Positions 1 to 59,882 of a stretch of 59,882 nt of DNA are shown here, in pieces; within the stretch, counting starts at the first letter, position 1, and each line of letters begins with the position of its first letter. The position numbers were made by a program, and so were the translations under genes. The notes below the pieces were generated by a model, which saw only the letters and a list, made by a program, of their open reading frames with translations, was not told where the DNA came from and searched no databases. Origin of the DNA: Thermoanaerobaculia bacterium. Lineage in GTDB: Bacteria > Acidobacteriota > Thermoanaerobaculia > Multivoradales > UBA5704. The stretch spans positions 1 to 59,882 of the forward strand of contig DATANP010000366.1 in the NCBI GenBank assembly GCA_036266195.1. Direction: 5' to 3'.

Positions 1-9
1 TTCGGCGAG

Positions 10-57
10 AAGGACGTCAAGGACGACAAGGACGGCAAGGACGACAAGAAAAAGGAC
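10..57 (+). repeat. 9-bp tandem repeat AAGGACNNC (4 good units plus degenerate tail), in frame as KDx repeats
   Basis: aaggacgtc aaggacgac aaggacggc aaggacgac aagaaaaag gac read directly. The same AAGGAC 9-mer periodicity occurs at 6999-7090, 36915-36966 and 40031-40079. Confidence 0.85.
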
Positions 58-889
58 GAGGAGCAGGAGCCCCGGGTGCCGCTGCTTACGCCGGACGAGG
101 AGGCCTGGGTTCGCGAGGGCGGCCGGCTGGTGGTGGCGTTCTCGCATTTCTACGGCCCGGCGATGACGCGGAACCTCGTGGGCCGGCAGCCGGTTCGAAA
201 GGTTTTTCCGATCTGGCCGGGCGCGACCCACGTGGTGCCGCCCATGATCCGCGGACTCGACGTGCCCGCGCTGCCGGCGGCCCATGCGGTGTTCCTGGCG
301 GGCGACTCGGCCCTGATCCTCCGGCAGCCGCTCGGCAAGGGCGAGCTTGTCCTTCTGGCCTGCCCCGAGGTTCTGAGCAACAAATATCTCGGGCAGTCCG
401 GGCACCTGGCACTGTTGGAAGCCCTGGCCGGAGTCGGAGAGCGCCGGCCGGTGCTGTTCGACGAGCGGGCCCATGGGCTGGCCGACTCGGGCGGCGTCGT
501 GACAACCCTTTCGGAGTGGGGTCTCGGACCGCTCCTTCTGCTCGGCCTTCTCGCCACGGGCGCGGCGTTCTGGCGTGGTTCGGCGCGGCTCGGGCCGGCG
601 GACCGCGAGGAGCGCGACAGCCGCTCGGATGCGGTGGAATTGCTGGATTCCCTGGCGGACCTCTACGACCGCGCGCTCCACCGTGGCGACGCCGTCCGCC
701 TTTATTACGAGAGCTTCCTCCATACCCTCGCGGTGGAGACCGGCCTGCGTGGGCGCGCGCTCGACGAGCGGGCTGCCAGGCTGCTCGACGGTTTCGCTCC
801 ACCTGCGGGAGAGGATCTCTCGCGCGAGCGCTTCGATCAGGCGCTGCGAACGATCAATCAGGCCTTCAGGAGAGTATCGGAGGTAAAGC

Positions 890-1863
<974 letters not shown>

Positions 1864-1867
<4 letters not shown>

Positions 1868-3195
1868 GACCCGGCCGGTTGCTGATCCGTGCGCTCCTCG
1901 GCCTCTGCCTGGCCGCGCTGCTGGTGCCGTTCGTGCCGGCGCTCGTCTGGATTCTGGGCCTGGGGCTCGCGGCGATCCTGGCGATGGCGCTCCTCGAAGC
2001 CTTGGAGCTGCGCCGGTTGACAGTCACCGCGGAGCGGCCGAAGGCGTGGGTCCTCTCGCTGGACGAGGACGAGGTCCTGGCGCTGCGGATCACCACCTCG
2101 GCGCGCCGGCCCGTCTCGCTCACGGTCCGCCAGGTCTGGCCGCGGCTTCTGGAGCAGCCGTCGAGCGTGTTCCAGGGCGTCTGCCGGCCGGGTGAGGTTC
2201 TCGCGCCCGAGGCGCAGGTCCGGGCGGTGGCCCGCGGCGGCGCCACGCTGGAGCCGCCCTGGGCCTCGGCCACGTTCGATGGCTGGATGGAGCGCTCGCT
2301 CCCGGCCGCGGTCCGCTCGACCGAAGGCGAGCCCGTCTCCGCCACGGAGATCACGGTGCTGCCCAACCTGCGGGCGGTGAAACGGCTGCGGGGAAGGCTC
2401 GACCGTCTCTTTCTGCAAGGTTTTGGCAGCCGCGCGGCGCCGCGCCTGGGCAAGGGCCGCGATTTCGACCGCCTGCGCGAATATGTGATCGGCGACGACC
2501 TGCGCGACGTGGCCTGGAAGGCCTCGGCCCGGCATCGCAAGCTCATCACACGCGAGTATCGGCTCGACCGCTCGCAGGACATCCTGATCTGCCTCGACCG
2601 CGGGCACCGGATGGCCGCCCGCGTCGCGCACGTGACGCGCCTCGACCACGCCGTCAACGCCGCGGTGCTCCTCGCTTCGATCTGCAACCGCATGGAAGAT
2701 CGATTCGGCCTGCTCTCCTTCGCCGACTCCGTGGAACAGGGCCTGGCACAGGGGCGCGGCCCGGGCCATCTGCGCAAGATCACCGGCTATGCGGCCGGCA
2801 TCATGCCCGAGTATCTCCACACCGACTATCTCGCGCTGGGTGCCCATCTGCGGAGGCGGCTGCACAGCCGCGCACTGGTGCTGATCCTCACCGCCCTGCC
2901 CGAGCTCGAAGGCGAAGGAGAGATCGTGCGCGCGGTCGAGATGCTCGTGCCGCAGCACCTGCCCGTGGTGATCGTTTTTTCCGACCCGGCCATGGCTGCG
3001 GCAGCCAACTTCCTGCCCGAGGACAAGCCCGAGCTCTGCCGCACGCTGGTGGCGCGGGACCTCTGGCTGGAGCGCCGCAAGGTGCTGGCGGAGCTGCGCC
3101 GGCGGGGCGCGCTCGTGGCCGAGACCGCGCCCGGCGACGCCGGCCTTCAGGCCGTCAACAGCTATCTCGAGGTCAAGCGGAGGCAGCTCCTCTGA
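1864..3195 (+). CDS. DUF58 (vWA-like) domain protein
   Basis: Diagnostic stretch GKGRDFDRLREYVIGDDLRDVAWKASARHRKLITREY, two N-terminal TM helices, and a GTGA start/stop overlap with MoxR. Confidence 0.88.
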
Positions 3196-4202
3196 TGCCG
3201 ATGGATATCGATCGCTTCGTCGAGGAACGCAAGGACCACTGGCGCCGCCTGGAAGAGCTGCTCGACCGCGCCGAGCAGCTCACCGAGCGCGATCTGGGCC
3301 CGGAGGGCATGCGCGACATCCTCCGTCTCTACCGGCTGACCTCGTCGGATCTGAACCAGGCGCGCTCGCTGACCGCCGATCCCGAGGTGCTGGAGCGGCT
3401 GAACGCGCTGGCCGGCCGTGGCTATCGATTCATCTATCGCTCGCGCAAGTCCGGCCTGGCCGAAGCCCTGCGGCGCTTCGGTCGATTCCTTTCTTTTGAC
3501 GTGCCCGAAGCCTATCGTCAGGAGGCCTGGTCCGTAGGCGTGGCCGCCGCCGCGCTGCTGCTCGGCGCGCTCTTCGGGTTCCTCGCCGTGATGGCCCGTC
3601 CCAGCACTGCCGAGGATCTGATTCCGGAAGAGTTTTTCACGCAGAGTCCGAAGGAGCGGGTGGAAGAGATCGAAAAGCAGGAGGAACGCATCGCCACCGT
3701 CGACGACGCGGCCCTCTTCGGAGCCCAGCTCTACACGCACAACATCCGGGTTTCGTTTCTCGCGTTCAGCCTGTCGGCCGTGAGCCTGGTGCTCGGAGTC
3801 TGGATCCTCTTCTTCAACGGCAGCCTGCTGGGAGCCGTGGCAGCCACCTACATGATGGACGGCGTGAGCACCTTTTTCTTTGCCTGGGTCGGGCCGCACG
3901 GAGCGCTGGAGCTGCCCTCGATCGTCTTTGCCGGAGCCGCCGGCCTGGTGGCGGGCCGCGCGCTCTTCTTCCCCGGCAATCTCTCGCGCGGCGCGTCGCT
4001 ACGCCGGGTCTTTCCCAAAGTCTGGAGGATGATGGTCGGAGTGATGCTCTTCCTGGTGGTCGCCGGTCTGATCGAAGGCTCGTTCTCGCAGTTCTCCGCG
4101 AAGACCGTGCCTTACTCGCTCAAGATCGCCGTGGCCGTGGTCCTCCACATGGCCCTGCTCGCCTACCTGTTCGTGCCGCGGCGCCAGGAGGCCGGGACGT
4201 GA
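3195..4202 (+). CDS. SpoIIM-like (DUF95) integral membrane protein
   Basis: About 5 hydrophobic segments, a GPHGALELPSIVFAG motif resembling the HGxxElP signature of the family, a TGATG overlap with DUF58, and a conserved position in MoxR/DUF58/RDD neighbourhoods. Confidence 0.7.
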   Translation: MPMDIDRFVEERKDHWRRLEELLDRAEQLTERDLGPEGMRDILRLYRLTSSDLNQARSLTADPEVLERLNALAGRGYRFIYRSRKSGLAEALRRFGRFLSFDVPEAYRQEAWSVGVAAAALLLGALFGFLAVMARPSTAEDLIPEEFFTQSPKERVEEIEKQEERIATVDDAALFGAQLYTHNIRVSFLAFSLSAVSLVLGVWILFFNGSLLGAVAATYMMDGVSTFFFAWVGPHGALELPSIVFAGAAGLVAGRALFFPGNLSRGASLRRVFPKVWRMMVGVMLFLVVAGLIEGSFSQFSAKTVPYSLKIAVAVVLHMALLAYLFVPRRQEAGT

Positions 4203-4222
4203 ACGGCCGCCGCGGCGATCGA
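4196..4222 (+). repeat. Left copy of 27-bp direct repeat flanking a ~430-bp insertion
   Basis: gacgtgaacggccgccgcggcgatcga here versus gacatgaacggccgccgcggcgagcga at 4651-4677 (25/27 identical). Confidence 0.9.
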
Positions 4223-4238
4223 ATCCAGCTCATGATGA

Positions 4239-4574
4239 TCAGTAGCCAAGCTTCTGATCCTCGAGGTCGACCTCTTCTGCCTTACGTCTGGCAAACTCTT
4301 CGCTCGTCGACATCAGCCCGCGTCCAACACCCATTACCTTCTCGAGTCGAGCGCTGCGCTCTTCGGGAGAGAGATCCTGGAATGGCCGCGGATCTCTTGC
4401 AAGCTCGCTGGCCAAGGCCGCCATACGCCCCTGCCCATGGGGTTTGCGGCCCTCTTCCAACTCGTTTGGCACGAGCACGATCAATTCCACCGGTCCGGAG
4501 CGGATCGATTGCGGGAACTCGATCATTGCCCGGTGATCCTCCGGGACCACCACGCGCATTCTATGTGCTTCCAT
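4239..4574 (-). CDS. Small hypothetical protein (111 aa), possibly antitoxin-like, carried on the insertion
   Basis: ATG at 4574 preceded by aaagagg 8 nt upstream. Product MEAHRMRVVVPEDHRAMIEFPQSIRSGPVELIVLVP...STSEEFARRKAEEVDLEDQKLGY. The long 4239..4994 ORF version overlaps the RDD gene and is rejected. Lower GC than the flanks. The functional call is only a loose resemblance to small DNA-binding antitoxins. Confidence 0.5.
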   Translation of the reverse strand: MEAHRMRVVVPEDHRAMIEFPQSIRSGPVELIVLVPNELEEGRKPHGQGRMAALASELARDPRPFQDLSPEERSARLEKVMGVGRGLMSTSEEFARRKAEEVDLEDQKLGY

Positions 4575-4650
4575 CGCTGGACCTCTTTCCATGCCGTTAT
4601 TCACGACTCCCCAGGATGGTACCACGACACGCCAAGGCGATAGGAGCGCG

Positions 4651-4677
4651 GACATGAACGGCCGCCGCGGCGAGCGA
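4651..4677 (+). repeat. Right copy of 27-bp direct repeat (contains the functional RDD start)
   Basis: See 4196-4222. This copy carries ATG4654, preceded by AGGAG 7 nt upstream. Confidence 0.9.
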
Positions 4678-5403
4678 CTGATCCTGACGCCGGAGCACGT
4701 GCCGATCCGGCTGGCTCCGGCAGGACTGGGGAGCCGGTTCCTGGCGCTTCTCGTGGATGTAACGATCATCCTGGGCGTGGCGGCCGGGATCAACGGAGTC
4801 CTCCAGAAGGTGCTCAGCCAGGGCATGGCGCAGGCCGCCGCGGCCACGATCGGGTTCGTGCTGTTCACGGGGTACCCGATCTGGTTCGAGCTGCGCCACC
4901 AGGGCCGTACGCCCGGCAAGCGGGTCTTCCGCCTGCGGGTGGTGGACGGCCGGGGCCTGCCGATCACCCTGGAGCAGTCCTTCGTGCGCAACATCCTGCG
5001 GGCGCTCGATTTCGCGCCCGCTTTCTACGGTGTGGGGGGCCTCGTCTCGCTGTTCGACCGGGACCGCCGCCGGCTCGGCGATATCCTGGCGGACACGCTG
5101 GTGGTCCACGAGCGCGCTCCGCTGAGCCCGCAGGGACGCATCCGCCTGGAGCGCCGGTTCAACACCCTGCGCACCCCGGCCGCCCTGGGCCGCATCCGCC
5201 AGAGAGTGAGCCTGGAAGAGCGCGAGCTTCTCCTGACTCTCTGCCTGCGCGCCGATCGCCTGAAGGAGAGCGCCCGCTACGACCTCATGGAGGAGGTCGG
5301 CTCCTACTACCGCGAACGCCTGGAGATCGACGCGCCGCAACTCTCGAACGAAAACCTGGTGCGGGACCTGACGGCGGTGCTGTACGGGGTCGGCGAGGGG
5401 TAA
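4654..5403 (+). CDS. RDD family membrane protein
   Basis: MNGRRGERLILTPEHVPIRLAPAGLGSRFLALLVD..., two TM segments and RTPGKRVFRLRVVDGRG typical of RDD proteins. Start chosen at ATG4654 (good RBS) rather than 4591. Confidence 0.8.
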   Translation: MNGRRGERLILTPEHVPIRLAPAGLGSRFLALLVDVTIILGVAAGINGVLQKVLSQGMAQAAAATIGFVLFTGYPIWFELRHQGRTPGKRVFRLRVVDGRGLPITLEQSFVRNILRALDFAPAFYGVGGLVSLFDRDRRRLGDILADTLVVHERAPLSPQGRIRLERRFNTLRTPAALGRIRQRVSLEERELLLTLCLRADRLKESARYDLMEEVGSYYRERLEIDAPQLSNENLVRDLTAVLYGVGEG

Positions 5404-5618
5404 GCCCCCAGAGGGTTGCCATCCGGCGCGAAATGTGGCATCCTACGGACTCCTGGCGAGACGCCAGACCGAAACTCATGGAGCCTCCCGGCTCCTGACG
5501 GCGGCCTCGCCGGCTTAGTCCTCCGTCCACTCTTCCCAAAATCCAGCCGGAAACGTCCGAGCCCGCGTGCTCCTGGCTTTCGAGCCTTGCGCGGCGCTTA
5601 GAAAGAACATGTGCACTC

Positions 5619-6992
5619 TTGACGAGATTCTCTGACTTCAACCTCCACCTGAGCCTGCAGCGCGCCGTCGCGGATCTTGGCTTCACCCAGCCGACCCCCA
5701 TCCAGAAGGACGGCATCCCGCCGGCCCTGGAAGGCCGCGACGTGCTGGGCTGCGCCATGACCGGCAGCGGTAAGACGGCGGCGTTTCTCCTGCCGATCCT
5801 GCAGCGCCTCCTGAGCACGCCGAAACGGGGTGTCACCCGCGCCCTGATCCTCGCGCCCACGCGCGAGTTGGCGGCCCAGATCGTGGAGGTCTTCCACGAC
5901 CTCGCGAAGCACACTCCGCTCAAGGCCGCGGCCATCTATGGCGGCGTGGGCATGGAGCCCCAGGAGAAGGCTCTGCGCCGCGGCGTGGACGTCGTCGTCG
6001 CCTGCCCGGGCCGGCTGCTCGACCACTTCCAGTATCCCTATGCCCGTCTTGAAGCGCTGGAAGTCCTGGTGCTCGACGAGGCCGACCGGATGCTCGACAT
6101 GGGCTTCCTGCCGGACATCAAGCGGGTGCTCAAGCACCTGCCGAAGGTGTCCCAGACACTCCTCTTCTCCGCCACCATGCCGCCGGCGATCCGCGATCTC
6201 GCCCGCCAGCTCCTCAACAATCCCGTGTCGCTCAACGTGGAGCGGCCGGCCGCGCCGGCCACGGGCGTGCGCCAGGAGCTTTTCCCGGTGCGCCAGGACC
6301 TCAAGTCGGCGCTGCTGCTGGAGCTGCTCCGCCGGGGCGACGGCATCGAGAGTGCGCTGGTCTTCACCCGCACCAAGCACCGGGCGAACCGCCTGGCGGA
6401 CTACCTCAGCCGTCATGGCGTCGCCTGCGAGCGAGTCCACGGCAACCGCAGTCAGGCGCAGCGCACCCAGGCGCTCGCCGGGTTCAAGAGCGGCCAGTAC
6501 AAGGTCCTCGTGGCCACGGACGTGGCGGCCCGCGGCATCGACATCGAGGCGCTCTCCCACGTGGTGAACTTCGACGTGCCGAACGTCCCGGAGGACTACA
6601 TCCACCGGGTCGGCCGCACGGCGCGCGCCGGCGCCACTGGCGAGGCCTTCACCTTCGTGTCTCCGGACGAGGAAGGCGAGCTTCGCGCCATCGAGCGCGC
6701 GGTCGGCAAGACCCTGCCGCGTCGCAAGCTCGACGGCTTCAACTACGACTCGAAGCCGGCCGAGCGCCTGGAGATCCCGATCCAGGAGCGGATCGCGGAG
6801 ATCCGCGCCCGCAAGGCCGACGAGCGGGCTCGCGCCAAGGCCAAGGCCGAGCGCAAGGCGACCAACGAGGCGGCCCGGAGCGCGGCTCCCGCCCAGACCC
6901 CGGCGCGCCATCCGGGGGTTCGTTTGCGCAGCTCCGATCTGCAGCAGCCGCAGGCGGCGGTGCCGAACCGCAACCGGCGCCGCCGGCGGTAG
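5619..6992 (+). CDS. DEAD-box ATP-dependent RNA helicase (RhlE-like, basic C-terminal tail)
   Basis: Q motif region GFTQPTPIQ, motif I AMTGSGKTAAF, PTRELA, DEAD (VLDEADRM), SAT, VATDVAARGIDI, HRVGRTARAG, and an Arg-rich tail. TTG start at 5619 is inferred and the RBS is weak. Confidence 0.93.
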   Translation: MTRFSDFNLHLSLQRAVADLGFTQPTPIQKDGIPPALEGRDVLGCAMTGSGKTAAFLLPILQRLLSTPKRGVTRALILAPTRELAAQIVEVFHDLAKHTPLKAAAIYGGVGMEPQEKALRRGVDVVVACPGRLLDHFQYPYARLEALEVLVLDEADRMLDMGFLPDIKRVLKHLPKVSQTLLFSATMPPAIRDLARQLLNNPVSLNVERPAAPATGVRQELFPVRQDLKSALLLELLRRGDGIESALVFTRTKHRANRLADYLSRHGVACERVHGNRSQAQRTQALAGFKSGQYKVLVATDVAARGIDIEALSHVVNFDVPNVPEDYIHRVGRTARAGATGEAFTFVSPDEEGELRAIERAVGKTLPRRKLDGFNYDSKPAERLEIPIQERIAEIRARKADERARAKAKAERKATNEAARSAAPAQTPARHPGVRLRSSDLQQPQAAVPNRNRRRRR

Positions 6993-6998
6993 GGCTCG

Positions 6999-7090
6999 CA
7001 AAAGGACCCAAGGGACACAAGGGACTTAGGGGACAGCAGGAGATATCCTCGCTGTCCTCGAGGTCCTTTATGTCCTTGCAGTCCCTGGAG
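6999..7090. repeat. Imperfect palindromic element built from AAGGAC 9-10-mers (REP/terminator-like)
   Basis: Left arm 7001-7037 aaaggacccaagggacacaagggacttaggggacagc, centre around gatatc (7042-7047), right arm 7051-7088 gctgtcctcgaggtcctttatgtccttgcagtccctgg. The arms pair at about 26/37. It starts 7 nt after the helicase stop. Confidence 0.8.
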
Positions 7091-7096
7091 AACCCT

Positions 7097-8809
7097 ATGC
7101 GCTTATGGCCCGTGCTGCTCCTGCTGACCGCCGCTCCCGCCTGGGCTGACTTCGTGGAGATCCCGGGCGGCAAGCTCTGGTACGAATCGCGCGGCGAAGG
7201 CCCTCCGCTGGTCCTGCTCCACGACGGCTTCGCCTCCAGCGGGACGTGGGACGACCAGATGCCCGCGTTCGCCCGGCTTTTCCGGACGATCCGCTACGAC
7301 CGGCGCGGGTACGGGAAGTCAGAGTCCAACCAGGAGCCCTACTCCCACCTCGACGACCTCGCGACCTTTCTCGGCGTCCTGAAGATCGACCGCGCCGTGC
7401 TGGTCGGCTGCGACAACGGCGCGCGGCTCGCGCTCGACTACGCACTCGCGCATCCCGACCGGGTGAGCGCGCTGGTCCTTTCGGGACCGGTGGTGAGCGG
7501 CCTCCCCTTCTCCGAGCACTTCACGCGGCGCGGCACCGGCAACTTCAAGCCCATGTTCCAGAACCAGGACGTGGCGGGCCTGATCGAAGCCTGGGTCCAG
7601 GACCCGTACGAGACCGATCCGGCCAACACGCGAGCCCGCGAACGCCTCCGCGAGCTGCTCAAGACCTCCGCGAGCCCGCTGACCATGGGCTTCCCGGACA
7701 GCCGGCCGCCGGACAAGCCAGCGGCAGGCCGTCTCGGCGAGGTCCGCGTCCCGACGCTGATCGTGGTGGGTGCATCAGATATCGCGGACATCCATGCTCA
7801 GGCCGGCGTTCTGGAGGCCGGCATCCCGGGCGCCCGCCGGGTGGTGCTCGCCGGAGCCGGACATCTCGCGCACCTCGAAAAACCGGAGCTGTTCAACGAG
7901 ACGGTTCTCACGTTCCTGCGGCCGGACGACGCCGCGGCCTCCTATCTAAAATCGCTGGCGGGAGACCGCATGTTCGAGCAGAGCCGCGGCCTGTTCGATT
8001 ACGATCGATCAGCGCCACTCGACATCAAGGAAGCCGGAACGGAGATGCGCGGCCAGGTCCGCGTGATCGATCTTTCCTACGCCAGTCCTCTGGGCGGCAG
8101 GGTGCCCGCCTGGCTCGTGCTGCCGGCCGGCAATGGAAAGCATCCGGCCGCGGTCTGGATGCACCCGGGCCAGGGCGACCGCTCGACATTCCTGGACGAG
8201 GCCGTGGCGATGGCCGGCCGAGGCCTGGTTTCGCTCCTGGTCGGAGGACCGTTCACCCGTCCGGAGAACCCAAGAGGCGGTAACCCGTGGGACCCGGAGA
8301 CGAGCCGCAAGGAGCAGGTGCAGGGAATCGTGGACGTGCGACGCGGCTTCGACCTGCTCGCCGCGCGGCCCGAGGTGGACCCGAAGCGGATGGCCTACGT
8401 GGGCCACAGCTACGGCGCCACGATCGGCGGCACCCTGGCGGCCGTGGAGCGGCGGCCGATCGCACACGTGCTCATGGCGGGCTTTCCCTCTCTCACCCAC
8501 TCCTGGACGGATGGCCACAACCAGCAGGCCGTCGCCTTCCAAACCCTGCTGCCCCGCGAAGGCCAGGAGGCCTATGTAAAAGCTCTGGCCCCGGTGGACG
8601 CAGTGCATTACGTCGGCCACGTGGCCCCCGCGAAATTATTTTTTCAATTCGCCAGGCACGACGAATTCATCAGCGAGTGGGACGCGGCGGTCTATGTGCA
8701 GGCGGCGAGCGAGCCCAAGGAGGTGAAGTGGTACGACAGCGATCACTTCTTCAACGAGGAGGCGCGCAGGGACAGGGACGAATGGCTGGCGAAGGTGCTG
8801 GGGCTGTAG
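7097..8809 (+). CDS. Secreted two-domain alpha/beta hydrolase (N-terminal Asp-nucleophile-type fold fused to a Ser hydrolase of dienelactone hydrolase/S9 type)
   Basis: Signal peptide MRLWPVLLLLTAAPAWA after GGAGAA. N-terminal domain has LVLLHDGFASSG ... VLVGCDNGARLA (GxDxG where GxSxG is expected). C-terminal domain has YVGHSYGATIGG (GxSxG). The upstream ATG7070 lies inside the palindromic repeat and is not preferred. Confidence 0.8.
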   Translation: MRLWPVLLLLTAAPAWADFVEIPGGKLWYESRGEGPPLVLLHDGFASSGTWDDQMPAFARLFRTIRYDRRGYGKSESNQEPYSHLDDLATFLGVLKIDRAVLVGCDNGARLALDYALAHPDRVSALVLSGPVVSGLPFSEHFTRRGTGNFKPMFQNQDVAGLIEAWVQDPYETDPANTRARERLRELLKTSASPLTMGFPDSRPPDKPAAGRLGEVRVPTLIVVGASDIADIHAQAGVLEAGIPGARRVVLAGAGHLAHLEKPELFNETVLTFLRPDDAAASYLKSLAGDRMFEQSRGLFDYDRSAPLDIKEAGTEMRGQVRVIDLSYASPLGGRVPAWLVLPAGNGKHPAAVWMHPGQGDRSTFLDEAVAMAGRGLVSLLVGGPFTRPENPRGGNPWDPETSRKEQVQGIVDVRRGFDLLAARPEVDPKRMAYVGHSYGATIGGTLAAVERRPIAHVLMAGFPSLTHSWTDGHNQQAVAFQTLLPREGQEAYVKALAPVDAVHYVGHVAPAKLFFQFARHDEFISEWDAAVYVQAASEPKEVKWYDSDHFFNEEARRDRDEWLAKVLGL

Positions 8810-8810
8810 G

Positions 8811-9317
8811 TCACCGCCAGGCGAAGCGCGGCTGCTCGTAGTGATCAACCCGGGTGGCCCTGCCATGCACGGCCACCTCGGAGAACTGAAAGAGCACCGC
8901 CGCCGTGGGCGCGTAGAGCAGGCCCTTCGGCAGCGAGAGCGCCAGCACAGGACGGCCGCTTTCCGGTCCCGGTTCCAGCACGATCCGGTCGGGCATCAGC
9001 AGCTCGACCGGCAGGAGATGGATCGAGGCGACCTCCCGCGGATCGGGTTTGAGGACGGCCTCGGCGCTCCCCCACACCACCACCGGTGTGATCACGAATC
9101 CGGATCGCGTGGGGTAGTCGTCGAGGCAGCCGAGGATGTGCTCGGGCGGCAGGGTGAGCCCGACCTCCTCCTCGAGCTCGCGCAGGGCTGCGGCCTCCGG
9201 AGACTCGCCCGGCTCGCGCCGGCCTCCCGGGCAGGCCCACTGCCCTCCGTGACGACGAAGACCGGCGGCCCGAACTGTGAGCACGACCGAGGCGCGGCCC
9301 TTGGAGTCCGGCATCAC
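8811..9317 (-). CDS. Nudix hydrolase (CoA-pyrophosphatase-like)
   Basis: Nudix box GGRREPGESPEAAALRELEEEVGL. The frame stays open and protein-like upstream to about 9470 (see finding). Convergent with the hydrolase gene, stops 1 nt apart. Confidence 0.85.
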   Translation of the reverse strand: MMPDSKGRASVVLTVRAAGLRRHGGQWACPGGRREPGESPEAAALRELEEEVGLTLPPEHILGCLDDYPTRSGFVITPVVVWGSAEAVLKPDPREVASIHLLPVELLMPDRIVLEPGPESGRPVLALSLPKGLLYAPTAAVLFQFSEVAVHGRATRVDHYEQPRFAWR

Positions 9318-9438
9318 TACGACCGCGACTGCCGCGGAATGCCGCTCGTCGAGCTGAGCGGCGCGCCGCTCGAACCGTCCGAGGTTCGCCGCAAACCGAT
9401 CGCGGAGATCCTTGTCGAAGCGCAGAGAACCTCTCCAG

Positions 9439-9798
9439 CTAGAACAGGCGTTCCAGCGCCCACCCCAGCATCACGACTCCCACCAGTCCCAGACCCGCGA
9501 TGCCAGAGAGGCGCTTCCTGGCTTCCTGGAGGTCCTGCTCTTCGCCGAGCTCGACCAGGCGATCCCAGAGAGAGGGGCTCCGGAGGGTCAGGAGGGCGAG
9601 CAGGCCCGGGCCGAACAGGCCCAGACCCAGCAGGAGAAGACCGATCGGAGGGTTCGGCTCCGGGTTCCTGTCTCCGACGACGATCACCAACAGAGCGATC
9701 ACCACCCAGAGAACCAGCAACACCGAGCGGACCGTCAGGTTGAACGGTCGATACAGACCGAAGCGCATGGCGGCCAAGGGTAGCATGGATGCTTCCAA
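9439..9798 (-). CDS. Small hypothetical membrane protein (3 predicted TM segments)
   Basis: Hydrophobic stretches VLLVLWVVIALLVIVV, IGLLLLGLGLFGPGLLALL and GIAGLGLVGVVMLGWAL. TTG9798 or ATG9786/9768 are possible starts. Same strand as, and between, the cytochrome c and Nudix genes. Confidence 0.55.
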   Translation of the reverse strand: MEASMLPLAAMRFGLYRPFNLTVRSVLLVLWVVIALLVIVVGDRNPEPNPPIGLLLLGLGLFGPGLLALLTLRSPSLWDRLVELGEEQDLQEARKRLSGIAGLGLVGVVMLGWALERLF

Positions 9799-9831
9799 CG
9801 ACTCGTTGGACGCGTCAACCGGAGCGTTGGA

Positions 9832-10827
9832 TCAGGCTCCTTCCTTCTTCTCCGGAGCCGGAGGCGGAGGCCACTTGTCCACCCGGTTCTCCACCGGCGG
9901 CAGGCTGCGCAGGTAGTCGTAGATCGCGCCGAGGTCCTCGTCCGTCATGCCGGAGTAGGACCACCAGGGCATGCCGGTGTTGTGGCCGTCCTTGACCTTC
10001 GGGGCGGTCGAGGGGTCGGAGAAACCGCGGAAGGTGCCGATGAACTCGGCCTTGGTGCGGTTGCCGAGGCCGGTCTCGTGCGAGGTCAGGTTGGCGCTCA
10101 CCACCCTGCCCCACTGGCCGACCAGCGGATGACCGCCCGAGAACTCCTTGCCCGCAATGTACTGGTGCTTCTGGTCCACGGGCGAGTGGCAGAACTTGCA
10201 GATACCGATGTAGGTCAGGTACTGGCCGTACTGCACCGGATCCGAGCGGTTGGGCTCGGCCACAGGGCCGTCCAGCGGCTTCGGGACCTCCCGCAGAAAA
10301 TACTTGAGTGGAAAGTTCAGATGGGTCCTGGGGGCCTCGTAGCGCACGGCCGGCATGCTCCGCAGGTAGGCCACGATGGACTTCGCGTCCTCGTCGGACA
10401 TCTTGCTGTATTCCTCGTAGGGCATGAGCGGGAAGAGCGCGTTGCCGTCGCGATCGACCCCTTCGCGCATGGCGCGCAGGATCTCGCCGTCGGTCCAGTC
10501 GCCGATGCCGGTCTCCTTGTCCGGAGTGATGTTCGGGCTGCAGATCGCTCCCGGAATGCCCTTGCCCTGGAGGCAGTCGCCGCCGGCTCCGGGCGGGCCC
10601 TGCGGCGGTCCGCCGTAGCGGGTCCAGTCGGGCTTGGCGTGGCAGGCGAAGCAGGCGGCCACGTGCCTGGCCAGGTACTCGCCGCGCTGCACGCGCGCGG
10701 GCGTGATCTCGACGGTCTCGGTCGAGGGCGGGCGTTGCGCCGGCCTCGATTTCACCTTGTAGAACAGGGCTCCGCCGCCGACCACAAGCACGACGAGCAC
10801 CAGGAGTACGACAAGAGCTTTCTTCAT
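9832..10827 (-). CDS. Membrane-anchored di-haem c-type cytochrome
   Basis: N-terminal anchor MKKALVVLLVLVVLVVGGG. Two CxxCH motifs (AACFACH, GICKFCH), each followed by a NITPD/NLT...TG(I/L)G-type segment as in cytochrome subunits of membrane dehydrogenases. Its ATG overlaps the NRPS-A stop (caATGAag). Confidence 0.9.
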   Translation of the reverse strand: MKKALVVLLVLVVLVVGGGALFYKVKSRPAQRPPSTETVEITPARVQRGEYLARHVAACFACHAKPDWTRYGGPPQGPPGAGGDCLQGKGIPGAICSPNITPDKETGIGDWTDGEILRAMREGVDRDGNALFPLMPYEEYSKMSDEDAKSIVAYLRSMPAVRYEAPRTHLNFPLKYFLREVPKPLDGPVAEPNRSDPVQYGQYLTYIGICKFCHSPVDQKHQYIAGKEFSGGHPLVGQWGRVVSANLTSHETGLGNRTKAEFIGTFRGFSDPSTAPKVKDGHNTGMPWWSYSGMTDEDLGAIYDYLRSLPPVENRVDKWPPPPAPEKKEGA

Positions 10828-13800
10828 TGAGATTCGTCCCTCCGGGAGAGGTACCGCTCCAACTCACGGGCCAGGCCTCCGACATGGGGCTCGGCCAGGA
10901 TTGTAAGGTGCTGGCCGGGTACGGGCACAACTTCGACAGGGCTCTGCACGACGCGGCCCCAGCCCAGGTCCGGCTCGCTCAGAGGACCCTCGGAGACCGG
11001 CGGCATGTCGGCGGCGCGGATCAGGGTCAGGCCGCCGGGGTACGGCCGGGGCTCGTAGGCACCGGCCGCGTTGGCGTTGGCCTTGTAGACGCGCAGGATG
11101 CGGGCGAGTTGCTCGACCCCGGCGCCGGGCGGCAGGAAGTCGGCGCCGCGCAGGCGCTCGGCGAAGACTTCGAGCTGAGCCTCCATGTCCAGGCTCTCCA
11201 GGTCCGCGCGGGTCAGCCCAAGGCTCTTGCCCCAGAGGCTCTCGACGTAGGCGGCCATGTCTAGGAGGAAGTCGATGTCGGTCTGGAATCCCGCGGCCTC
11301 GGCCGTGAGGTCCGGGACGCTGTCGAGGATGGCGAGGAGCGCCACCTCCTCTCCCTGCTCGCGGAGCTGGCGGGCCATTTCGAAGGCCACGACGCCGCCG
11401 AGCGACCAGCCGCCGAGATGGTAGGGACCCTGCGGCTGCTGCCGGCGCATCTCTTCGACGTAGTGCGCGGCCATGTCCTCGATGCGCGTGAGCGGCGGCT
11501 CGGCACCGGCCAGGCCCTGCGACTGGAAGCCGAAGAACGGCTGGTCCGGACCCAGGTGGCGCGCCAGCGCGGCGAAGCAGAGCACGTCGCCGCCCGCGGG
11601 GTGGACGCAGAAGAGCGGCGGACGCGAGCCGGACGGCTGGATCGGGACGAGCGAGGTGGAGGCCTCTTCGGACTCTCCGGCGCGCAGGCGGGCCGCCATC
11701 TCTTCGACGGTGCCACCCTGGAAGAGGATGGAGAGCGGCAACTCGTGGCCGAAGCGCTGCTGGACCTGGGCCATGAGCTTCACGGCGAGCAGCGAGTGGC
11801 CGCCGGCCTCGAAGAAGTTGTCGCGGACTCCCACGCGCGGGACGCCCAGGACCTCCTGCCAGATGCGGACGAGCTCCAGCTCGACGACGTCCCTGGGCTC
11901 GACGAAATCGGCGCCTGCATGGTCGTCCGCGGACGGGTCGAGGCGCAGCAGGGCGTCGCGGTCGATCTTGTCGGTCGGGGTGCGGGGCAGCGCCTCCAGG
12001 AAGGTGAAGCTGCCGGGCACCATGTAGTCGGGCAGGCGGTCGCGCAGGTGCTCGCGCAGGTCCTGGGCCGCGAGCGGCGGCAGGTCCTCGTCGCCCTCCA
12101 GGACCGGCCCGGGCACGACGAAGGCGGCGAGGCGCTTGCCGCCGCGGCCGTCGTCACGGACCAGGACGGCGTACTCGCGCAGGCGCGGATGAGTGCCGAG
12201 CGCGGCCTCGATCTCGCCCAGCTCGATGCGCAGGCCGCGGATCTTGATCTGGCGGTCGATCCGGCCGAGGAATTCGAGCTCGCCGTCGGCGTTCCAGCGC
12301 GCCAGATCGCCGGTGCGGTACAGGCGCTCGCCCGGGTGTTCGGCGAGGGCGAACGGATCGGGCGCGAAGCGCTCCGCGGTCAGCTCCGGCCGGTTCAGGT
12401 ATCCGCGCGCCAGGCCGGCGCCGCCGATCCAGAGCGCGCCGGGCACTCCGACGGGCGCGGGCTGGCCCTGGAAGTCGAGCACGTAGGCGCGCGAGCCGCC
12501 GACCGGGCGGCCGATGGGCGGCTCCTTGCGGTAGACACCCGAGCAGACGTGGACCGTGGTGTAGATGGTGGTCTCGGTCGGGCCGTAGCAGTTGAGGAGC
12601 CGGCGCAGGATCGAATCCGGCGGCGACCAGCGGCTCGCCAACTCGCCCGGGCAGCTCTCTCCGCCGACGCTCACCACCTCCAGTGTGGGCATGCCCTCCT
12701 GGGGGAGCGAGTTGAGGACGGACGGCGTGAGCACCGCGGTGGTGATGCCGTCGCGCCGGATCATGGCGGCCAGGGCGTCGCCCGAGAGCAGGGTCTCCTG
12801 GCGGGCCACGCAGAGGGCGGCCCCGGTGGACAGAGCGGTCCAGGTCTCCAGGACCGAGGCGTCGAAGCTGAACGAGACGGACTGGAGCAGGCGGCTCTCC
12901 GGCCCCACTCCGAAATGCTCGACCGCGCGGCGGATGAGGTTCACCGCCGAGCCGTGGCGCACGAGGACGCCGTTCGGACGCCCGGTCGAGCCCGAGGTAT
13001 AGATGACGTAGGCGAGATGGTCCGGCCCGACGCCGGCGCCCGCGGAGATCCGCGGCTCGATCTCCCAGTCGTCGAGGTCGAGGCAGAGGGTTTCGGCGTC
13101 GTGGTCCGGCAGCGCGTCGAGCAGGCGGCTCTCGATGATCAGGACGCGGGCGCGGGAGTCTTCCAGCATCCAGGAGAGGCGCTCGCGGGGGTGCGACGGA
13201 TCGAGCGGAATGTAGGCGCCGCCGGCCTTGAATACCCCGAGAACCGCCATGATCCTCTCGATGCCGCGCTCGAGGGAGATCCCGACAAGTCCCTCGGGAC
13301 CGACCCCGAGACTACGCAGCCGGCCCGCGAGGCGCTCCGACCGCTCGTCCAGCTCGCCATAGGTCATCGTCCGGTCGTCGAAGATCACGGCCGGAGCCTC
13401 GGGCCGGCGCTTCGCCTGCTCCTCGAACAGGTGGTGCAGGCAGCAATCAGCGATGTCGAAATCCGAGGTCGCGGTGTCGTTCCACTGGACGAGGATCTGG
13501 TCGCGCTCGGAGGCGGTGAGGAGCGGCAGCTCCGAGAGCGGCCGGTCCGGGTTCCCGGCCGCGGCGCCGAGGAGGATCGCCATGTGGTCGGACAGGCGGT
13601 CGATGGTGGACGGATCGAAAAGGTCGGCGCTGTACTCCCAGGAGCCGTCGAGCGTGTCGGAGCGGCCGATCTCCGGCTCGGTGATGCCGAGGAGGAGATC
13701 GACCTTGGCCGAGGCGCCCTCGGCGCCAAGCGGCGAGAGGACGAGGCCGGGCAGCTCCAGCGGCTGGGCCGGGGTGTTGAAGGTGAAAACCACCTGGTAG

Positions 13801-16800
13801 ACGGGGTTGCGCGCCAGGCTGCGCTCGATCTTGAGCTCGTCCACGAGGCGCTCGAACGGCAGGTCCTGATGGGCGTAGGCGCCGAGGGCCGCGGTGCGCA
13901 CGCGGCCGAGCAGTTCGCGGAAGGTGATCCCCTGCGGCGCCGGGGAACGGAATTCGCCGCGCAGGACCAGGGCGTTGACGAAGAAGCCGATCAGGCCTTC
14001 GACCTCGCTCCGCGTGCGGTTCGCCACGGGCGAGCCGACGAGAATGTCCTCCTGGCCGGTGTAGCGATGGAGGATCGCCTGGAGGCCGGCGAGGAGGACC
14101 ATGAAGAGCGTGGCGCCGCTATCTCGGGCCACCTCACGGAGTGCCTGCGGCACGGGCGCGGGCAGGCGCATGGGCCGGTGGCCGCCGCGGAACGACTGCA
14201 CGGGCGGTCGCGGATGGTCCGTGGGCAGGTCGAGGACGGTGCGAACGCCCTGCAGGCGCTCGCGCCAGTAGGCGATCTGGGCCTCCAGCACCTCGCCGCG
14301 CAGCCACTGGCGCTGCCAGACCGCGAAGTCGGCGTACTGGACCGGCAACGGCGGGAGCGCCGAGGGGCGGCCGTCGAGGAAGGCGCGGTAGAGTGCGGCC
14401 ATCTCGGCGGTGAGCACGCCCACGGACCAGCCGTCGCTCACGATGTGGTGCATGTTGAGGAGCATGGCCCAGTCCTCGTCGCCGTTGCGGACGAGCAGGG
14501 CGCGCAGGAGCGGACCGCGGTGGAGGTCGAACGGCTGGGCGGCCTCGGAGCTCAGCGCGAGCCGGGCCTCGGCCTCGCGGCGGTCTCCGGGCAGGGCGGT
14601 GAGGTCCACCACGGGCACCGGCACGTGAAGCTCCGGCGCGACGGCCTGGAACGGCCGGCCCTCGTGCTGGTCGAAGGTGGTGCGCAGGGCCTCGTGGCGG
14701 CGGACGATCTCGTTGAGCGCGGCTGCGAGCGCGGCCACGTCGAGCCGGCCGGTGGCGCGCAGGGCCGACGGCACGTTGTAGAGCACGCCCCCGGGCTCCA
14801 GGCGGTCGAGGAACCACAGGCGCTCCTGGGCGAAGGAGAGCGGCGGCCACGGGCCGCGCTCCTCGGCGGAGAGCGGCAGGATGGGAGGCGCGGCCACTCC
14901 TCCAGCGTCGCGGAGCGCAGCCTCGACGCGCCGCGCGAGCGCGTCCAGCCGCGGCGTCTGGAACACGGCGCGCAGCGGCAGCTCGACGCCGAAGGCCTCG
15001 CGCAGGCGCGAGACGAGTCGGGTGGCGAGCAGCGAATGGCCGCCGAGGTCGAAGAAGTCGTCGGAGGGGCGGATGCGTTCGATCCCGAGCAGCTCGCTCC
15101 AGATGCCGGCCAGCATCTCCTCAGTCGACGTGAGGTGGACGGCCCCCGTCTCTTCCGCCTGGGGCTCGGGCTTGATGCGGGCGAGCGCCCTGCGGTCCAC
15201 CTTGCCGCTGGCGTTGAGCGGCATGGCATCCAGGGCTATGAAGGCGGAGGGCACCATGTAGGGCGGCAGGCGCGCGGCCAGGGTCTCGCGTAGTGCGTGA
15301 AGGGCCGGCAGGCTCTGGCCCTCGCGCGGCGTGAGGTAGGCGACGAGGTGCTTCTCACCACCCTCCTGATCGACCAGCACGACCGCCTCGCGGATCTCGG
15401 GCAGGGCGACGAGCGCGGCCTCGATCTCGCCCAGCTCGATGCGGAAGCCGCGAATTTTGATTTGATGGTCAATGCGGCCGAGGAACTCGACGTCGCCGTC
15501 CGGCAGCCAGCGCACGAGGTCGCCGGTGCGGTAGAGGCGCTCTCCGGGAGTACCGAAGGGGTTGGGCACGAAGGACACTGCGGTCAGCTCGGGGCGGTGG
15601 CGGTAGCCCCGGGCCAGGCCCGCGCCGGCGATGCACAGCTCCCCCGGCACGCCCACCGGCACGGGCCGGAAGGCGCGATCGAGGACGAAGACCCGGATGT
15701 TCTCGATGGACCGGCCGATGGTCGGCGGCCGGTCGCCCTCGCGGAGCACGACCGCGGCGTTGGTCACCACGGTACTCTCGGTGGGGCCGTAGTGGTTGAC
15801 CAGATCGAAGGGGTGCTCGCGGCGCGGCCGGCGCAGGAGGCGGTCGCCGCCTGTGAGGATCGTGCGCAGGACCAGCCGCTCGGGCACGGGCTCGGTCAGA
15901 ACCGCCTCGACGAGCGGCGTGGGCAGGAAGGTGATGGTGATCCCCTCCTCCGCCATCCAGGCCCAGAGGTCCGGCGGCGAGGCCACGATGTCGGCCGGCG
16001 GCACGTGCAGCGAGGCTCCCGAAGCGAGCGCCGGCCAGATCTCCCAGACCGACGCGTCGAAGCCGGAACCGGCCAGGAGCGCGCAGCGGTCGTCCGGCGT
16101 CAGGCCGTAGGCGCGCCGGTGCCAGGAGACCAGATTCGAGAGGCCCGAATGCCGAAGCTCTGTGCCCTTCGGGTTGCCGGTCGAGCCTGACGTATAAATC
16201 ACATAAGCAAGGTTTTCAGGCTCCACGGCGACCTGGATCCGATCTCCCTCTTCAAGATCGAGCGCGTCGAGACACAGCGCCGGAACGCCCGCGGGCTCCA
16301 ACTCGCCCGCCAGCTCCTGGCTGGTGAGGACGGCAAGGGCGCCCGAGTCGCGCAGCGTGTAGAGCAGGCGCTCGGCCGGGTTCGAAGGATCGAGCGGCAG
16401 GTAGGCGCCGCCCGCCTTAAGCACGGCGAGGACCGCGAGGACCTGCGTGGGCGAGCGCTCCAGGCAGACGGCCACGACCTTTTCAGGTCCGGCTCCCATC
16501 TCCCGGAGCCGGGCTGCCAAACGGTCCGCGCCGCGATCCAGCTCGCCGTAGCTGAGCCGGCTGTCGCCCTGGACCACAGCCAGGGCATCGGGGTTGCGCG
16601 CCGCCTGCTGCTCGATCAGGCGATGGACGCGGACGTCCTCGACTGGCAGCGAGACGCCGGCCCAATCCTCCAGGAGCTGGCGCCGCTCCTCTTCGGCGAG
16701 CAGCGGGAGGTCCTCCAGGCTGCGGTCGGGATCGGCGAGCGCGCCTTCGAGGAGGATGGCGTAGTGCCGCAGGAGCCGCTCGGCGGTCGCGGGCTCGAAG

Positions 16801-19800
16801 AGGTCGATGTCGAACTGGATGCCCGCGACGATCTCGCCCGCCGGCCTCTCCTCCAGGGCCACGCTCAGCTCGAACTTGGCCGCGGTGACCTCGAAATCGA
16901 TGGGCGCCAGGGTGAGCCCCGGCAGCTCCAGGGCTCCCGAGGGGCCGGCCGCGGTCTGCACCGAGAACGAGACCTGGAAGAGCGGTGTGCGCACGAGGTC
17001 GCGGCCCTCGCCCATCTCATCCACCAGCTTTTCAAACGGCAGGTCCTGGTGCGCGAAGGCGCCGAGCACGCTCTCGCGGGTGCGCGCCAACAGGCCGCGG
17101 AAGCTCGGCGGACCCGAGAGCCGGCCGCGCAGCACGAGGGTGTTCACGAAGAAGCCGATCAGCGCCTCGGTCTCCGGCAGCGGCCGGTCGGCCACGGGCG
17201 AGCCCACGAGGAGGTCGTCCTGGCCCGTGTAGCGGCCGAGGAGCGCCTGGAAGGCGGCGAGGAGGAGCATGAACGAGGTCGCGCCCTCCTTCTGCCGCAG
17301 CGCGGTCACGGCGTTGCCAATCCCCGCCGGGAAGCTCAGCCAGGCGCTGGCGCCGCGGTTGGTGGGCGCGGGCGGACGCGGACGGTCGGTCGGCAGCTCC
17401 AGCTTCGTGGGCGCGCCGTCCAGCTCGCGCTTCCACCAGTCGAGCCGGCCCGCGAGCCCCTCGCCCTGGAGCCGCTCGCGCTGCCACTCGGCATAGTCGG
17501 CGTACTGTACCGGCAGGTCCGGCAAAGGCGACGGGCGGCCCTGGGAGAAGGCGTTGTAGAGCGCGCCCAGCTCGCGCACCAGGACGTTGAAGGAGAGCCC
17601 GTCGCAGACGATGTGATGAAAGGTCAGAATGAGCGCCCAGGAGTCCTCCGCCAGGTGGGCCAGCACACCCCGGACCACGGGCCCGTGGGCGAGGTCGAAG
17701 GAGGTCCGGTCGTGCTGCTCGACCAGGTCGCGGACCGCGGCGAGTTGCCGGTCCCCGGGCACGTGCCGCAGGTCGGCCTGCCGGAGCTTCAGGGGCGACG
17801 GAGGGTGGACGACCTGTTTCGGGTTTCCGTCGATCTCGGGAAACACGGTGCGCAGCACCTCGTTGCGGCGCACGACCTCGTCCAGGCTGCGCTGGAAGGC
17901 GTCCAGGTCCAGCCGGCCGTCGAGGCGCAGGGCGATGGTGACGTTGTAGAGGCTCGTGCCGGGCTGGAGACGGTCGAGGAACCAGAGGCGCTCCTGCCCG
18001 AACGAGAGACGGGCCGGGCCGGCGCTCACGCGCCTGGGGATCGTGAGGCGCGGCGCCTCGTCCGCGGCCTGGAGCTTCGCGGATTTCGCCTTCATGAGCT
18101 TCGCCAGGGCGGCGCGCTTCTGGTCGGAGAGGCCGGACCGGCGCTCGGACAGCTCGCCCTCGCGGGCCGCGACCCGGTTGCGCAGCTCCTCCTCTTTCCG
18201 CTGGGACTCGTCCTCCGCGGAGGCCGCTGCGGCGGACACCTCGGCGGGCTCCCCGCCAAGGACCTGCCGGCGCTCGGGTTCGGGAATCCGCGGCAGGTCC
18301 GAGACCTGGCGGTCGGGATCGTCCATGACTGCCTCCAGGATCACACGGAAGTGCTCCGACCAGCGCTCGATCGTGGATGGGTCGAAGAGATCGGCACTGT
18401 ACTGGAACCCGCCGAGCAACTCGCCCCGGAACTCCCCGAGGCCGAGCGTGACGTCGAACAGCGAGACGTCGGAGTCGCGGTCCAGCAGCGAGAGGGCGAG
18501 CCCGGGCAGGGCCGGCTCCTCCAGGGGCGCGTTGTGGAGGCCGAACATTACCTGGAAAAGCGGGTTGCGGTCCAGGCTGCGCGCCACCTGCAGGCTCTCC
18601 ACCAGCTTCTCGAACGGGAGGTCCTGGTGGACGTAGGCGCCCAGGGCCACGGTCCGGACACGCCTGACGAGATCGCGGAACGTGCCCGGCCCCTCCCGGC
18701 TGCGCAGCACGAGCGTGTTGATGAAGCAGCCGATGAGCGGCTCGGTCTCGGGCCGGCCGCGACCCGCCACGGGCGTGCCGACCAGCAGGTCGTCCTGCCC
18801 GCTCACCCGGTGCAGAACCGTCTCGAAGCAGGCGAGGAGGGTCATGAACAGGGTCGCGCCCAGCCGCCGGCTGAGCGCCTGGGCGCGCTCCAGAACCGCC
18901 GCCGGCAAGGTCAGCTCGCGCGTGGCGCCGCGGTGGCTCACCACGGCCGGCTGCGGCCGGTCGGTGGGCAGCTCGATCTTCTCCGGCGCGCCGGCCAGCG
19001 CCTCGCGCCACCAGGCGAGCAGGCGGTCCAGCGCCTCGCCCTGGAGCCATGCGCGCTGCCAGACCGCCACGTCGCCGTACTGCACGGGGAGCGGGGGCAG
19101 AACGGGCTCACGGCCATCGCCGGGGTCGACGATCCGGCCGTAGAGATCCGCCAACTCGCCGAGGAGCACGCTGGTGGACCAGCCGTCGCTCGCGATGTGA
19201 TGGACGGACAGGGTGAGGACCCAGGCCCGGTCGTCCAGCCGCAGGAGGCGGAAGCGCGTGACCCTCCCCTCCTCCAGCCGGTAGGGCAGGCCCTCCTCCT
19301 CCTTGGCGAGGCGCACGGCCTCGGCCTCGCGGAGGCTCTCGGGGAGACCGCGGAGATCGCTGACCGGGAGGGTCACGGCTGTCTCGGCCTGGACCCTCTG
19401 CACGGCGCGGCCGTTCTCCGTGGCGTAGGCCGTGCGCAGGACCTCGTGGCGGCGGACGATCTCCTGGAGCGCGGCGCGCAGGGCGGGCACGGAGAGCCGG
19501 CCGGTCAGACGCACGGCGAGCGAGATGTTGTACAGCGGGCTCGCCGGATCGAGCTGGTAGAGGAACCAGAGGCGCTCCTGGGCAAAGGAGAGCGGCAGGT
19601 CCTCGCCGGTCCGGGGGCGCGGCAGGATCGGCGGCAGGGCGATGCCTCTCTCGTCCGCCAGCAGGCTGTCCAGCGCGGCGGCGAGCCCGGCCACGGTCGG
19701 CGCCTCGAAGACCGTGCGGAGCGAGAGCTGCACGCCCAGCTCGTTCGAGAGGCGCGAGATCAGGCGCGTGGCGAGCAGCGAGTGGCCGCCAAGGTCGAAG

Positions 19801-22800
19801 AAGTCGTCGTCCACGCCAATGCGGTCCCGCTTCAGCAGCTCGGCCAGGATGCCGGCCACCAGCTCCTCGGTCGGCGTGCGCGGCTCGATCAGGTCGCCGG
19901 GCCGCTCGTCCCGAAGAGCCGTCTGCGCCAAAACGCGGCGGTCCACCTTGCCGTTGGCGTTGAGGGGCAGCGCTTCCAGCCAGGCGAAGCCGGATGGGAC
20001 CATGTAGGCCGGCAGGCGCTTTTCGAGGAACGGCCGGAGGTCGGTCTCCGCCCCGACCAGGAACGCTACCAGGTGCTTGTCCGAGCCCTCGCCCTGGACG
20101 ACCACGGACGCCTCGGCCACCGCGGGGTGCTCGCAGAGCGTGGTCTCGATCTCCCCGGGCTCGATGCGGAAGCCGCGGATCTTCACCTGCTGGTCGATCC
20201 GGCCCAGGAATTCGATCTCGCCGGTGGGTCGGTACCTGGCGAGGTCACCGGTACGGTAGAGACGGCCTCCGGGCGGACCGAGCGGGTCGGGCACGAAGCG
20301 CTCGGCGGTGAGGTCCGGCCGGTTGAGATAACCCCGCGCCAGGCCGTCGCCGCCGATGCACAGCTCTCCCAAACCTCCGGCGGGCACGAGGCGCAGCCCG
20401 CGGTCGAGCAGGTAGACCCGGGTGTTCGAGATCGGACGGCCGATCGGCACCGCGGCGTCGGCTCCGGGCGGCGAGGTCATGAGATGGCCCGTCGTAAACG
20501 TGGTGCTCTCGGTGGGGCCGTAGCCGTTCATCAGGACCAGCCCGGGGTTCTCGCGCAGGACCCGGTCCACGTGCGGCGGCGAGAGCACGTCGCCACCGGC
20601 CATGAGGAACCGCAGCCCGCGAAAGCTGTCCGGACGGGCCTCGACGAGCTGGTGGAACAGCCCGGCCGTGAGCCACATGACAGTCACCTTCTCGCGCAGG
20701 AAGGCGTCGCCCAGCTCGTCGAGCGAGAGCGCGTGCGGCGGCGGCATGACGACGGTGCCGCCGATGAGCAAGGGGCCCCAAATCTCCAGCGTCGAGGCGT
20801 CGAAGGCCAGGGGCGCAAACTGCAGGACCACGTCTCCGGGCTGGAAGTCGGCGAACCAGTTCTCCTTGAGAAGGCGCGCCACGTTGCGGTGGGTCACCGC
20901 GACGCCCTTGGGCCGGCCCGTGGAGCCGGACGTGAACAGCACGAAGGCGAGGTTTTCGGAGTCCGGCCGCGGACCGTGGGACAGCCCGGGGCCGTCCTCC
21001 TCCATCGTCAGGATCGACGTTCCCTCCGGCAGCCGGCCTCGTAGGTCGCCGCGGGTCACGACCACGGGCGCGGTGTCTGCGATGACGAAGGCGATCCGGT
21101 CGGCGGGCAGGGAGGGATCGAGCGGCACGTAGGCGCCGCCCGCCTTGAGGGTGGCGAGCAAGGCCACGATCTGCTCCGGCGAGCGCTCCAGGAAGACGCA
21201 CACGAGACGATCCGGCCCGATCCCCGCGGACCGCAGCCGGCCGGCCAGGACCTCGGCCCGAGCGTCCAGCTCGGCGTAGGTCATGGAGCCCGAGGCGGAC
21301 CGCATCGCTTCGGCGTCCGGCGAGCGGCGGACCTGCTCCTCGAACATTTCATGGATCAGGGCGTAGCGCGGGTAGTCCGTGGCCGTGGCGTTCCACCCCG
21401 AGACGAGTTGCTCGCGCTCGGCCTCGCCGATCAGCGGGAGGTCGGCGATCGGCAGCTCCGGGCGCGCACACGCGCCGCGCAGCAGGTTGGCGAGCTGTCC
21501 GGCGAGGCGCTCCACGGTGGCGGCGTCGAACAGGTCGGTGGCGTACTCCAGGAAACCTGCCAATCCGGTCTCTTCCTCGAACAGCGCCAGGAACAGATCG
21601 AATGGCGTGGCGCCGGGGTGGCGCTCCTCCATCCGGACTTCGAGGCCGGGCAGCGAGAAGCGCGGCAGCGGCACCTGGATGGTGACCGCCGCCTGCGCGA
21701 GCGTATTGTGGCTCAGGCTGCGCTCGATGCGCAGCTCCTCGACCAGCTTGTCGAACGGCAGGTCCTGGTGCGTGTAGGCGCCGAGGGCCATGGACCGCGC
21801 CTGCTCCAGCAGCGCCTCGAACGGGATCTCTTCCGACGGCCGGCCGCGCAGGACGAGCGTGTTGGTGAAGAAGCCGATCAGCGGCTCGACCTCCGGCCGG
21901 AGCCGGTTCGCGATCGGCGTGCCGATCAGCATGTCCTCCTGCCCGGTATACCGATGGAGCAGGGCCTGGAACGCCGCGACGAGAGTCATGAACGGCGTGG
22001 CTCCGCGGCGCGCGCTCAGGTCGCGCAGCGGGCGGTCGAGATCGCGCGGCAGCTCCACGCGGATGCGGGTGCCGCGGAAGCTCTGGAGCTGCGGGCGCGG
22101 CCGGTCGAGGGGCAGCTCCAGAAGCTTCGGCACGCCGTCGAGGGTCTCCCGCCACCAGGCGACCTGCCGCTCCACCACGCCGCTTTCGAGCCACCCGCGA
22201 TGCCAGACCGAGAAGTCGGCGTACTGGATCGGCAGCTCCGGCAGCTCCTCGCCCCACCCCCGCAGATACAGGGCGACCAGCTCCCGGGCCATCACGTCCA
22301 TGGACCAGCCATCCCCTACGATGTGGTGGAGGTTGAGCAGCAGCACATGTTCGTCCGGCGCGAGGCGGACCAGCTCGTACCGGAACACGGGCCCATGCTC
22401 CAGGTCGAACGGCCGGCTGGCCTCATCCGCCGCATGACGTGCGAAGTCATCACGGGCCAGATCGATCCGGGTCAGGGGCGCGGGCTCGAACCGCAGCACG
22501 GTCTGGAGCGCGCCCTCGTCTGTCTGGCGAAAGACGGTGCGCAGTACCTCGTGGCGCCGCACGATCTCCTGGAGGGCCCGTTCCAGCGCGGCCTCGTCGA
22601 GATCGCCGTCGAAGCGCACCGCGTACGGCATGTGGTAGACGGCCTGGTTCTCCAGCATCTGGCTCAGGAACCAGAGCCGCTCCTGGGCATAGGACTGAGG
22701 AACCGGTCCAGTCCTCTCCAGACGGGGAATCGGCGGCAGGGCCGCGGACGGCTCGCCGGATTCGATGCGCGCCGCGAGCGCCTTGATGGTCGAAGCCTCG

Positions 22801-24581
22801 AACAGCACGCGCAGCGGCACCTCGACGCCGAAGACCTCGCGCACCTTGAGGAGAATCCGGGTGCCGACCAGCGAATGGCCGCCCACCTCCAGGAACGGGT
22901 CCTCGACGCCGACCCGCTCGGTCCCGAGCGCCTCCGCCCAGATCGCGGCCAGCGCCGACTGCACCGGGTCCTGCGGTGCTACGTACTCCCGGCCGTGCTG
23001 GCGGTCGTAGGTCGGCTCGATGCGCGCCAGGGCGCCGCGGTCGATCTTGCCGTTCGGATTGAGCGGCATATCGTCGAGGAAGACGAAGGCCGCGGGCAGC
23101 ATCGGGTCCGGCAGCCGCTCCGCAAGGAAATCCAGGAGATCTCCCTGCGTCGCCGCTTCCCCCTCGGACACCACATAGGCCACCAGCCGCTTCTCGCCGG
23201 GCGTGTCCTCGCGGGCGACCACGGCGGTGTCGCGCACGGCAGGGTGCGAGACCAGGGCGGCCTCGATCTCGCCCAGCTCGATGCGGAAGCCGCGGATCTT
23301 GACCTGATGGTCGATGCGCCCGAGGTAGTCGAGCTCGCCGTCGGGCCGCCAGCGTACGAGGTCGCCAGTGCGGTACGCGCGCTCGCCGGGCACGGTCGAG
23401 AACGGGTCCGGCACGAAACGCTCGGCGGTCAGCTCCGGCCGGTTCAGATAGCCGCGGGCGAGTCCGGAGCCCGCCAGGAGCAGCTCGCCCGGCTCTCCGG
23501 CTTCCCCGATCCTCCTCCCCCGCTCGTCGAGCACGTACGCGGACGTCCCTTCGAGCGGCCGGCCGATCGACGGCTCGCCCGAGCCCGGCAGCACCTCCGC
23601 ATAGGTCGAGTAGGTCGTGTCCTCGGACGGGCCGTAGAGGTTCCACAGGTGCCCCACCGTGCCGAGCGCGTGGATGCGCTCGGCCAGCACGCCGCGCAGC
23701 GGCTCGCCGGCCAGGTTCACGACCTGGACCGAGGGCGGCACCACATTCATGCGCAGCAGCTCTGCCATCGCGGATGGCACCGTGTTGATCAGCGTGACCT
23801 CGGAGGCCGCCGGGGTGCGGGCCAGCGCCAGCGCGTTTTCGCCGAGGATCACCCGCCCGCCCAGCGACAGCGGCACGAACAGCTCGAACACCGACAGGTC
23901 GAAGTTGATCGACGTCGAGGCGAACACGCCGGCCAGCGACTCCGGCGGGAACACGCCGCGCGCCCAGTCCACCATGGCCACGGCGCTGCGGTGCCCGATC
24001 GCCACCGCCTTCGGCCGGCCGGTCGAGCCGGAGGTGAAGATCAGGTAGGCGAGATTGCCGCTCGTGGCACCGCTTTGAAGATTCTCGTCAGGTCCCCCTT
24101 CGCGGTCCTCATCCTCCAGGAAGAGCACGCGCGTGCCGGGCGGAGGCTCGGGCAGATTGGCGGCCAGATGCCGGCGCGTCAGGAGCACGGGCGAAGACAG
24201 GCCGCGGTGCGCGTCTTCCAGGAGCAGCGCCAGGCGGTCGCGCGGATAGGCGGGGTCCAGGGGCGCGTAGGCTCCGCCCGCCTTGAGGATCGCCAGGAGA
24301 GCCACGACCATGCCTGGAGTGCGGTCCACGGAGACGGCGACCCGCTGCTCGGGCCCCACCCCCAGCTCGCGAAGCCGCCGCGCCAGCCGGTTGGCCCGAC
24401 GGTTGAGCTCGGCGTAGGTCAGCTCCAGCCGGGAGGCGCCGGGCTCCGGCGCATAGACGAGCGCCGTGCGGCCGGGCTCGCGCGCAGCCAGTTCCTCGAA
24501 GCGCCCGTGCAGGAGCTCTCCGGAAACGGCTGCGCTCTGCGCCGGGTGCGGCCCGGCTGCAGCTTCCTGGACCATCGCCAT
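10824..24581 (-). CDS. NRPS-A (4585 aa): A-T-C-A-T-C-[helical linker]-C-A-T-C-A-T-TE
   Basis: T-domain GGHS Ser codons at 22872, 19779, 15033 and 11793. HHxxxDG at 22323 (HHIVGDGWS), 19197 (HHIASDGWS), 17612 (HHIVCDGLS) and 14445 (HHIVSDGWS). A3 SGSTG cores near 24015-24050, 20908-20950, 16168-16210 and 12971-13012. TE GWSLGG at 11394-11414. ATG24581 is preceded by AGGAGGAG. Confidence 0.96.
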   Translation of the reverse strand: MAMVQEAAAGPHPAQSAAVSGELLHGRFEELAAREPGRTALVYAPEPGASRLELTYAELNRRANRLARRLRELGVGPEQRVAVSVDRTPGMVVALLAILKAGGAYAPLDPAYPRDRLALLLEDAHRGLSSPVLLTRRHLAANLPEPPPGTRVLFLEDEDREGGPDENLQSGATSGNLAYLIFTSGSTGRPKAVAIGHRSAVAMVDWARGVFPPESLAGVFASTSINFDLSVFELFVPLSLGGRVILGENALALARTPAASEVTLINTVPSAMAELLRMNVVPPSVQVVNLAGEPLRGVLAERIHALGTVGHLWNLYGPSEDTTYSTYAEVLPGSGEPSIGRPLEGTSAYVLDERGRRIGEAGEPGELLLAGSGLARGYLNRPELTAERFVPDPFSTVPGERAYRTGDLVRWRPDGELDYLGRIDHQVKIRGFRIELGEIEAALVSHPAVRDTAVVAREDTPGEKRLVAYVVSEGEAATQGDLLDFLAERLPDPMLPAAFVFLDDMPLNPNGKIDRGALARIEPTYDRQHGREYVAPQDPVQSALAAIWAEALGTERVGVEDPFLEVGGHSLVGTRILLKVREVFGVEVPLRVLFEASTIKALAARIESGEPSAALPPIPRLERTGPVPQSYAQERLWFLSQMLENQAVYHMPYAVRFDGDLDEAALERALQEIVRRHEVLRTVFRQTDEGALQTVLRFEPAPLTRIDLARDDFARHAADEASRPFDLEHGPVFRYELVRLAPDEHVLLLNLHHIVGDGWSMDVMARELVALYLRGWGEELPELPIQYADFSVWHRGWLESGVVERQVAWWRETLDGVPKLLELPLDRPRPQLQSFRGTRIRVELPRDLDRPLRDLSARRGATPFMTLVAAFQALLHRYTGQEDMLIGTPIANRLRPEVEPLIGFFTNTLVLRGRPSEEIPFEALLEQARSMALGAYTHQDLPFDKLVEELRIERSLSHNTLAQAAVTIQVPLPRFSLPGLEVRMEERHPGATPFDLFLALFEEETGLAGFLEYATDLFDAATVERLAGQLANLLRGACARPELPIADLPLIGEAEREQLVSGWNATATDYPRYALIHEMFEEQVRRSPDAEAMRSASGSMTYAELDARAEVLAGRLRSAGIGPDRLVCVFLERSPEQIVALLATLKAGGAYVPLDPSLPADRIAFVIADTAPVVVTRGDLRGRLPEGTSILTMEEDGPGLSHGPRPDSENLAFVLFTSGSTGRPKGVAVTHRNVARLLKENWFADFQPGDVVLQFAPLAFDASTLEIWGPLLIGGTVVMPPPHALSLDELGDAFLREKVTVMWLTAGLFHQLVEARPDSFRGLRFLMAGGDVLSPPHVDRVLRENPGLVLMNGYGPTESTTFTTGHLMTSPPGADAAVPIGRPISNTRVYLLDRGLRLVPAGGLGELCIGGDGLARGYLNRPDLTAERFVPDPLGPPGGRLYRTGDLARYRPTGEIEFLGRIDQQVKIRGFRIEPGEIETTLCEHPAVAEASVVVQGEGSDKHLVAFLVGAETDLRPFLEKRLPAYMVPSGFAWLEALPLNANGKVDRRVLAQTALRDERPGDLIEPRTPTEELVAGILAELLKRDRIGVDDDFFDLGGHSLLATRLISRLSNELGVQLSLRTVFEAPTVAGLAAALDSLLADERGIALPPILPRPRTGEDLPLSFAQERLWFLYQLDPASPLYNISLAVRLTGRLSVPALRAALQEIVRRHEVLRTAYATENGRAVQRVQAETAVTLPVSDLRGLPESLREAEAVRLAKEEEGLPYRLEEGRVTRFRLLRLDDRAWVLTLSVHHIASDGWSTSVLLGELADLYGRIVDPGDGREPVLPPLPVQYGDVAVWQRAWLQGEALDRLLAWWREALAGAPEKIELPTDRPQPAVVSHRGATRELTLPAAVLERAQALSRRLGATLFMTLLACFETVLHRVSGQDDLLVGTPVAGRGRPETEPLIGCFINTLVLRSREGPGTFRDLVRRVRTVALGAYVHQDLPFEKLVESLQVARSLDRNPLFQVMFGLHNAPLEEPALPGLALSLLDRDSDVSLFDVTLGLGEFRGELLGGFQYSADLFDPSTIERWSEHFRVILEAVMDDPDRQVSDLPRIPEPERRQVLGGEPAEVSAAAASAEDESQRKEEELRNRVAAREGELSERRSGLSDQKRAALAKLMKAKSAKLQAADEAPRLTIPRRVSAGPARLSFGQERLWFLDRLQPGTSLYNVTIALRLDGRLDLDAFQRSLDEVVRRNEVLRTVFPEIDGNPKQVVHPPSPLKLRQADLRHVPGDRQLAAVRDLVEQHDRTSFDLAHGPVVRGVLAHLAEDSWALILTFHHIVCDGLSFNVLVRELGALYNAFSQGRPSPLPDLPVQYADYAEWQRERLQGEGLAGRLDWWKRELDGAPTKLELPTDRPRPPAPTNRGASAWLSFPAGIGNAVTALRQKEGATSFMLLLAAFQALLGRYTGQDDLLVGSPVADRPLPETEALIGFFVNTLVLRGRLSGPPSFRGLLARTRESVLGAFAHQDLPFEKLVDEMGEGRDLVRTPLFQVSFSVQTAAGPSGALELPGLTLAPIDFEVTAAKFELSVALEERPAGEIVAGIQFDIDLFEPATAERLLRHYAILLEGALADPDRSLEDLPLLAEEERRQLLEDWAGVSLPVEDVRVHRLIEQQAARNPDALAVVQGDSRLSYGELDRGADRLAARLREMGAGPEKVVAVCLERSPTQVLAVLAVLKAGGAYLPLDPSNPAERLLYTLRDSGALAVLTSQELAGELEPAGVPALCLDALDLEEGDRIQVAVEPENLAYVIYTSGSTGNPKGTELRHSGLSNLVSWHRRAYGLTPDDRCALLAGSGFDASVWEIWPALASGASLHVPPADIVASPPDLWAWMAEEGITITFLPTPLVEAVLTEPVPERLVLRTILTGGDRLLRRPRREHPFDLVNHYGPTESTVVTNAAVVLREGDRPPTIGRSIENIRVFVLDRAFRPVPVGVPGELCIAGAGLARGYRHRPELTAVSFVPNPFGTPGERLYRTGDLVRWLPDGDVEFLGRIDHQIKIRGFRIELGEIEAALVALPEIREAVVLVDQEGGEKHLVAYLTPREGQSLPALHALRETLAARLPPYMVPSAFIALDAMPLNASGKVDRRALARIKPEPQAEETGAVHLTSTEEMLAGIWSELLGIERIRPSDDFFDLGGHSLLATRLVSRLREAFGVELPLRAVFQTPRLDALARRVEAALRDAGGVAAPPILPLSAEERGPWPPLSFAQERLWFLDRLEPGGVLYNVPSALRATGRLDVAALAAALNEIVRRHEALRTTFDQHEGRPFQAVAPELHVPVPVVDLTALPGDRREAEARLALSSEAAQPFDLHRGPLLRALLVRNGDEDWAMLLNMHHIVSDGWSVGVLTAEMAALYRAFLDGRPSALPPLPVQYADFAVWQRQWLRGEVLEAQIAYWRERLQGVRTVLDLPTDHPRPPVQSFRGGHRPMRLPAPVPQALREVARDSGATLFMVLLAGLQAILHRYTGQEDILVGSPVANRTRSEVEGLIGFFVNALVLRGEFRSPAPQGITFRELLGRVRTAALGAYAHQDLPFERLVDELKIERSLARNPVYQVVFTFNTPAQPLELPGLVLSPLGAEGASAKVDLLLGITEPEIGRSDTLDGSWEYSADLFDPSTIDRLSDHMAILLGAAAGNPDRPLSELPLLTASERDQILVQWNDTATSDFDIADCCLHHLFEEQAKRRPEAPAVIFDDRTMTYGELDERSERLAGRLRSLGVGPEGLVGISLERGIERIMAVLGVFKAGGAYIPLDPSHPRERLSWMLEDSRARVLIIESRLLDALPDHDAETLCLDLDDWEIEPRISAGAGVGPDHLAYVIYTSGSTGRPNGVLVRHGSAVNLIRRAVEHFGVGPESRLLQSVSFSFDASVLETWTALSTGAALCVARQETLLSGDALAAMIRRDGITTAVLTPSVLNSLPQEGMPTLEVVSVGGESCPGELASRWSPPDSILRRLLNCYGPTETTIYTTVHVCSGVYRKEPPIGRPVGGSRAYVLDFQGQPAPVGVPGALWIGGAGLARGYLNRPELTAERFAPDPFALAEHPGERLYRTGDLARWNADGELEFLGRIDRQIKIRGLRIELGEIEAALGTHPRLREYAVLVRDDGRGGKRLAAFVVPGPVLEGDEDLPPLAAQDLREHLRDRLPDYMVPGSFTFLEALPRTPTDKIDRDALLRLDPSADDHAGADFVEPRDVVELELVRIWQEVLGVPRVGVRDNFFEAGGHSLLAVKLMAQVQQRFGHELPLSILFQGGTVEEMAARLRAGESEEASTSLVPIQPSGSRPPLFCVHPAGGDVLCFAALARHLGPDQPFFGFQSQGLAGAEPPLTRIEDMAAHYVEEMRRQQPQGPYHLGGWSLGGVVAFEMARQLREQGEEVALLAILDSVPDLTAEAAGFQTDIDFLLDMAAYVESLWGKSLGLTRADLESLDMEAQLEVFAERLRGADFLPPGAGVEQLARILRVYKANANAAGAYEPRPYPGGLTLIRAADMPPVSEGPLSEPDLGWGRVVQSPVEVVPVPGQHLTILAEPHVGGLARELERYLSRRDESQ
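10827..11650 (-). other. Thioesterase (TE) domain of NRPS-A
   Basis: PPLFCVHPAGGDVLCF ... HLGGWSLGGVVAFEMA (GxSxG), C-terminal to the last T domain. Boundaries are approximate. Confidence 0.9.
18009..18284 (-). other. ~92-aa charged helical linker between two C domains (RRSGLSDQKRAALAKL ... IPRR)
   Basis: PEPERRQVLGG...ESQRKEEELRNRVAAREGELSERRSGLSDQKRAALAKLMKAKSAKLQAADEAPRLTIPRRVSAGPAR, followed by LSFGQERLWF. No GGxS or A-domain motifs lie within it. Confidence 0.85.
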
Positions 24582-24688
24582 CTCTGCTCCTCCTGTTCAA
24601 GGGGTGGACACGCGGCCTGGCGGGTCAAGGCCCGCTCATGTAGTTTGGTGCCCGTCGCTTCCAAAACAGGGACGTCTAAGCATTTCCT

Positions 24689-40521
<15,833 letters not shown>

Positions 40522-40525
<4 letters not shown>

Positions 40526-43500
40526 AGGAGCTGCGCCAGCTCCTCCTCGCTCAGGCTGTCCACCTTGGCGATCATCAGCTCCTCGACCACGAGGGACAGC
40601 TCGGCCAGCGTCGGCGCCTCGAAGAGCGTGCGGAGCTTGAGGTCGATCTCGAACGTCTGCTGGATGCGCGACACGAGCTGCGTGGCGAGCAGCGAGTGGC
40701 CGCCCAGGTCGAAGAAGCTGTCGAACGCGCCGACCCGCGGCACGTTGAGGATCTCCTTCCACAGCTCGGCCAGCGCCTCCTCGATCTCGTTGCGCGGCTC
40801 GACGAAGCCCTCCTCGTCCTCGGCGCGGCCCCAGACCGGCGCGGGCAGCGCCCGGCGGTCCACCTTGCCGTTCGGCGTGAGCGGCATGGCGGCGAGCACC
40901 ACGAACGCGGCCGGCACCATGTAGTCGGGCAGACGCTCCTTCACGAATGACTTCAGGTCCGCGGTCTCCAGCGTCTGGCCTTGCTGCGGCACCGCGTAGG
41001 CCACGAGCCGCTTCTGGCCGTTCTCCTCCAGCGCCAGGACAACAGCCTGGTGGACGCCGGGATGCCGGCCGAGCACCGACTCGATCTCCCCGGGCTCGAT
41101 CCGGAAGCCGCGCACCTTCACCTGGAAGTCCACGCGGCCCAGGAACTCGATCTCGCCCGTGGACAGCCAGCGCGCCAGGTCGCCCGTGCGATACAGCCTC
41201 TGCCCTTCACCCTGGAAGGGGTCGGGCACAAACACCTGCGCCGTGCGCACCGCCTCGGCCAGGTAGCCGCGGCCGACTCCCAGGCCGCCCACGCACAGCT
41301 CGCCCGCCACGCCCGGCGGCAGCGCACGCAGCTCGCGGTCCACGATGTAGAGCTGCGTGTTCGCCACCGGCTTGCCGATCGGCGTGTGGACCACCTGTGG
41401 CTCCGGCGCCTGCCGGATCGGATGGTGCGCCACGTCGTCCGAGCACTCGGTCGGACCATAGGCGTTCATCAGCGGGATCGAGGGGTAGATCGCCAGCCAC
41501 CGCCGGCACAGCTCCGGCGGCAGGGCCTCGCCCGTGGGGATCATCCAGCGGAGCGTCTTCAGGGCCGGCAGATCCGGCACCTCCAGCATGGCCGCGAGGA
41601 CCGACGGCACGACCTCCAGGATCGTCAGGCCATCGCGCTCCACCGCCGCCAGGAGCGACGCGGGATCGTGCGCGACTTCATCCGGATAGATGTGGACCCG
41701 GCCGCCCACGGCCAGCGAGACCAGGAGCTGCCACACCGAGATGTCGAAGCTCTGCGAGGCGTTCTGGGCCACCGCGTCGGACGCGGTCAGGCCCAGGTCC
41801 TCCACCTTGGCGAGCAGGTGGTTCAGCATGCCGCGGTGATGGATCATCGCGCCCTTGGGCAGACCCGTGGAGCCCGACGTGTAGATCACGTACGCCAGGT
41901 TCTCCTGGCTGGACCGCACCGGCACGCCGTCTCCTTCCGAGAGGCTCTCCATCTCCAGGATCTCGACCTCCGGCACGTCGCCGTGGAGATCACCGGCCAT
42001 CAGCTTCGGGCCGAGGCCGTTGCCGGAGAGCAGCCAGCGCGCGCCGCTCTGCGCCAGCACCGCGAGGGCTCGCGCCGCCGGCTGGTTCGGATCGAGCGGC
42101 AGGTAGGCGCCGCCCGCCTGGAACACCGCCAGCACGCCGGTCAGGAAGTCGAGGCTGCGCTCCGCCAGGATCGCCACCAACGACTCCGGCCCGACGCCGT
42201 GGCCGGACAGCACCCGCGCCCAGCTCTTCGCCCGGTCGTCGAGCTCGCGGTAGGTCAGGCTCTTCCCCTGGCAGACAGCCGCCACCGCGTCCGGCGACTT
42301 CTCCACCTGGGCGGCGAAAAGGTCCACGAACGTGTCTGCCTCCGGCCTCGCCTGCGCGGTCTCGTTCCAGGCGGCGAGCACCTGGCGCTGCTCGCCGTCG
42401 CTCATCAGCGGCAGGTCCTGGATCGGCATGTCCGGGTTCGCCGCCACCGCCGCGTAGATGCGCTGGAGGTGGTCCACCATCCGGCGCGCGGTCACGCGGT
42501 CGAACAGGTCGGCGTTGTACTCCAGCCAGCCAACCGTGCCCTCCGGCCCTTCCGCCATCCACAGCGACAGGTCGAAGTTCGCGCGGTCGTTGCGCACGCC
42601 CGAGCTGCTGATCGTGAGCCCGGGAAGCTCCTCGTAGACCGCCGGGAAGTTGAGCAGATTGAGCATCGCCTGCACCACCGGGCTTCTGGACATGTCGCGC
42701 TCGAAGCGGATCTCCTCCAGCAGCTTCTCGAACGGGATGTCCTGGTGCGCGTAGGCGTCGAGCGTCGTGGTCTTCACCCGCCGCAGCAGCTCGCGGACCG
42801 TGGGATTGCCCGACAGGTCCGTGCGCAGCGCGAGGTTGTTGACGAAGAAGCCGATCAGCCCTTCGACCTCGGCCCGCGTGCGGTTCGCGATCAGCGCGCC
42901 GACGCCGAAATCGTCCTGCTGGCTGTAGCGCTGGAGCAGCACCTTGTAGCCGGTCAGGAGGACCATGAACAGCGACGCGCCCTCGCCGTGCGTGAGCGCC
43001 TCCAGGCCCCGGCTCACGGCCGCGGGGAGCTGGAAGTCCTCGTACTCGCCGCGGAACGTCTGCACCGGCGGACGCGGACGGTCGCCGCGGACGTCGAGGA
43101 ACGGGATGCCCGCGAGCTTGCCGTTCCAGAATCCGATCTCCCGCGCCAGCACGTCGCCGGTGAAGTGGTGCCGCTGCCAGTCCGCGAAGTCGAGATATTG
43201 GATCGGCAGCTCGGCCTGCGGCGAAGGCGTGCCCGTCACCGCCTCGCGGTAGGCATGGGTGAGGTCCACCTGGAGCACGCCCATGGACCAGCCGTCGGTC
43301 ACGATGTGGTGGACGGCCAGGATGAGCAGGTGCTCCTCCGGAGCCAGCCGCAGCAGGACCGCCGACAGGAGCGGACCGGTCGCCAGGTTGAACGAGGTCG
43401 ACGTGTGGTGGAGGATCAGCCGCCGCTCTTCGGCCAGGCGCTCCTCCGCCGCCATGGGCGACAGGTCCACGAACGGCATCTCGATCGTCAGCTCGGGCAG

Positions 43501-45942
43501 GATCTCCTGGTGCACCTTGCCGTCCACCGAGGGGAATCGGGTGCGCAGCGTCTCGTGGCGGCGCACCACGGCGTTGAGCGCCCGGTGCAGCGCGTCCACG
43601 TCGAGCTTCCCCTTGAGGCCGATCGCGGCCGGCACGTTGAAGGCCGGCGTGCCCGGATCAAACTGGTCGAGGAACCAGAGCCGCTGCTGCGCGAACGAGA
43701 GCGGGAACGGTCCGAAGGTGTCGCGCAGGGGACTGACCGGGATCTTCGCCGTCTGGTCCTGCCGCCCCTCCTCCTGCATGTAGCGGATGGCGTCCGCCAG
43801 CTCGGCCGCGGTCGGGAACGAGAACAGGTGCTGGAGCGGGAAGTCGATCCCGAGATCCTGGCGCACGCGCGAGAGGATCTGGGTGGCGAGCAGCGAGTGG
43901 CCGCCGAGCTGGAAAAAGTTGTCGTGGACGCCGACCGGCTCCACGCCCAGGATCTCCTGCCAGATGCGGCAGACCGCGGTCTCGCGCTCGTCGCGCGGCG
44001 GCTCGTAGGGGTTGAACAGGTTCGGCCGCGGGTGGAGCGTCTGCACCGAGCCCGCCGCCATGGCGAGCACCGGGCTGAGCGCCGCGCTCGCCGGGACCGC
44101 CTCCTCGGGCGTCACCAGCACGTGCTCGTGGCTGGCCAGGGCCGGGTCGGGCAGCACCACGCCGGGCATGTCGATCCAGTAGCGCCGGCGCTCGAACGGA
44201 TAGGTCGGCAGCGAGACCCGCCGCCGGGTTTCGCCGTCATAGAGCGGCTGCCAGTCCAGCCCCTCCGCCCACGACAGCCAGCGCCGGCCGGTCTCGCGCA
44301 GATCCTCTCCTTGGACTGCGGACGCCAGAAGCGGCCCGGCCCCGGAGTCCAGGTGGCCGGGTACGGCCGTGAACACCCGCGCCGGATCGAGCGACTCCAG
44401 CGCCTCGATCGCCTCCTCGCGCGTGCGGCAGGCCACCAGCCGGCGGTGCTCGAACGAGCGCCGGCCCACGTGGAGCGTGTACTCGACGTCCGCCAGATCC
44501 AGATCCGGATGCCTCTCCAGGAATCCGGCAAGGCCGCGGGTCGCCTCCTCGAGGGCCGCGTCGCTCTTGGCCGAGAGCGCGAGCAGGTGCCACTCGCGGC
44601 GCGAGGGGGTCGTCGGGACCTCGGGCGCCTCCTCCATCACGATGTGCGCGTTCGTGCCGCCGAAACCGAACGAGCTCACGCCCGCGCGCCGCGGCGAACC
44701 GGGGGCCGGCTCCCAGGGGCGCAGCTTCGTGTTGATGAAGATCGGGCTCGACGCGAAGTCGATCTCCGGGTTCGGGTCCACGAAGTGAAGGCTGGGCGGG
44801 ATCACCTGGTGCTTGAGCGACAGGATCGTCTTGATGATGCCGCCGATGCCCGCCGCCACGTCCAGGTGGCCGATGTTCGTCTTGACCGAGCCGAGCGGGA
44901 TGAACTGCTTGCGGTCGGTCTCGGCGCGGAACGCCTTGGTGAGCGCCTGGACCTCGATCGGATCGCCGAGGCGCGTGCCGGTGCCGTGGGCCTCGATGTA
45001 GGAGGCCGACTCCATCTCCACGCCGGCCGCGCCCCAGGCCTCGGAGATGACCTCGGCCTGGCCGTCCACGGAAGGAGCCGTGTAGCCGACCTTGAGCGCG
45101 CCGTCGTTGTTCACGGCCGAGCCCAGGATGATGGCGTGGACGTTGTCGCCGTCGCGCAGCGCATCCTCGGCGCGCTTGAGCACCACCACGCCCGCGCCGC
45201 CGCCGAAGAGAATGCCCTCGGCCCCGGCGTCGAACGCCTTGCACTTGCCGGACTTGGCGAACACCGAGCCTTCGGCGGCCTTGTAGCCGGTGAGCAGGTG
45301 GACGTTGATCGACACGCCGCCCGCGAGCGCCAGGTCGCACTCGCCGTTGAGCAGGCTCTGGCAGGCGGTGTGGACCGCCACGGCGGAGGTCGAGCAGGCG
45401 CTCTGGACCGTGAAGCTGGGGCCCTTCAGGTTGAACTTGTACGACACCCGGGTGGCGAGCGAGTCGCCGGCGTTGCCCACCAGGAGCTGGAGCGGGTCCA
45501 TGGATGCCGTGAGCGCCTTGTTGGGCAGCAGGTTGAAGAGCAGGTAGGTGCTCGTGGTCTGGCCGGCGAACACGCCGGTCATGCCGGTGAGGCTGTCGGG
45601 GTCGTAGCCGGCGTCTTCGAGCGCCTCCCAGCAGACCTCCAGGAACCAGCGCTGCTGGGGGTCGAGGATCTCGGCCTCGCGGTGGTTGATGCCGAAGAAG
45701 TGGGCATCGAACTTGTCGAGGTCCGCGGGCTGGGCCGAGGCCTTGATGTAGGTCGGGTCCGCGAGCAGGGCGGGGCTTACGCCGAAGGCGCGCAGCTCCT
45801 CGTCCGTGAAGAACCGGACCGAATCCACGCCGTCGCGGAGGTTGGCCCAGAACTCCTCCAGGTTGCGGGCACCGGGGAACCGGCCCACCATGCCGACGAC
45901 AGCAATCGCGTTTTCGAGCGCGTTTTCCAGGTCTCTGCCCAT
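40522..45942 (-). CDS. Hybrid PKS-NRPS (1806 aa): KS-(AT-less linker)-T-C-A-T
   Basis: KS with QSACSTS (Cys codon 45394-45396), EAHGTGT and NIGHL. KS-AT-type linker ...[14 protein letters not shown]...[14 protein letters not shown], with no AT GHSxG motif. T Ser codons at 43894 and 40693. HHIVTDGWS at 43306. A3 core near 41851-41900 and [12 protein letters not shown]. The C-terminal tail is ...[20 protein letters not shown] lies 9 nt upstream of ATG45942. Confidence 0.95.
44625..45905 (-). other. Ketosynthase (KS) domain
   Basis: [13 protein letters not shown] ... [14 protein letters not shown]. The catalytic Cys/His/His all appear present. Boundaries are approximate. Confidence 0.9.
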
Positions 45943-45951
45943 GCTAAAAAA

Positions 45952-45957
45952 CTCTCC
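45952..45957 (-). promoter_or_regulatory. Shine-Dalgarno (GGAGAG) for the PKS-NRPS gene
   Basis: ctctcc on the plus strand, 9 nt from the ATG at 45942. It lies in a lower-GC leader. Confidence 0.6.
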
Positions 45958-46239
45958 AAAGCTTCTCGCTCGGTGGATTTCACGTCTCCCGGCAAGACGG
46001 GGATGCTCCGCGCCGGAGGAAGGGGGGTTCGCATCCGCGCATCCGCGCCGAAGCGAAGCACTCTAGATTACCACGACCGGCCCCCGATCGGCCCCTCTTC
46101 TACTGTTAGTGCCGCCGGGTTCCCGCGGTGGGACAACTCCTTGAAGGGAATACGGAAAACGCGGGCGGGGGGCGCCGGATGGAGGGTGTTTTCTCTCCAG
46201 GCTGAACCGCACGAGGGCCCTCACCCCCGGCCCCCGTTT

Positions 46240-46761
46240 TCACTGGGAGCGCCGGCGTCGGGCCGCTGGTTGCCGACCGTCCGCAATCCCTGGCGGGTCG
46301 TCCGCAACTCTCTGCCGGCCATCGGCAACGCCCTGCCGGTGATCGGCCGACATCTGCCGAGGATCGGCAACTCTCTGCCGGTCATCCGCAATCACCTGCG
46401 GACGATCGGCAAACGTCTGCTGACTGTCGGCAACCCTCTGCCAGTCATCCGCGACGATCTGCGGGCGGTTGGCCAACGCCTGCGGATCGTCGGCCACGCT
46501 CTGCCGAACATCCGCAACCGACTGCCGACCCTCGGCAGACGCTCGCGGATCGATCAGGGAACAGATCCTCGACCTCCACCTGAAGGCCGGGCAGCATACC
46601 GAGGTCACCGTCTCCCCGACTCCCCCACTGCAGAACTCGACGTAGCGATCCTCGCTCAAGGTATGGATCACGACCCTCCGCGCCTTGGGATCGACAATCC
46701 AGTGCCAGATCTGTCCGTCATGGTCCTCGGGAGTTGGCAGGGTGTAGGCCGGTTCGGACAT
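46240..46761 (-). CDS. Hypothetical ORF: Uma2-family (DUF820) C-terminal fragment fused to ~13 heptad repeats; possibly a gene remnant
   Basis: ATG46761 follows GAGAGG. IWHWIVDPKARRVVIHTLSEDRYVEF..GETVTS resembles the EYWIVDP...V.VY.L..G.Y end of Uma2 endonucleases, but the N-terminal two-thirds of that fold is absent. The rest is (V/I)ADxRQx repeats encoded by the 21-bp array. Confidence 0.35.
   Translation of the reverse strand: MSEPAYTLPTPEDHDGQIWHWIVDPKARRVVIHTLSEDRYVEFCSGGVGETVTSVCCPAFRWRSRICSLIDPRASAEGRQSVADVRQSVADDPQALANRPQIVADDWQRVADSQQTFADRPQVIADDRQRVADPRQMSADHRQGVADGRQRVADDPPGIADGRQPAARRRRSQ
46257..46550. repeat. 21-bp tandem array, ~13-14 units (consensus about atcggcaacNctctgccgNNc)
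   Basis: Units read directly: cgtccgcaactctctgccggc / catcggcaacgccctgccggt / gatcggccgacatctgccgag / gatcggcaactctctgccggt ... The array is contiguous with no spacers. It is open in frame on both strands. Confidence 0.9.
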
Positions 46762-47131
46762 GGAGACCTCTCGTTCCGAATCGAGGGTAACGCCCCAGGC
46801 GGGAAGCGTCAAGCCACGTCCCGCGTCGCCGGAGGCCGTAACATGCGACGCCCTACTGCGCAACCCCGGGCTGGGGAGAGACATCCTGGCGACGTTCAAG
46901 CTTGTCGCAAACTCCTCCCGATTTGACGCAAATCCCGGCTCCGCAGAGGCCGCAACCCGGTTTTCCGCCGCCGCGCCCGGGATTTTTGACGCGAATCACC
47001 CGTGTTCTGACGCGACAATTCAGGGGGCAGACCCTGCCCATCCAATTGTTGCGACAAAAATCACGGGTTTGGGGACAGGTTTCGGGCCTTCGCCCTCGGA
47101 CAGGCAGGCCTACAGCGAAGCGCAGGAATTC

Positions 47132-48088
47132 TCAGAGGCCGAGATCGTCCAGCGAGGACGCCGCGAAGAGTCTCCTGCCAATCTTCTTGAGCTCTTCGGG
47201 ATCCCGGATGCTCTCGATCCGATGGCGAAGCGTATGTGGCAAGGGGCCAAATCGTTCTTCGATCTGAGAGAGAAGAAAGTCCTGGCGGCCCTGCTGGCGG
47301 CCTTGCTGGAGGCCCTCCTCCAGGCCTTCCTTCTTCCACTCCTGGGTCCATTCCATGACTCGCTCTGCGAGCATTGTGTGGATCTCCTCCAGACTCCCGG
47401 TCTCCGCCAGGGAGACTCCTGGAAACTTTGCCGGTATCAAAACCTGCGTGAGCCAGCTCCGTACCGACCTCCGCAGACTGTCATCAAGCTCCGGAACAGC
47501 CGTCAGACGGCCCACCTCCTGCTTCAAGGCCTCCAGATCGCGGCTCTTCTCCAGTCGGAACAGGGCCGCGGCCAGGTTCCGCTCGGACTCGAGCTCCATC
47601 TCCGGAATCTGCGACTCGTCCAGCAGAGCGTAGCGCAGATGGGGACGATAGGCTTCGAGCCCGCCGGGTACCGCCTCGATCAGGTCGGCTACGTCCGAGG
47701 CGGCCTGCCAGGGCCGCTTCCCATTGTACAGGACCAGGATGAAGACCGGCGGCAGTTTGCCCGAGGGGGTAAAGGCCTTCTGTTTGAGCAGATCCTGGTA
47801 GAGAAGGACCTGGTATTCCAACACCCGCAGCGCCATGTGCGGGTCCACCGAGGATTGGAACTCCAGCAGGATGTAGACGTACAGAAAACGGTCCCGCCAT
47901 CGGACCTTCCACAGCATGTCGCTCTCGCGGGCCCTGAGGCTTTCGTGGACGTACGAGCCCTCCACACGCTCCAGCGTCTGGAAGTCGACCTCCTTGACCC
48001 AATCCTCCCTGACAAAGCCGCGCAGCAGGTCCGCCACTACCGCGGCATGGGAGAAGAGAAGCTTGTAGCCGGCATCGTGTCGCGCCAT
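47132..48088 (-). CDS. Rpn-family recombination-promoting nuclease / putative transposase (PD-(D/E)xK), with DUF4351-like C-terminus
   Basis: HDAGYKLLFSH...ADLL N-terminus, SDMLWKV...YVYILLEFQS (D...ExQ core), and a C-terminal EGLEEGLQQGRQQGRQDFLLSQIEERFGPLP segment typical of the family. GC is lower than in the flanking NRPS genes. Confidence 0.8.
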   Translation of the reverse strand: MARHDAGYKLLFSHAAVVADLLRGFVREDWVKEVDFQTLERVEGSYVHESLRARESDMLWKVRWRDRFLYVYILLEFQSSVDPHMALRVLEYQVLLYQDLLKQKAFTPSGKLPPVFILVLYNGKRPWQAASDVADLIEAVPGGLEAYRPHLRYALLDESQIPEMELESERNLAAALFRLEKSRDLEALKQEVGRLTAVPELDDSLRRSVRSWLTQVLIPAKFPGVSLAETGSLEEIHTMLAERVMEWTQEWKKEGLEEGLQQGRQQGRQDFLLSQIEERFGPLPHTLRHRIESIRDPEELKKIGRRLFAASSLDDLGL

Positions 48089-48131
48089 CCGCCCTCCCGG
48101 AACATGGATCTTTCCAAGGAGACGCAGGGTA

Positions 48132-51100
48132 TCACAAAGCGGAAGACGTTCGCTGCGCCCGCTCCGCCGCCTCCAGGCTGAGGCGCAGGCGCTGGGCCAG
48201 GGTGCGGACGTGCGGCTCGGCGAGGAGGTTGAGGTGGTGGCCCGGCACGGGTACGATCTCGACCGGCTCCGTCGTGAGACGGCTCCAGCCGAAGTCCCCG
48301 ACTTCCTCGTCCGCCCGGAAGAGGATGACGGGGCCCGCGTACGGCCTGGGCTCGTAGAGGCTCGCCGCGCGGGCGTTGGCCTTGTAGACGTCCAGCACCC
48401 GGGTCACCTGCTCCAGGCCCGTCCCGGGCGGCAGGAAGTCGGCCTGGCGGAGGGCCTCCAGCAGGCGGGCGCGCTGCTCCTCGGGCGCGAGACCTTCCAG
48501 ATCGTCGCGGGTGAGATCCAGCTTCTTGCCCCAAAGGTTCTCGACGTAGGCCGCCATGTCGGCCAGGAAGGCGGCATCATCCTCCAGGGCTCCCTGGCTC
48601 GTGGGGCCCGCGATCTCGGGCGAAGCATCGAGGAGGGCCAGGAGCGCGACCTCGTCTCCCTGCTCGCGGAGCTTGCGCGCCATCTCCCAGGCGATCAGGC
48701 CGCCCAGCGACCAGCCTCCGAGACGGTAGGGGCCGGCGGGCTGGACCTTCTTCATCTCCTCGATATAGAGAGCCGCCATGTCCTCGATCCGGCCGAGAGG
48801 CGCCTCGTTTCCGGAGAGACCCCGCGACTGGAGGCCGTAGACCGGCTGGTCCGGACCCAGATACCGGCCGAGCGCCGCGAAGCAGAGCACGTCGCCGCCG
48901 GCCGGGTGGACCAGGAAGAGGGGCGGCTCCGTGCCGAGCGCCTGGATCGGCACCAGGATGGACCCGGTCTCCTCCGCCTCGCCGCGCAGGCGCGCGGCCA
49001 TGGACTCGACCGTGCCGCCCTGGAAGAGGACCGCCAGCGGCAGCTCCCTGCCGAAGCGCTCCTGGACGCGGGCCATCAGGCGGACGGCCATCAGCGAGTG
49101 GCCGCCCAGCTCGAAGAAGTCGTCCCGCACGCCGACGCGCGGCACGTCCAGCACCTCGGCCCAGATTCGCGCCAGCGCCAGCTCCAGCACGTCCCTGGGC
49201 TCGACGCGCTCGCCCGTGGCTCCGGCTCCGCCGAGGTGCGCCAGGGCGAGGCGGTCCAGCTTGCCGGTCGGGGTCAGGGGCAGCGCCTCCAGGAAGAGGA
49301 AGCCGGCGGGGACCATGTAGTCGGGCAGCCGGCCGCGCAGGTGCTCGCGGAGCTGGGCGCCGAGATCCTGGCGCTCCTCAGAGACGGCCGGACTCGGGAC
49401 GACGCAGGCCATGAGCCGGCGGCCCCCCTCTTCGCGGACGAAGACCGCGCACTCGGCCACGAGCGGGTGCCTGGCGAGCGCCGCCTCGATCTCGCCCAGC
49501 TCGATGCGCAGGCCGCGGATCTTCACCTGGCGGTCGACGCGGCCGAGGAACTCGATGTCGCCGCCTGGGAGCCAGCGCGCCAGATCGCCCGTCCGGTAGA
49601 GGCGTTCCCCCGGGCCTCCGAATGGATTGGGAACGAAGCGCTCGGCCGTCAGCCCGGGCCGGTTCAGGTAGCCCCGGGTGAGACCGGCGCCGGCGATGCG
49701 CAGCTCCCCCGGCACCCCCGCCGGGACGATCTCGCCGTGCGGATCGACCAGGTAGGCGCGCGTGTTGCCGATGGGCCGGCCGATCGGCGGCTCCTTTCTA
49801 TAGGAACCCCGGCAGCTCAGCACGGTCGAGTAGACGGTCGTCTCGGTCGGACCGTAACAGTTGAGGAGGCGCGACAGGCCCGACTGCGGCGGCGCCCAGC
49901 GGGTCGCCACCTCGCCCGGACAGGAGTCGCCGCCCACGCTCACCACCCGCAGCGAGGGCAGGTCGGCGTCTCCCGATACCGGCATGGCCCCGAGCACGGC
50001 CGGGGTCAGGACCGCGGTGGTGATCCCCTCGCGGCGGATCATTTCGGCCACGGCCTCGCCGGACATCCGGGTCTCGCGCCGGCTGACGCACAGGGTCGCC
50101 CCCGCGGCGAGCGCCATCCAGGTCTCCAGGACCGAGGCGTCGAAGCTGAAGGAGACCGACTGCAGCACCCGGCTTTCCGGTCCCACCTGGAAGTGCTCCA
50201 CGGCCTGGAGGATGAGCTGCACGGCCGTGCGGTGCGTCACCTGGACTCCATTCGGGCGCCCGGTGGAGCCCGAGGTGTAGATCACATAGGCGAGGTTGTC
50301 CGGATGGGCCTCCAGCAGGACAGCCTCGGGCTCCTCGGCAGGCCGGTCGAGGCAGACGATCTCGGCGTCGGTCTCGGGCAGGACCGCGAGCAGGTCCTGA
50401 TGGGTCAGGATGACACGCGCCTGCGAGTCCTCCAGCATCCAGGCCAGGCGATCGCCGGGGTGGGAGGGATCGAGCGGCAGGTAGGCGCCACCGGCTTTGA
50501 ACACCGCGACAACCGCGACGAGCCGGTCCAGGCCGCGCTCCAGACAGAGCCCCACCAGGCTCTCCGGCCCGACTCCCATCGCAGAGAGACGCCGGGCGAG
50601 GCGTTCGGCCCCGGAGTCCAGCTCGCCGTAGGTGAGGCTCTCGCCTTCGTAGGTGACAGCCAAGGCCTCCGGGTTCCGGACGACGGACGCCTCGAAGAGG
50701 TGGTGCAGGCAGAGATCGCCCGGCTCGGACCACGCGGTATCGTTCCACTCCTCCAGGATCTGGAGGGTCTCGGCCGGGGTGAGGAGCGGCAGGTCCGCGA
50801 GCGGGCGGCCGGGGTCCGCGACGGCCGCGGCGAGGACGGTGCGCAGGTGGCCGGACATGCGCTCGACGGTCGCGGCGTCGAAGAGGTCGGTGCTGTATTC
50901 CCAGCCGCCGGTCAGGACCTCCTCGTCGCTGAACGAGAGGAGAAGGTCGAGCTTGGCGGTGCCGCTGTCGAGGTCGAGCGGCTCCAGGGTCATGCCGGGC
51001 AGCTCCAGGGCTCCGGACGGCGCGTTCATCAGGGAGAAGACCGCCTGGTAGAGCGGATGCCGGGCCAGGCTGCGCTCGACCTGCATCTCCTGCACGAGGC

Positions 51101-52607
51101 GCTCGAAGGGCAGGTCCTGATGGGCGTAGGCGCCGAGCGCGGCGGCGCGCACGCGCTGGAGCAGGTCGCGGAAGGCCGGCTCGCCGTCGAGCCGGCCGCG
51201 CAGGGTGACGGCGTTGACGAACAGGCCGATCAGCCCCTCGACCTCGGGCCGGACGCGGTTCGCGATCGGCGAGCCCACGAGCACGTCCCGCTGGCCGGTA
51301 TAGCGGTGCAGCAGGGTCAGGAAGCCGGCGAGGAGGGTCATGAAGAGGGTGCCGCCCTCGCGCCGGCCGAACGTCCGGACGTCGGCCGACAGTCCGGCCG
51401 GGATCGTCACCGGCCGGCTCGCGCCGCGGAAGCTCTGCACCGCCGGGCGCGGCCGGTCCGTGGGCAGCTCCAGCAGGGTGGACGCGCCGGCCAGCTCCCG
51501 CTTCCACCAGGCGATCTGCGAGTCGAGCACCGGGCCGGAGAGCCAGCGCCGCTGCCAGGTAACGTAGTCGGAGTAGCGGACCGGCAGCTCCGGCAGGCCA
51601 TGACCTTCATACAGCGCGGCCAGCTCGCGGACGAAGACGCCCACGGACCAGCCGTCGCTCACGATGTGGTGCATGTTGACGAAGATCACCCACTCCTCCG
51701 GCGCCGTCCGGAGCAGGAGCATCCTCAGGAGCGGCCCGTGGCCGAGGTCGAACGGCCGCGACGCCTCGGTCCGCGCCTGGCGCAGGGCCTCGGCCTCGCG
51801 CCGGTCCGGAGGCAGGGCCGTGAGATCCACCACAGGCATGGGGGCCTGGACTTCCGTCTCGAACCTCTGCCAGGGCTCCCCCTCCTCCTGGTGGAAGGTG
51901 GCGCGGAGCGGCTCGTGGCGAAGGACGATGCCGTCGAGCGCCGATCTCAGGGCGGCCAGATCGAGCTGGCCCGTGGCACGAAGCGCGGCCGGGACGCTGT
52001 AGAGCGCGCCGCCCGGATCCATGCGGTCGAGGAACCAGAGGCGCTCCTGGGCGTAGGAGAGCGGGCTCCAATCATCCAGATCCGCCGACACGATAGGCGG
52101 CAGCAGCACGCTCGATCCCACCCAGGGCTCGGCCGCGATCCGCCGCGCGAGGTCGTCCAGGCGGGGCGTCTCGAACAGGACGCGCACGGGCAGCTCGACG
52201 CCGAACACGTCGCGGACCCGCGACATCAGGCGGGTCGCGAGGAGCGAGTGGCCGCCCAGATCGAAGAAGCTGTCGTCGCTCCGCACGTCCTGGACGCCGA
52301 GCAGGTCGGTCCAGAGGAATGCCAGCAGCTCCTCGGCCGGGGTGAGGAGAGCCGCGCCCTCCCGTTCCGGCCCGGCCGGCTCGATACGGGCGAGCGCCCG
52401 ACGGTCCACCTTGCCGTTGGGCGTCAGCGGCAGGGCGTCCAGGAAGACCCAACCGGTCGGGATCATGGCTTCGGGCAGGCGGGCCGCGAGGAAGTCGCGG
52501 ACCTCACCCCCTGTCCCCCTCTCCCGTCTCCCACCCGCCCGACCCCGGGAGAGGGGGAACGCCTCTGAGGCCTCTTCCTGCGATCTCGGCAACTCCGCCC
52601 CAGTCAC
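48132..52607 (-). CDS. NRPS-C (1491 aa): (C-terminal A-subdomain remnant A9-A10)-T-C-A-T-TE
   Basis: After 35 repeat-derived residues it begins with [37 protein letters not shown] (A9/A10 motifs). T Ser codons at 52245 and 49095. HHIVSDGWS at 51666. A3 core near 50241-50290. TE GWSLGG at 48698-48720. GTG52607 overlaps the NRPS-D stop (GTGA). Confidence 0.9.
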   Translation of the reverse strand: MTGAELPRSQEEASEAFPLSRGRAGGRRERGTGGEVRDFLAARLPEAMIPTGWVFLDALPLTPNGKVDRRALARIEPAGPEREGAALLTPAEELLAFLWTDLLGVQDVRSDDSFFDLGGHSLLATRLMSRVRDVFGVELPVRVLFETPRLDDLARRIAAEPWVGSSVLLPPIVSADLDDWSPLSYAQERLWFLDRMDPGGALYSVPAALRATGQLDLAALRSALDGIVLRHEPLRATFHQEEGEPWQRFETEVQAPMPVVDLTALPPDRREAEALRQARTEASRPFDLGHGPLLRMLLLRTAPEEWVIFVNMHHIVSDGWSVGVFVRELAALYEGHGLPELPVRYSDYVTWQRRWLSGPVLDSQIAWWKRELAGASTLLELPTDRPRPAVQSFRGASRPVTIPAGLSADVRTFGRREGGTLFMTLLAGFLTLLHRYTGQRDVLVGSPIANRVRPEVEGLIGLFVNAVTLRGRLDGEPAFRDLLQRVRAAALGAYAHQDLPFERLVQEMQVERSLARHPLYQAVFSLMNAPSGALELPGMTLEPLDLDSGTAKLDLLLSFSDEEVLTGGWEYSTDLFDAATVERMSGHLRTVLAAAVADPGRPLADLPLLTPAETLQILEEWNDTAWSEPGDLCLHHLFEASVVRNPEALAVTYEGESLTYGELDSGAERLARRLSAMGVGPESLVGLCLERGLDRLVAVVAVFKAGGAYLPLDPSHPGDRLAWMLEDSQARVILTHQDLLAVLPETDAEIVCLDRPAEEPEAVLLEAHPDNLAYVIYTSGSTGRPNGVQVTHRTAVQLILQAVEHFQVGPESRVLQSVSFSFDASVLETWMALAAGATLCVSRRETRMSGEAVAEMIRREGITTAVLTPAVLGAMPVSGDADLPSLRVVSVGGDSCPGEVATRWAPPQSGLSRLLNCYGPTETTVYSTVLSCRGSYRKEPPIGRPIGNTRAYLVDPHGEIVPAGVPGELRIAGAGLTRGYLNRPGLTAERFVPNPFGGPGERLYRTGDLARWLPGGDIEFLGRVDRQVKIRGLRIELGEIEAALARHPLVAECAVFVREEGGRRLMACVVPSPAVSEERQDLGAQLREHLRGRLPDYMVPAGFLFLEALPLTPTGKLDRLALAHLGGAGATGERVEPRDVLELALARIWAEVLDVPRVGVRDDFFELGGHSLMAVRLMARVQERFGRELPLAVLFQGGTVESMAARLRGEAEETGSILVPIQALGTEPPLFLVHPAGGDVLCFAALGRYLGPDQPVYGLQSRGLSGNEAPLGRIEDMAALYIEEMKKVQPAGPYRLGGWSLGGLIAWEMARKLREQGDEVALLALLDASPEIAGPTSQGALEDDAAFLADMAAYVENLWGKKLDLTRDDLEGLAPEEQRARLLEALRQADFLPPGTGLEQVTRVLDVYKANARAASLYEPRPYAGPVILFRADEEVGDFGWSRLTTEPVEIVPVPGHHLNLLAEPHVRTLAQRLRLSLEAAERAQRTSSAL
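48135..48960 (-). other. Thioesterase (TE) domain of NRPS-C
   Basis: PPLFLVHPAGGDVLCF ... RLGGWSLGGLIAWEMA. A close paralogue of the NRPS-A TE. Boundaries are approximate. Confidence 0.9.
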
Positions 52608-52666
52608 GTCCCCCCTCTCCCGGCGGGGGGTGGACGGGAGATGGGAGAGGGGACAGGGGGTGAGGT
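52501..52666. repeat. 166-bp nested palindromic GC-rich element (MITE/REP-like) inserted in an A domain
   Basis: Outer arms are acctcaccccctgtccccctctcccgtctcccacccgcc (52501-) and ggcggggggtggacgggagatgggagaggggacagggggtgaggt (-52666). Inner arms are ccgggagagggggaac and gtcccccctctcccgg. Four GGGAGAGGGG motifs occur in alternating orientation. Confidence 0.85.
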
Positions 52667-55600
52667 CACGACGTAGGCCACCAGCCGACCGTCGCGGGCC
52701 AGCACGGCCGCCTCGCGCACGCCGGGACTCTGCGCAAGCACGGCCTCGATCTCGCCCAGCTCGACGCGGAAGCCGCGGATCTTGACCTGATGGTCGAGGC
52801 GGCCGAGGAACTCGATCTCGCCGCCGGGCAGGAAGCGCGCGAGGTCGCCGGTCCGGTAGAGGCGCTCTCCGCTTTTCCCGGTCAACCCGCCGAACGGGTC
52901 GGGCGCGAAGCGCTCGGCCGTTAGGTCCGGCCGGTTGCGATACCCGCGCGCGAGCCCGGCGCCGGCCACGAAGAGCTCTCCCGGCACCCCGGCCGGCACG
53001 GGCCCGAGCGCCCGATCGAGCAGGTAGACGCGCACGTTGGCGATCGGACGGCCGATGGCCGGCATCCGGTCGCCGCTTGGATCGACGGGATCGGCGGTCG
53101 CGACGACCGTGCCCTCGGTGGGGCCATAGTGGTTGACGAGCGCGAACGGCGCGTCCGCGGAGGGCCGGCGGTGGAGGCGGTCGCCGCCGGTGACCACCAC
53201 GCGCAGCTCCAGCCCGGCCGGCAGGGGCTCAGCCAGGACGGCCTCGGCGAGCGGCGTGGGCAGGAACGACTGGGTGATCCGCTCCGCGGCCATCCAGGCC
53301 ACCAGGTCCGGAGGCGAGGCCACGGTCTCCTGCGGCGGCACGTGGAGCGCGGCACCGGAAGCGAGCGCCGGCCAGACCTCCCAGACCGACGCGTCGAAGC
53401 CCGGACCGGCCAGCAGGGTCGTCCGGTCGCCCGCGCCGGGACCGTAGGTCCGCCGGTGCCAGGCCGTGAGGTTCGAGAGACCCGCGTGGGTCAGCTCCGT
53501 GCCCTTGGGCGCGCCCGTGGAGCCGGACGTATAAATGACATAGGCCAGGAGATCCGTGTGTCCGGCCGGCTCCAGGGGCTCCTCGCTCTCGTCGGCGAGA
53601 TCCCCTACCTCGCGGAGGAGCAGGAGGGCTCCGGAGTCGGCCACGGTGTAGGCGAGGCGCTCTTCGGGGTGGGACGGATCGAGCGGCAGGTAGGCGCCGC
53701 CGGCCTTGAGCACGGCCAGCTCGGCGAGCACCAGCTCCGGCGAGCGCGGGATGCAGACGGCCACGACCGTCTCCGGTCCCACGCCGAGACGCCGCAGCCG
53801 GCGGGCCAGACGGTTGGCGCCCCGGTCGAGCTCGCCGTAAGTAAGAGACCCGTGCGCGGAGACCACGGCGGGCGCGTCGGGCCGCTCGCGGGCCTGGCGC
53901 TCGAACAGGAGATGGACCGGCTCCTTCGGCAGGTCCATCTCCGTCGCGTTCCACTCGCCCAGGATCTGGCGCGTCTCGCCCGGGGTGAGCAGCGGCAGGT
54001 CTTCGAGGTGGCGTCCCGGATCCTCGACGGCGCCGGCGAGCAGCGTCTCGAAGTGGCCGAGCAGGCGCACGATCGTCGCCCGGTCGAAGAGATCCGAGGC
54101 GTACTCGACGCCGCCCGTAAGCGTGCCGCCGGTCTCCGAGAGCGACAGGGTCAGGTCGAACTTCGCGGTGCTCCCCTGGGCGTCGGCCGGCGCCAACAGG
54201 AGGCCGGGCAGCTCGACGGCTCCCGAGGGCAGGTTCTGGAGCGCGAACGTCACCTGGACGAGCGGGCTGTGCGCGAGGCTCCGCTCGACCCGCAGCTCTT
54301 CAACCAAGCGCTCGAACGGCAGATCCTGGTGCGCGAACGCGCCGAGCGCGGAGGTCCGCACGCGGCCGAGAATCTCCTGGAAGCCCGCGTCGGCGAGCCT
54401 GCCGCGCAGGACCAGGGTGTTGACGAAGAAACCGATCAGCCCCTCCAGCTCCAGCCGTCCGCGGCCGGCCACGGGCGAGCCCACGAGCAGATCATCCTGG
54501 CCGGTGTAGCGCGCCAGGAGCGCCTCGAAGCCGGCGAGGAGCGTCATGAACAGCGTGGCTCCCTCGCGCCGCGCCACCTCCGCCAGCGAGGCGGCCAGAT
54601 TCGCGGGCAGCGCGACGGCCTCCACCGCGCCGCGGTAGCTCTGCACTGCGGGCCGCGGCCGGTCGGTGGGCAGCTCCAGGAGCGCCGGAGCCCCGTCCAG
54701 CTCGGCGCGCCACCAGGCGAGCTGAGCCTCCAGGACCTCGTCCTGCAGCCACTGCCGCTGCCAGGCCGCGAAGTCGGCGTACTGCACGGGCAGCCCGGGC
54801 AGGGAGCGGCCGGCGTACAGGGCCGACAGCTCCTGGACCAGGATGCCGAATGACCAACCGTCTCCCGCGATGTGATGGAGGTTGAAGAGCGCGAGCCAGT
54901 CCCGCTCGTCCAGGCGGACGAGCCCGGCACGCAGCAGGGGCCCGCGCCGGAGATCGAACGGCCGCACCGCCTCCTCGGCCGCCAGCCGCAGGGCCTCGGC
55001 CTCACTGTCCGGCAGGGCTCGCAGATCGATCACGGGCAGGCGGAGCCGGACCTCCGGATCGACCACCTGGCGCGGCTCGCCGTCGATCTCCAGGAACGTG
55101 GCGCGCAGCACCTCGTGCCGGTGGGCGATTTCGCGCAACGCGGTTTCCAGGAGCGCGACGTCCACCTCCCCGGTCAGGCGCAGGGCCGACGGCATGTTGT
55201 AGAGCGGGCTCCCGGGTGTGAGGCGGTCGATGAACCACAGCCGCTCCTGGGCGAACGAGAGCGGCGCCGGGCCGCCGTCCGTCCGCCGCGGGATCGGAGG
55301 CGCGCTGGACATCGTGGCCTCGTCGATCCGCCGCGCCTGGTCAGAGAGGACCGAGGCCTCGAAGAAGGCGCGCAGCGGCAGCTCGACGCCGAACGCCTCG
55401 CGCACCCGGGACGACAGCCGCGTCGCGAGGAGCGAGTGGCCGCCGAGGTCGAAGAAGTCCGACGCGGTCCCGACCCTCTCGACTCCCAGCAGGCCGGACC
55501 ACAGCGCGGCGAGTCGCTCCTCCGTCTCCGTGCGCGGAGCCTCTCCGCTGCCGGCCTCGATCCCGGGCTCGATTCGGGCCAGCGCACGGCGGTCCACCTT

Positions 55601-58600
55601 GCCGTGCGAAGTGACGGGCAGCTCGTCCAGGAACACCCAGGCCGCGGGCATCATGTACTCGGGCAAGCGATCGGACACCCGTCCGCGCAGCGCGGGCAGC
55701 ATGTCTTCCGACGCTACGACGTAGGCCACGAGCCGCTTCGCCTCTCCCTCGCCCACCGCCAGCATCACTACCTGCCGTACTGCGGGGTGCTCGGCGAGGG
55801 TGGCCTCGATCTCGCCCAGCTCGATGCGGAAGCCGCGCACCTTGACCTGGTTGTCGATACGGCCGAGGAACTCCAGGTTGCCGTCCGCCAGCCAGCGCGC
55901 CAGGTCGCCGGTGCGGTACCAGCGCCGGCCGTCGCGCTCCACGAACTTCTCGGCGGTCAGCTCCTCCTGTCCGCGATACCCGCGCGTCACGCCCGGGCCG
56001 CCGATCCACAGCTCACCCGGCACGCCGATCGGCGCATCCATCACCCGCAGGACCGCGCCCGGCAGCGGACGCCCGAGGAGGTTGCGGTCCTCGAAGCGCT
56101 CTCCCACGGCCTCGTAGCGCGAGCAGATGATGGTGGCCTCGGTCGGCCCGTAGAGCACGGTTGCGACCGCGGCCGGGAAGGTCCTGCGGAGGTCCGACAG
56201 CAGGTCCGGCGGCACGGCGTCGCCGCCCACGAACACCCGGCGCAGCGTGGTGTTTTCGCCAACCCGCTCGACCACCTCGCGCATCAGGGCCGGCACCGCA
56301 TGAAGCAGCGTCATACGATCCAGAGACGCAGCCAGCGCGGGTACGTCGAGCGTCGGACGCAGGTCGAAGAGCACCGAGGTGCCACCCGCGAGGAGCGGCC
56401 CGAGCAACTCGAACAGGAAGATGTCGAACGAGAACGGCGCGAGGCACGGTATCCGGTCCGTGGCCGAGAAGCCGAACGCCTCCTGCGCGGCCCGCATCGT
56501 GTGCGACAGGCTGCCGTGCTCCACCTGCACGGCCTTCGGCCGGCCCGTGGTGCCCGACGTATAGATGAGGTAGGCGAGGTCGCCCGGCTCCGGATCGCGC
56601 CGGAGCAGGGTCCGCCCCGACTCCCCCACCGCCTCCAGCTCCAGGATCTCCAGGTTCCCGACCGGCAGCCCGGCGCGCAGATCCTCCAGCGAGCGCTGGG
56701 TGAGCAGGACCCGCGGCGCCGAGTCCGAGATCATGTAGGCGAGGCGCTCCGCGGGGAGCGACGGATCGAGCGGCACGTAGGCGCCGCCGGCCTTCCAGAT
56801 GCCCAGGATGGCCGCGGCGAGGTCCGGCGTGCGCTCCACGAGCAGTCCGACCCGCTCCTCCGGCCCGACCCCGAGCGCGCCCAGGCGCACGGCGATGCGG
56901 TCCGACCGGAGGTCCAGCTCGCGGTACGTGACGCTCCGGCCGTTGTGCTCGACCGCGATAGCACCCGGCGAGCGGGCCGCCCGCTCCTCGAAGAGCCGCG
57001 GTACTGGGTAGGGGGGAGCCGTCTCGGCCCTCTCCTCCACCCCGCCCCACTCGACGAGAAGCTGGTGGCGCTCCGATGCGGCGAGGAGCGGCAGATCCGC
57101 CAACGCCATGTCCGGATCGGCTGCGGCGGCTTCGAGCAGCAGACGGTAGCGGTCCACGAGCCGCCGGACCGTGGTGACGTCGAACAGGTCGGTCCGCAGC
57201 TCCACCACGATCTCCAGCGGCCCGGTCCCGGCGTCGTTCACCCCGAAGCCGAGGTCGAAGACGGAGGTGCCGATCTCGAAGTCGAACGGGCTCACGCTGA
57301 GGCCCGGCAACTCGACCGCCCCGGCACCGGCGTTCTGGACCGCGAACATCACCTGGAAGAGCGGGTTGTAGGCCAGGCTGCGCGGGATGTGCAGGTCCTC
57401 GACCAGCTTCTCGAACGGCAGGTCCTGGTGGGCGTAGGCGTCGAGCGCCGCGCGCCGGACCCGCTCCATGAACCCGGGGAAGCTCAGGCCCGGTTCGAGC
57501 CGGCCGCGCATCACGAGGGTGTTCACGAAGAAACCGATCAGCCCCTCCACCTCCAGCCGGTTGCGGTTGGCGATCGGCGAGCCCACGAGCACATCCTCCT
57601 GGCCCGTGAGGCGGCCGAGAAGCGCCTGCAGTCCCGCCATGAGGATCATGAACAGCGTGGCATCCTGCCTCTTCGCGGACTGCCGCAGTCCATCCGCCAG
57701 CTCCGCCGGCAGGACCGACGTGAGCACCGCTCCGCGGAAGGTCTGGACCGGAGGACGCGGCCGGTCCGTGGGCAGCTCCAGGAGGGCCGGTGCCCCGGCC
57801 AGCTCCTCGCGCCAGTAGGAGAGCTGGGCTTCCAGGACCTCGCCGCGGAGATGCTCGCGCTGCCAGACTGCGAAATCCGGATATTGGATCGGCAGCTCCG
57901 GCAACGGCGACGGCCGGCCCTGGGCGAATGTCTGATACAGCAGGGTACACTCGCGGACCAGCACCTCCATGGACCAGTTGTCGCTCACGATGTGGTGCAT
58001 GTTGAGGAGCACCACCTGGTCGTCCGGCCCGAGTCGGACGAGGAGCGCGCGGAACAGAGGTCCCGTGGAGAGATCGAACGGCCGGCCGGCCTCGGTCGCG
58101 AGGAGGCGGCGGGCTTCTTCAGGCACCATCCGCAAATCGATCACCGGCAGGGCGGGCACGAACGGCGCCGAGACGATCTGGACGCCCTCGCCGTCGCGCT
58201 CCGCGAACGTGGTGCGCAGCGACTCGTGGCGCCGGACGATCTCGGCCAGGGCGCGCGCCAGGGCGTCCACGTCCAGCCATCCCCTCAGGCGCAGGGCAGC
58301 CGGGATGGTGTAGGACGAGCCGCCGGGCTGCAACCGGTCGAAGAACCAGAGGCGCTCCTGCGCGAACGAGAGGGGCGCCGGGCCGTCTCCTTCGCGGCGT
58401 GGGATCCCCTGGACCGGAGATTTCGACCGCAGATGGCCCAGAGCGGCGCGCTGGGTGTCCGACATGCGCGAGCGGAGCGCGGCGAGCCGCCGCTCGCGCT
58501 CGGCGAGGCGGTCCTGGAGAGCGGCTCCGGCGGTCTCCACCTGCTTCCGCTCCGATCCGGCGAAGACCGGCAGATCGGCGACGGGCATCTCCGGCTCGCC

Positions 58601-59882
58601 CGCGGCCCGCTCCAGCAGGCCGCGCAGGTGGTCCATGATGCGGACGACCGTGGCCTCCTCATACAGGTCGGTGGAGTACTCGGCCGTGATGCGGAGCGCG
58701 GGTCCGGCCTCCTCAAAGGAGAAGGACAGGTCGAGCTTGGCGGTCTCCGACCAGGGCTCCATCCTCTCCAGCCGCGCCCCGGGCAGGTCCAGGACTGCCG
58801 TGGTCGCGCTCTGGAGCACGAGCATCACCTGGAACAGCGGGTTCCAGCCGAGGCTCCGCGGCACCTGCAGATCCTCCACCACGCGCTCGAACGGCACGTC
58901 CTGGTTCGCGTACGCGCCGAGCGCCGTCGCCTTGACCTGCGCGAGCAGCTCGCGGAAGGTCATATCCGGCCGGAGGCGGGCACGCAGGGCCAGGGTGTTC
59001 GCGAAGAAACCGATCAGGCCCTCGGTCTCGGAGCGGTTGCGGTTCGCGACGGGCGAGCCCACGACCATGTCCTCCGCGCGGATGAGCGCGAAGAGGCCCG
59101 CCAGGAGAACCATGAAAAGGCTCGCGCCTTCTCGCCGGGCCAAGGCTTCGAGGTCGGTGGCCAGGCCGGCTGGAATCGGGCCCTGGGCCAGGCGTCCGCG
59201 GAAGCTCTGCACGGCCGGGCGCTGCCGATCGCCCGGCAGCTCGGTCAAAGCCGGCGCGCCCGCCAGCTCCCGCCGCCACCAGCCGAGCTGGCGCTCCAGC
59301 GCCTCGCCCTGGAGCCGTTGCCAGACCGCGACGTCGGCGTACTGAACCGGCAGCTCGGGCAACGGAGACGGCCGGCCCTGGACGAACGCGCGGTAAAGCG
59401 CTCCCAGCTCGCGGACGAAGACGTCCATGGACCAGCCGTCGGCCACGATGTGATGGATGGTCAGAAGCACCGCATGGTCGGCCTCTCCGAGCCGCACCAG
59501 GGTCGAGCGCAGCAGCGGCCCGCGGGCGAGGTCGAACGGCCGCCGCGACTCCTCCACCGTCAACCGCCACAGCTCGCCGCTCCGCTCCGGGAGCCCGGAG
59601 AGATCGATCACGGGCAAGCCGAGGCTCGCCTCCATCGAGATCCTCTGCACCGGCCGGCCGTCCAACTCGGGCAGGGTCGTGCGCAGCGACTCGTGGCGCC
59701 GCACGATCTCGCGCAGGCTGCGGGCGAAGGCCGCCACGTCGAGGAATCCGGTCAACCTCACGCCGCCGGCGAGGTTGTAGAGCGGGCTTCCCGGAGCGAG
59801 CCGGTCGATGAACCACAAGCGTTCCTGGGCGAACGAAGGCGGCATGTCGCCTGTCCGCGGCACGCGCGGAATGGAAAGGGTT
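52604..59882 (-). CDS. NRPS-D, 5' partial: ...-C-[helical linker]-C-A-T-C-A(truncated after A8)
   Basis: The frame is open to the window edge (TLSIPRVPRTGDMPPSFAQERLWF is a T-C linker, so the GTG at 59863 is not the start). HHxxxDG at 59449 (HHIVADGWS), 57992 (HHIVSDNWS) and 54872 (HHIAGDGWS). T Ser codon at 55433. A3 cores near 56531-56580 and 53501-53550. It ends RLVAYVV + 21 repeat-derived residues + TGA, before the A9/A10 motifs. Confidence 0.93.
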   Translation of the reverse strand, partial: TLSIPRVPRTGDMPPSFAQERLWFIDRLAPGSPLYNLAGGVRLTGFLDVAAFARSLREIVRRHESLRTTLPELDGRPVQRISMEASLGLPVIDLSGLPERSGELWRLTVEESRRPFDLARGPLLRSTLVRLGEADHAVLLTIHHIVADGWSMDVFVRELGALYRAFVQGRPSPLPELPVQYADVAVWQRLQGEALERQLGWWRRELAGAPALTELPGDRQRPAVQSFRGRLAQGPIPAGLATDLEALARREGASLFMVLLAGLFALIRAEDMVVGSPVANRNRSETEGLIGFFANTLALRARLRPDMTFRELLAQVKATALGAYANQDVPFERVVEDLQVPRSLGWNPLFQVMLVLQSATTAVLDLPGARLERMEPWSETAKLDLSFSFEEAGPALRITAEYSTDLYEEATVVRIMDHLRGLLERAAGEPEMPVADLPVFAGSERKQVETAGAALQDRLAERERRLAALRSRMSDTQRAALGHLRSKSPVQGIPRREGDGPAPLSFAQERLWFFDRLQPGGSSYTIPAALRLRGWLDVDALARALAEIVRRHESLRTTFAERDGEGVQIVSAPFVPALPVIDLRMVPEEARRLLATEAGRPFDLSTGPLFRALLVRLGPDDQVVLLNMHHIVSDNWSMEVLVRECTLLYQTFAQGRPSPLPELPIQYPDFAVWQREHLRGEVLEAQLSYWREELAGAPALLELPTDRPRPPVQTFRGAVLTSVLPAELADGLRQSAKRQDATLFMILMAGLQALLGRLTGQEDVLVGSPIANRNRLEVEGLIGFFVNTLVMRGRLEPGLSFPGFMERVRRAALDAYAHQDLPFEKLVEDLHIPRSLAYNPLFQVMFAVQNAGAGAVELPGLSVSPFDFEIGTSVFDLGFGVNDAGTGPLEIVVELRTDLFDVTTVRRLVDRYRLLLEAAAADPDMALADLPLLAASERHQLLVEWGGVEERAETAPPYPVPRLFEERAARSPGAIAVEHNGRSVTYRELDLRSDRIAVRLGALGVGPEERVGLLVERTPDLAAAILGIWKAGGAYVPLDPSLPAERLAYMISDSAPRVLLTQRSLEDLRAGLPVGNLEILELEAVGESGRTLLRRDPEPGDLAYLIYTSGTTGRPKAVQVEHGSLSHTMRAAQEAFGFSATDRIPCLAPFSFDIFLFELLGPLLAGGTSVLFDLRPTLDVPALAASLDRMTLLHAVPALMREVVERVGENTTLRRVFVGGDAVPPDLLSDLRRTFPAAVATVLYGPTEATIICSRYEAVGERFEDRNLLGRPLPGAVLRVMDAPIGVPGELWIGGPGVTRGYRGQEELTAEKFVERDGRRWYRTGDLARWLADGNLEFLGRIDNQVKVRGFRIELGEIEATLAEHPAVRQVVMLAVGEGEAKRLVAYVVASEDMLPALRGRVSDRLPEYMMPAAWVFLDELPVTSHGKVDRRALARIEPGIEAGSGEAPRTETEERLAALWSGLLGVERVGTASDFFDLGGHSLLATRLSSRVREAFGVELPLRAFFEASVLSDQARRIDEATMSSAPPIPRRTDGGPAPLSFAQERLWFIDRLTPGSPLYNMPSALRLTGEVDVALLETALREIAHRHEVLRATFLEIDGEPRQVVDPEVRLRLPVIDLRALPDSEAEALRLAAEEAVRPFDLRRGPLLRAGLVRLDERDWLALFNLHHIAGDGWSFGILVQELSALYAGRSLPGLPVQYADFAAWQRQWLQDEVLEAQLAWWRAELDGAPALLELPTDRPRPAVQSYRGAVEAVALPANLAASLAEVARREGATLFMTLLAGFEALLARYTGQDDLLVGSPVAGRGRLELEGLIGFFVNTLVLRGRLADAGFQEILGRVRTSALGAFAHQDLPFERLVEELRVERSLAHSPLVQVTFALQNLPSGAVELPGLLLAPADAQGSTAKFDLTLSLSETGGTLTGGVEYASDLFDRATIVRLLGHFETLLAGAVEDPGRHLEDLPLLTPGETRQILGEWNATEMDLPKEPVHLLFERQARERPDAPAVVSAHGSLTYGELDRGANRLARRLRRLGVGPETVVAVCIPRSPELVLAELAVLKAGGAYLPLDPSHPEERLAYTVADSGALLLLREVGDLADESEEPLEPAGHTDLLAYVIYTSGSTGAPKGTELTHAGLSNLTAWHRRTYGPGAGDRTTLLAGPGFDASVWEVWPALASGAALHVPPQETVASPPDLVAWMAAERITQSFLPTPLAEAVLAEPLPAGLELRVVVTGGDRLHRRPSADAPFALVNHYGPTEGTVVATADPVDPSGDRMPAIGRPIANVRVYLLDRALGPVPAGVPGELFVAGAGLARGYRNRPDLTAERFAPDPFGGLTGKSGERLYRTGDLARFLPGGEIEFLGRLDHQVKIRGFRVELGEIEAVLAQSPGVREAAVLARDGRLVAYVVTSPPVPSPISRPPPAGRGGT
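58373..58562 (-). other. ~63-aa helical linker between two C domains in NRPS-D
   Basis: AGSERKQVETAGAALQDRLAERERRLAALRSRMSDTQRAALGHLRSKSPVQGIPRREGDGPAP, followed by LSFAQERLWF. Confidence 0.85.

Follow-up and report, generated by a model that had tools for sequence, protein, structure and literature searches.

The window, by which we mean the whole stretch of 59,882 nucleotides that was analyzed, belongs to a metagenome contig from Holophagales (Acidobacteriota) and contains three minus-strand genes for a nonribosomal peptide synthetase (NRPS), here called H, B, and A; all features given below lie on the minus strand. Gene H (40522..45942, 1806 aa) encodes a KS-T0-C-A-T1 protein (KS, residues 11-440; T0, 656-719; C, 734-1189; A, 1209-1700; T1, about 1723-1790) that we annotate as a lipo-initiation subunit on the basis of Pfam matches, motifs, and its A-domain code. 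Gene B (24689..40525, 5278 aa) encodes A-T-(C-A-T)4-C-tail, and gene A (10824..24581, 4585 aa) encodes NRPS-A, with the order A-T-C-A-T-C-linker-C-A-T-C-A-T-TE. Together, Pfam matches and motif scans yield 10 C, 10 A, and 11 T domains, one KS, and one TE, in agreement with the count in a preliminary description of this DNA (10 aminoacyl-T domains plus T0). The proteins have the features of type I modular NRPSs, including A core motifs, GGHSL in 11 of 11 T domains, HHxxxDG in 10 of 10 C domains, and GWSLG in the TE. No disabling mutations were found in any of the three, and their A, T, C, and TE domains retain every core motif.

Two oddities pointed out in the preliminary description are real: the junction between H and B has no C domain, and two C domains stand in tandem in NRPS-A. 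At the first of these, the T-ending protein H meets the A-T at the N-terminus of B (38711..40525), which has no C domain upstream and is read as a loading (initiation) module; its sequence appears to resemble an ordinary initiation A-T. The ATG of B overlaps the stop codon of H (ATGA, 40522-40525). An upstream start for B at 40762 in the open reading frame list was rejected in favor of the ATG at 40525, which agrees with the public gene call. The A-domain codes of B are, in order, Val-like, Val-like, Ala, DIFHFGLIIK, and DIFHFGLIIK. In NRPS-A, the tandem pair is preceded by A(Ala)-T-C-A(Val)-T (19635..24581) and followed by the terminal modules A(Leu-like)-T-C-A(DALVSGCIYK)-T-TE (10824..16670). 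The complete C-linker-C unit spans 16671-19634, with the linker at 18054-18257, so that the position of 17.6-19.2 kb originally given for the double C was approximately right.

The first domain of the pair, Cpre (18258..19634, residues 1650-2108), follows its upstream T domain through a normal T-C linker. It has the C1-C7 motifs of the LCL type (SFAQERLWF, RHEVLRT, HHIASDGWS, IGCFINT, HQDLPFE, and RNPLFQ) and none of the motifs of E domains, so the pair is not a T-E-C arrangement, and this reading was rejected. Cpre shares 45-60% identity with the remaining elongation C domains in the window and is predicted by AF2 with pLDDT 85-95. The second domain, Cpost (16671..18053, residues 2177-2637, HHIVCDGLS), is 45-54% identical to all C domains in the window and 70-77% identical to the Cpost of two related loci (L003 and L002), and it appears closest to elongation C domains rather than starter (CI) domains. 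As in the icosalide-type layout, both domains are intact and stand in tandem ahead of one A-T; here they are 68 aa apart. The linker between them (residues 2109-2176) is predicted from alignment and AF2 to form a helix (2116-2150), a turn, and a basic helix (2153-2173, DQKRAALAKLMKAKSAKLQAA), with a pLDDT of only 55-70, at which the packing of the domains is not reliably given by the model. By sequence search, neither this linker nor the related tail of B has a relative in the PDB or a solved structure.

Related elements occur at two more places in the window. The terminal C domain of B (24842..26197, residues 4777-5228, HHVASDGWS) is the nearest relative of Cpre in the window, with 58-60% identity compared to at most 54% for either domain against any other C domain, and the two have in common the signatures IGCF(V/I)NT, LFD..LGLGEFRGE, QYGD, and DLPRI.EPER. 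It is followed by a C-terminal tail of 50 aa (24692..24841), a two-helix element ending in RRSALSDQKRAALQKLLQRKAK directly before the stop codon. In addition, an upstream NRPS that begins at the contig end starts with Cpre' (residues 2-443), tail' (444-481), and Cpost' (482-936; 57056..59860). Deletions reported for the pre-linker C of this protein amount to 2 aa and 4 aa with HHIVADGWS intact, so that this observation is only weakly borne out. The accompanying proposal that the pre-linker C is a dead scaffold is not supported, given the retention of HHxxxDGWS in Cpre, in the terminal C of B, and in 9 of 10 pre-tail C domains of the family that were examined. The exception, protein P0197 in L159, has HQxxxDG and may be inactive.

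Comparison of fused and split junctions in homologous clusters, as the preliminary description recommended, revealed fused or split versions of both oddities in no fewer than five related clusters. The T/A-T junction with overlapping stop and start codons is present in L004, L005, L157, and L153, and the C-tail-C unit in L002, L003, L154, and L153. C-tail and tail-C are adjacent or fused in six clusters: the window, L002, L003, L153, L154, and L159. The window, L002, and the NRPS-A-like representative P0162 have the tail in an internal position. In L003, L154, and L157, the tail, with its basic helix, is instead at the N-terminus of a separate C-starting protein; the N-terminus in L003 is orthologous to the linker. 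P0183, which is more distant, shares the tandem C domains without a clear match to the tail. Conservation of this architecture in independent assemblies at 78-92% protein identity indicates purifying selection, and an assembly artifact was rejected because the junctions recur in independent related loci.

Some parts of the cluster vary while others do not. Invariant parts are H, with its 2,4-diaminobutyrate (Dab) code, and the two terminal modules (Leu-like and DALVSGCIYK), whose codes are the same in L002 and L003, whereas B and the N-terminal part of NRPS-A vary in length and content. The whole A-T-C-A-T-Cpre unit is missing in L003. In the syntenic locus L157, the orthologue of the upstream NRPS (P0167) starts directly with tail-Cpost, lacks Cpre, and has no visible donor except the adjacent H. 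Proteins of the form A-T-(C-A-T)n-C-tail also occur free-standing (P0168, P0173, and P0221), and P0221 has no other NRPS within 10 kb. Homologues of the tail of B were found at the ends of these three proteins and of P0001-P0005 and P0166. No gene for an additional trans-acting C, A-T, or AT protein was found within the window. The 10 kb preceding the H homologues of L004 and L156 also had none, nor did the approximately 2 kb downstream of the TE of the NRPS-A homologue in L003. The region past the TE in L003 is syntenic with the cytochrome c and DEAD-helicase genes that bound the cluster in the window.

The ends of the proteins suggest how the subunits are connected. H terminates in an acidic helix, a candidate docking element (40525..40572) matching C-termini of the form ..LS[DE][DE]E..LL, which is found in no other NRPS protein of the window. 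All H homologues and L153 keep this helix. L004, L005, and L157 have exactly the same sequence and L156 and L153 nearly the same, and conservation of the helix is 100% among relatives with 79-86% overall identity. We compared it to 31 unrelated junctions at which a T-ending subunit is followed by a C-starting subunit. In 15 of these 31, an acidic helix like that of H closes the upstream protein, and in all 15 a basic LSxxKRALLxxL helix, identified by eye, precedes the downstream C domain; a crude score gave a Spearman correlation of 0.40 (p = 0.026). The acidic end of H and the ..LSDQKRAAL(A/Q)KL.. of the tails match this pair, a helical type of docking distinct from the TubC_N beta-hairpin type that is also present in the loci examined. 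The linker resembles an N-terminal docking helix, yet in the window it sits inside the protein, between two C domains and directly upstream of Cpost, while the second copy follows a C domain at the C-terminus of B. Because the C domain that accepts the docked T in canonical pairs comes after the LSxxKRALL helix, the partner of H is predicted to be Cpost rather than B, with H docking at the linker by helix binding.

The substrate of H offers a second clue. Its A-domain code, DIWEITADDK, was not found in a literature search; we read it as Dab, given three acidic pocket residues and its similarity to DIWELTADDK, which we take to be a Dab code. The same code is present in homologues of 78-92% identity; the loci that have it are the window, L004, L005, L156, and L157 and also L159, while L153 has an Orn-like code (DVGEAESIDK) in an A domain only 44% identical to that of H. 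In three lineages, the subunit that ends in T and is encoded beside the tandem-C protein has a Dab- or Orn-type code in its last A domain, compared to one of 231 A domains with such a code in unrelated loci. The KS of H retains its Cys/His/His triad (SACSTS, HGTGT, and NIGHL) and is followed by T0 and the remnant of a type I KS-to-AT linker without an AT in cis; neither the window nor the 10 kb upstream of H homologues yielded an AT gene for it. A fused variant in L008, from an Acidobacteriota metagenome-assembled genome, has KS-T0-C-A(Dab code)-T followed by C-A-T modules and a TE, with a decayed KS, a C domain 81% identical to that of H, and no NRPS upstream. In contrast to the window, L008 is a single co-linear protein without tandem C domains, a tail, or an A-T-starting subunit, and its Dab module is followed by a Val-like module. 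Since the H-type unit starts a canonical co-linear NRPS there, it can be understood as a start unit that hands its product to a C domain.

From the observed domain layout, conservation, docking motif classes, and Dab/Orn-type codes, we infer which T domain serves which C domain, a branch on Dab, and a connection of B and NRPS-A in series. The resulting hypothesis, to which we assign somewhat less than an even chance, is a convergent lipopeptide assembly line with two starts, in which two chains are joined on Dab at the tandem C domains. H would start the main line, with an acyl group built or held on KS-T0 and placed by its own C domain on one amine of Dab on T1. The acidic helix of H would then dock on the basic two-helix tail immediately before Cpost, and Cpost would use acyl-Dab-S-T1 as its donor to add the Leu-like residue; one more residue would be added before release by the TE. 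In the second line, B would prime an independent peptide, Val-Val-Ala-X-X, with its own A-T loading module, and its terminal C domain would hand this chain to the first A-T of NRPS-A, where Ala and then Val would be added. Cpre could then take the heptapeptide from the upstream T in cis and attach it to the remaining free amine of Dab, either while Dab is still on T1 of the docked H or once it has moved to the next T, as in icosalide. The two chains would thus meet on one diamino acid at the tandem C domains, with each of the 10 C, 10 A, and 11 T domains used once. B must feed NRPS-A in series in this scheme, since three acyl donors meet at the junction (the C of H, the terminal C of B, and Cpre) and Dab has only two amines.

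Several observations speak against this two-chain hypothesis. No docking partner was found for the C-tail/A-T split between B and NRPS-A, and the N-terminus of NRPS-A is not conserved in L002. The lack of an AT for the KS and the HQxxxDG of P0197 also count against it, and binding of H would be anticipated for the tail of B as well. Co-linearity is suggested by the gene order and by the translational coupling of H and B, and the order of Dab and a Val-like residue in L008 mirrors that of H and B. These last points favor a strictly co-linear path from H to B to A, one of two models in the preliminary description, which we consider fairly unlikely and less parsimonious. Cpre or the terminal C of B would act in trans between T1 of H as donor and the first A-T of B as acceptor, possibly recruited through the tail that follows the terminal C of B, and the T upstream of Cpre would bypass Cpre and donate to Cpost, giving linear acyl-Dab-Val-Val-Ala-X-X-Ala-Val-Leu-Y. 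The overlap of the H stop and B start in every relative and the availability of 10 C domains for 10 condensations fit this path. However, the T before Cpre, with its normal T-C linker, would compete as donor and send the chain in a loop from B through the N-terminal part of A back to B; in L003 and L154, the terminal C of B would need to serve the N-terminus of the protein that contains it or of a different large protein. The position of the LSxxKRALL helix in canonical pairs points to Cpost and not to B, whose 10 N-terminal residues are variable and acidic like the tail of H and are thus an unlikely partner, and the diamino acid on the docked subunit is left unexplained. The second model in the preliminary description, in which B comes first with A-T loading, followed by NRPS-A modules 1-2, H in trans at the linker, and the post-linker C-A-T-C-A-T-TE, fared better in its order, which is favored by the acidic helix of H, the basic helix before Cpost, and the separate C-starting proteins of L003, L154, and L157. 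As written, that model also passes the peptide to the KS of H for extension with malonyl on T0 and condensation to Dab by the C of H before Cpost acts, with Cpre as a scaffold and nine C domains used, whereas with a Dab branch point all 10 are used. The intact KS triad, the KS-to-AT linker remnant, the predicted docking of H at the linker, and the HQxxxDG of one distant family member are compatible with it. An internal polyketide module of this kind is nevertheless very unlikely: in L008 the unit with the decayed KS begins a canonical NRPS with nothing upstream, L159 has tandem C domains without a KS, the KS of H has only 13 residues ahead of its core and hence no N-terminal docking region, there is no AT to load malonate, and the active-site motifs of Cpre, the terminal C of B, and their homologues are kept.

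The tandem arrangement could also be merely a gene fusion in a locus that makes two or more separate products, which we judge unlikely. H with the C-terminal half of A, or with the upstream NRPS, would make small lipopeptides (acyl-Dab-Leu-Y and acyl-Dab-X-Leu-Y), and B with the N-terminal part of A would make a free peptide released by terminal C domains onto a soluble amine or water. Release onto amines by terminal C domains is established in other NRPS systems, A-T...C-tail units do occur on their own (once, as P0221, without an NRPS neighbor), and the tail-C...TE protein of L157 that lacks Cpre adjoins H. On the other hand, separate products would not account for the adjacency or fusion of C-tail and tail-C in the six related clusters, for the homology between the tails of both partners, or for the link to a diamino acid carried by the docked subunit. 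We give almost no credence to the idea that the tandem C is a regular E-C pair, or that the locus is decaying or misassembled and without functional meaning. Although the Pfam Condensation model does not tell C from E domains, and the window is from a metagenome contig and shows four differences from the public record over 25 kb, Cpre has LCL-type motifs and 45-60% identity to other C domains, the core motifs are all intact, and the conserved architecture implies purifying selection. The general claim in the preliminary description of a non-canonical, docking-dependent topology is supported.

We speculate that the two-chain hypothesis could extend beyond this locus. C-(two-helix tail)-C may be a general junction box that merges two NRPS lines with separate starts on both amines of one carrier-bound diamino acid supplied by a third, docked subunit. 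A-T...C-tail proteins would be plug-in synthetases for side chains that a cluster can gain, link in series, or lose, and H might serve both NRPS-A and the upstream NRPS in a family of branched or lariat lipopeptides in Holophagales; we regard this broader proposal as possible but doubtful. If the two-chain hypothesis is right, co-linear prediction tools would give the wrong structure for a whole family of acidobacterial clusters, predicting a linear decapeptide where the product is a branched or lariat lipopeptide. The family would also reveal a natural docking code recognizable in sequence, in which T is followed by an acidic helix and C has a basic two-helix tail on one side or the other, that places a carrier between two C domains. 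Parts of this kind are wanted by NRPS engineers for splitting or merging assembly lines, and the series of fused, split, and deleted forms found in nature (the window, L002, L003, L154, and L153) could be used to test the linkage that is needed.

Among known systems, the closest parallel is the "dual-priming" NRPS IcoA of Burkholderia gladioli, in which module 3 has the order LCL-CI-A-T; the second C domain primes a second chain and the first links the upstream chain to a nucleophile of the newly installed unit (PMC6553374). The cluster described here resembles IcoA in having two intact tandem C domains ahead of one A-T and, as proposed here, two chain initiations, and its sequence suggests a new form of icosalide-type dual priming. 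In icosalide, however, the second C domain is a starter CI that uses a 3-hydroxyacyl thioester from primary metabolism, while Cpost is of the elongation type, is preceded by a docking helix, and presumably takes its donor, acyl-Dab, from a separate KS-T-C-A-T subunit. The nucleophile in icosalide is a hydroxyl that forms an ester, whereas an amine is presumed here, and the tandem C domains here are separated by a 68-aa two-helix linker and may sit on different proteins. Split NRPS modules, such as syringomycin SyrB1 (A-T) with SyrE and the stand-alone A-T proteins of albicidin and ramoplanin (PMC8949500), likewise use a separate protein to supply A-T to a C domain without its own. Those modules have C-T or an inactive A domain along with shuttling enzymes; here, the C domain has no A or T after it and the partner in trans carries its own lipo-initiation domains. 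Acylation of both amines of a carrier-bound diamino acid by different C domains, as proposed here, has precedents in the beta-peptidation of N-methyl-2,3-diaminobutyrate in uridyl peptide antibiotics (PMC4858918) and in the side-chain branching of Lys in amonabactin (PMC8949500). In both of these cases, the domains are on dissociated single-domain or single-module proteins, in contrast to the tandem C domains within a multimodular line described here.

Three synthetase proteins encoded on the minus strand form the assembly line discussed here. The window covers nearly all of JGI metagenome contig Ga0400322_000001. Pfam, motif scans, and profile HMMs made from domains of the window itself assign the architecture KS-T0-C-A-T1 to the subunit H (40522-45942), A-T-(C-A-T)4-C plus a 50-aa tail to B (24689-40525), and A-T-C-A-T-Cpre-(68-aa linker)-Cpost-A-T-C-A-T-TE to NRPS-A (10824-24581), where Cpre and Cpost denote the first and second C of a tandem pair. 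The true start of B is an ATG overlapping the H stop codon; the mechanical ORF start at 40762 is wrong. The domain bookkeeping of the preliminary description was correct: together, the three proteins contain 10 C, 10 A, and 11 T domains, one KS, and one TE, with no C at the H-B junction (40522-40525) and two C domains in tandem in NRPS-A (16671-19634). HHxxxDG is retained in all 10 C domains, and Cpre carries the full LCL-type motif set (SFAQERLWF, RHEVLRT, HHIASDGWS, IGCFINT, HQDLPFE, and RNPLFQ) and is 45-60% identical to other C domains in the window. These motifs and identities ruled out an E-C pair with Cpre as the E domain. The closest relative of Cpre in the window is the terminal C of B, and vice versa (58-60%), with signatures private to the two: IGCF(V/I)NT, LFD..LGLGEFRGE, QYGD, and DLPRI.EPER. 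In an AlphaFold2 model of residues 1640-2650, Cpre and Cpost both folded confidently, with unreliable domain packing.

The tail of B (ending ..AEALQARLSAREEEVAERRSALSDQKRAALQKLLQRKAK before the stop codon) shares homology with the Cpre-Cpost linker (..RNRVAAREGELSERRSGLSDQKRAALAKLMKAKSAK..) and with a shorter linker separating the two C domains at the start of the upstream NRPS, a second TE-terminated synthetase at the contig end. The AlphaFold2 model gives the Cpre-Cpost linker a pLDDT of 55-70 and shows it as two helices (2116-2150 and 2153-2173) held by disordered tethers, and a PDB sequence search with the tail profile gave no significant match to any solved structure. In a search of 1.84 billion representative proteins, a profile built from the window's three tails had only 65 matches at E <= 1e-3, of three architectures: A-T...C-tail, tail-C...TE, and a fused form. 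The tail HMM matched none of 142 other NRPS loci, a few of which have tail-less T-C-C-A-T modules, and a metagenome scan with the tail alignment gave pattern matches, none confirmed by tblastn. When the first 561 aa of the upstream NRPS were used in a metagenome scan, only generic C-domain loci matched; these served as background for tail, docking-motif, and A-code frequencies. In the tail-less modules of three metagenome loci (L107, L072, and L113), which are tandem C domains of another kind, the second C has HHI(I/V/A)ADR in place of HHxxxDG.

Homologues with 78-92% protein identity occur in Holophagales and other Acidobacteriota metagenome-assembled genomes, and relatives of the long synthetases were reached by searching representative proteins. 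On a 942-kb Holophagales contig (L002/L005), H' and B' (three modules plus C-tail) accompany an NRPS-A' in which Cpre-tail-Cpost is fused in one frame. An apparent split of the C-C junction in L002 (18521/18527) was traced to a frameshift inside Cpost in this long-read assembly; the junction is fused. Another Holophagales genome (L003/L004) encodes H', a B' ending C-tail-stop, and then a protein beginning M..tail-Cpost-A-T-C-A-T-TE. This locus thus has two homologous tails, one per partner, and is missing the A-T-C-A-T-Cpre unit; the cytochrome c and helicase genes downstream share synteny with the window. All pieces are separate proteins in L154/L156, namely H'', A-T-C-A-T-C-A-T-C-tail, A-T-(C-A-T)4-C-tail, and, further along, tail-C-A-T-C-A-T-TE. 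In the distant relative L153, a T-ending subunit overlaps the start of a single A-T-...-T-C-C-A-T-C-A-T-TE protein. Given this recurrence and the 65-protein tail family, the placement of the two "misplaced" C domains is a design conserved across a small family and no accident of the window contig.

The upstream NRPS (48132-59863, minus strand) is paralogous, Cpre'-tail'-Cpost'-A-T-C-A-T-C-A-T-TE, with its leading C right at the contig end. Its orthologue in L157 has no Cpre' and begins with the tail instead, with a further TE-terminated NRPS of 9794 aa upstream. The window differs from its public record, L001 (window 30522-55941, 25,421 bp), by three substitutions and one single-base gap. Because of this gap, at about 52648 (CCCC versus CCCCC), the upstream NRPS reads as two ORFs, 52604-59863 and 48132-52607, instead of the single 3904-aa gene of the public record. 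Between its ..GRLVAYVV.. segment and its A10 motif, the second A domain of the upstream NRPS contains a GC-rich palindromic element of about 168 nt (52500-52667), whose terminal inverted repeats of 19 nt are perfect (GACCTCACCCCCTGTCCCC / GGGGACAGGGGGTGAGGTC). The element is in frame in the public record, contributing about 55 extra residues, and a similar PLSP..RERG-type sequence occurs at the L004 contig break. The TE-proximal A domains of both synthetases (10827-13400 and 48135-50700) are unusual in their core motifs, with the A3 sequence TSGSTGRPNG rather than ..PKG and A10 as PTDKIDR or PTGKLDR, and the code DALVSGCIYK is conserved in the TE-proximal module of L003, L005, L006, L153, and L157. 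Between the two NRPS systems (46240-48088) are a gene with PF04754 (Transposase_31) and DUF4351 and a 190-aa ORF without matches; relatives have other small genes at this position, such as Uma2 in L157.

The N-terminal extension usual for C-starting NRPS subunits (P0009, P0042, P0047, and many loci) consists of tail helix 2 followed by IPRRxxxGPAxLSF, and T-ending subunits directly upstream of such proteins carry an acidic C-terminal ..LS[DE][DE]E..LL helix. At unrelated T-ending to C-starting junctions, the acidic helix was present on the upstream protein in 15 of 31, and by eye all 15 had the basic helix downstream. A crude ungapped BLOSUM score, used alongside inspection by eye, gave a Spearman correlation of 0.40 (p = 0.026) over the 31 junctions; it replaced a regex test too coarse to recover the window's own tails. 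H is the sole carrier of the acidic helix among the window synthetases, and the helix is invariant in homologues otherwise 79-86% identical and is kept in L153. On the canonical reading of these helices, H-T1 is predicted to dock at the tail and act as donor to the next C downstream, Cpost.

Related loci point to H as a start unit. A single 5.8-kaa protein in L008 (9827-27301) has the order KS-T0-C-A-T-(C-A-T)4-TE, with the same A-domain code as H, a start-unit C 81% identical to that of H, and no NRPS upstream. Its KS is decayed: the active-site Cys is lost (GGGSRM at the Cys motif) and both T0 and C are kept, but the His motifs are deleted. Given this decay, one may ask how T0 becomes acylated and whether the KS of H elongates at all. 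A C-domain phylogeny for the window counterpart of the L008 Dab-to-Val C was uninformative, with 48-58% identity to all candidates, since L008 is recombinant and carries modules like those of the upstream NRPS. At L157, a locus syntenic with the window, the tail-Cpost start of the upstream-NRPS orthologue adjoins H, and no other T-ending donor is in sight near this protein, suggesting that both TE-terminated lines of the locus may be served by H.

The code of the H A domain, DIWEITADDK, is the same in the window, L004, L005, L156, L157, and L008, and the pocket has three acidic residues. We take DIWELTADDK to be the Dab code. The corresponding A domain of L153 has DVGEAESIDK, close to DVGEIGSIDK, presumably the Orn code, and is 44% identical to that of H, no closer than an unrelated A domain. 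Codes of this diamino-acid type were found in only one of 231 A domains in unrelated loci; the code strings had no match in the literature text searched, which probably did not cover tables. In L159 (1-29654), which has a tandem C and no KS, the order is A-T-helix, helix-C-A(Dab)-T-C-A(Dab)-T-helix, TauD, variant C-A-T-C(HQxxxDG)-tail-C-A-T-C-T-helix, MacB, and helix-C-A-T-.... The T-ending subunit before the tandem-C protein thus ends in two DIWEITADDK modules, and the HQxxxDG pre-tail C may be inactive.

One interpretation, which we favor tentatively and rate slightly below an even chance, is that two chains converge on Dab. H would make acyl-Dab-S-T1 and dock at the tail, and Cpost would extend acyl-Dab to acyl-Dab-Leu-Y-TE. 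A second chain, started by the GrsA-like A-T of B, would cross the split between C-tail and A-T into modules 1-2 of NRPS-A, and Cpre, fed by its cis T, would acylate the remaining Dab amine. All of these T-to-C assignments are ones that we infer from sequence. Each domain is used once and all cis T-C relations are canonical in this scheme, which would also account for the variable B/N-terminal NRPS-A part beside an invariant H and invariant last two modules. Against it, the tail of B should also attract H, one distant family member has HQxxxDG in its pre-tail C, and the KS of H has no AT in cis and none encoded nearby. No trans-acting AT, FAAL, C, or A-T gene was found beside H and NRPS-A in the window, L004, L005, L008, or L156. 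In addition, no docking partner was identified for the serial link from B to NRPS-A; the NRPS-A N-terminal peptide (MAMVQEAAAG.., similar in L003) was considered as a site for the B tail and dropped, being absent from L002.

A co-linear order with the surplus C acting in trans fits the gene order and the module order of L008, and we regard it as unlikely; that the lines yield separate products seems quite unlikely. The preliminary description also proposed that B acts first and passes its peptide to modules 1-2 of NRPS-A, with H then inserted in trans at the linker so that its KS receives the peptide. This transfer is opposed by L008, where the H-type unit is a start unit, and by L157, where H adjoins the tail-Cpost protein; we consider it very unlikely.

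The domains themselves are ordinary, and tandem C domains are already precedented. Their combination here appears to be undescribed in the literature searched: a docking element of two helices that sits between C domains or after them, fused and split forms that are interchangeable, and a docked lipo-initiation subunit bearing a diamino acid. In uridyl peptide antibiotics, a diaminobutyrate is known to be acylated on both amines (PMC4858918). The convergence on Dab proposed here would parallel dual priming by the tandem C of IcoA module 3 in icosalide biosynthesis, where a new unit is primed by the second C and linked to the upstream chain by the first (PMC6553374, PMC10510592).

What the first reader, a model, noticed from the sequence alone, without database searches (positions are those of the whole stretch)
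18009..18284. C-linker-C didomain with a conserved charged helical linker, found three times in the cluster
In NRPS-A two complete condensation domains sit back to back (HHIASDGWS at 19197, HHIVCDGLS at 17612) with no A or T domain between them.

The ~92-aa connector starts like an ordinary C-A linker (PEPERRQVL). It then becomes a low-complexity, highly charged segment that looks helical: ESQRKEEELRNRVAAREGELSERRSGLSDQKRAALAKLMKAKSAKLQ...IPRR. It runs straight into the LSFGQERLWF start of the next C domain.

The same element recurs inside NRPS-D (58373-58562: LQDRLAERERRLAALRSRMSDTQRAALGHLRSK..GIPRR). It also forms the very C-terminus of NRPS-B (24692-24868: LQARLSAREEEVAERRSALSDQKRAALQKLLQRKAK-stop). 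The shared core is R-x-x-[LM]-S-D-x-[KQ]-R-A-A-L.

Canonical NRPS logic has no role for T-C-C-A. From memory, LSxEKRxLL...IPRR leaders occur at the N-termini of free-standing NRPS subunits that start with a C domain. The linker may therefore be a docking helix captured by gene fusion, or a platform for recruiting a module in trans. I cannot name a described family for it.
Basis: partly seen in the sequence, partly recalled or inferred. Interest (0 to 1): 0.78.

Follow-up and report, generated by a model that had tools for sequence, protein, structure and literature searches.

The report
Helical docking module between tandem condensation domains
A conserved 40-residue basic two-helix module sits next to condensation domains three times in this acidobacterial peptide-synthetase cluster, and it most likely docks a carrier domain from another subunit, so the odd C-C pair may be a point where two chains join.

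Summary
Three homologous copies of a ~40-aa basic helix-turn-helix element ("HP", core RS-x-[LM]-S-D-x-[KQ]-R-A-A-L) lie at C-domain boundaries: C-HP-C in NRPS-A, C-HP-C in NRPS-D, and C-HP-stop at the end of NRPS-B. No Pfam or NCBIfam model hits it.

Both flanking C domains are LCL-type with intact HHxxxDG. They are not E, dual E/C or starter domains. The fused HP is under purifying selection as strong as the catalytic domains (dN/dS 0.16), while its flanks drift.

A profile search of 1.84 billion proteins finds only 17 carriers. Every genome locus recovered is Holophagales/Acidobacteriota. The element always sits after a C domain (C-terminal), before a C domain (N-terminal), or between two C domains. 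Split (C-HP | HP-C) and fused (C-HP-C) versions of the same junction exist.

In five loci, a carrier domain ending in a long acidic helix (...[12 protein letters not shown]) is encoded immediately upstream of an HP-bearing subunit. One of these is a canonical T | HP-C junction.

Best reading: HP is a docking module for that acidic carrier tail, working like PaxA/PaxB docking but without detectable sequence homology. Here it has been redeployed at tandem-C junctions. The chain-merging step is inferred, not shown.

The parts
18066..18191 (-). HP core in NRPS-A (aa 2131-2172, EELRNRVAAREGELSERRSGLSDQKRAALAKLMKAKSAKLQA): helix-turn-helix between two C domains
   Evidence: AF2 gives helix 19-55, a turn at GLS, then helix 59-81, with pLDDT 83-90. 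HP profile hit E 4e-15. 92.9% identity and dN/dS 0.16 against ortholog L004.
18192..18299 (-). First half of a C-A linker (DLPRIPEPERRQVL), followed by a variable Ala/Glu-rich spacer (aa 2095-2130)
   Evidence: The stub aligns with the start of ordinary C-A linkers. The spacer is 56% identical with indels against L004, and low pLDDT.
18012..18065 (-). Variable post-HP linker ending in IPRR, leading into the next C domain (aa 2173-2190)
   Evidence: 67% identity and dN/dS 0.92 against L004.
18300..19604 (-). Pre-HP condensation domain of NRPS-A (HHIASDGWS), LCL-like, member of a distinct 'pre-HP' clade
   Evidence: Pfam Condensation. Best PDB matches are LCL domains (Txo1/2, TycC6, FscG), with no E-domain hits. 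Forms a clade with B_C4999, P0006, P0012, P0018 and L012. dN/dS 0.27.
16692..18011 (-). Post-HP condensation domain of NRPS-A (HHIVCDGLS), LCL-like, followed by A(Leu-like)-T
   Evidence: dN/dS 0.35.
24692..24820 (-). HP core forming the C-terminus of NRPS-B (…ALQARLSAREEEVAERRSALSDQKRAALQKLLQRKAK-stop)
   Evidence: HP profile E 2.7e-15. The same C-HP-stop arrangement occurs in L002, L003, L004, L005, L006 (twice), L008 and L012.
24884..26170 (-). Pre-HP condensation domain of NRPS-B (HHVASDGWS)
   Evidence: 59% identical to A_C1794, its closest paralogue, and in the same clade.
58412..58531 (-). HP core in NRPS-D (ALQDRLAERERRLAALRSRMSDTQRAALGHLRSKSPV) between two C domains
   Evidence: HP profile E 2.2e-16. 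In the relative P0005 the same HP is N-terminal and the first C is absent.
58577..59860 (-). First C domain of NRPS-D (HHIVADGWS), at or near the protein's N-terminus
   Evidence: It clusters with post-HP-type C domains. A P0010-type relative ends as C-HP-stop.
57062..58372 (-). Post-HP C domain of NRPS-D (HHIVSDNWS)
40525..40614 (-). Proposed partner: extended alpha4 helix plus acidic C-terminal tail of the last carrier domain of the KS-ACP-C-A-T subunit ([30 protein letters not shown]-stop)
   Evidence: AF2 predicts one 27-residue terminal helix, mean pLDDT 94. Net charge is -6, against +2 to +6 for HP helix 2. A tail profile matches only true subunit C-termini, and in each case the next gene carries an HP.
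40522..45942 (-). Subunit S0: KS-ACP-C-A-T-tail. Its stop overlaps the NRPS-B start (ATGA).
24689..40525 (-). NRPS-B: (A-T-C)x5 followed by HP. It starts in the second half of a C-A linker.
10824..24581 (-). NRPS-A: A-T-C-A-T-C-HP-C-A-T-C-A-T-TE
48132..59863 (-). NRPS-D plus ORF1491: C-HP-C-A-T-C-A / T-C-A-T-TE (one line, interrupted at 52604-52607)
   Evidence: The relative P0005 is uninterrupted.

Best explanation
The repeated segment is an autonomous docking module of about 40 aa (HP). It consists of a roughly neutral helix, an R-S-x-L-S-D turn with an N-cap, and a strongly basic helix, and it is always attached to a condensation domain by flexible, fast-evolving spacers.

Its ancestral and simplest use is as an N-terminal docking domain of a subunit that starts with a C domain. 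There it captures the carrier domain of the preceding subunit through that carrier's unusually long, acidic last helix and tail (...[20 protein letters not shown]). The post-HP C domain then takes the docked carrier as its donor.

In this cluster, extra arms that start with a loading A-T and end with a specialised LCL-type C domain have been placed on the N-terminal side of the HP. The arm is fused in NRPS-A (and NRPS-D is built the same way). In NRPS-B the arm is a separate subunit that ends C-HP.

A second C domain therefore faces the same docking site. I propose that the KS-ACP-C-A-T subunit docks at the HP. The pre-HP C domain then transfers the arm's peptide onto a second nucleophile of the docked intermediate, whose A domain has an acidic pocket of the kind seen for diamino acids. 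The post-HP C domain passes the merged chain on to the TE-terminated half.

Shown: the element, its fold prediction, its selective constraint, its three positions, the split/fused equivalence, and the tail/HP gene adjacency. Inferred: binding, the partner, and the order of chain transfer. The overall confidence of 0.45 combines about 0.7 for a docking role, about 0.55 for the acidic carrier tail as partner, and about 0.3 for chain merging.
For: 1. Helix-turn-helix with pLDDT 83-90. No Pfam or NCBIfam domain.
2. In the fused state the HP is as constrained as the catalytic domains: 92.9% identity and dN/dS 0.16, against 0.16-0.36 for A/T/C/TE. Its spacers are at 56-67% identity with dN/dS up to 0.92. 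So it is functional, not a relic.
3. Portability: the 17 carriers among 1.84e9 proteins have it C-terminal after a C domain, N-terminal before a C domain, or between two C domains. It is never next to an A or T domain.
4. Split and fused versions of the same junction exist. L002 has ...T-C-HP stop, a ~110-bp gap, then HP-C-A-T-C-A-T-TE. L003, L004 and the window have ...T-C-HP-C-A-T-C-A-T-TE.
5. Partner evidence. The long-alpha4 acidic tail occurs only at true subunit C-termini in five loci, and the next gene always carries an HP. In L010/L011 this is a canonical T-tail|HP-C junction with an ATGA overlap. In L013 it is T-tail|A-T-C-HP-C. In the window, L006 and L007 it is T-tail|A-T...C-HP.
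6. P0008 residues 812-1484 are 58% identical to P0013 starting exactly at the HP, so the A-T-C arm is an add-on upstream of a docking domain.
7. Tail and HP variants co-vary in two groups.
8. Charges are complementary: tail -6 to -9, HP helix 2 mean +3.9. AF2 predicts a 27-residue terminal helix on the carrier.
9. This matches the composite docking described for PaxA T1-CDD/PaxB NDD: a long acidic alpha4 plus a short CDD binds a ~35-aa basic two-helix NDD in front of a C domain (PMC8251938).
10. Pre-HP C domains of the arms form their own clade, and so do most post-HP C domains. All have intact HHxxxDG and are under purifying selection.
11. Tail-bearing modules facing a pre-HP C have acidic specificity codes (DIWEITAVAK, DIWEITADDK, DTEDIGTIVK). 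The one facing a plain HP-C does not (DLKNFGTDVK).
12. Icosalide IcoA shows that a T-C-C-A-T module can merge two chains (PMC6553374).
Against: - No binding or product data exist.
- The window has three HPs but only one tail-bearing subunit. The model therefore needs S0 to serve two lines (NRPS-B to NRPS-D/ORF1491, and NRPS-A modules 1-2 to modules 3-4), or it leaves one HP unexplained.
- NRPS-B's C-HP is followed by an A-T-starting gene. This could instead be a split C|A-T module.
- In split junctions both sides carry an HP, which also fits direct HP-HP pairing.
- D_C143 does not belong to the pre-HP clade and has no visible donor carrier.
- The diamino-acid reading of the A-domain code rests on my memory of the Dab signature. 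A literature search for that string found nothing.
- The tail/HP co-variation involves few, related genomes and could be phylogenetic.
- No sequence homology to PaxB NDD (1.0 bit; Smith-Waterman shuffle p about 0.09). Foldseek found nothing.
Confidence: 0.45

Rival explanations
1. HP-HP 'double-helix pair' docking. A C-terminal HP on a subunit ending in a C domain binds the homologous N-terminal HP of the next subunit, forming a four-helix bundle as in trans-AT PKS docking. The internal copies are what remains after gene fusion and now serve as a structured spacer between two C domains.
For: L002 and L006 have an HP on both sides of a split C|C junction. The two HPs are homologous, and each is a predicted helix-turn-helix. 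The VirA/VirFG docking domains work this way and sit at split-module junctions (PMC9113145).
Against: - Fused copies are under the strongest constraint in the protein, which is unexpected for a relic.
- Helix 2 of both partners carries +4 to +6 charge.
- Several C-terminal HPs are followed by A-T-starting subunits without any HP: the window, L003, L004, L005 and L006.
- L010/L011 have an N-terminal HP whose upstream neighbour ends in a T-tail, not C-HP.
- It does not explain why two C domains meet.
Confidence: 0.2
2. Colinear split modules. Subunits are cut in the C-A linker, so each C-HP is the C domain of a module whose A-T lies on the next protein (NRPS-B to NRPS-A). In C-HP-C the missing A-T is supplied by a free-standing or neighbouring A-T that docks on the HP. 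The product is linear.
For: - The pre-HP stub is the first half of a C-A linker, and NRPS-B, P0012 and P0018 start with the second half (..QILEEWNDT).
- The gene order C-HP | A-T recurs.
- The number of C domains equals the number of A domains in each line.
Against: - A-T-starting subunits have no N-terminal docking element.
- There is no free-standing A-T in the window.
- The junction S0 (…A-T-tail)|NRPS-B (A-T…) would lack a C domain altogether, although these two genes are translationally coupled.
- L002 has C-HP directly followed by HP-C, with no A-T to pair with.
Confidence: 0.15
3. The pre-HP C domain is a tailoring or silent domain (cryptic epimerase, dehydratase or structural), so that T-C*-C is functionally like T-E-C. 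The helical segment is then merely an inter-domain linker.
For: E-C didomains are the commonest tandem Pfam-Condensation arrangement (PMC1894796). Pre-HP C domains form their own clade with altered motifs, LIGCF[IV]NT and SLFDL.LGLGEF.
Against: - The best structural relatives are LCL elongation domains. No E domain reaches E<=1e-10, and AmbE CmodAA and CDA-C1 score low.
- The C2 motif is RHE.LRT, not the dual-E/C HH motif.
- The same HP occurs at protein termini without a second C domain. A linker would not be conserved at 93% while its flanks drift.
Confidence: 0.08
4. The linker is a degenerate carrier-like adaptor domain (as TomB BN) or the remnant of a deleted A-T.
For: TomB has a PCP-like, serine-less adaptor in front of its C domain that recruits the donor PCP (PMC11186497). 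The HP turn 'GLSD' superficially recalls GGxS.
Against: Only two helices and about 40 ordered residues are predicted, not a four-helix bundle. There is no PP-binding or AMP-binding signal even at E<=10.
Confidence: 0.03

Closest known systems
PaxA T1-CDD / PaxB NDD composite docking of the PAX-peptide NRPS (Watzel et al. 2021, PMC8251938; PDB 7B2B, 7B2F)
   Same: A ~30-40-aa, positively charged, two-helix V-shaped element in front of a C domain. Its partner is a carrier domain with an elongated, acidic alpha4 helix plus a short C-terminal helix. The type is predicted to be widespread at T|C junctions. The canonical relatives L010/L011 have exactly this layout.
   Different: - No detectable sequence homology to PaxB NDD.
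- HP helix 1 is much longer.
- In the window the element is never N-terminal. It lies C-terminal to a C domain or between two C domains, which has not been described for Pax-type docking.
Four-helix-bundle ('double-helix pair') docking domains of trans-AT PKSs (VirA/VirFG, MlnD/MlnE; PMC9113145; PDB 2N5D)
   Same: Short helix-turn-helix units at both subunit termini. They are portable and used at split-module junctions. Split HP junctions carry a hairpin on each side.
   Different: PKS context. About 25 aa per side. No sequence or Foldseek similarity found. Both HPs are basic. The HP persists, conserved, in fused proteins.
Icosalide synthetase IcoA module 3 (T-LCL-CI-A-T; Jenner et al. 2019, PMC6553374)
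   Same: Two condensation domains back to back in front of one A-T. The second takes a donor supplied in trans and the first joins the cis chain, so two chains merge.
   Different: In IcoA the second C is a starter-type (CI) domain using acyl thioesters, and no docking element separates the two. Here both C domains are LCL-like, a conserved docking module lies between them, and the trans donor would be a carrier domain of another subunit.
beta-hairpin docking domain / SLiM pairs (TubC, EpoB, Kj12, Bamb_5915)
   Same: An N-terminal docking domain in front of C domains that binds a short acidic C-terminal motif on a carrier. One motif can serve several docking domains.
   Different: A different fold (alpha-beta-beta-alpha-alpha against two helices). 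No TubC_N hit in Pfam.
TomB BN adaptor domain (Karanth et al. 2024, PMC11186497) and fungal PfaA tandem C domains (PMC11731387)
   Same: BN is a non-catalytic element N-terminal to a C domain that recruits the donor carrier in trans. PfaA is a non-E tandem C-C in which both domains are required and the function is unexplained.
   Different: BN is a 77-aa PCP-like four-helix bundle. PfaA is fungal and has no reported helical insert.

Membership tests
PaxA/PaxB-type composite T-CDD/NDD docking | NDD: a ~35-aa alpha-helical, two-helix element directly upstream of a C domain | tested here: met
   AF2 predicts helix-turn-helix. Copies precede a C domain in NRPS-A, NRPS-D, P0005, P0011, P0013 and L002.
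PaxA/PaxB-type composite T-CDD/NDD docking | NDD positively charged; partner T domain with a long (~4-turn or more) acidic alpha4 helix followed by a short CDD at the protein's C-terminus | tested here: met
   HP helix 2 carries +2 to +6 and the tail -6 to -9. The terminal helix is 27 residues, pLDDT 94. Internal T domains lack the extension.
PaxA/PaxB-type composite T-CDD/NDD docking | Sequence homology to PaxB NDD / PaxA T1-CDD | tested here: not met
   The HP profile scores 1.0 bit against 7B2B_B, where the shuffle 95th percentile is 4.3. Smith-Waterman shuffle p is about 0.09. hhalign probability is 0.3%. The tail query does not retrieve PaxA.
PaxA/PaxB-type composite T-CDD/NDD docking | NDD located at the N-terminus of the acceptor subunit, with the partner on the preceding subunit | tested here: inconclusive
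   Met in relatives L010/L011. Not met for the three window copies, of which two are internal and one is C-terminal.
PaxA/PaxB-type composite T-CDD/NDD docking | Physical, specific binding of T-CDD to NDD | not testable with these tools
Only gene adjacency and charge complementarity are available.
trans-AT PKS four-helix-bundle docking | Helix-turn-helix on both the C-terminus of one subunit and the N-terminus of the next | tested here: met
   L002 and L006 split junctions.
trans-AT PKS four-helix-bundle docking | Sequence or structural similarity to VirA/VirFG (2N5D) or Mln docking domains | tested here: not met
   The PDB profile search found nothing relevant and Foldseek returned 0 hits.
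Icosalide-type dual-initiation module | Domain order T-C-C-A-T | tested here: met
   NRPS-A aa 1565-3225.
Icosalide-type dual-initiation module | The second C is a chain-initiating (starter) C domain | tested here: not met
   A_C2322 best matches LCL structures. The starter domain CDA-C1 scores only 46 bits, at the bottom of the list.
E-C didomain / dual E/C | The first domain has epimerase signatures (E-domain clade, or an N-terminal HH[IL]xxxxGD motif) | tested here: not met
   No E-domain structure reaches E<=1e-10. The C2 motif is RRHEVLRT.
Known docking, carrier or adaptor domains in profile libraries (TubC_N, PKS Docking, PP-binding, COM) | A profile hit in the linker | tested here: not met
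   Pfam at E<=10 and NCBIfam at E<=1 give only noise.

The most novel reading that the evidence does not exclude
HP-flanked tandem C domains are a previously undescribed NRPS logic element: a chain-merging node. A carrier domain from another subunit is docked between two LCL-type C domains. It is used first as the acceptor, when an arm peptide is transferred onto a second amine of its diamino-acid residue. It is then used as the donor, when the merged chain is handed to the TE-terminated half. Whole (A-T-C)n arms can be added, removed, fused or split around the docking module, as seen between the window, L002, L003, L011 and L013. One initiating subunit may feed two assembly lines.
Probability: 0.3. 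Interest if true: 0.8.

Novelty: new variant of a known kind. Interest (0 to 1): 0.6.

Why it matters
Docking domains decide which NRPS subunits talk to each other, and they are the main handles for re-wiring assembly lines. This element is small, has no profile in Pfam or NCBIfam, and is restricted, in every genome locus recovered, to uncultured Holophagales/Acidobacteriota, a phylum whose large NRPS clusters are chemically unexplored.

Nature has used it in three positions (N-terminal, C-terminal, internal). Nature has also exchanged whole A-T-C blocks around it, which is a natural experiment in modular engineering at the C-A-linker fusion point.

If the tandem C domains really merge two chains on a docked carrier, this would be a second, mechanistically different route to branched or doubly primed peptides, besides icosalide. 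It would also explain some of the non-E 'first C' domains that have been noticed but never understood. Finally, it predicts that the products of this cluster are branched lipopeptides built around a diamino acid.

Tried and rejected
- A cryptic domain in the linker: rejected (Pfam, NCBIfam).
- E, dual E/C, starter or CmodAA identity of the flanking C domains: rejected on PDB sequence ranking and motifs.
- Degenerate PCP or adaptor: rejected on the two-helix prediction.
- Simple colinear S0 to NRPS-B to NRPS-A flow using NRPS-B's terminal C in trans: rejected, because NRPS-B's last carrier would then have no C domain to reach NRPS-A.
- Word-indexed homologue search with the 3-copy alignment: only 2 hits. 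The same tool with the carrier tail: no candidates.
It succeeded with 6 sequences.
- Metagenome scan with the tail alignment: 600 pattern matches, none confirmed. With the HP alignment: one extra locus.
- Foldseek of the HP model against the PDB: no hits.
- HP profile against PDB sequences: only coiled-coil noise.
- Homology to PaxB NDD: not demonstrable.
- Look-up of the window's own NRPS-D (P0003) to see what lies upstream of the window: not on record. P0001 and P0010 contigs had no DNA available.
- Literature searches for the Dab specificity code and for Holophagales NRPS: nothing useful.
- A PDB search with the KS domain only showed it is a trans-AT-type KS and did not bear on the finding.
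Full report
**1. Observation**

The window (GC about 70%) carries five large minus-strand synthetase genes.
- S0, 40522-45942: KS-ACP-C-A-T. There is no AT domain. The KS cysteine is intact.
- NRPS-B, 24689-40525: (A-T-C)x5 plus a tail.
- NRPS-A, 10824-24581: A-T-C-A-T-C-[linker]-C-A-T-C-A-T-TE.
- NRPS-D, 52604-59863: C-[linker]-C-A-T-C-A.
- ORF1491, 48132-52607: continues NRPS-D as ...T-C-A-T-TE.

The other two copies lie where stated. The three copies align at 44-55% identity, with invariant R..RE......RS..SD..RAAL..L.

A profile of the element hits the window exactly three times (E 2e-16 to 4e-15).

Two corrections apply. NRPS-D's first C lies at or next to the ORF's N-terminus, so its context is not demonstrably T-C-C-A. 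NRPS-B starts at 40525 with an A domain, overlapping the S0 stop by ATGA.

**2. What the element is**

Neither Pfam (E<=10) nor NCBIfam (E<=1) recognises anything in the linker.

AlphaFold2 on an alignment of five copies predicts a long helix, a three-residue turn at G-L-S and a second helix. pLDDT is 83-90 in that core, and the flanks are disordered. I call the ~40-aa core HP.

In NRPS-A, four pieces lie between the two C domains:
- the first half of an ordinary C-A linker (DLPRIPEPERRQVL);
- a variable Ala/Glu spacer;
- the HP;
- a variable linker ending in IPRR, before the next C domain.

Against the ortholog in MAG locus L004, the HP is 92.9% identical with dN/dS 0.16. This is as low as the best-conserved catalytic domain. 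The spacer is 56% identical with indels, and the post-HP linker has dN/dS 0.92. Both flanking C domains are constrained (0.27 and 0.35). The fused HP is therefore a functional unit on flexible tethers, not a fusion scar.

**3. Distribution**

The word-indexed search found only two relatives. One is a C-domain end followed by HP and a stop (P0001). The other is an HP at the very N-terminus of a C-starting subunit behind a divergent promoter (P0002/L001).

The exhaustive profile search of 1.84e9 representative proteins found 17 carriers at E<=1e-3. In these, the HP occupies three positions:
- C-terminal, after a C domain: P0001, P0006, P0010, P0012, P0014, P0018.
- N-terminal, before a C domain: P0005, P0011, P0013, P0015-17, and probably P0009 (a 99-aa fragment).
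- Between two C domains: P0003 (which is NRPS-D itself), P0004 (the NRPS-A ortholog), P0007, P0008.

It is never adjacent to an A or T domain. The genome scan returned four loci, all Holophagales/Acidobacteriota MAGs. One more C-terminal case came from metagenomes (L012).

**4. Split and fused junctions**

- L004 reproduces the window.
- L003 has both the NRPS-B-like C-HP end and the fused A-T-C-HP-C-A-T-C-A-T-TE.
- L005 has C-HP stop followed by an A-T-starting gene.
- L002 is split. It has ...A-T-C-HP stop, a ~110-bp gap, then a protein that keeps NRPS-A's N-terminal leader (MPMVHDEAAG...) fused directly to an HP, followed by the HHIVCDGLS C domain and A-T-C-A-T-TE. The split junction thus carries two HPs and the fused one carries a single HP. 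A whole A-T-C-A-T-C block is present or absent upstream of the HP.
- L006 shows S0, then two successive A-T...C-HP subunits (P0012, P0018), then, 6 kb on, an HP-C-A-T-C... subunit.
- L007 has P0005. This is the equivalent of NRPS-D plus ORF1491, but uninterrupted and without the first C, so it starts with the HP. It is followed by S0 and an NRPS-B-like gene.

**5. The likely partner**

S0 ends in ...[32 protein letters not shown]2 predicts that the carrier's last helix runs on for 27 residues to the C-terminus (mean pLDDT 94).

A profile of this tail matches in full only at true subunit C-termini. These are the window's S0, L007's S0, L006's S0, the protein upstream of P0013 in L010/L011, and the 5914-aa NRPS upstream of P0008 in L013. 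Internal carriers match only the first 14-20 positions.

In all five loci the very next gene carries an HP.
- In L010/L011 the arrangement is canonical: C-A-T-tail, ATGA overlap, then HP-C-A.
- In L013 the next subunit is A-T-C-HP-C-A-T....
- P0008 812-1484 is 58% identical to P0013 beginning exactly at the HP. So the same tail/HP pair exists with and without an A-T-C arm upstream of the HP.

Tail and HP variants fall into two matching groups:
- ...MIAK[VI]DS...LL tails go with ...LSD[QK]KRAAL HPs.
- ...VIARLDD... tails go with ...LSE[RK]KRALL HPs.

The tail carries -6 to -9 net charge. HP helix 2 carries +2 to +6 (mean +3.9), and helix 1 is about neutral.

**6. The C domains**

Both the pre-HP and the post-HP C of NRPS-A rank LCL-type structures first (Txo1/Txo2, 5U89, TycC6, FscG). 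E domains are absent at E<=1e-10. The starter domain CDA-C1 and the dehydrating AmbE domain score near the bottom. All have HHxxxDG.

In a distance tree of 52 C domains, the pre-HP domains of the arms form one clade: A_C1794, B_C4999, P0006, P0012, P0018 and L012. The post-HP domains of NRPS-A, L002 and L006 form another. That second clade lies next to D_C629, P0005 and, unexpectedly, D_C143.

**7. How it probably works**

Domain counting shows that each line has as many C as A domains. However, (A-T-C)n subunits are sandwiched between (C-A-T) subunits. As a result there is no C at the S0|NRPS-B junction and two C domains at the arm|TE-half junction.

A-T-starting subunits have no N-terminal docking element, so I read them as chain starters.

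The simplest scheme that gives every C domain a donor and an acceptor is this. The HP docks the acidic tail of S0's carrier. The C domain downstream of the HP uses that carrier as donor, which is the canonical role seen in L010/L011. The C domain upstream of the HP uses it as acceptor for the arm's peptide.

This scheme needs a second nucleophile on the docked intermediate. The specificity codes are consistent with that:
- S0's A domain reads DIWEITAVAK (DIWEITADDK in L007).
- L013's tail module reads DTEDIGTIVK.
- The plain T-tail|HP-C case, L011, reads DLKNFGTDVK.
- The A domain after the HP in NRPS-A is Leu-like, so it offers no side-chain nucleophile.

The first two sets have acidic pockets of the kind seen for diamino acids. 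The Dab resemblance is from my memory only.

The window would then hold two lines sharing S0: NRPS-B to S0 to NRPS-D/ORF1491, and NRPS-A modules 1-2 to S0 to NRPS-A modules 3-4. This chain-merging step is inference. Its nearest precedent is icosalide module 3, T-LCL-CI-A-T.

The rivals are HP-HP pairing, true C|A-T split modules, a tailoring first C, and a degenerate adaptor. They are weighed in the rival section.

**8. Comparison with known systems**

Functionally, the closest described system is the PaxA T1-CDD/PaxB NDD composite docking. There, a long acidic alpha4 plus a short C-terminal helix binds a ~35-aa basic, V-shaped two-helix NDD in front of a C domain. That type is reported as probably widespread (PMC8251938).

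I recovered the PaxB NDD sequence from PDB 7B2B. Against it:
- the HP profile scores 1.0 bit, where the shuffle 95th percentile is 4.3;
- hhalign gives 0.3% probability;
- the best Smith-Waterman alignment (LAERKRLL/LSERKRAL) has p about 0.09.

The HP therefore works like that family, but membership by homology is not established.

The trans-AT PKS helix-turn-helix docking pairs (PMC9113145) resemble the two-HP split junctions. Neither a PDB sequence search nor Foldseek links them.

Non-E tandem C domains have been noticed before: 86 of 237 'first C' domains in Rausch et al. and fungal PfaA. They come without a docking insert.

**9. Verdict**

The finding is real and non-trivial. The element is best classed as a new variant of a known kind. 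It is a helical docking module, unprofiled and seen only in Holophagales/Acidobacteriota genomes. What is unusual is that it is placed C-terminal to, and between, LCL-type C domains, with natural split/fused and arm-present/arm-absent variants.

My estimates are:
- docking role: about 0.7;
- acidic carrier tail as partner: about 0.55;
- chain merging: about 0.3.

What remains unexplained is listed in the notebook. The main gaps are the role of NRPS-B's HP with respect to the A-T-starting NRPS-A, the donor of D_C143, and what lies beyond the window edge.

Noticed in passing
52560-52650 (junction of NRPS-D and ORF1491): NRPS-D stops inside the C-terminal subdomain of its last A domain. ORF1491 resumes with the A10 motif and a T domain after about 50 low-complexity residues, with a 4-nt overlap. 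The relative P0005 is one uninterrupted protein, so this is either a frameshift/assembly error or a genuine split within an A domain.
   Followed up: partly
45943-48131, ORF 47132-48088(-): The gap between the two assembly lines has lower GC (0.64 against ~0.71). It encodes a YhgA-like PD-(D/E)XK 'Transposase_31' protein with a DUF4351 C-terminal domain. L007 has a Uma2-family gene at the equivalent place. This hints at rearrangement between the two lines.
   Followed up: partly
40522-45942(-): S0 is KS-(KS/AT-linker stub)-ACP-C-A-T, with an intact KS cysteine but no AT. No AT gene is visible in the window. The KS is most similar to trans-AT-type KS structures (7ZMA, 4WKY). How its ACP is loaded is unknown.
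   Followed up: partly
40522-40528: The S0 stop and the NRPS-B start overlap as ATGA, suggesting translational coupling. This holds even though NRPS-B begins with A-T and no C domain sits at that junction. The same ATGA overlap joins T-tail and HP-C in L010/L011.
   Followed up: yes
17592-17618 and 57970-57996 (C3 motifs of the post-HP C domains): Post-HP C domains carry unusual C3 motifs, HHIVCDGLS and HHIVSDNWS, which are conserved in relatives (L002, P0004, P0005). P0013's equivalent is degenerate (HPAAGDRES).
   Followed up: no
18300-19604 and 24884-26170: The pre-HP C clade has signature changes: LIGCF[IV]NT instead of LIGFFVNT, and [ST]LFDL.LGLGEF instead of TAKFDL.L. These might mark an altered acceptor side.
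   Followed up: no
NRPS-A modules 3-4 (10824-17000) against NRPS-D module 2 plus ORF1491: The two TE-terminated halves are paralogous. They have matching A-domain codes (DAWF[LV]GHVV, DALVSGC[IV]YK) and their C domains are 58-60% identical. The two lines should therefore end in the same or very similar dipeptide.
   Followed up: partly
L002 9922-10120 against window 24500-24581 and 18066-18299: L002's TE-half keeps NRPS-A's N-terminal leader (MPMVHDEAAG...) joined directly to the HP. The 2.1-kaa block A-T-C-A-T-C is a clean indel between two conserved short segments.
   Followed up: yes
1-10800: The flank next to the cluster encodes a MoxR AAA ATPase, DUF58/VWA, SpoIIM-like, a DEAD-box helicase, a double alpha/beta-hydrolase protein and a cytochrome c. 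No obvious tailoring, export or Dab-supply genes were seen on this side.
   Followed up: no

Follow-up and report, generated by a model that had tools for sequence, protein, structure and literature searches.

An NRPS adenylation domain apparently split over two ORFs at a nested palindromic repeat

In the DNA analysed here (hereafter the window, a stretch of 59,882 nucleotides from a Thermoanaerobaculia contig) one NRPS adenylation (A) domain is divided between two ORFs at a palindromic insert. This raises the question of whether the gene has been broken by the insert, whether the two halves are made as separate or as frameshifted products, or whether the division belongs to the sequence rather than to the organism. 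We consider it very probable that the split, the overlap of the two ORFs and the one-nucleotide offset of their frames are an artefact of the sequence version, or at most a minor variant, laid over a real in-frame insertion of a repeat.

The two ORFs and the element between them

According to the ORF list of the window, the NRPS ORFs lie on the minus strand. ORF D (52604..59863) reads through ...[20 protein letters not shown]...RLVAYVV, which comprises motif A8 and the beta-strands that come after it in the C-terminal subdomain of the adenylation domain (52668..52804, the first half of AMP-binding_C, abutting the insert upstream), and then through 20 repeat-derived codons (TSPPVPSPISRPPPAGRGGT) to a TGA at 52606-52604. 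ORF C (48132..52607) begins with a GTG at 52607-52605, reads 36 repeat-derived codons and resumes the same A domain at RDFLAARLPEAMIP...NGKVDR. This continuation (52401..52499) holds the helix RDFLAARL, motif A9 (LPEAMIP, 52458-52478) and motif A10 (NGKVDR, 52401-52418), and ORF C retains the PP-binding domain as well. The putative start and stop overlap as GTGA (52604..52607, minus strand), and a GGAG-rich tract, GGGAGAGGGGGG, is found 3-14 nt upstream of the GTG.

The preliminary description of this locus, which reported an A domain divided at A8/A9 with a GTGA overlap and an ORF C frame that stays open upstream across the entire element, is accurate for the window. The repeat-derived codons that it counted are also real, but they number 20 in ORF D and 36 in ORF C, not 21 and 35. 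Its prediction that an indel of a single nucleotide would fuse the two ORFs was borne out by an in silico edit, in which lengthening the C4 run in the 5' arm (minus strand) of the element by one C produced a single ORF of 3910 codons.

The element itself spans 52500..52667, a length of 168 nt that becomes 169 nt in the public record discussed below, and was delimited by its inverted repeats, its hairpin and its homologous copies. Its terminal arms, given on the plus strand, are GACCTCACCCCCTGTCCCCCTCTCCC (52500..52525), with the C5 run of the consensus, and GGGAGAGGGGACAGGGGGTGAGGTC (52643..52667), in which the run at 52649-52652 is G4 in the window and G5 in the record and in the family consensus. 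These terminal inverted repeats are perfect over 19 nt in the window (GACCTCACCCCCTGTCCCC) and over 26 nt in the record. Two small hairpins are nested inside: that of arm 1 (52514..52558, TCCCCCTCTCCCG ... CGGGAGAGGGGGA), which represents the family's basic REP-like unit, and that of arm 2 (52612..52652, CCCCTCTCCC ... GGGAGAGGGG). The motif GGGAGAGGGG occurs four times against 0.71 expected, a count reached in none of 100 shuffles. As RNA the element folds into one long hairpin (-150.9 kcal/mol, z = -10.9), the corresponding DNA figures being -73.5 kcal/mol and z = -8.0. The nested palindrome and its four GGGAGAGGGG motifs are therefore as first described, except that the length is 168 nt instead of 166. 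Runs of C6 and G6 lie upstream of the ORF D stop. The GTGA belongs to the variable central part of the repeat, and restoring the missing base leaves both of its codons outside the true frame.

The public record and the repeat family

The window is JGI contig Ga0400322_000001 (metagenome 3300037431), with four differing positions over 57 kb. Positions 824-34581 are identical to the record, and the four differences lie within 37132-58087, at 40308, 40311, 52537 and 52649-52652. The last of these, a single-base gap in the G-run (G4 in the window, G5 in the record), is the only indel; the G/T difference at 52537 also falls within the element, so that two of the four are found in these 168 nt. In the record one gene is called across the site (48132..59845, minus strand; 3904 aa), corresponding to ORFs D and C together, with the architecture C-A-T-C-A[insert]-T-C-A-T-TE, the insert-bearing domain being the last A domain but one. 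Translation of the record gave no stop in the 3318 codons translated and reads ...RLVAYVVTSPPVPLSHLPSTPRRERGDVTGAELPRSQEEASEAFPLSRGREGGRRERGTGGEVRDFLAARLP..., with an insert of 56 residues. The frame offset of ORF C relative to ORF D thus results from the one G missing from 52649-52652, and an exact protein look-up with ORF C returned no match because this ORF is absent from the public record. Predicted junction peptides of a translated insert include VAYVVTSPPVPLSHLPSTPR and GTGGEVR.

A genome scan revealed at least 109 matching stretches of the element in other genomes of several phyla, among them Acidobacteriota, Gemmatimonadota and Chloroflexota. This strongly supports the earlier suggestion that the insert is mobile or repeated, for which a genome search for further copies had been proposed. 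Homologous full-length copies are 72-85% identical to the element and a 21-nt core of the family is exact across phyla. Several copies are present in many of the 8-kb loci, and contig ends are a frequent location. Single REP-like units of the arm 1 form also occur in other phyla, so that singlets and doublets both exist. In 34 long copies the terminal inverted repeats are preserved, and none of these copies is flanked by direct repeats indicating a target-site duplication; in many cases the palindrome continues into the flanks. The string ACGTGACTG, from the region of the GTGA overlap, recurs in another copy (L010), and the overlap and the GGAG-rich tract are intrinsic to the repeat.

The family consensus agrees with the record at the differing base. 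With a pattern permitting either run length, C5 was found in 123 and C4 in 12 of 135 arms, the long-type arms being C5 in 41 of 42 cases and C4 in one. Both arms carry C5 in each of 22 full copies.

The family is large and apparently undescribed. The best Rfam matches were to generic hairpin (miRNA precursor) models and scored no more than 27 bits, where the gathering thresholds are 55-137. A literature search on the sequence strings of the element found no papers, and a keyword search on MITEs in these phyla found community-ecology papers only. No match was obtained by BLAST against plasmids, and a scan of viral contigs gave no copies.

In-frame copies and the rival explanations

Most of the sampled copies look intergenic. 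Six were verified as intragenic, and all six lie within NRPS adenylation domains. Ten other copies with long "spanning ORFs" were not counted as intragenic, as these ORFs had no Pfam domain or the element lay upstream of the real gene. Two Thermoanaerobaculia NRPSs, HEX3130209.1 and HEX3131502.1, carry the element at the same A8-A9 site and in the same frame, reading ...AYVV(T/A)SPPVPLSHLP..PRRERGDVTG..., and HEX3130209.1 goes on in frame to LPEAYMP...NGKVDR. These matches came from an exhaustive HMMER search with the 56-aa insert, a word-index search having given none. The three A domains are non-orthologous and about 50% identical, whereas their inserts, at the identical AYVV junction, are 81-85% identical. 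In a Holophagales MAG, NRPS A domains contain in-frame copies at A4-A5 and A2-A3 (L105 and L095), each within a single AMP-binding Pfam alignment; the a2-a3 copies are that of L095 (before [11 protein letters not shown]) and the second copy of L105. The ORF therefore continues in frame through the element in the record, in L105, in L095 and in HEX3130209.1, but not in the window as supplied, where the one-base gap puts the copy out of frame. Metagenomes scanned for "Y-x-V + element start" yielded two matches, both of them non-NRPS copies. An A-T-C query joined across the site and without the element retrieved no orthologue; its best match was 62% identical, in a database that apparently holds no proteins above about 1400 aa.

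The position of the insert is compatible with the fold of the host protein. Among homologues the loop at this site has 6-13 residues in 31 and 42 in one, and natural interrupted A domains hold whole domains between a8-a9 and a2-a3 (PMC11355689). An AlphaFold model of the domain had a mean pLDDT of 85.8 and fell below 50 only at residues 429-470, inside the insert, with intact and confident flanks (a strand at 414-421, and a helix at 471-481 and later elements). A Pfam search of the insert gave no family at E <= 1. The insert is probably a disordered surface loop rich in Pro, Ser, Gly and Arg, and the NRPS protein would presumably be made and be active with it. The loop of about 55 residues at a length-tolerant site that the preliminary description predicted is borne out.

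Of the explanations offered in the preliminary description, a homopolymer error is the one that the record favours, with its extra G at 52649-52652 and its single gene of 3904 aa, and we infer an error, not a real rare allele, behind the missing base. A recent pseudogenising insertion does not fit, since the insertion is frame-compatible and only the loss of one base breaks the frame. A rival reading is a real one-base deletion in at least part of the population, either a very recent inactivating frameshift or a homopolymer on/off variant, which would truncate the synthetase after A8 and separate its last 1.5 modules. The window and the record are two versions of one contig that differ at exactly this G-run; the G/T difference at 52537 in the same element hints at heterogeneity, C4 arms are natural in other lineages (the 12 of 135 above) and both ORFs are otherwise intact, as a very recent event would leave them. 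We regard this as improbable, given that the record has G5 and one ORF, that a run of five bases is short for slippage-based phase variation, that the symmetry of the two arms over 26 nt is perfect only with G5, and that multi-copy palindromic repeats rich in homopolymers are typical places for consensus or assembly errors.

Programmed -1 ribosomal frameshifting, stimulated by the hairpin and fusing ORF D with ORF C, could draw on the fold of -151 kcal/mol across the overlap, on the downstream frame being open through the whole element and on the C6/G6 runs upstream of the stop. It is highly unlikely: the zero frame from the GTG (52669) to the TGA contains no canonical X XXY YYZ slippery heptamer, the Rfam frameshift-element match reached 13.8 bits against a threshold of 40, and there is no conservation of the shift, as both HEX3130209.1 and the record are plainly in frame. 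We give just as little credence to a genuinely split A domain, in which one protein would carry A1-A8 and the next A9-A10-T, the two being translationally coupled at the GTGA and reassembled non-covalently. The overlap with its GGAG-rich tract 3-14 nt before the GTG, and the retention of A9, A10 and PP-binding on ORF C, are what such an arrangement would show, but the overlap and the Shine-Dalgarno-like tract are repeat sequence found also in L010, docking or other interaction elements are not present, the break falls inside the small C-terminal subdomain, and both the record and the homologues with the element at A8-A9 are unsplit. Neither of these two options of the preliminary description is thus supported, the record and the two NRPSs reading straight through.

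Relation to known repeats and meaning of the insertion

In the explanation that we prefer, an in-frame repeat with one base lost from the window sequence, the insert is one copy of a widespread GC-rich family of nested palindromic repeats. Its build is MITE/REPIN-like, with two inverted REP-like hairpin units, a variable centre and terminal inverted repeats of 19-26 nt. The native copy of 169 nt lies in frame between A8 and A9 of one NRPS gene and would be translated as a loop of 56 residues, and the loss of one G/C from the five-base homopolymer of one arm creates the appearance of two ORFs. A point against this explanation is that the insertion history was more than clean cut-and-paste: if the 169 nt were simply cut out, the gene would still be out of frame, and no host loop residues are left between AYVV and RDFL.

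The insertion resembles the Rickettsia palindromic elements (RPEs; Ogata et al. 2000), which PMC10969869 summarises as in-gene palindromic repeats translated as an extra peptide segment. Both are multi-copy palindromes of about 100-200 nt that are found in frame in genes, at sites compatible with the fold. In contrast to the RPEs of one genus, the present family is very GC-rich, is made of nested REP-like hairpins and extends over several phyla; moreover most of its sampled copies look intergenic, and the six verified intragenic ones are confined to NRPS A domains. The resemblance is best read as an analogy and not as membership of the RPE families, no sequence homology being expected given the composition.

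REPIN and REP-RAYT systems share with the element the short imperfect palindromic unit, the inverted doublets that form a long hairpin, the coexistence of singlets and doublets and the lack of target-site duplication. REPs, however, are extragenic by definition and their families are usually lineage-specific, whereas the 21-nt core described above is exact across phyla. No cognate RAYT flanked by the element was found in the sampled loci or in the window. Clustering of recurrent ORFs brought up three Y1-transposase genes, which were rejected as cognates, two of them (L034, L051) being flanked by other, unrelated inverted repeats and the third (L083) being separated by about 7 kb from the sole element arm in its locus. 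The element also resembles classical bacterial MITEs (e.g. Nezha, ERIC, BOX, Correia), which are non-autonomous, 60-200 nt long, bounded by terminal inverted repeats, present in many copies and able to form a strong hairpin, and of which occasional in-frame intragenic copies have been reported (PMC10969869). It differs from them in the absence of target-site duplication in the 34 long copies. A parent IS with the same ends was not found among the 109 loci listed (about 0.7 Mb of context), and the DNA between arm pairs spaced 0.7-0.8 kb is unrelated.

On the protein side, the interrupted A domains of the A-M-A and A-KR-A types are interrupted at the same sites, a8-a9 and a2-a3, which tolerate inserted domains, with adenylation kept, in natural as well as engineered A domains (PMC11355689). 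Unlike their catalytic M, KR or Ox domains, the insert described here is a low-complexity peptide of 56 residues, with no Pfam domain and predicted to be disordered. One might speculate, and we put this forward as a doubtful idea, that the family preferentially settles at permissive loops of NRPS A domains and is retained there in frame, providing flexible linkers or recombination hot-spots and a G4/G5 switch. If this were true, subdomain swaps or "interrupted" A domains could start from the element, and changes in the homopolymer length of its arms (G4/G5) could turn whole assembly lines on and off in a population.

The repeat family breaks assemblies and can create false gene splits where NRPS genes are large, in Acidobacteriota as in neighbouring phyla, and its recognition averts false calls of pseudogenes, "split domains" and frameshift sites. 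The naturally tolerated positions a8-a9, a2-a3 and a4-a5 coincide with, or add to, the insertion sites that engineers use in A domains. Moreover, the finding would extend translated selfish palindromic DNA of the Rickettsia type to GC-rich soil bacteria and to megasynthetases.

The divided adenylation domain and the missing base

The NRPS genes of the window are read from its minus strand, and the last A domain of ORF D (52604..59863, minus) reads to ...RLVAYVV, followed by repeat-derived codons and the TGA at 52606-52604. ORF C (48132..52607, minus) begins with the GTG at 52607, reads 36 repeat-derived codons and continues as RDFLAARLPEAMIP...NGKVDR. Pfam gives the domain order C-A-T-C-A for ORF D, which lacks both AMP-binding_C and a carrier domain at its end, and [A9-A10]-T-C-A-T-TE for ORF C. 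For the window sequence, translation and Pfam bear out the preliminary description of an adenylation domain divided over two ORFs by a palindrome. Its general picture of the element also stands, with corrected counts: the element has 168 nt and not 166, and the repeat codons of ORF D are 20 and not 21.

The insert (52500-52667) has perfect 19-nt terminal inverted repeats with a small hairpin within each arm, and contains GGGAGAGGGG four times, against 0.71 expected. The element strand forms one long hairpin (RNA fold -150.9 kcal/mol, z -10.9; as DNA, -73.5 kcal/mol, z -8.0). The peptide encoded by the insert matched no Pfam family, and no family reached the threshold in an Rfam search with the element.

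The public JGI version of the contig (metagenome 3300037431, contig Ga0400322_000001, 59,889 nt), here called the record, is annotated with a single 3904-aa gene spanning the junction. It is identical to the window over 824-34581, and over 37132-58087 it differs at only four positions: 40308, 40311, 52537 (window G, record T) and the G-run 52649-52652, where the window has a one-base gap and the record G5. The two substitutions at 40308 and 40311 (window CCCCCTCCGTCAC, record CCCCCACCCTCAC) are placed near the 5' end of a 5278-aa NRPS gene, and all four differences in the 57 kb compared sit in C/G-run contexts. The element of the record measures 169 nt with perfect ends of 26 nt, and the translation has no stop across 3318 codons, reading ...RLVAYVVTSPPVPLSHLPSTPRRERGDVTGAELPRSQEEASEAFPLSRGREGGRRERGTGGEVRDFLAARLPEAMIP.... 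Since the record has G5, one gene and no stop, only the window's version of the sequence shows the split, its GTGA overlap and the frame offset.

Both arms of the family copies usually read TGT-CCCCC-TCTCCC. With a counting pattern that tolerated C5 or C4 alike, C5 was found in 123 arms and C4 in 12, the ratio being 41:1 in long-type arms. The minus-strand 5' arm of the window has C4 (plus-strand G4 at 52649-52652), and adding one base there gives a single 3910-codon ORF. What looks like a 'split adenylation domain' is very probably an artefact produced by a single missing base; the homopolymer error that headed the four options initially considered is supported by the G5 and single gene of the record and by the C5 consensus of the family. 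The GTG, the TGA and the preceding GGAG-rich tract are ordinary repeat sequence, ACGTGACTG being found again in a copy from another genome (L010).

A real and very recent frameshift or homopolymer-length variant is unlikely, even though the element holds two of the four differences and C4 arms occur elsewhere in the family. Programmed frameshifting is hardly credible, as no canonical slippery heptamer lies in frame and the shift is not conserved. This lack of conservation bears equally on a designed split domain, whose stop-start overlap is carried by the repeat itself and which we consider just as improbable.

A repeat family in several phyla

Scanning one genome per species with the pattern CACCCCCTGTCCCC(N0-1)TCTCCC matched at least 109 stretches, the hosts among the matches listed being Thermoanaerobaculia, Holophagales, Terriglobia, Gemmatimonadales, Anaerolineae, Ktedonobacterales, Chloroflexales, Chthonomonadaceae, Binataceae and a few others. 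A common plan was seen in 22 full copies, namely (N)CCTCACCCCCTGTCCCCCTCTCCC, an inner stem, CCGGGAGAGGGGG(G/A)ACG, a variable centre and the mirror image, and the best full-length copies are 80-85% identical to the window element over the whole length. Short forms in other phyla have just one hairpin unit, or form a hairpin of 60-100 nt. Many 8-kb loci hold multiple copies and contig-end positions are frequent among the matches listed, both of which are typical for a dispersed repeat. No target-site duplication surrounds the copies, the flanks often lengthening the palindrome instead (34 long copies); no parent IS was found in the sampled loci, and a scan of viral contigs gave no copies. A literature search for the sequence strings of the element returned no paper containing them. 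The family is multi-phylum and seems not to have been named before, no established name having been found.

The exact 21-nt repeat core also occurs, besides GC-rich soil phyla, in MAGs labelled Bacteroidales, Prevotella and Rhodospirillales, which may reflect horizontal spread, binning contamination or convergence. Three scanned loci carry IS200-like Y1 transposase genes, none of which was retained as mobiliser. At L034 (1-610) and L051 (5480-6256) each gene is bracketed by its own repeat pair, differing from the element, in what appear to be classic RAYT/REP arrangements with no relation to it; the gene of L083 is about 7 kb away from the sole element arm there.

Elsewhere in the window, 46217-46235 (GCCCTCACCCCCGGCCCCC) resembles a terminal arm of the family, with 3 mismatches to the end of the window element and a CCGG variant present in other copies. 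Partner arm and inner hairpin are both absent, and it may be a solo remnant of the family. A 21-nt tandem array at 46304-46544 (11.4 copies, 64% matches; a 63-nt period also scored) falls within a hypothetical gene (190 aa, no Pfam match) between both NRPS lines. Similar short motifs were seen by eye in the intergenic stretch 46900-47110 (tgtcgcaacaattgg, tgtcgcgtcagaacac, gcgtcaaaaatc, tgcgtcaaatc and tgcgacaagctt). A gene with PF04754 Transposase_31 (YhgA/Rpn-like) and DUF4351 (47132-48088, minus) stands between two NRPS lines, at the TE end of the first and the PKS-NRPS start of the following one; no connection of this gene to the repeat was found.

In-frame copies in adenylation domains

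Searched exhaustively with HMMER, the insert peptide matched two large Thermoanaerobaculia NRPSs, HEX3130209.1 and HEX3131502.1. The former reads through in the site and frame of the window (...RLVAYVVTSPPVPLSHLPSAPRRERGDVTGMELPGLQDEASAAFPLSPRERGPGGEVLHVHLASRLPEAYMP...NGKVDRK), its sister module without insert being RLVAYLVGGEKEALQAHLASRLPEAYMP; the latter terminates within the element, at this same junction. In the part preceding the insert their A domains are only 49-53% identical to that of the window, the window's own paralogues being at least as close, whereas the insert peptides are 81-85% identical. All three hosts have an unusually short ARD(G/Q)xLxAYVV hairpin and RLPEA. These same-site copies may result from independent entry of the element at one spot, or recombination may have moved a C-terminal subdomain already bearing it.

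The NRPS A domains of a Holophagales MAG have an in-frame copy at A4-A5, between NQTPSAFRQL and LRLVIFGGEAL, and two further ones at A2-A3, of which one is degenerate. Each of two copies, that at A4-A5 and the full one at A2-A3 (L095), lies within one AMP-binding Pfam alignment. Every one of the six intragenic copies that were verified lies in an NRPS A domain; a further ten 'spanning ORFs' were discarded as spurious or as having the element upstream of the true gene. Downstream of the in-frame element of L095 (~2600-3100; MFD04935.bin.1.7) the NRPS frame drifts, with ..LLRDGRRHGPQPDAVGLPAA in place of ..ERVTVLNQTPSAF, apparently through an indel in the MAG sequence.

The A8-A9 loop has 6-13 residues in 31 homologues, 42 in one and 56 in the window. 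The segment of 42 residues (PKQNKAAGCHARRARGMAPGTENGDSALDCSVFPVLCSPQEL), in a Herpetosiphonaceae NRPS (P0103), may be a different sort of inserted DNA. AlphaFold, given the repaired A-T region and 31 homologues, returned a mean pLDDT of 85.8 and a pTM of 0.76, with pLDDT below 50 only at residues 429-470, within the insert, and with RLVAYVV (strand) and ..RDFLAARL (helix) in place on either side. Natural and engineered 'interrupted' A domains are known to accept whole methyltransferase or other domains at a8-a9, sometimes a2-a3, and to keep adenylation (PMC11355689). The nearest known phenomenon to the in-frame NRPS insert is the in-frame insertion of Rickettsia palindromic elements into protein-coding genes (PMC10969869). 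Beneath the apparent split lies a real feature, a palindromic repeat that would be translated in frame within permissive loops of NRPS A domains.
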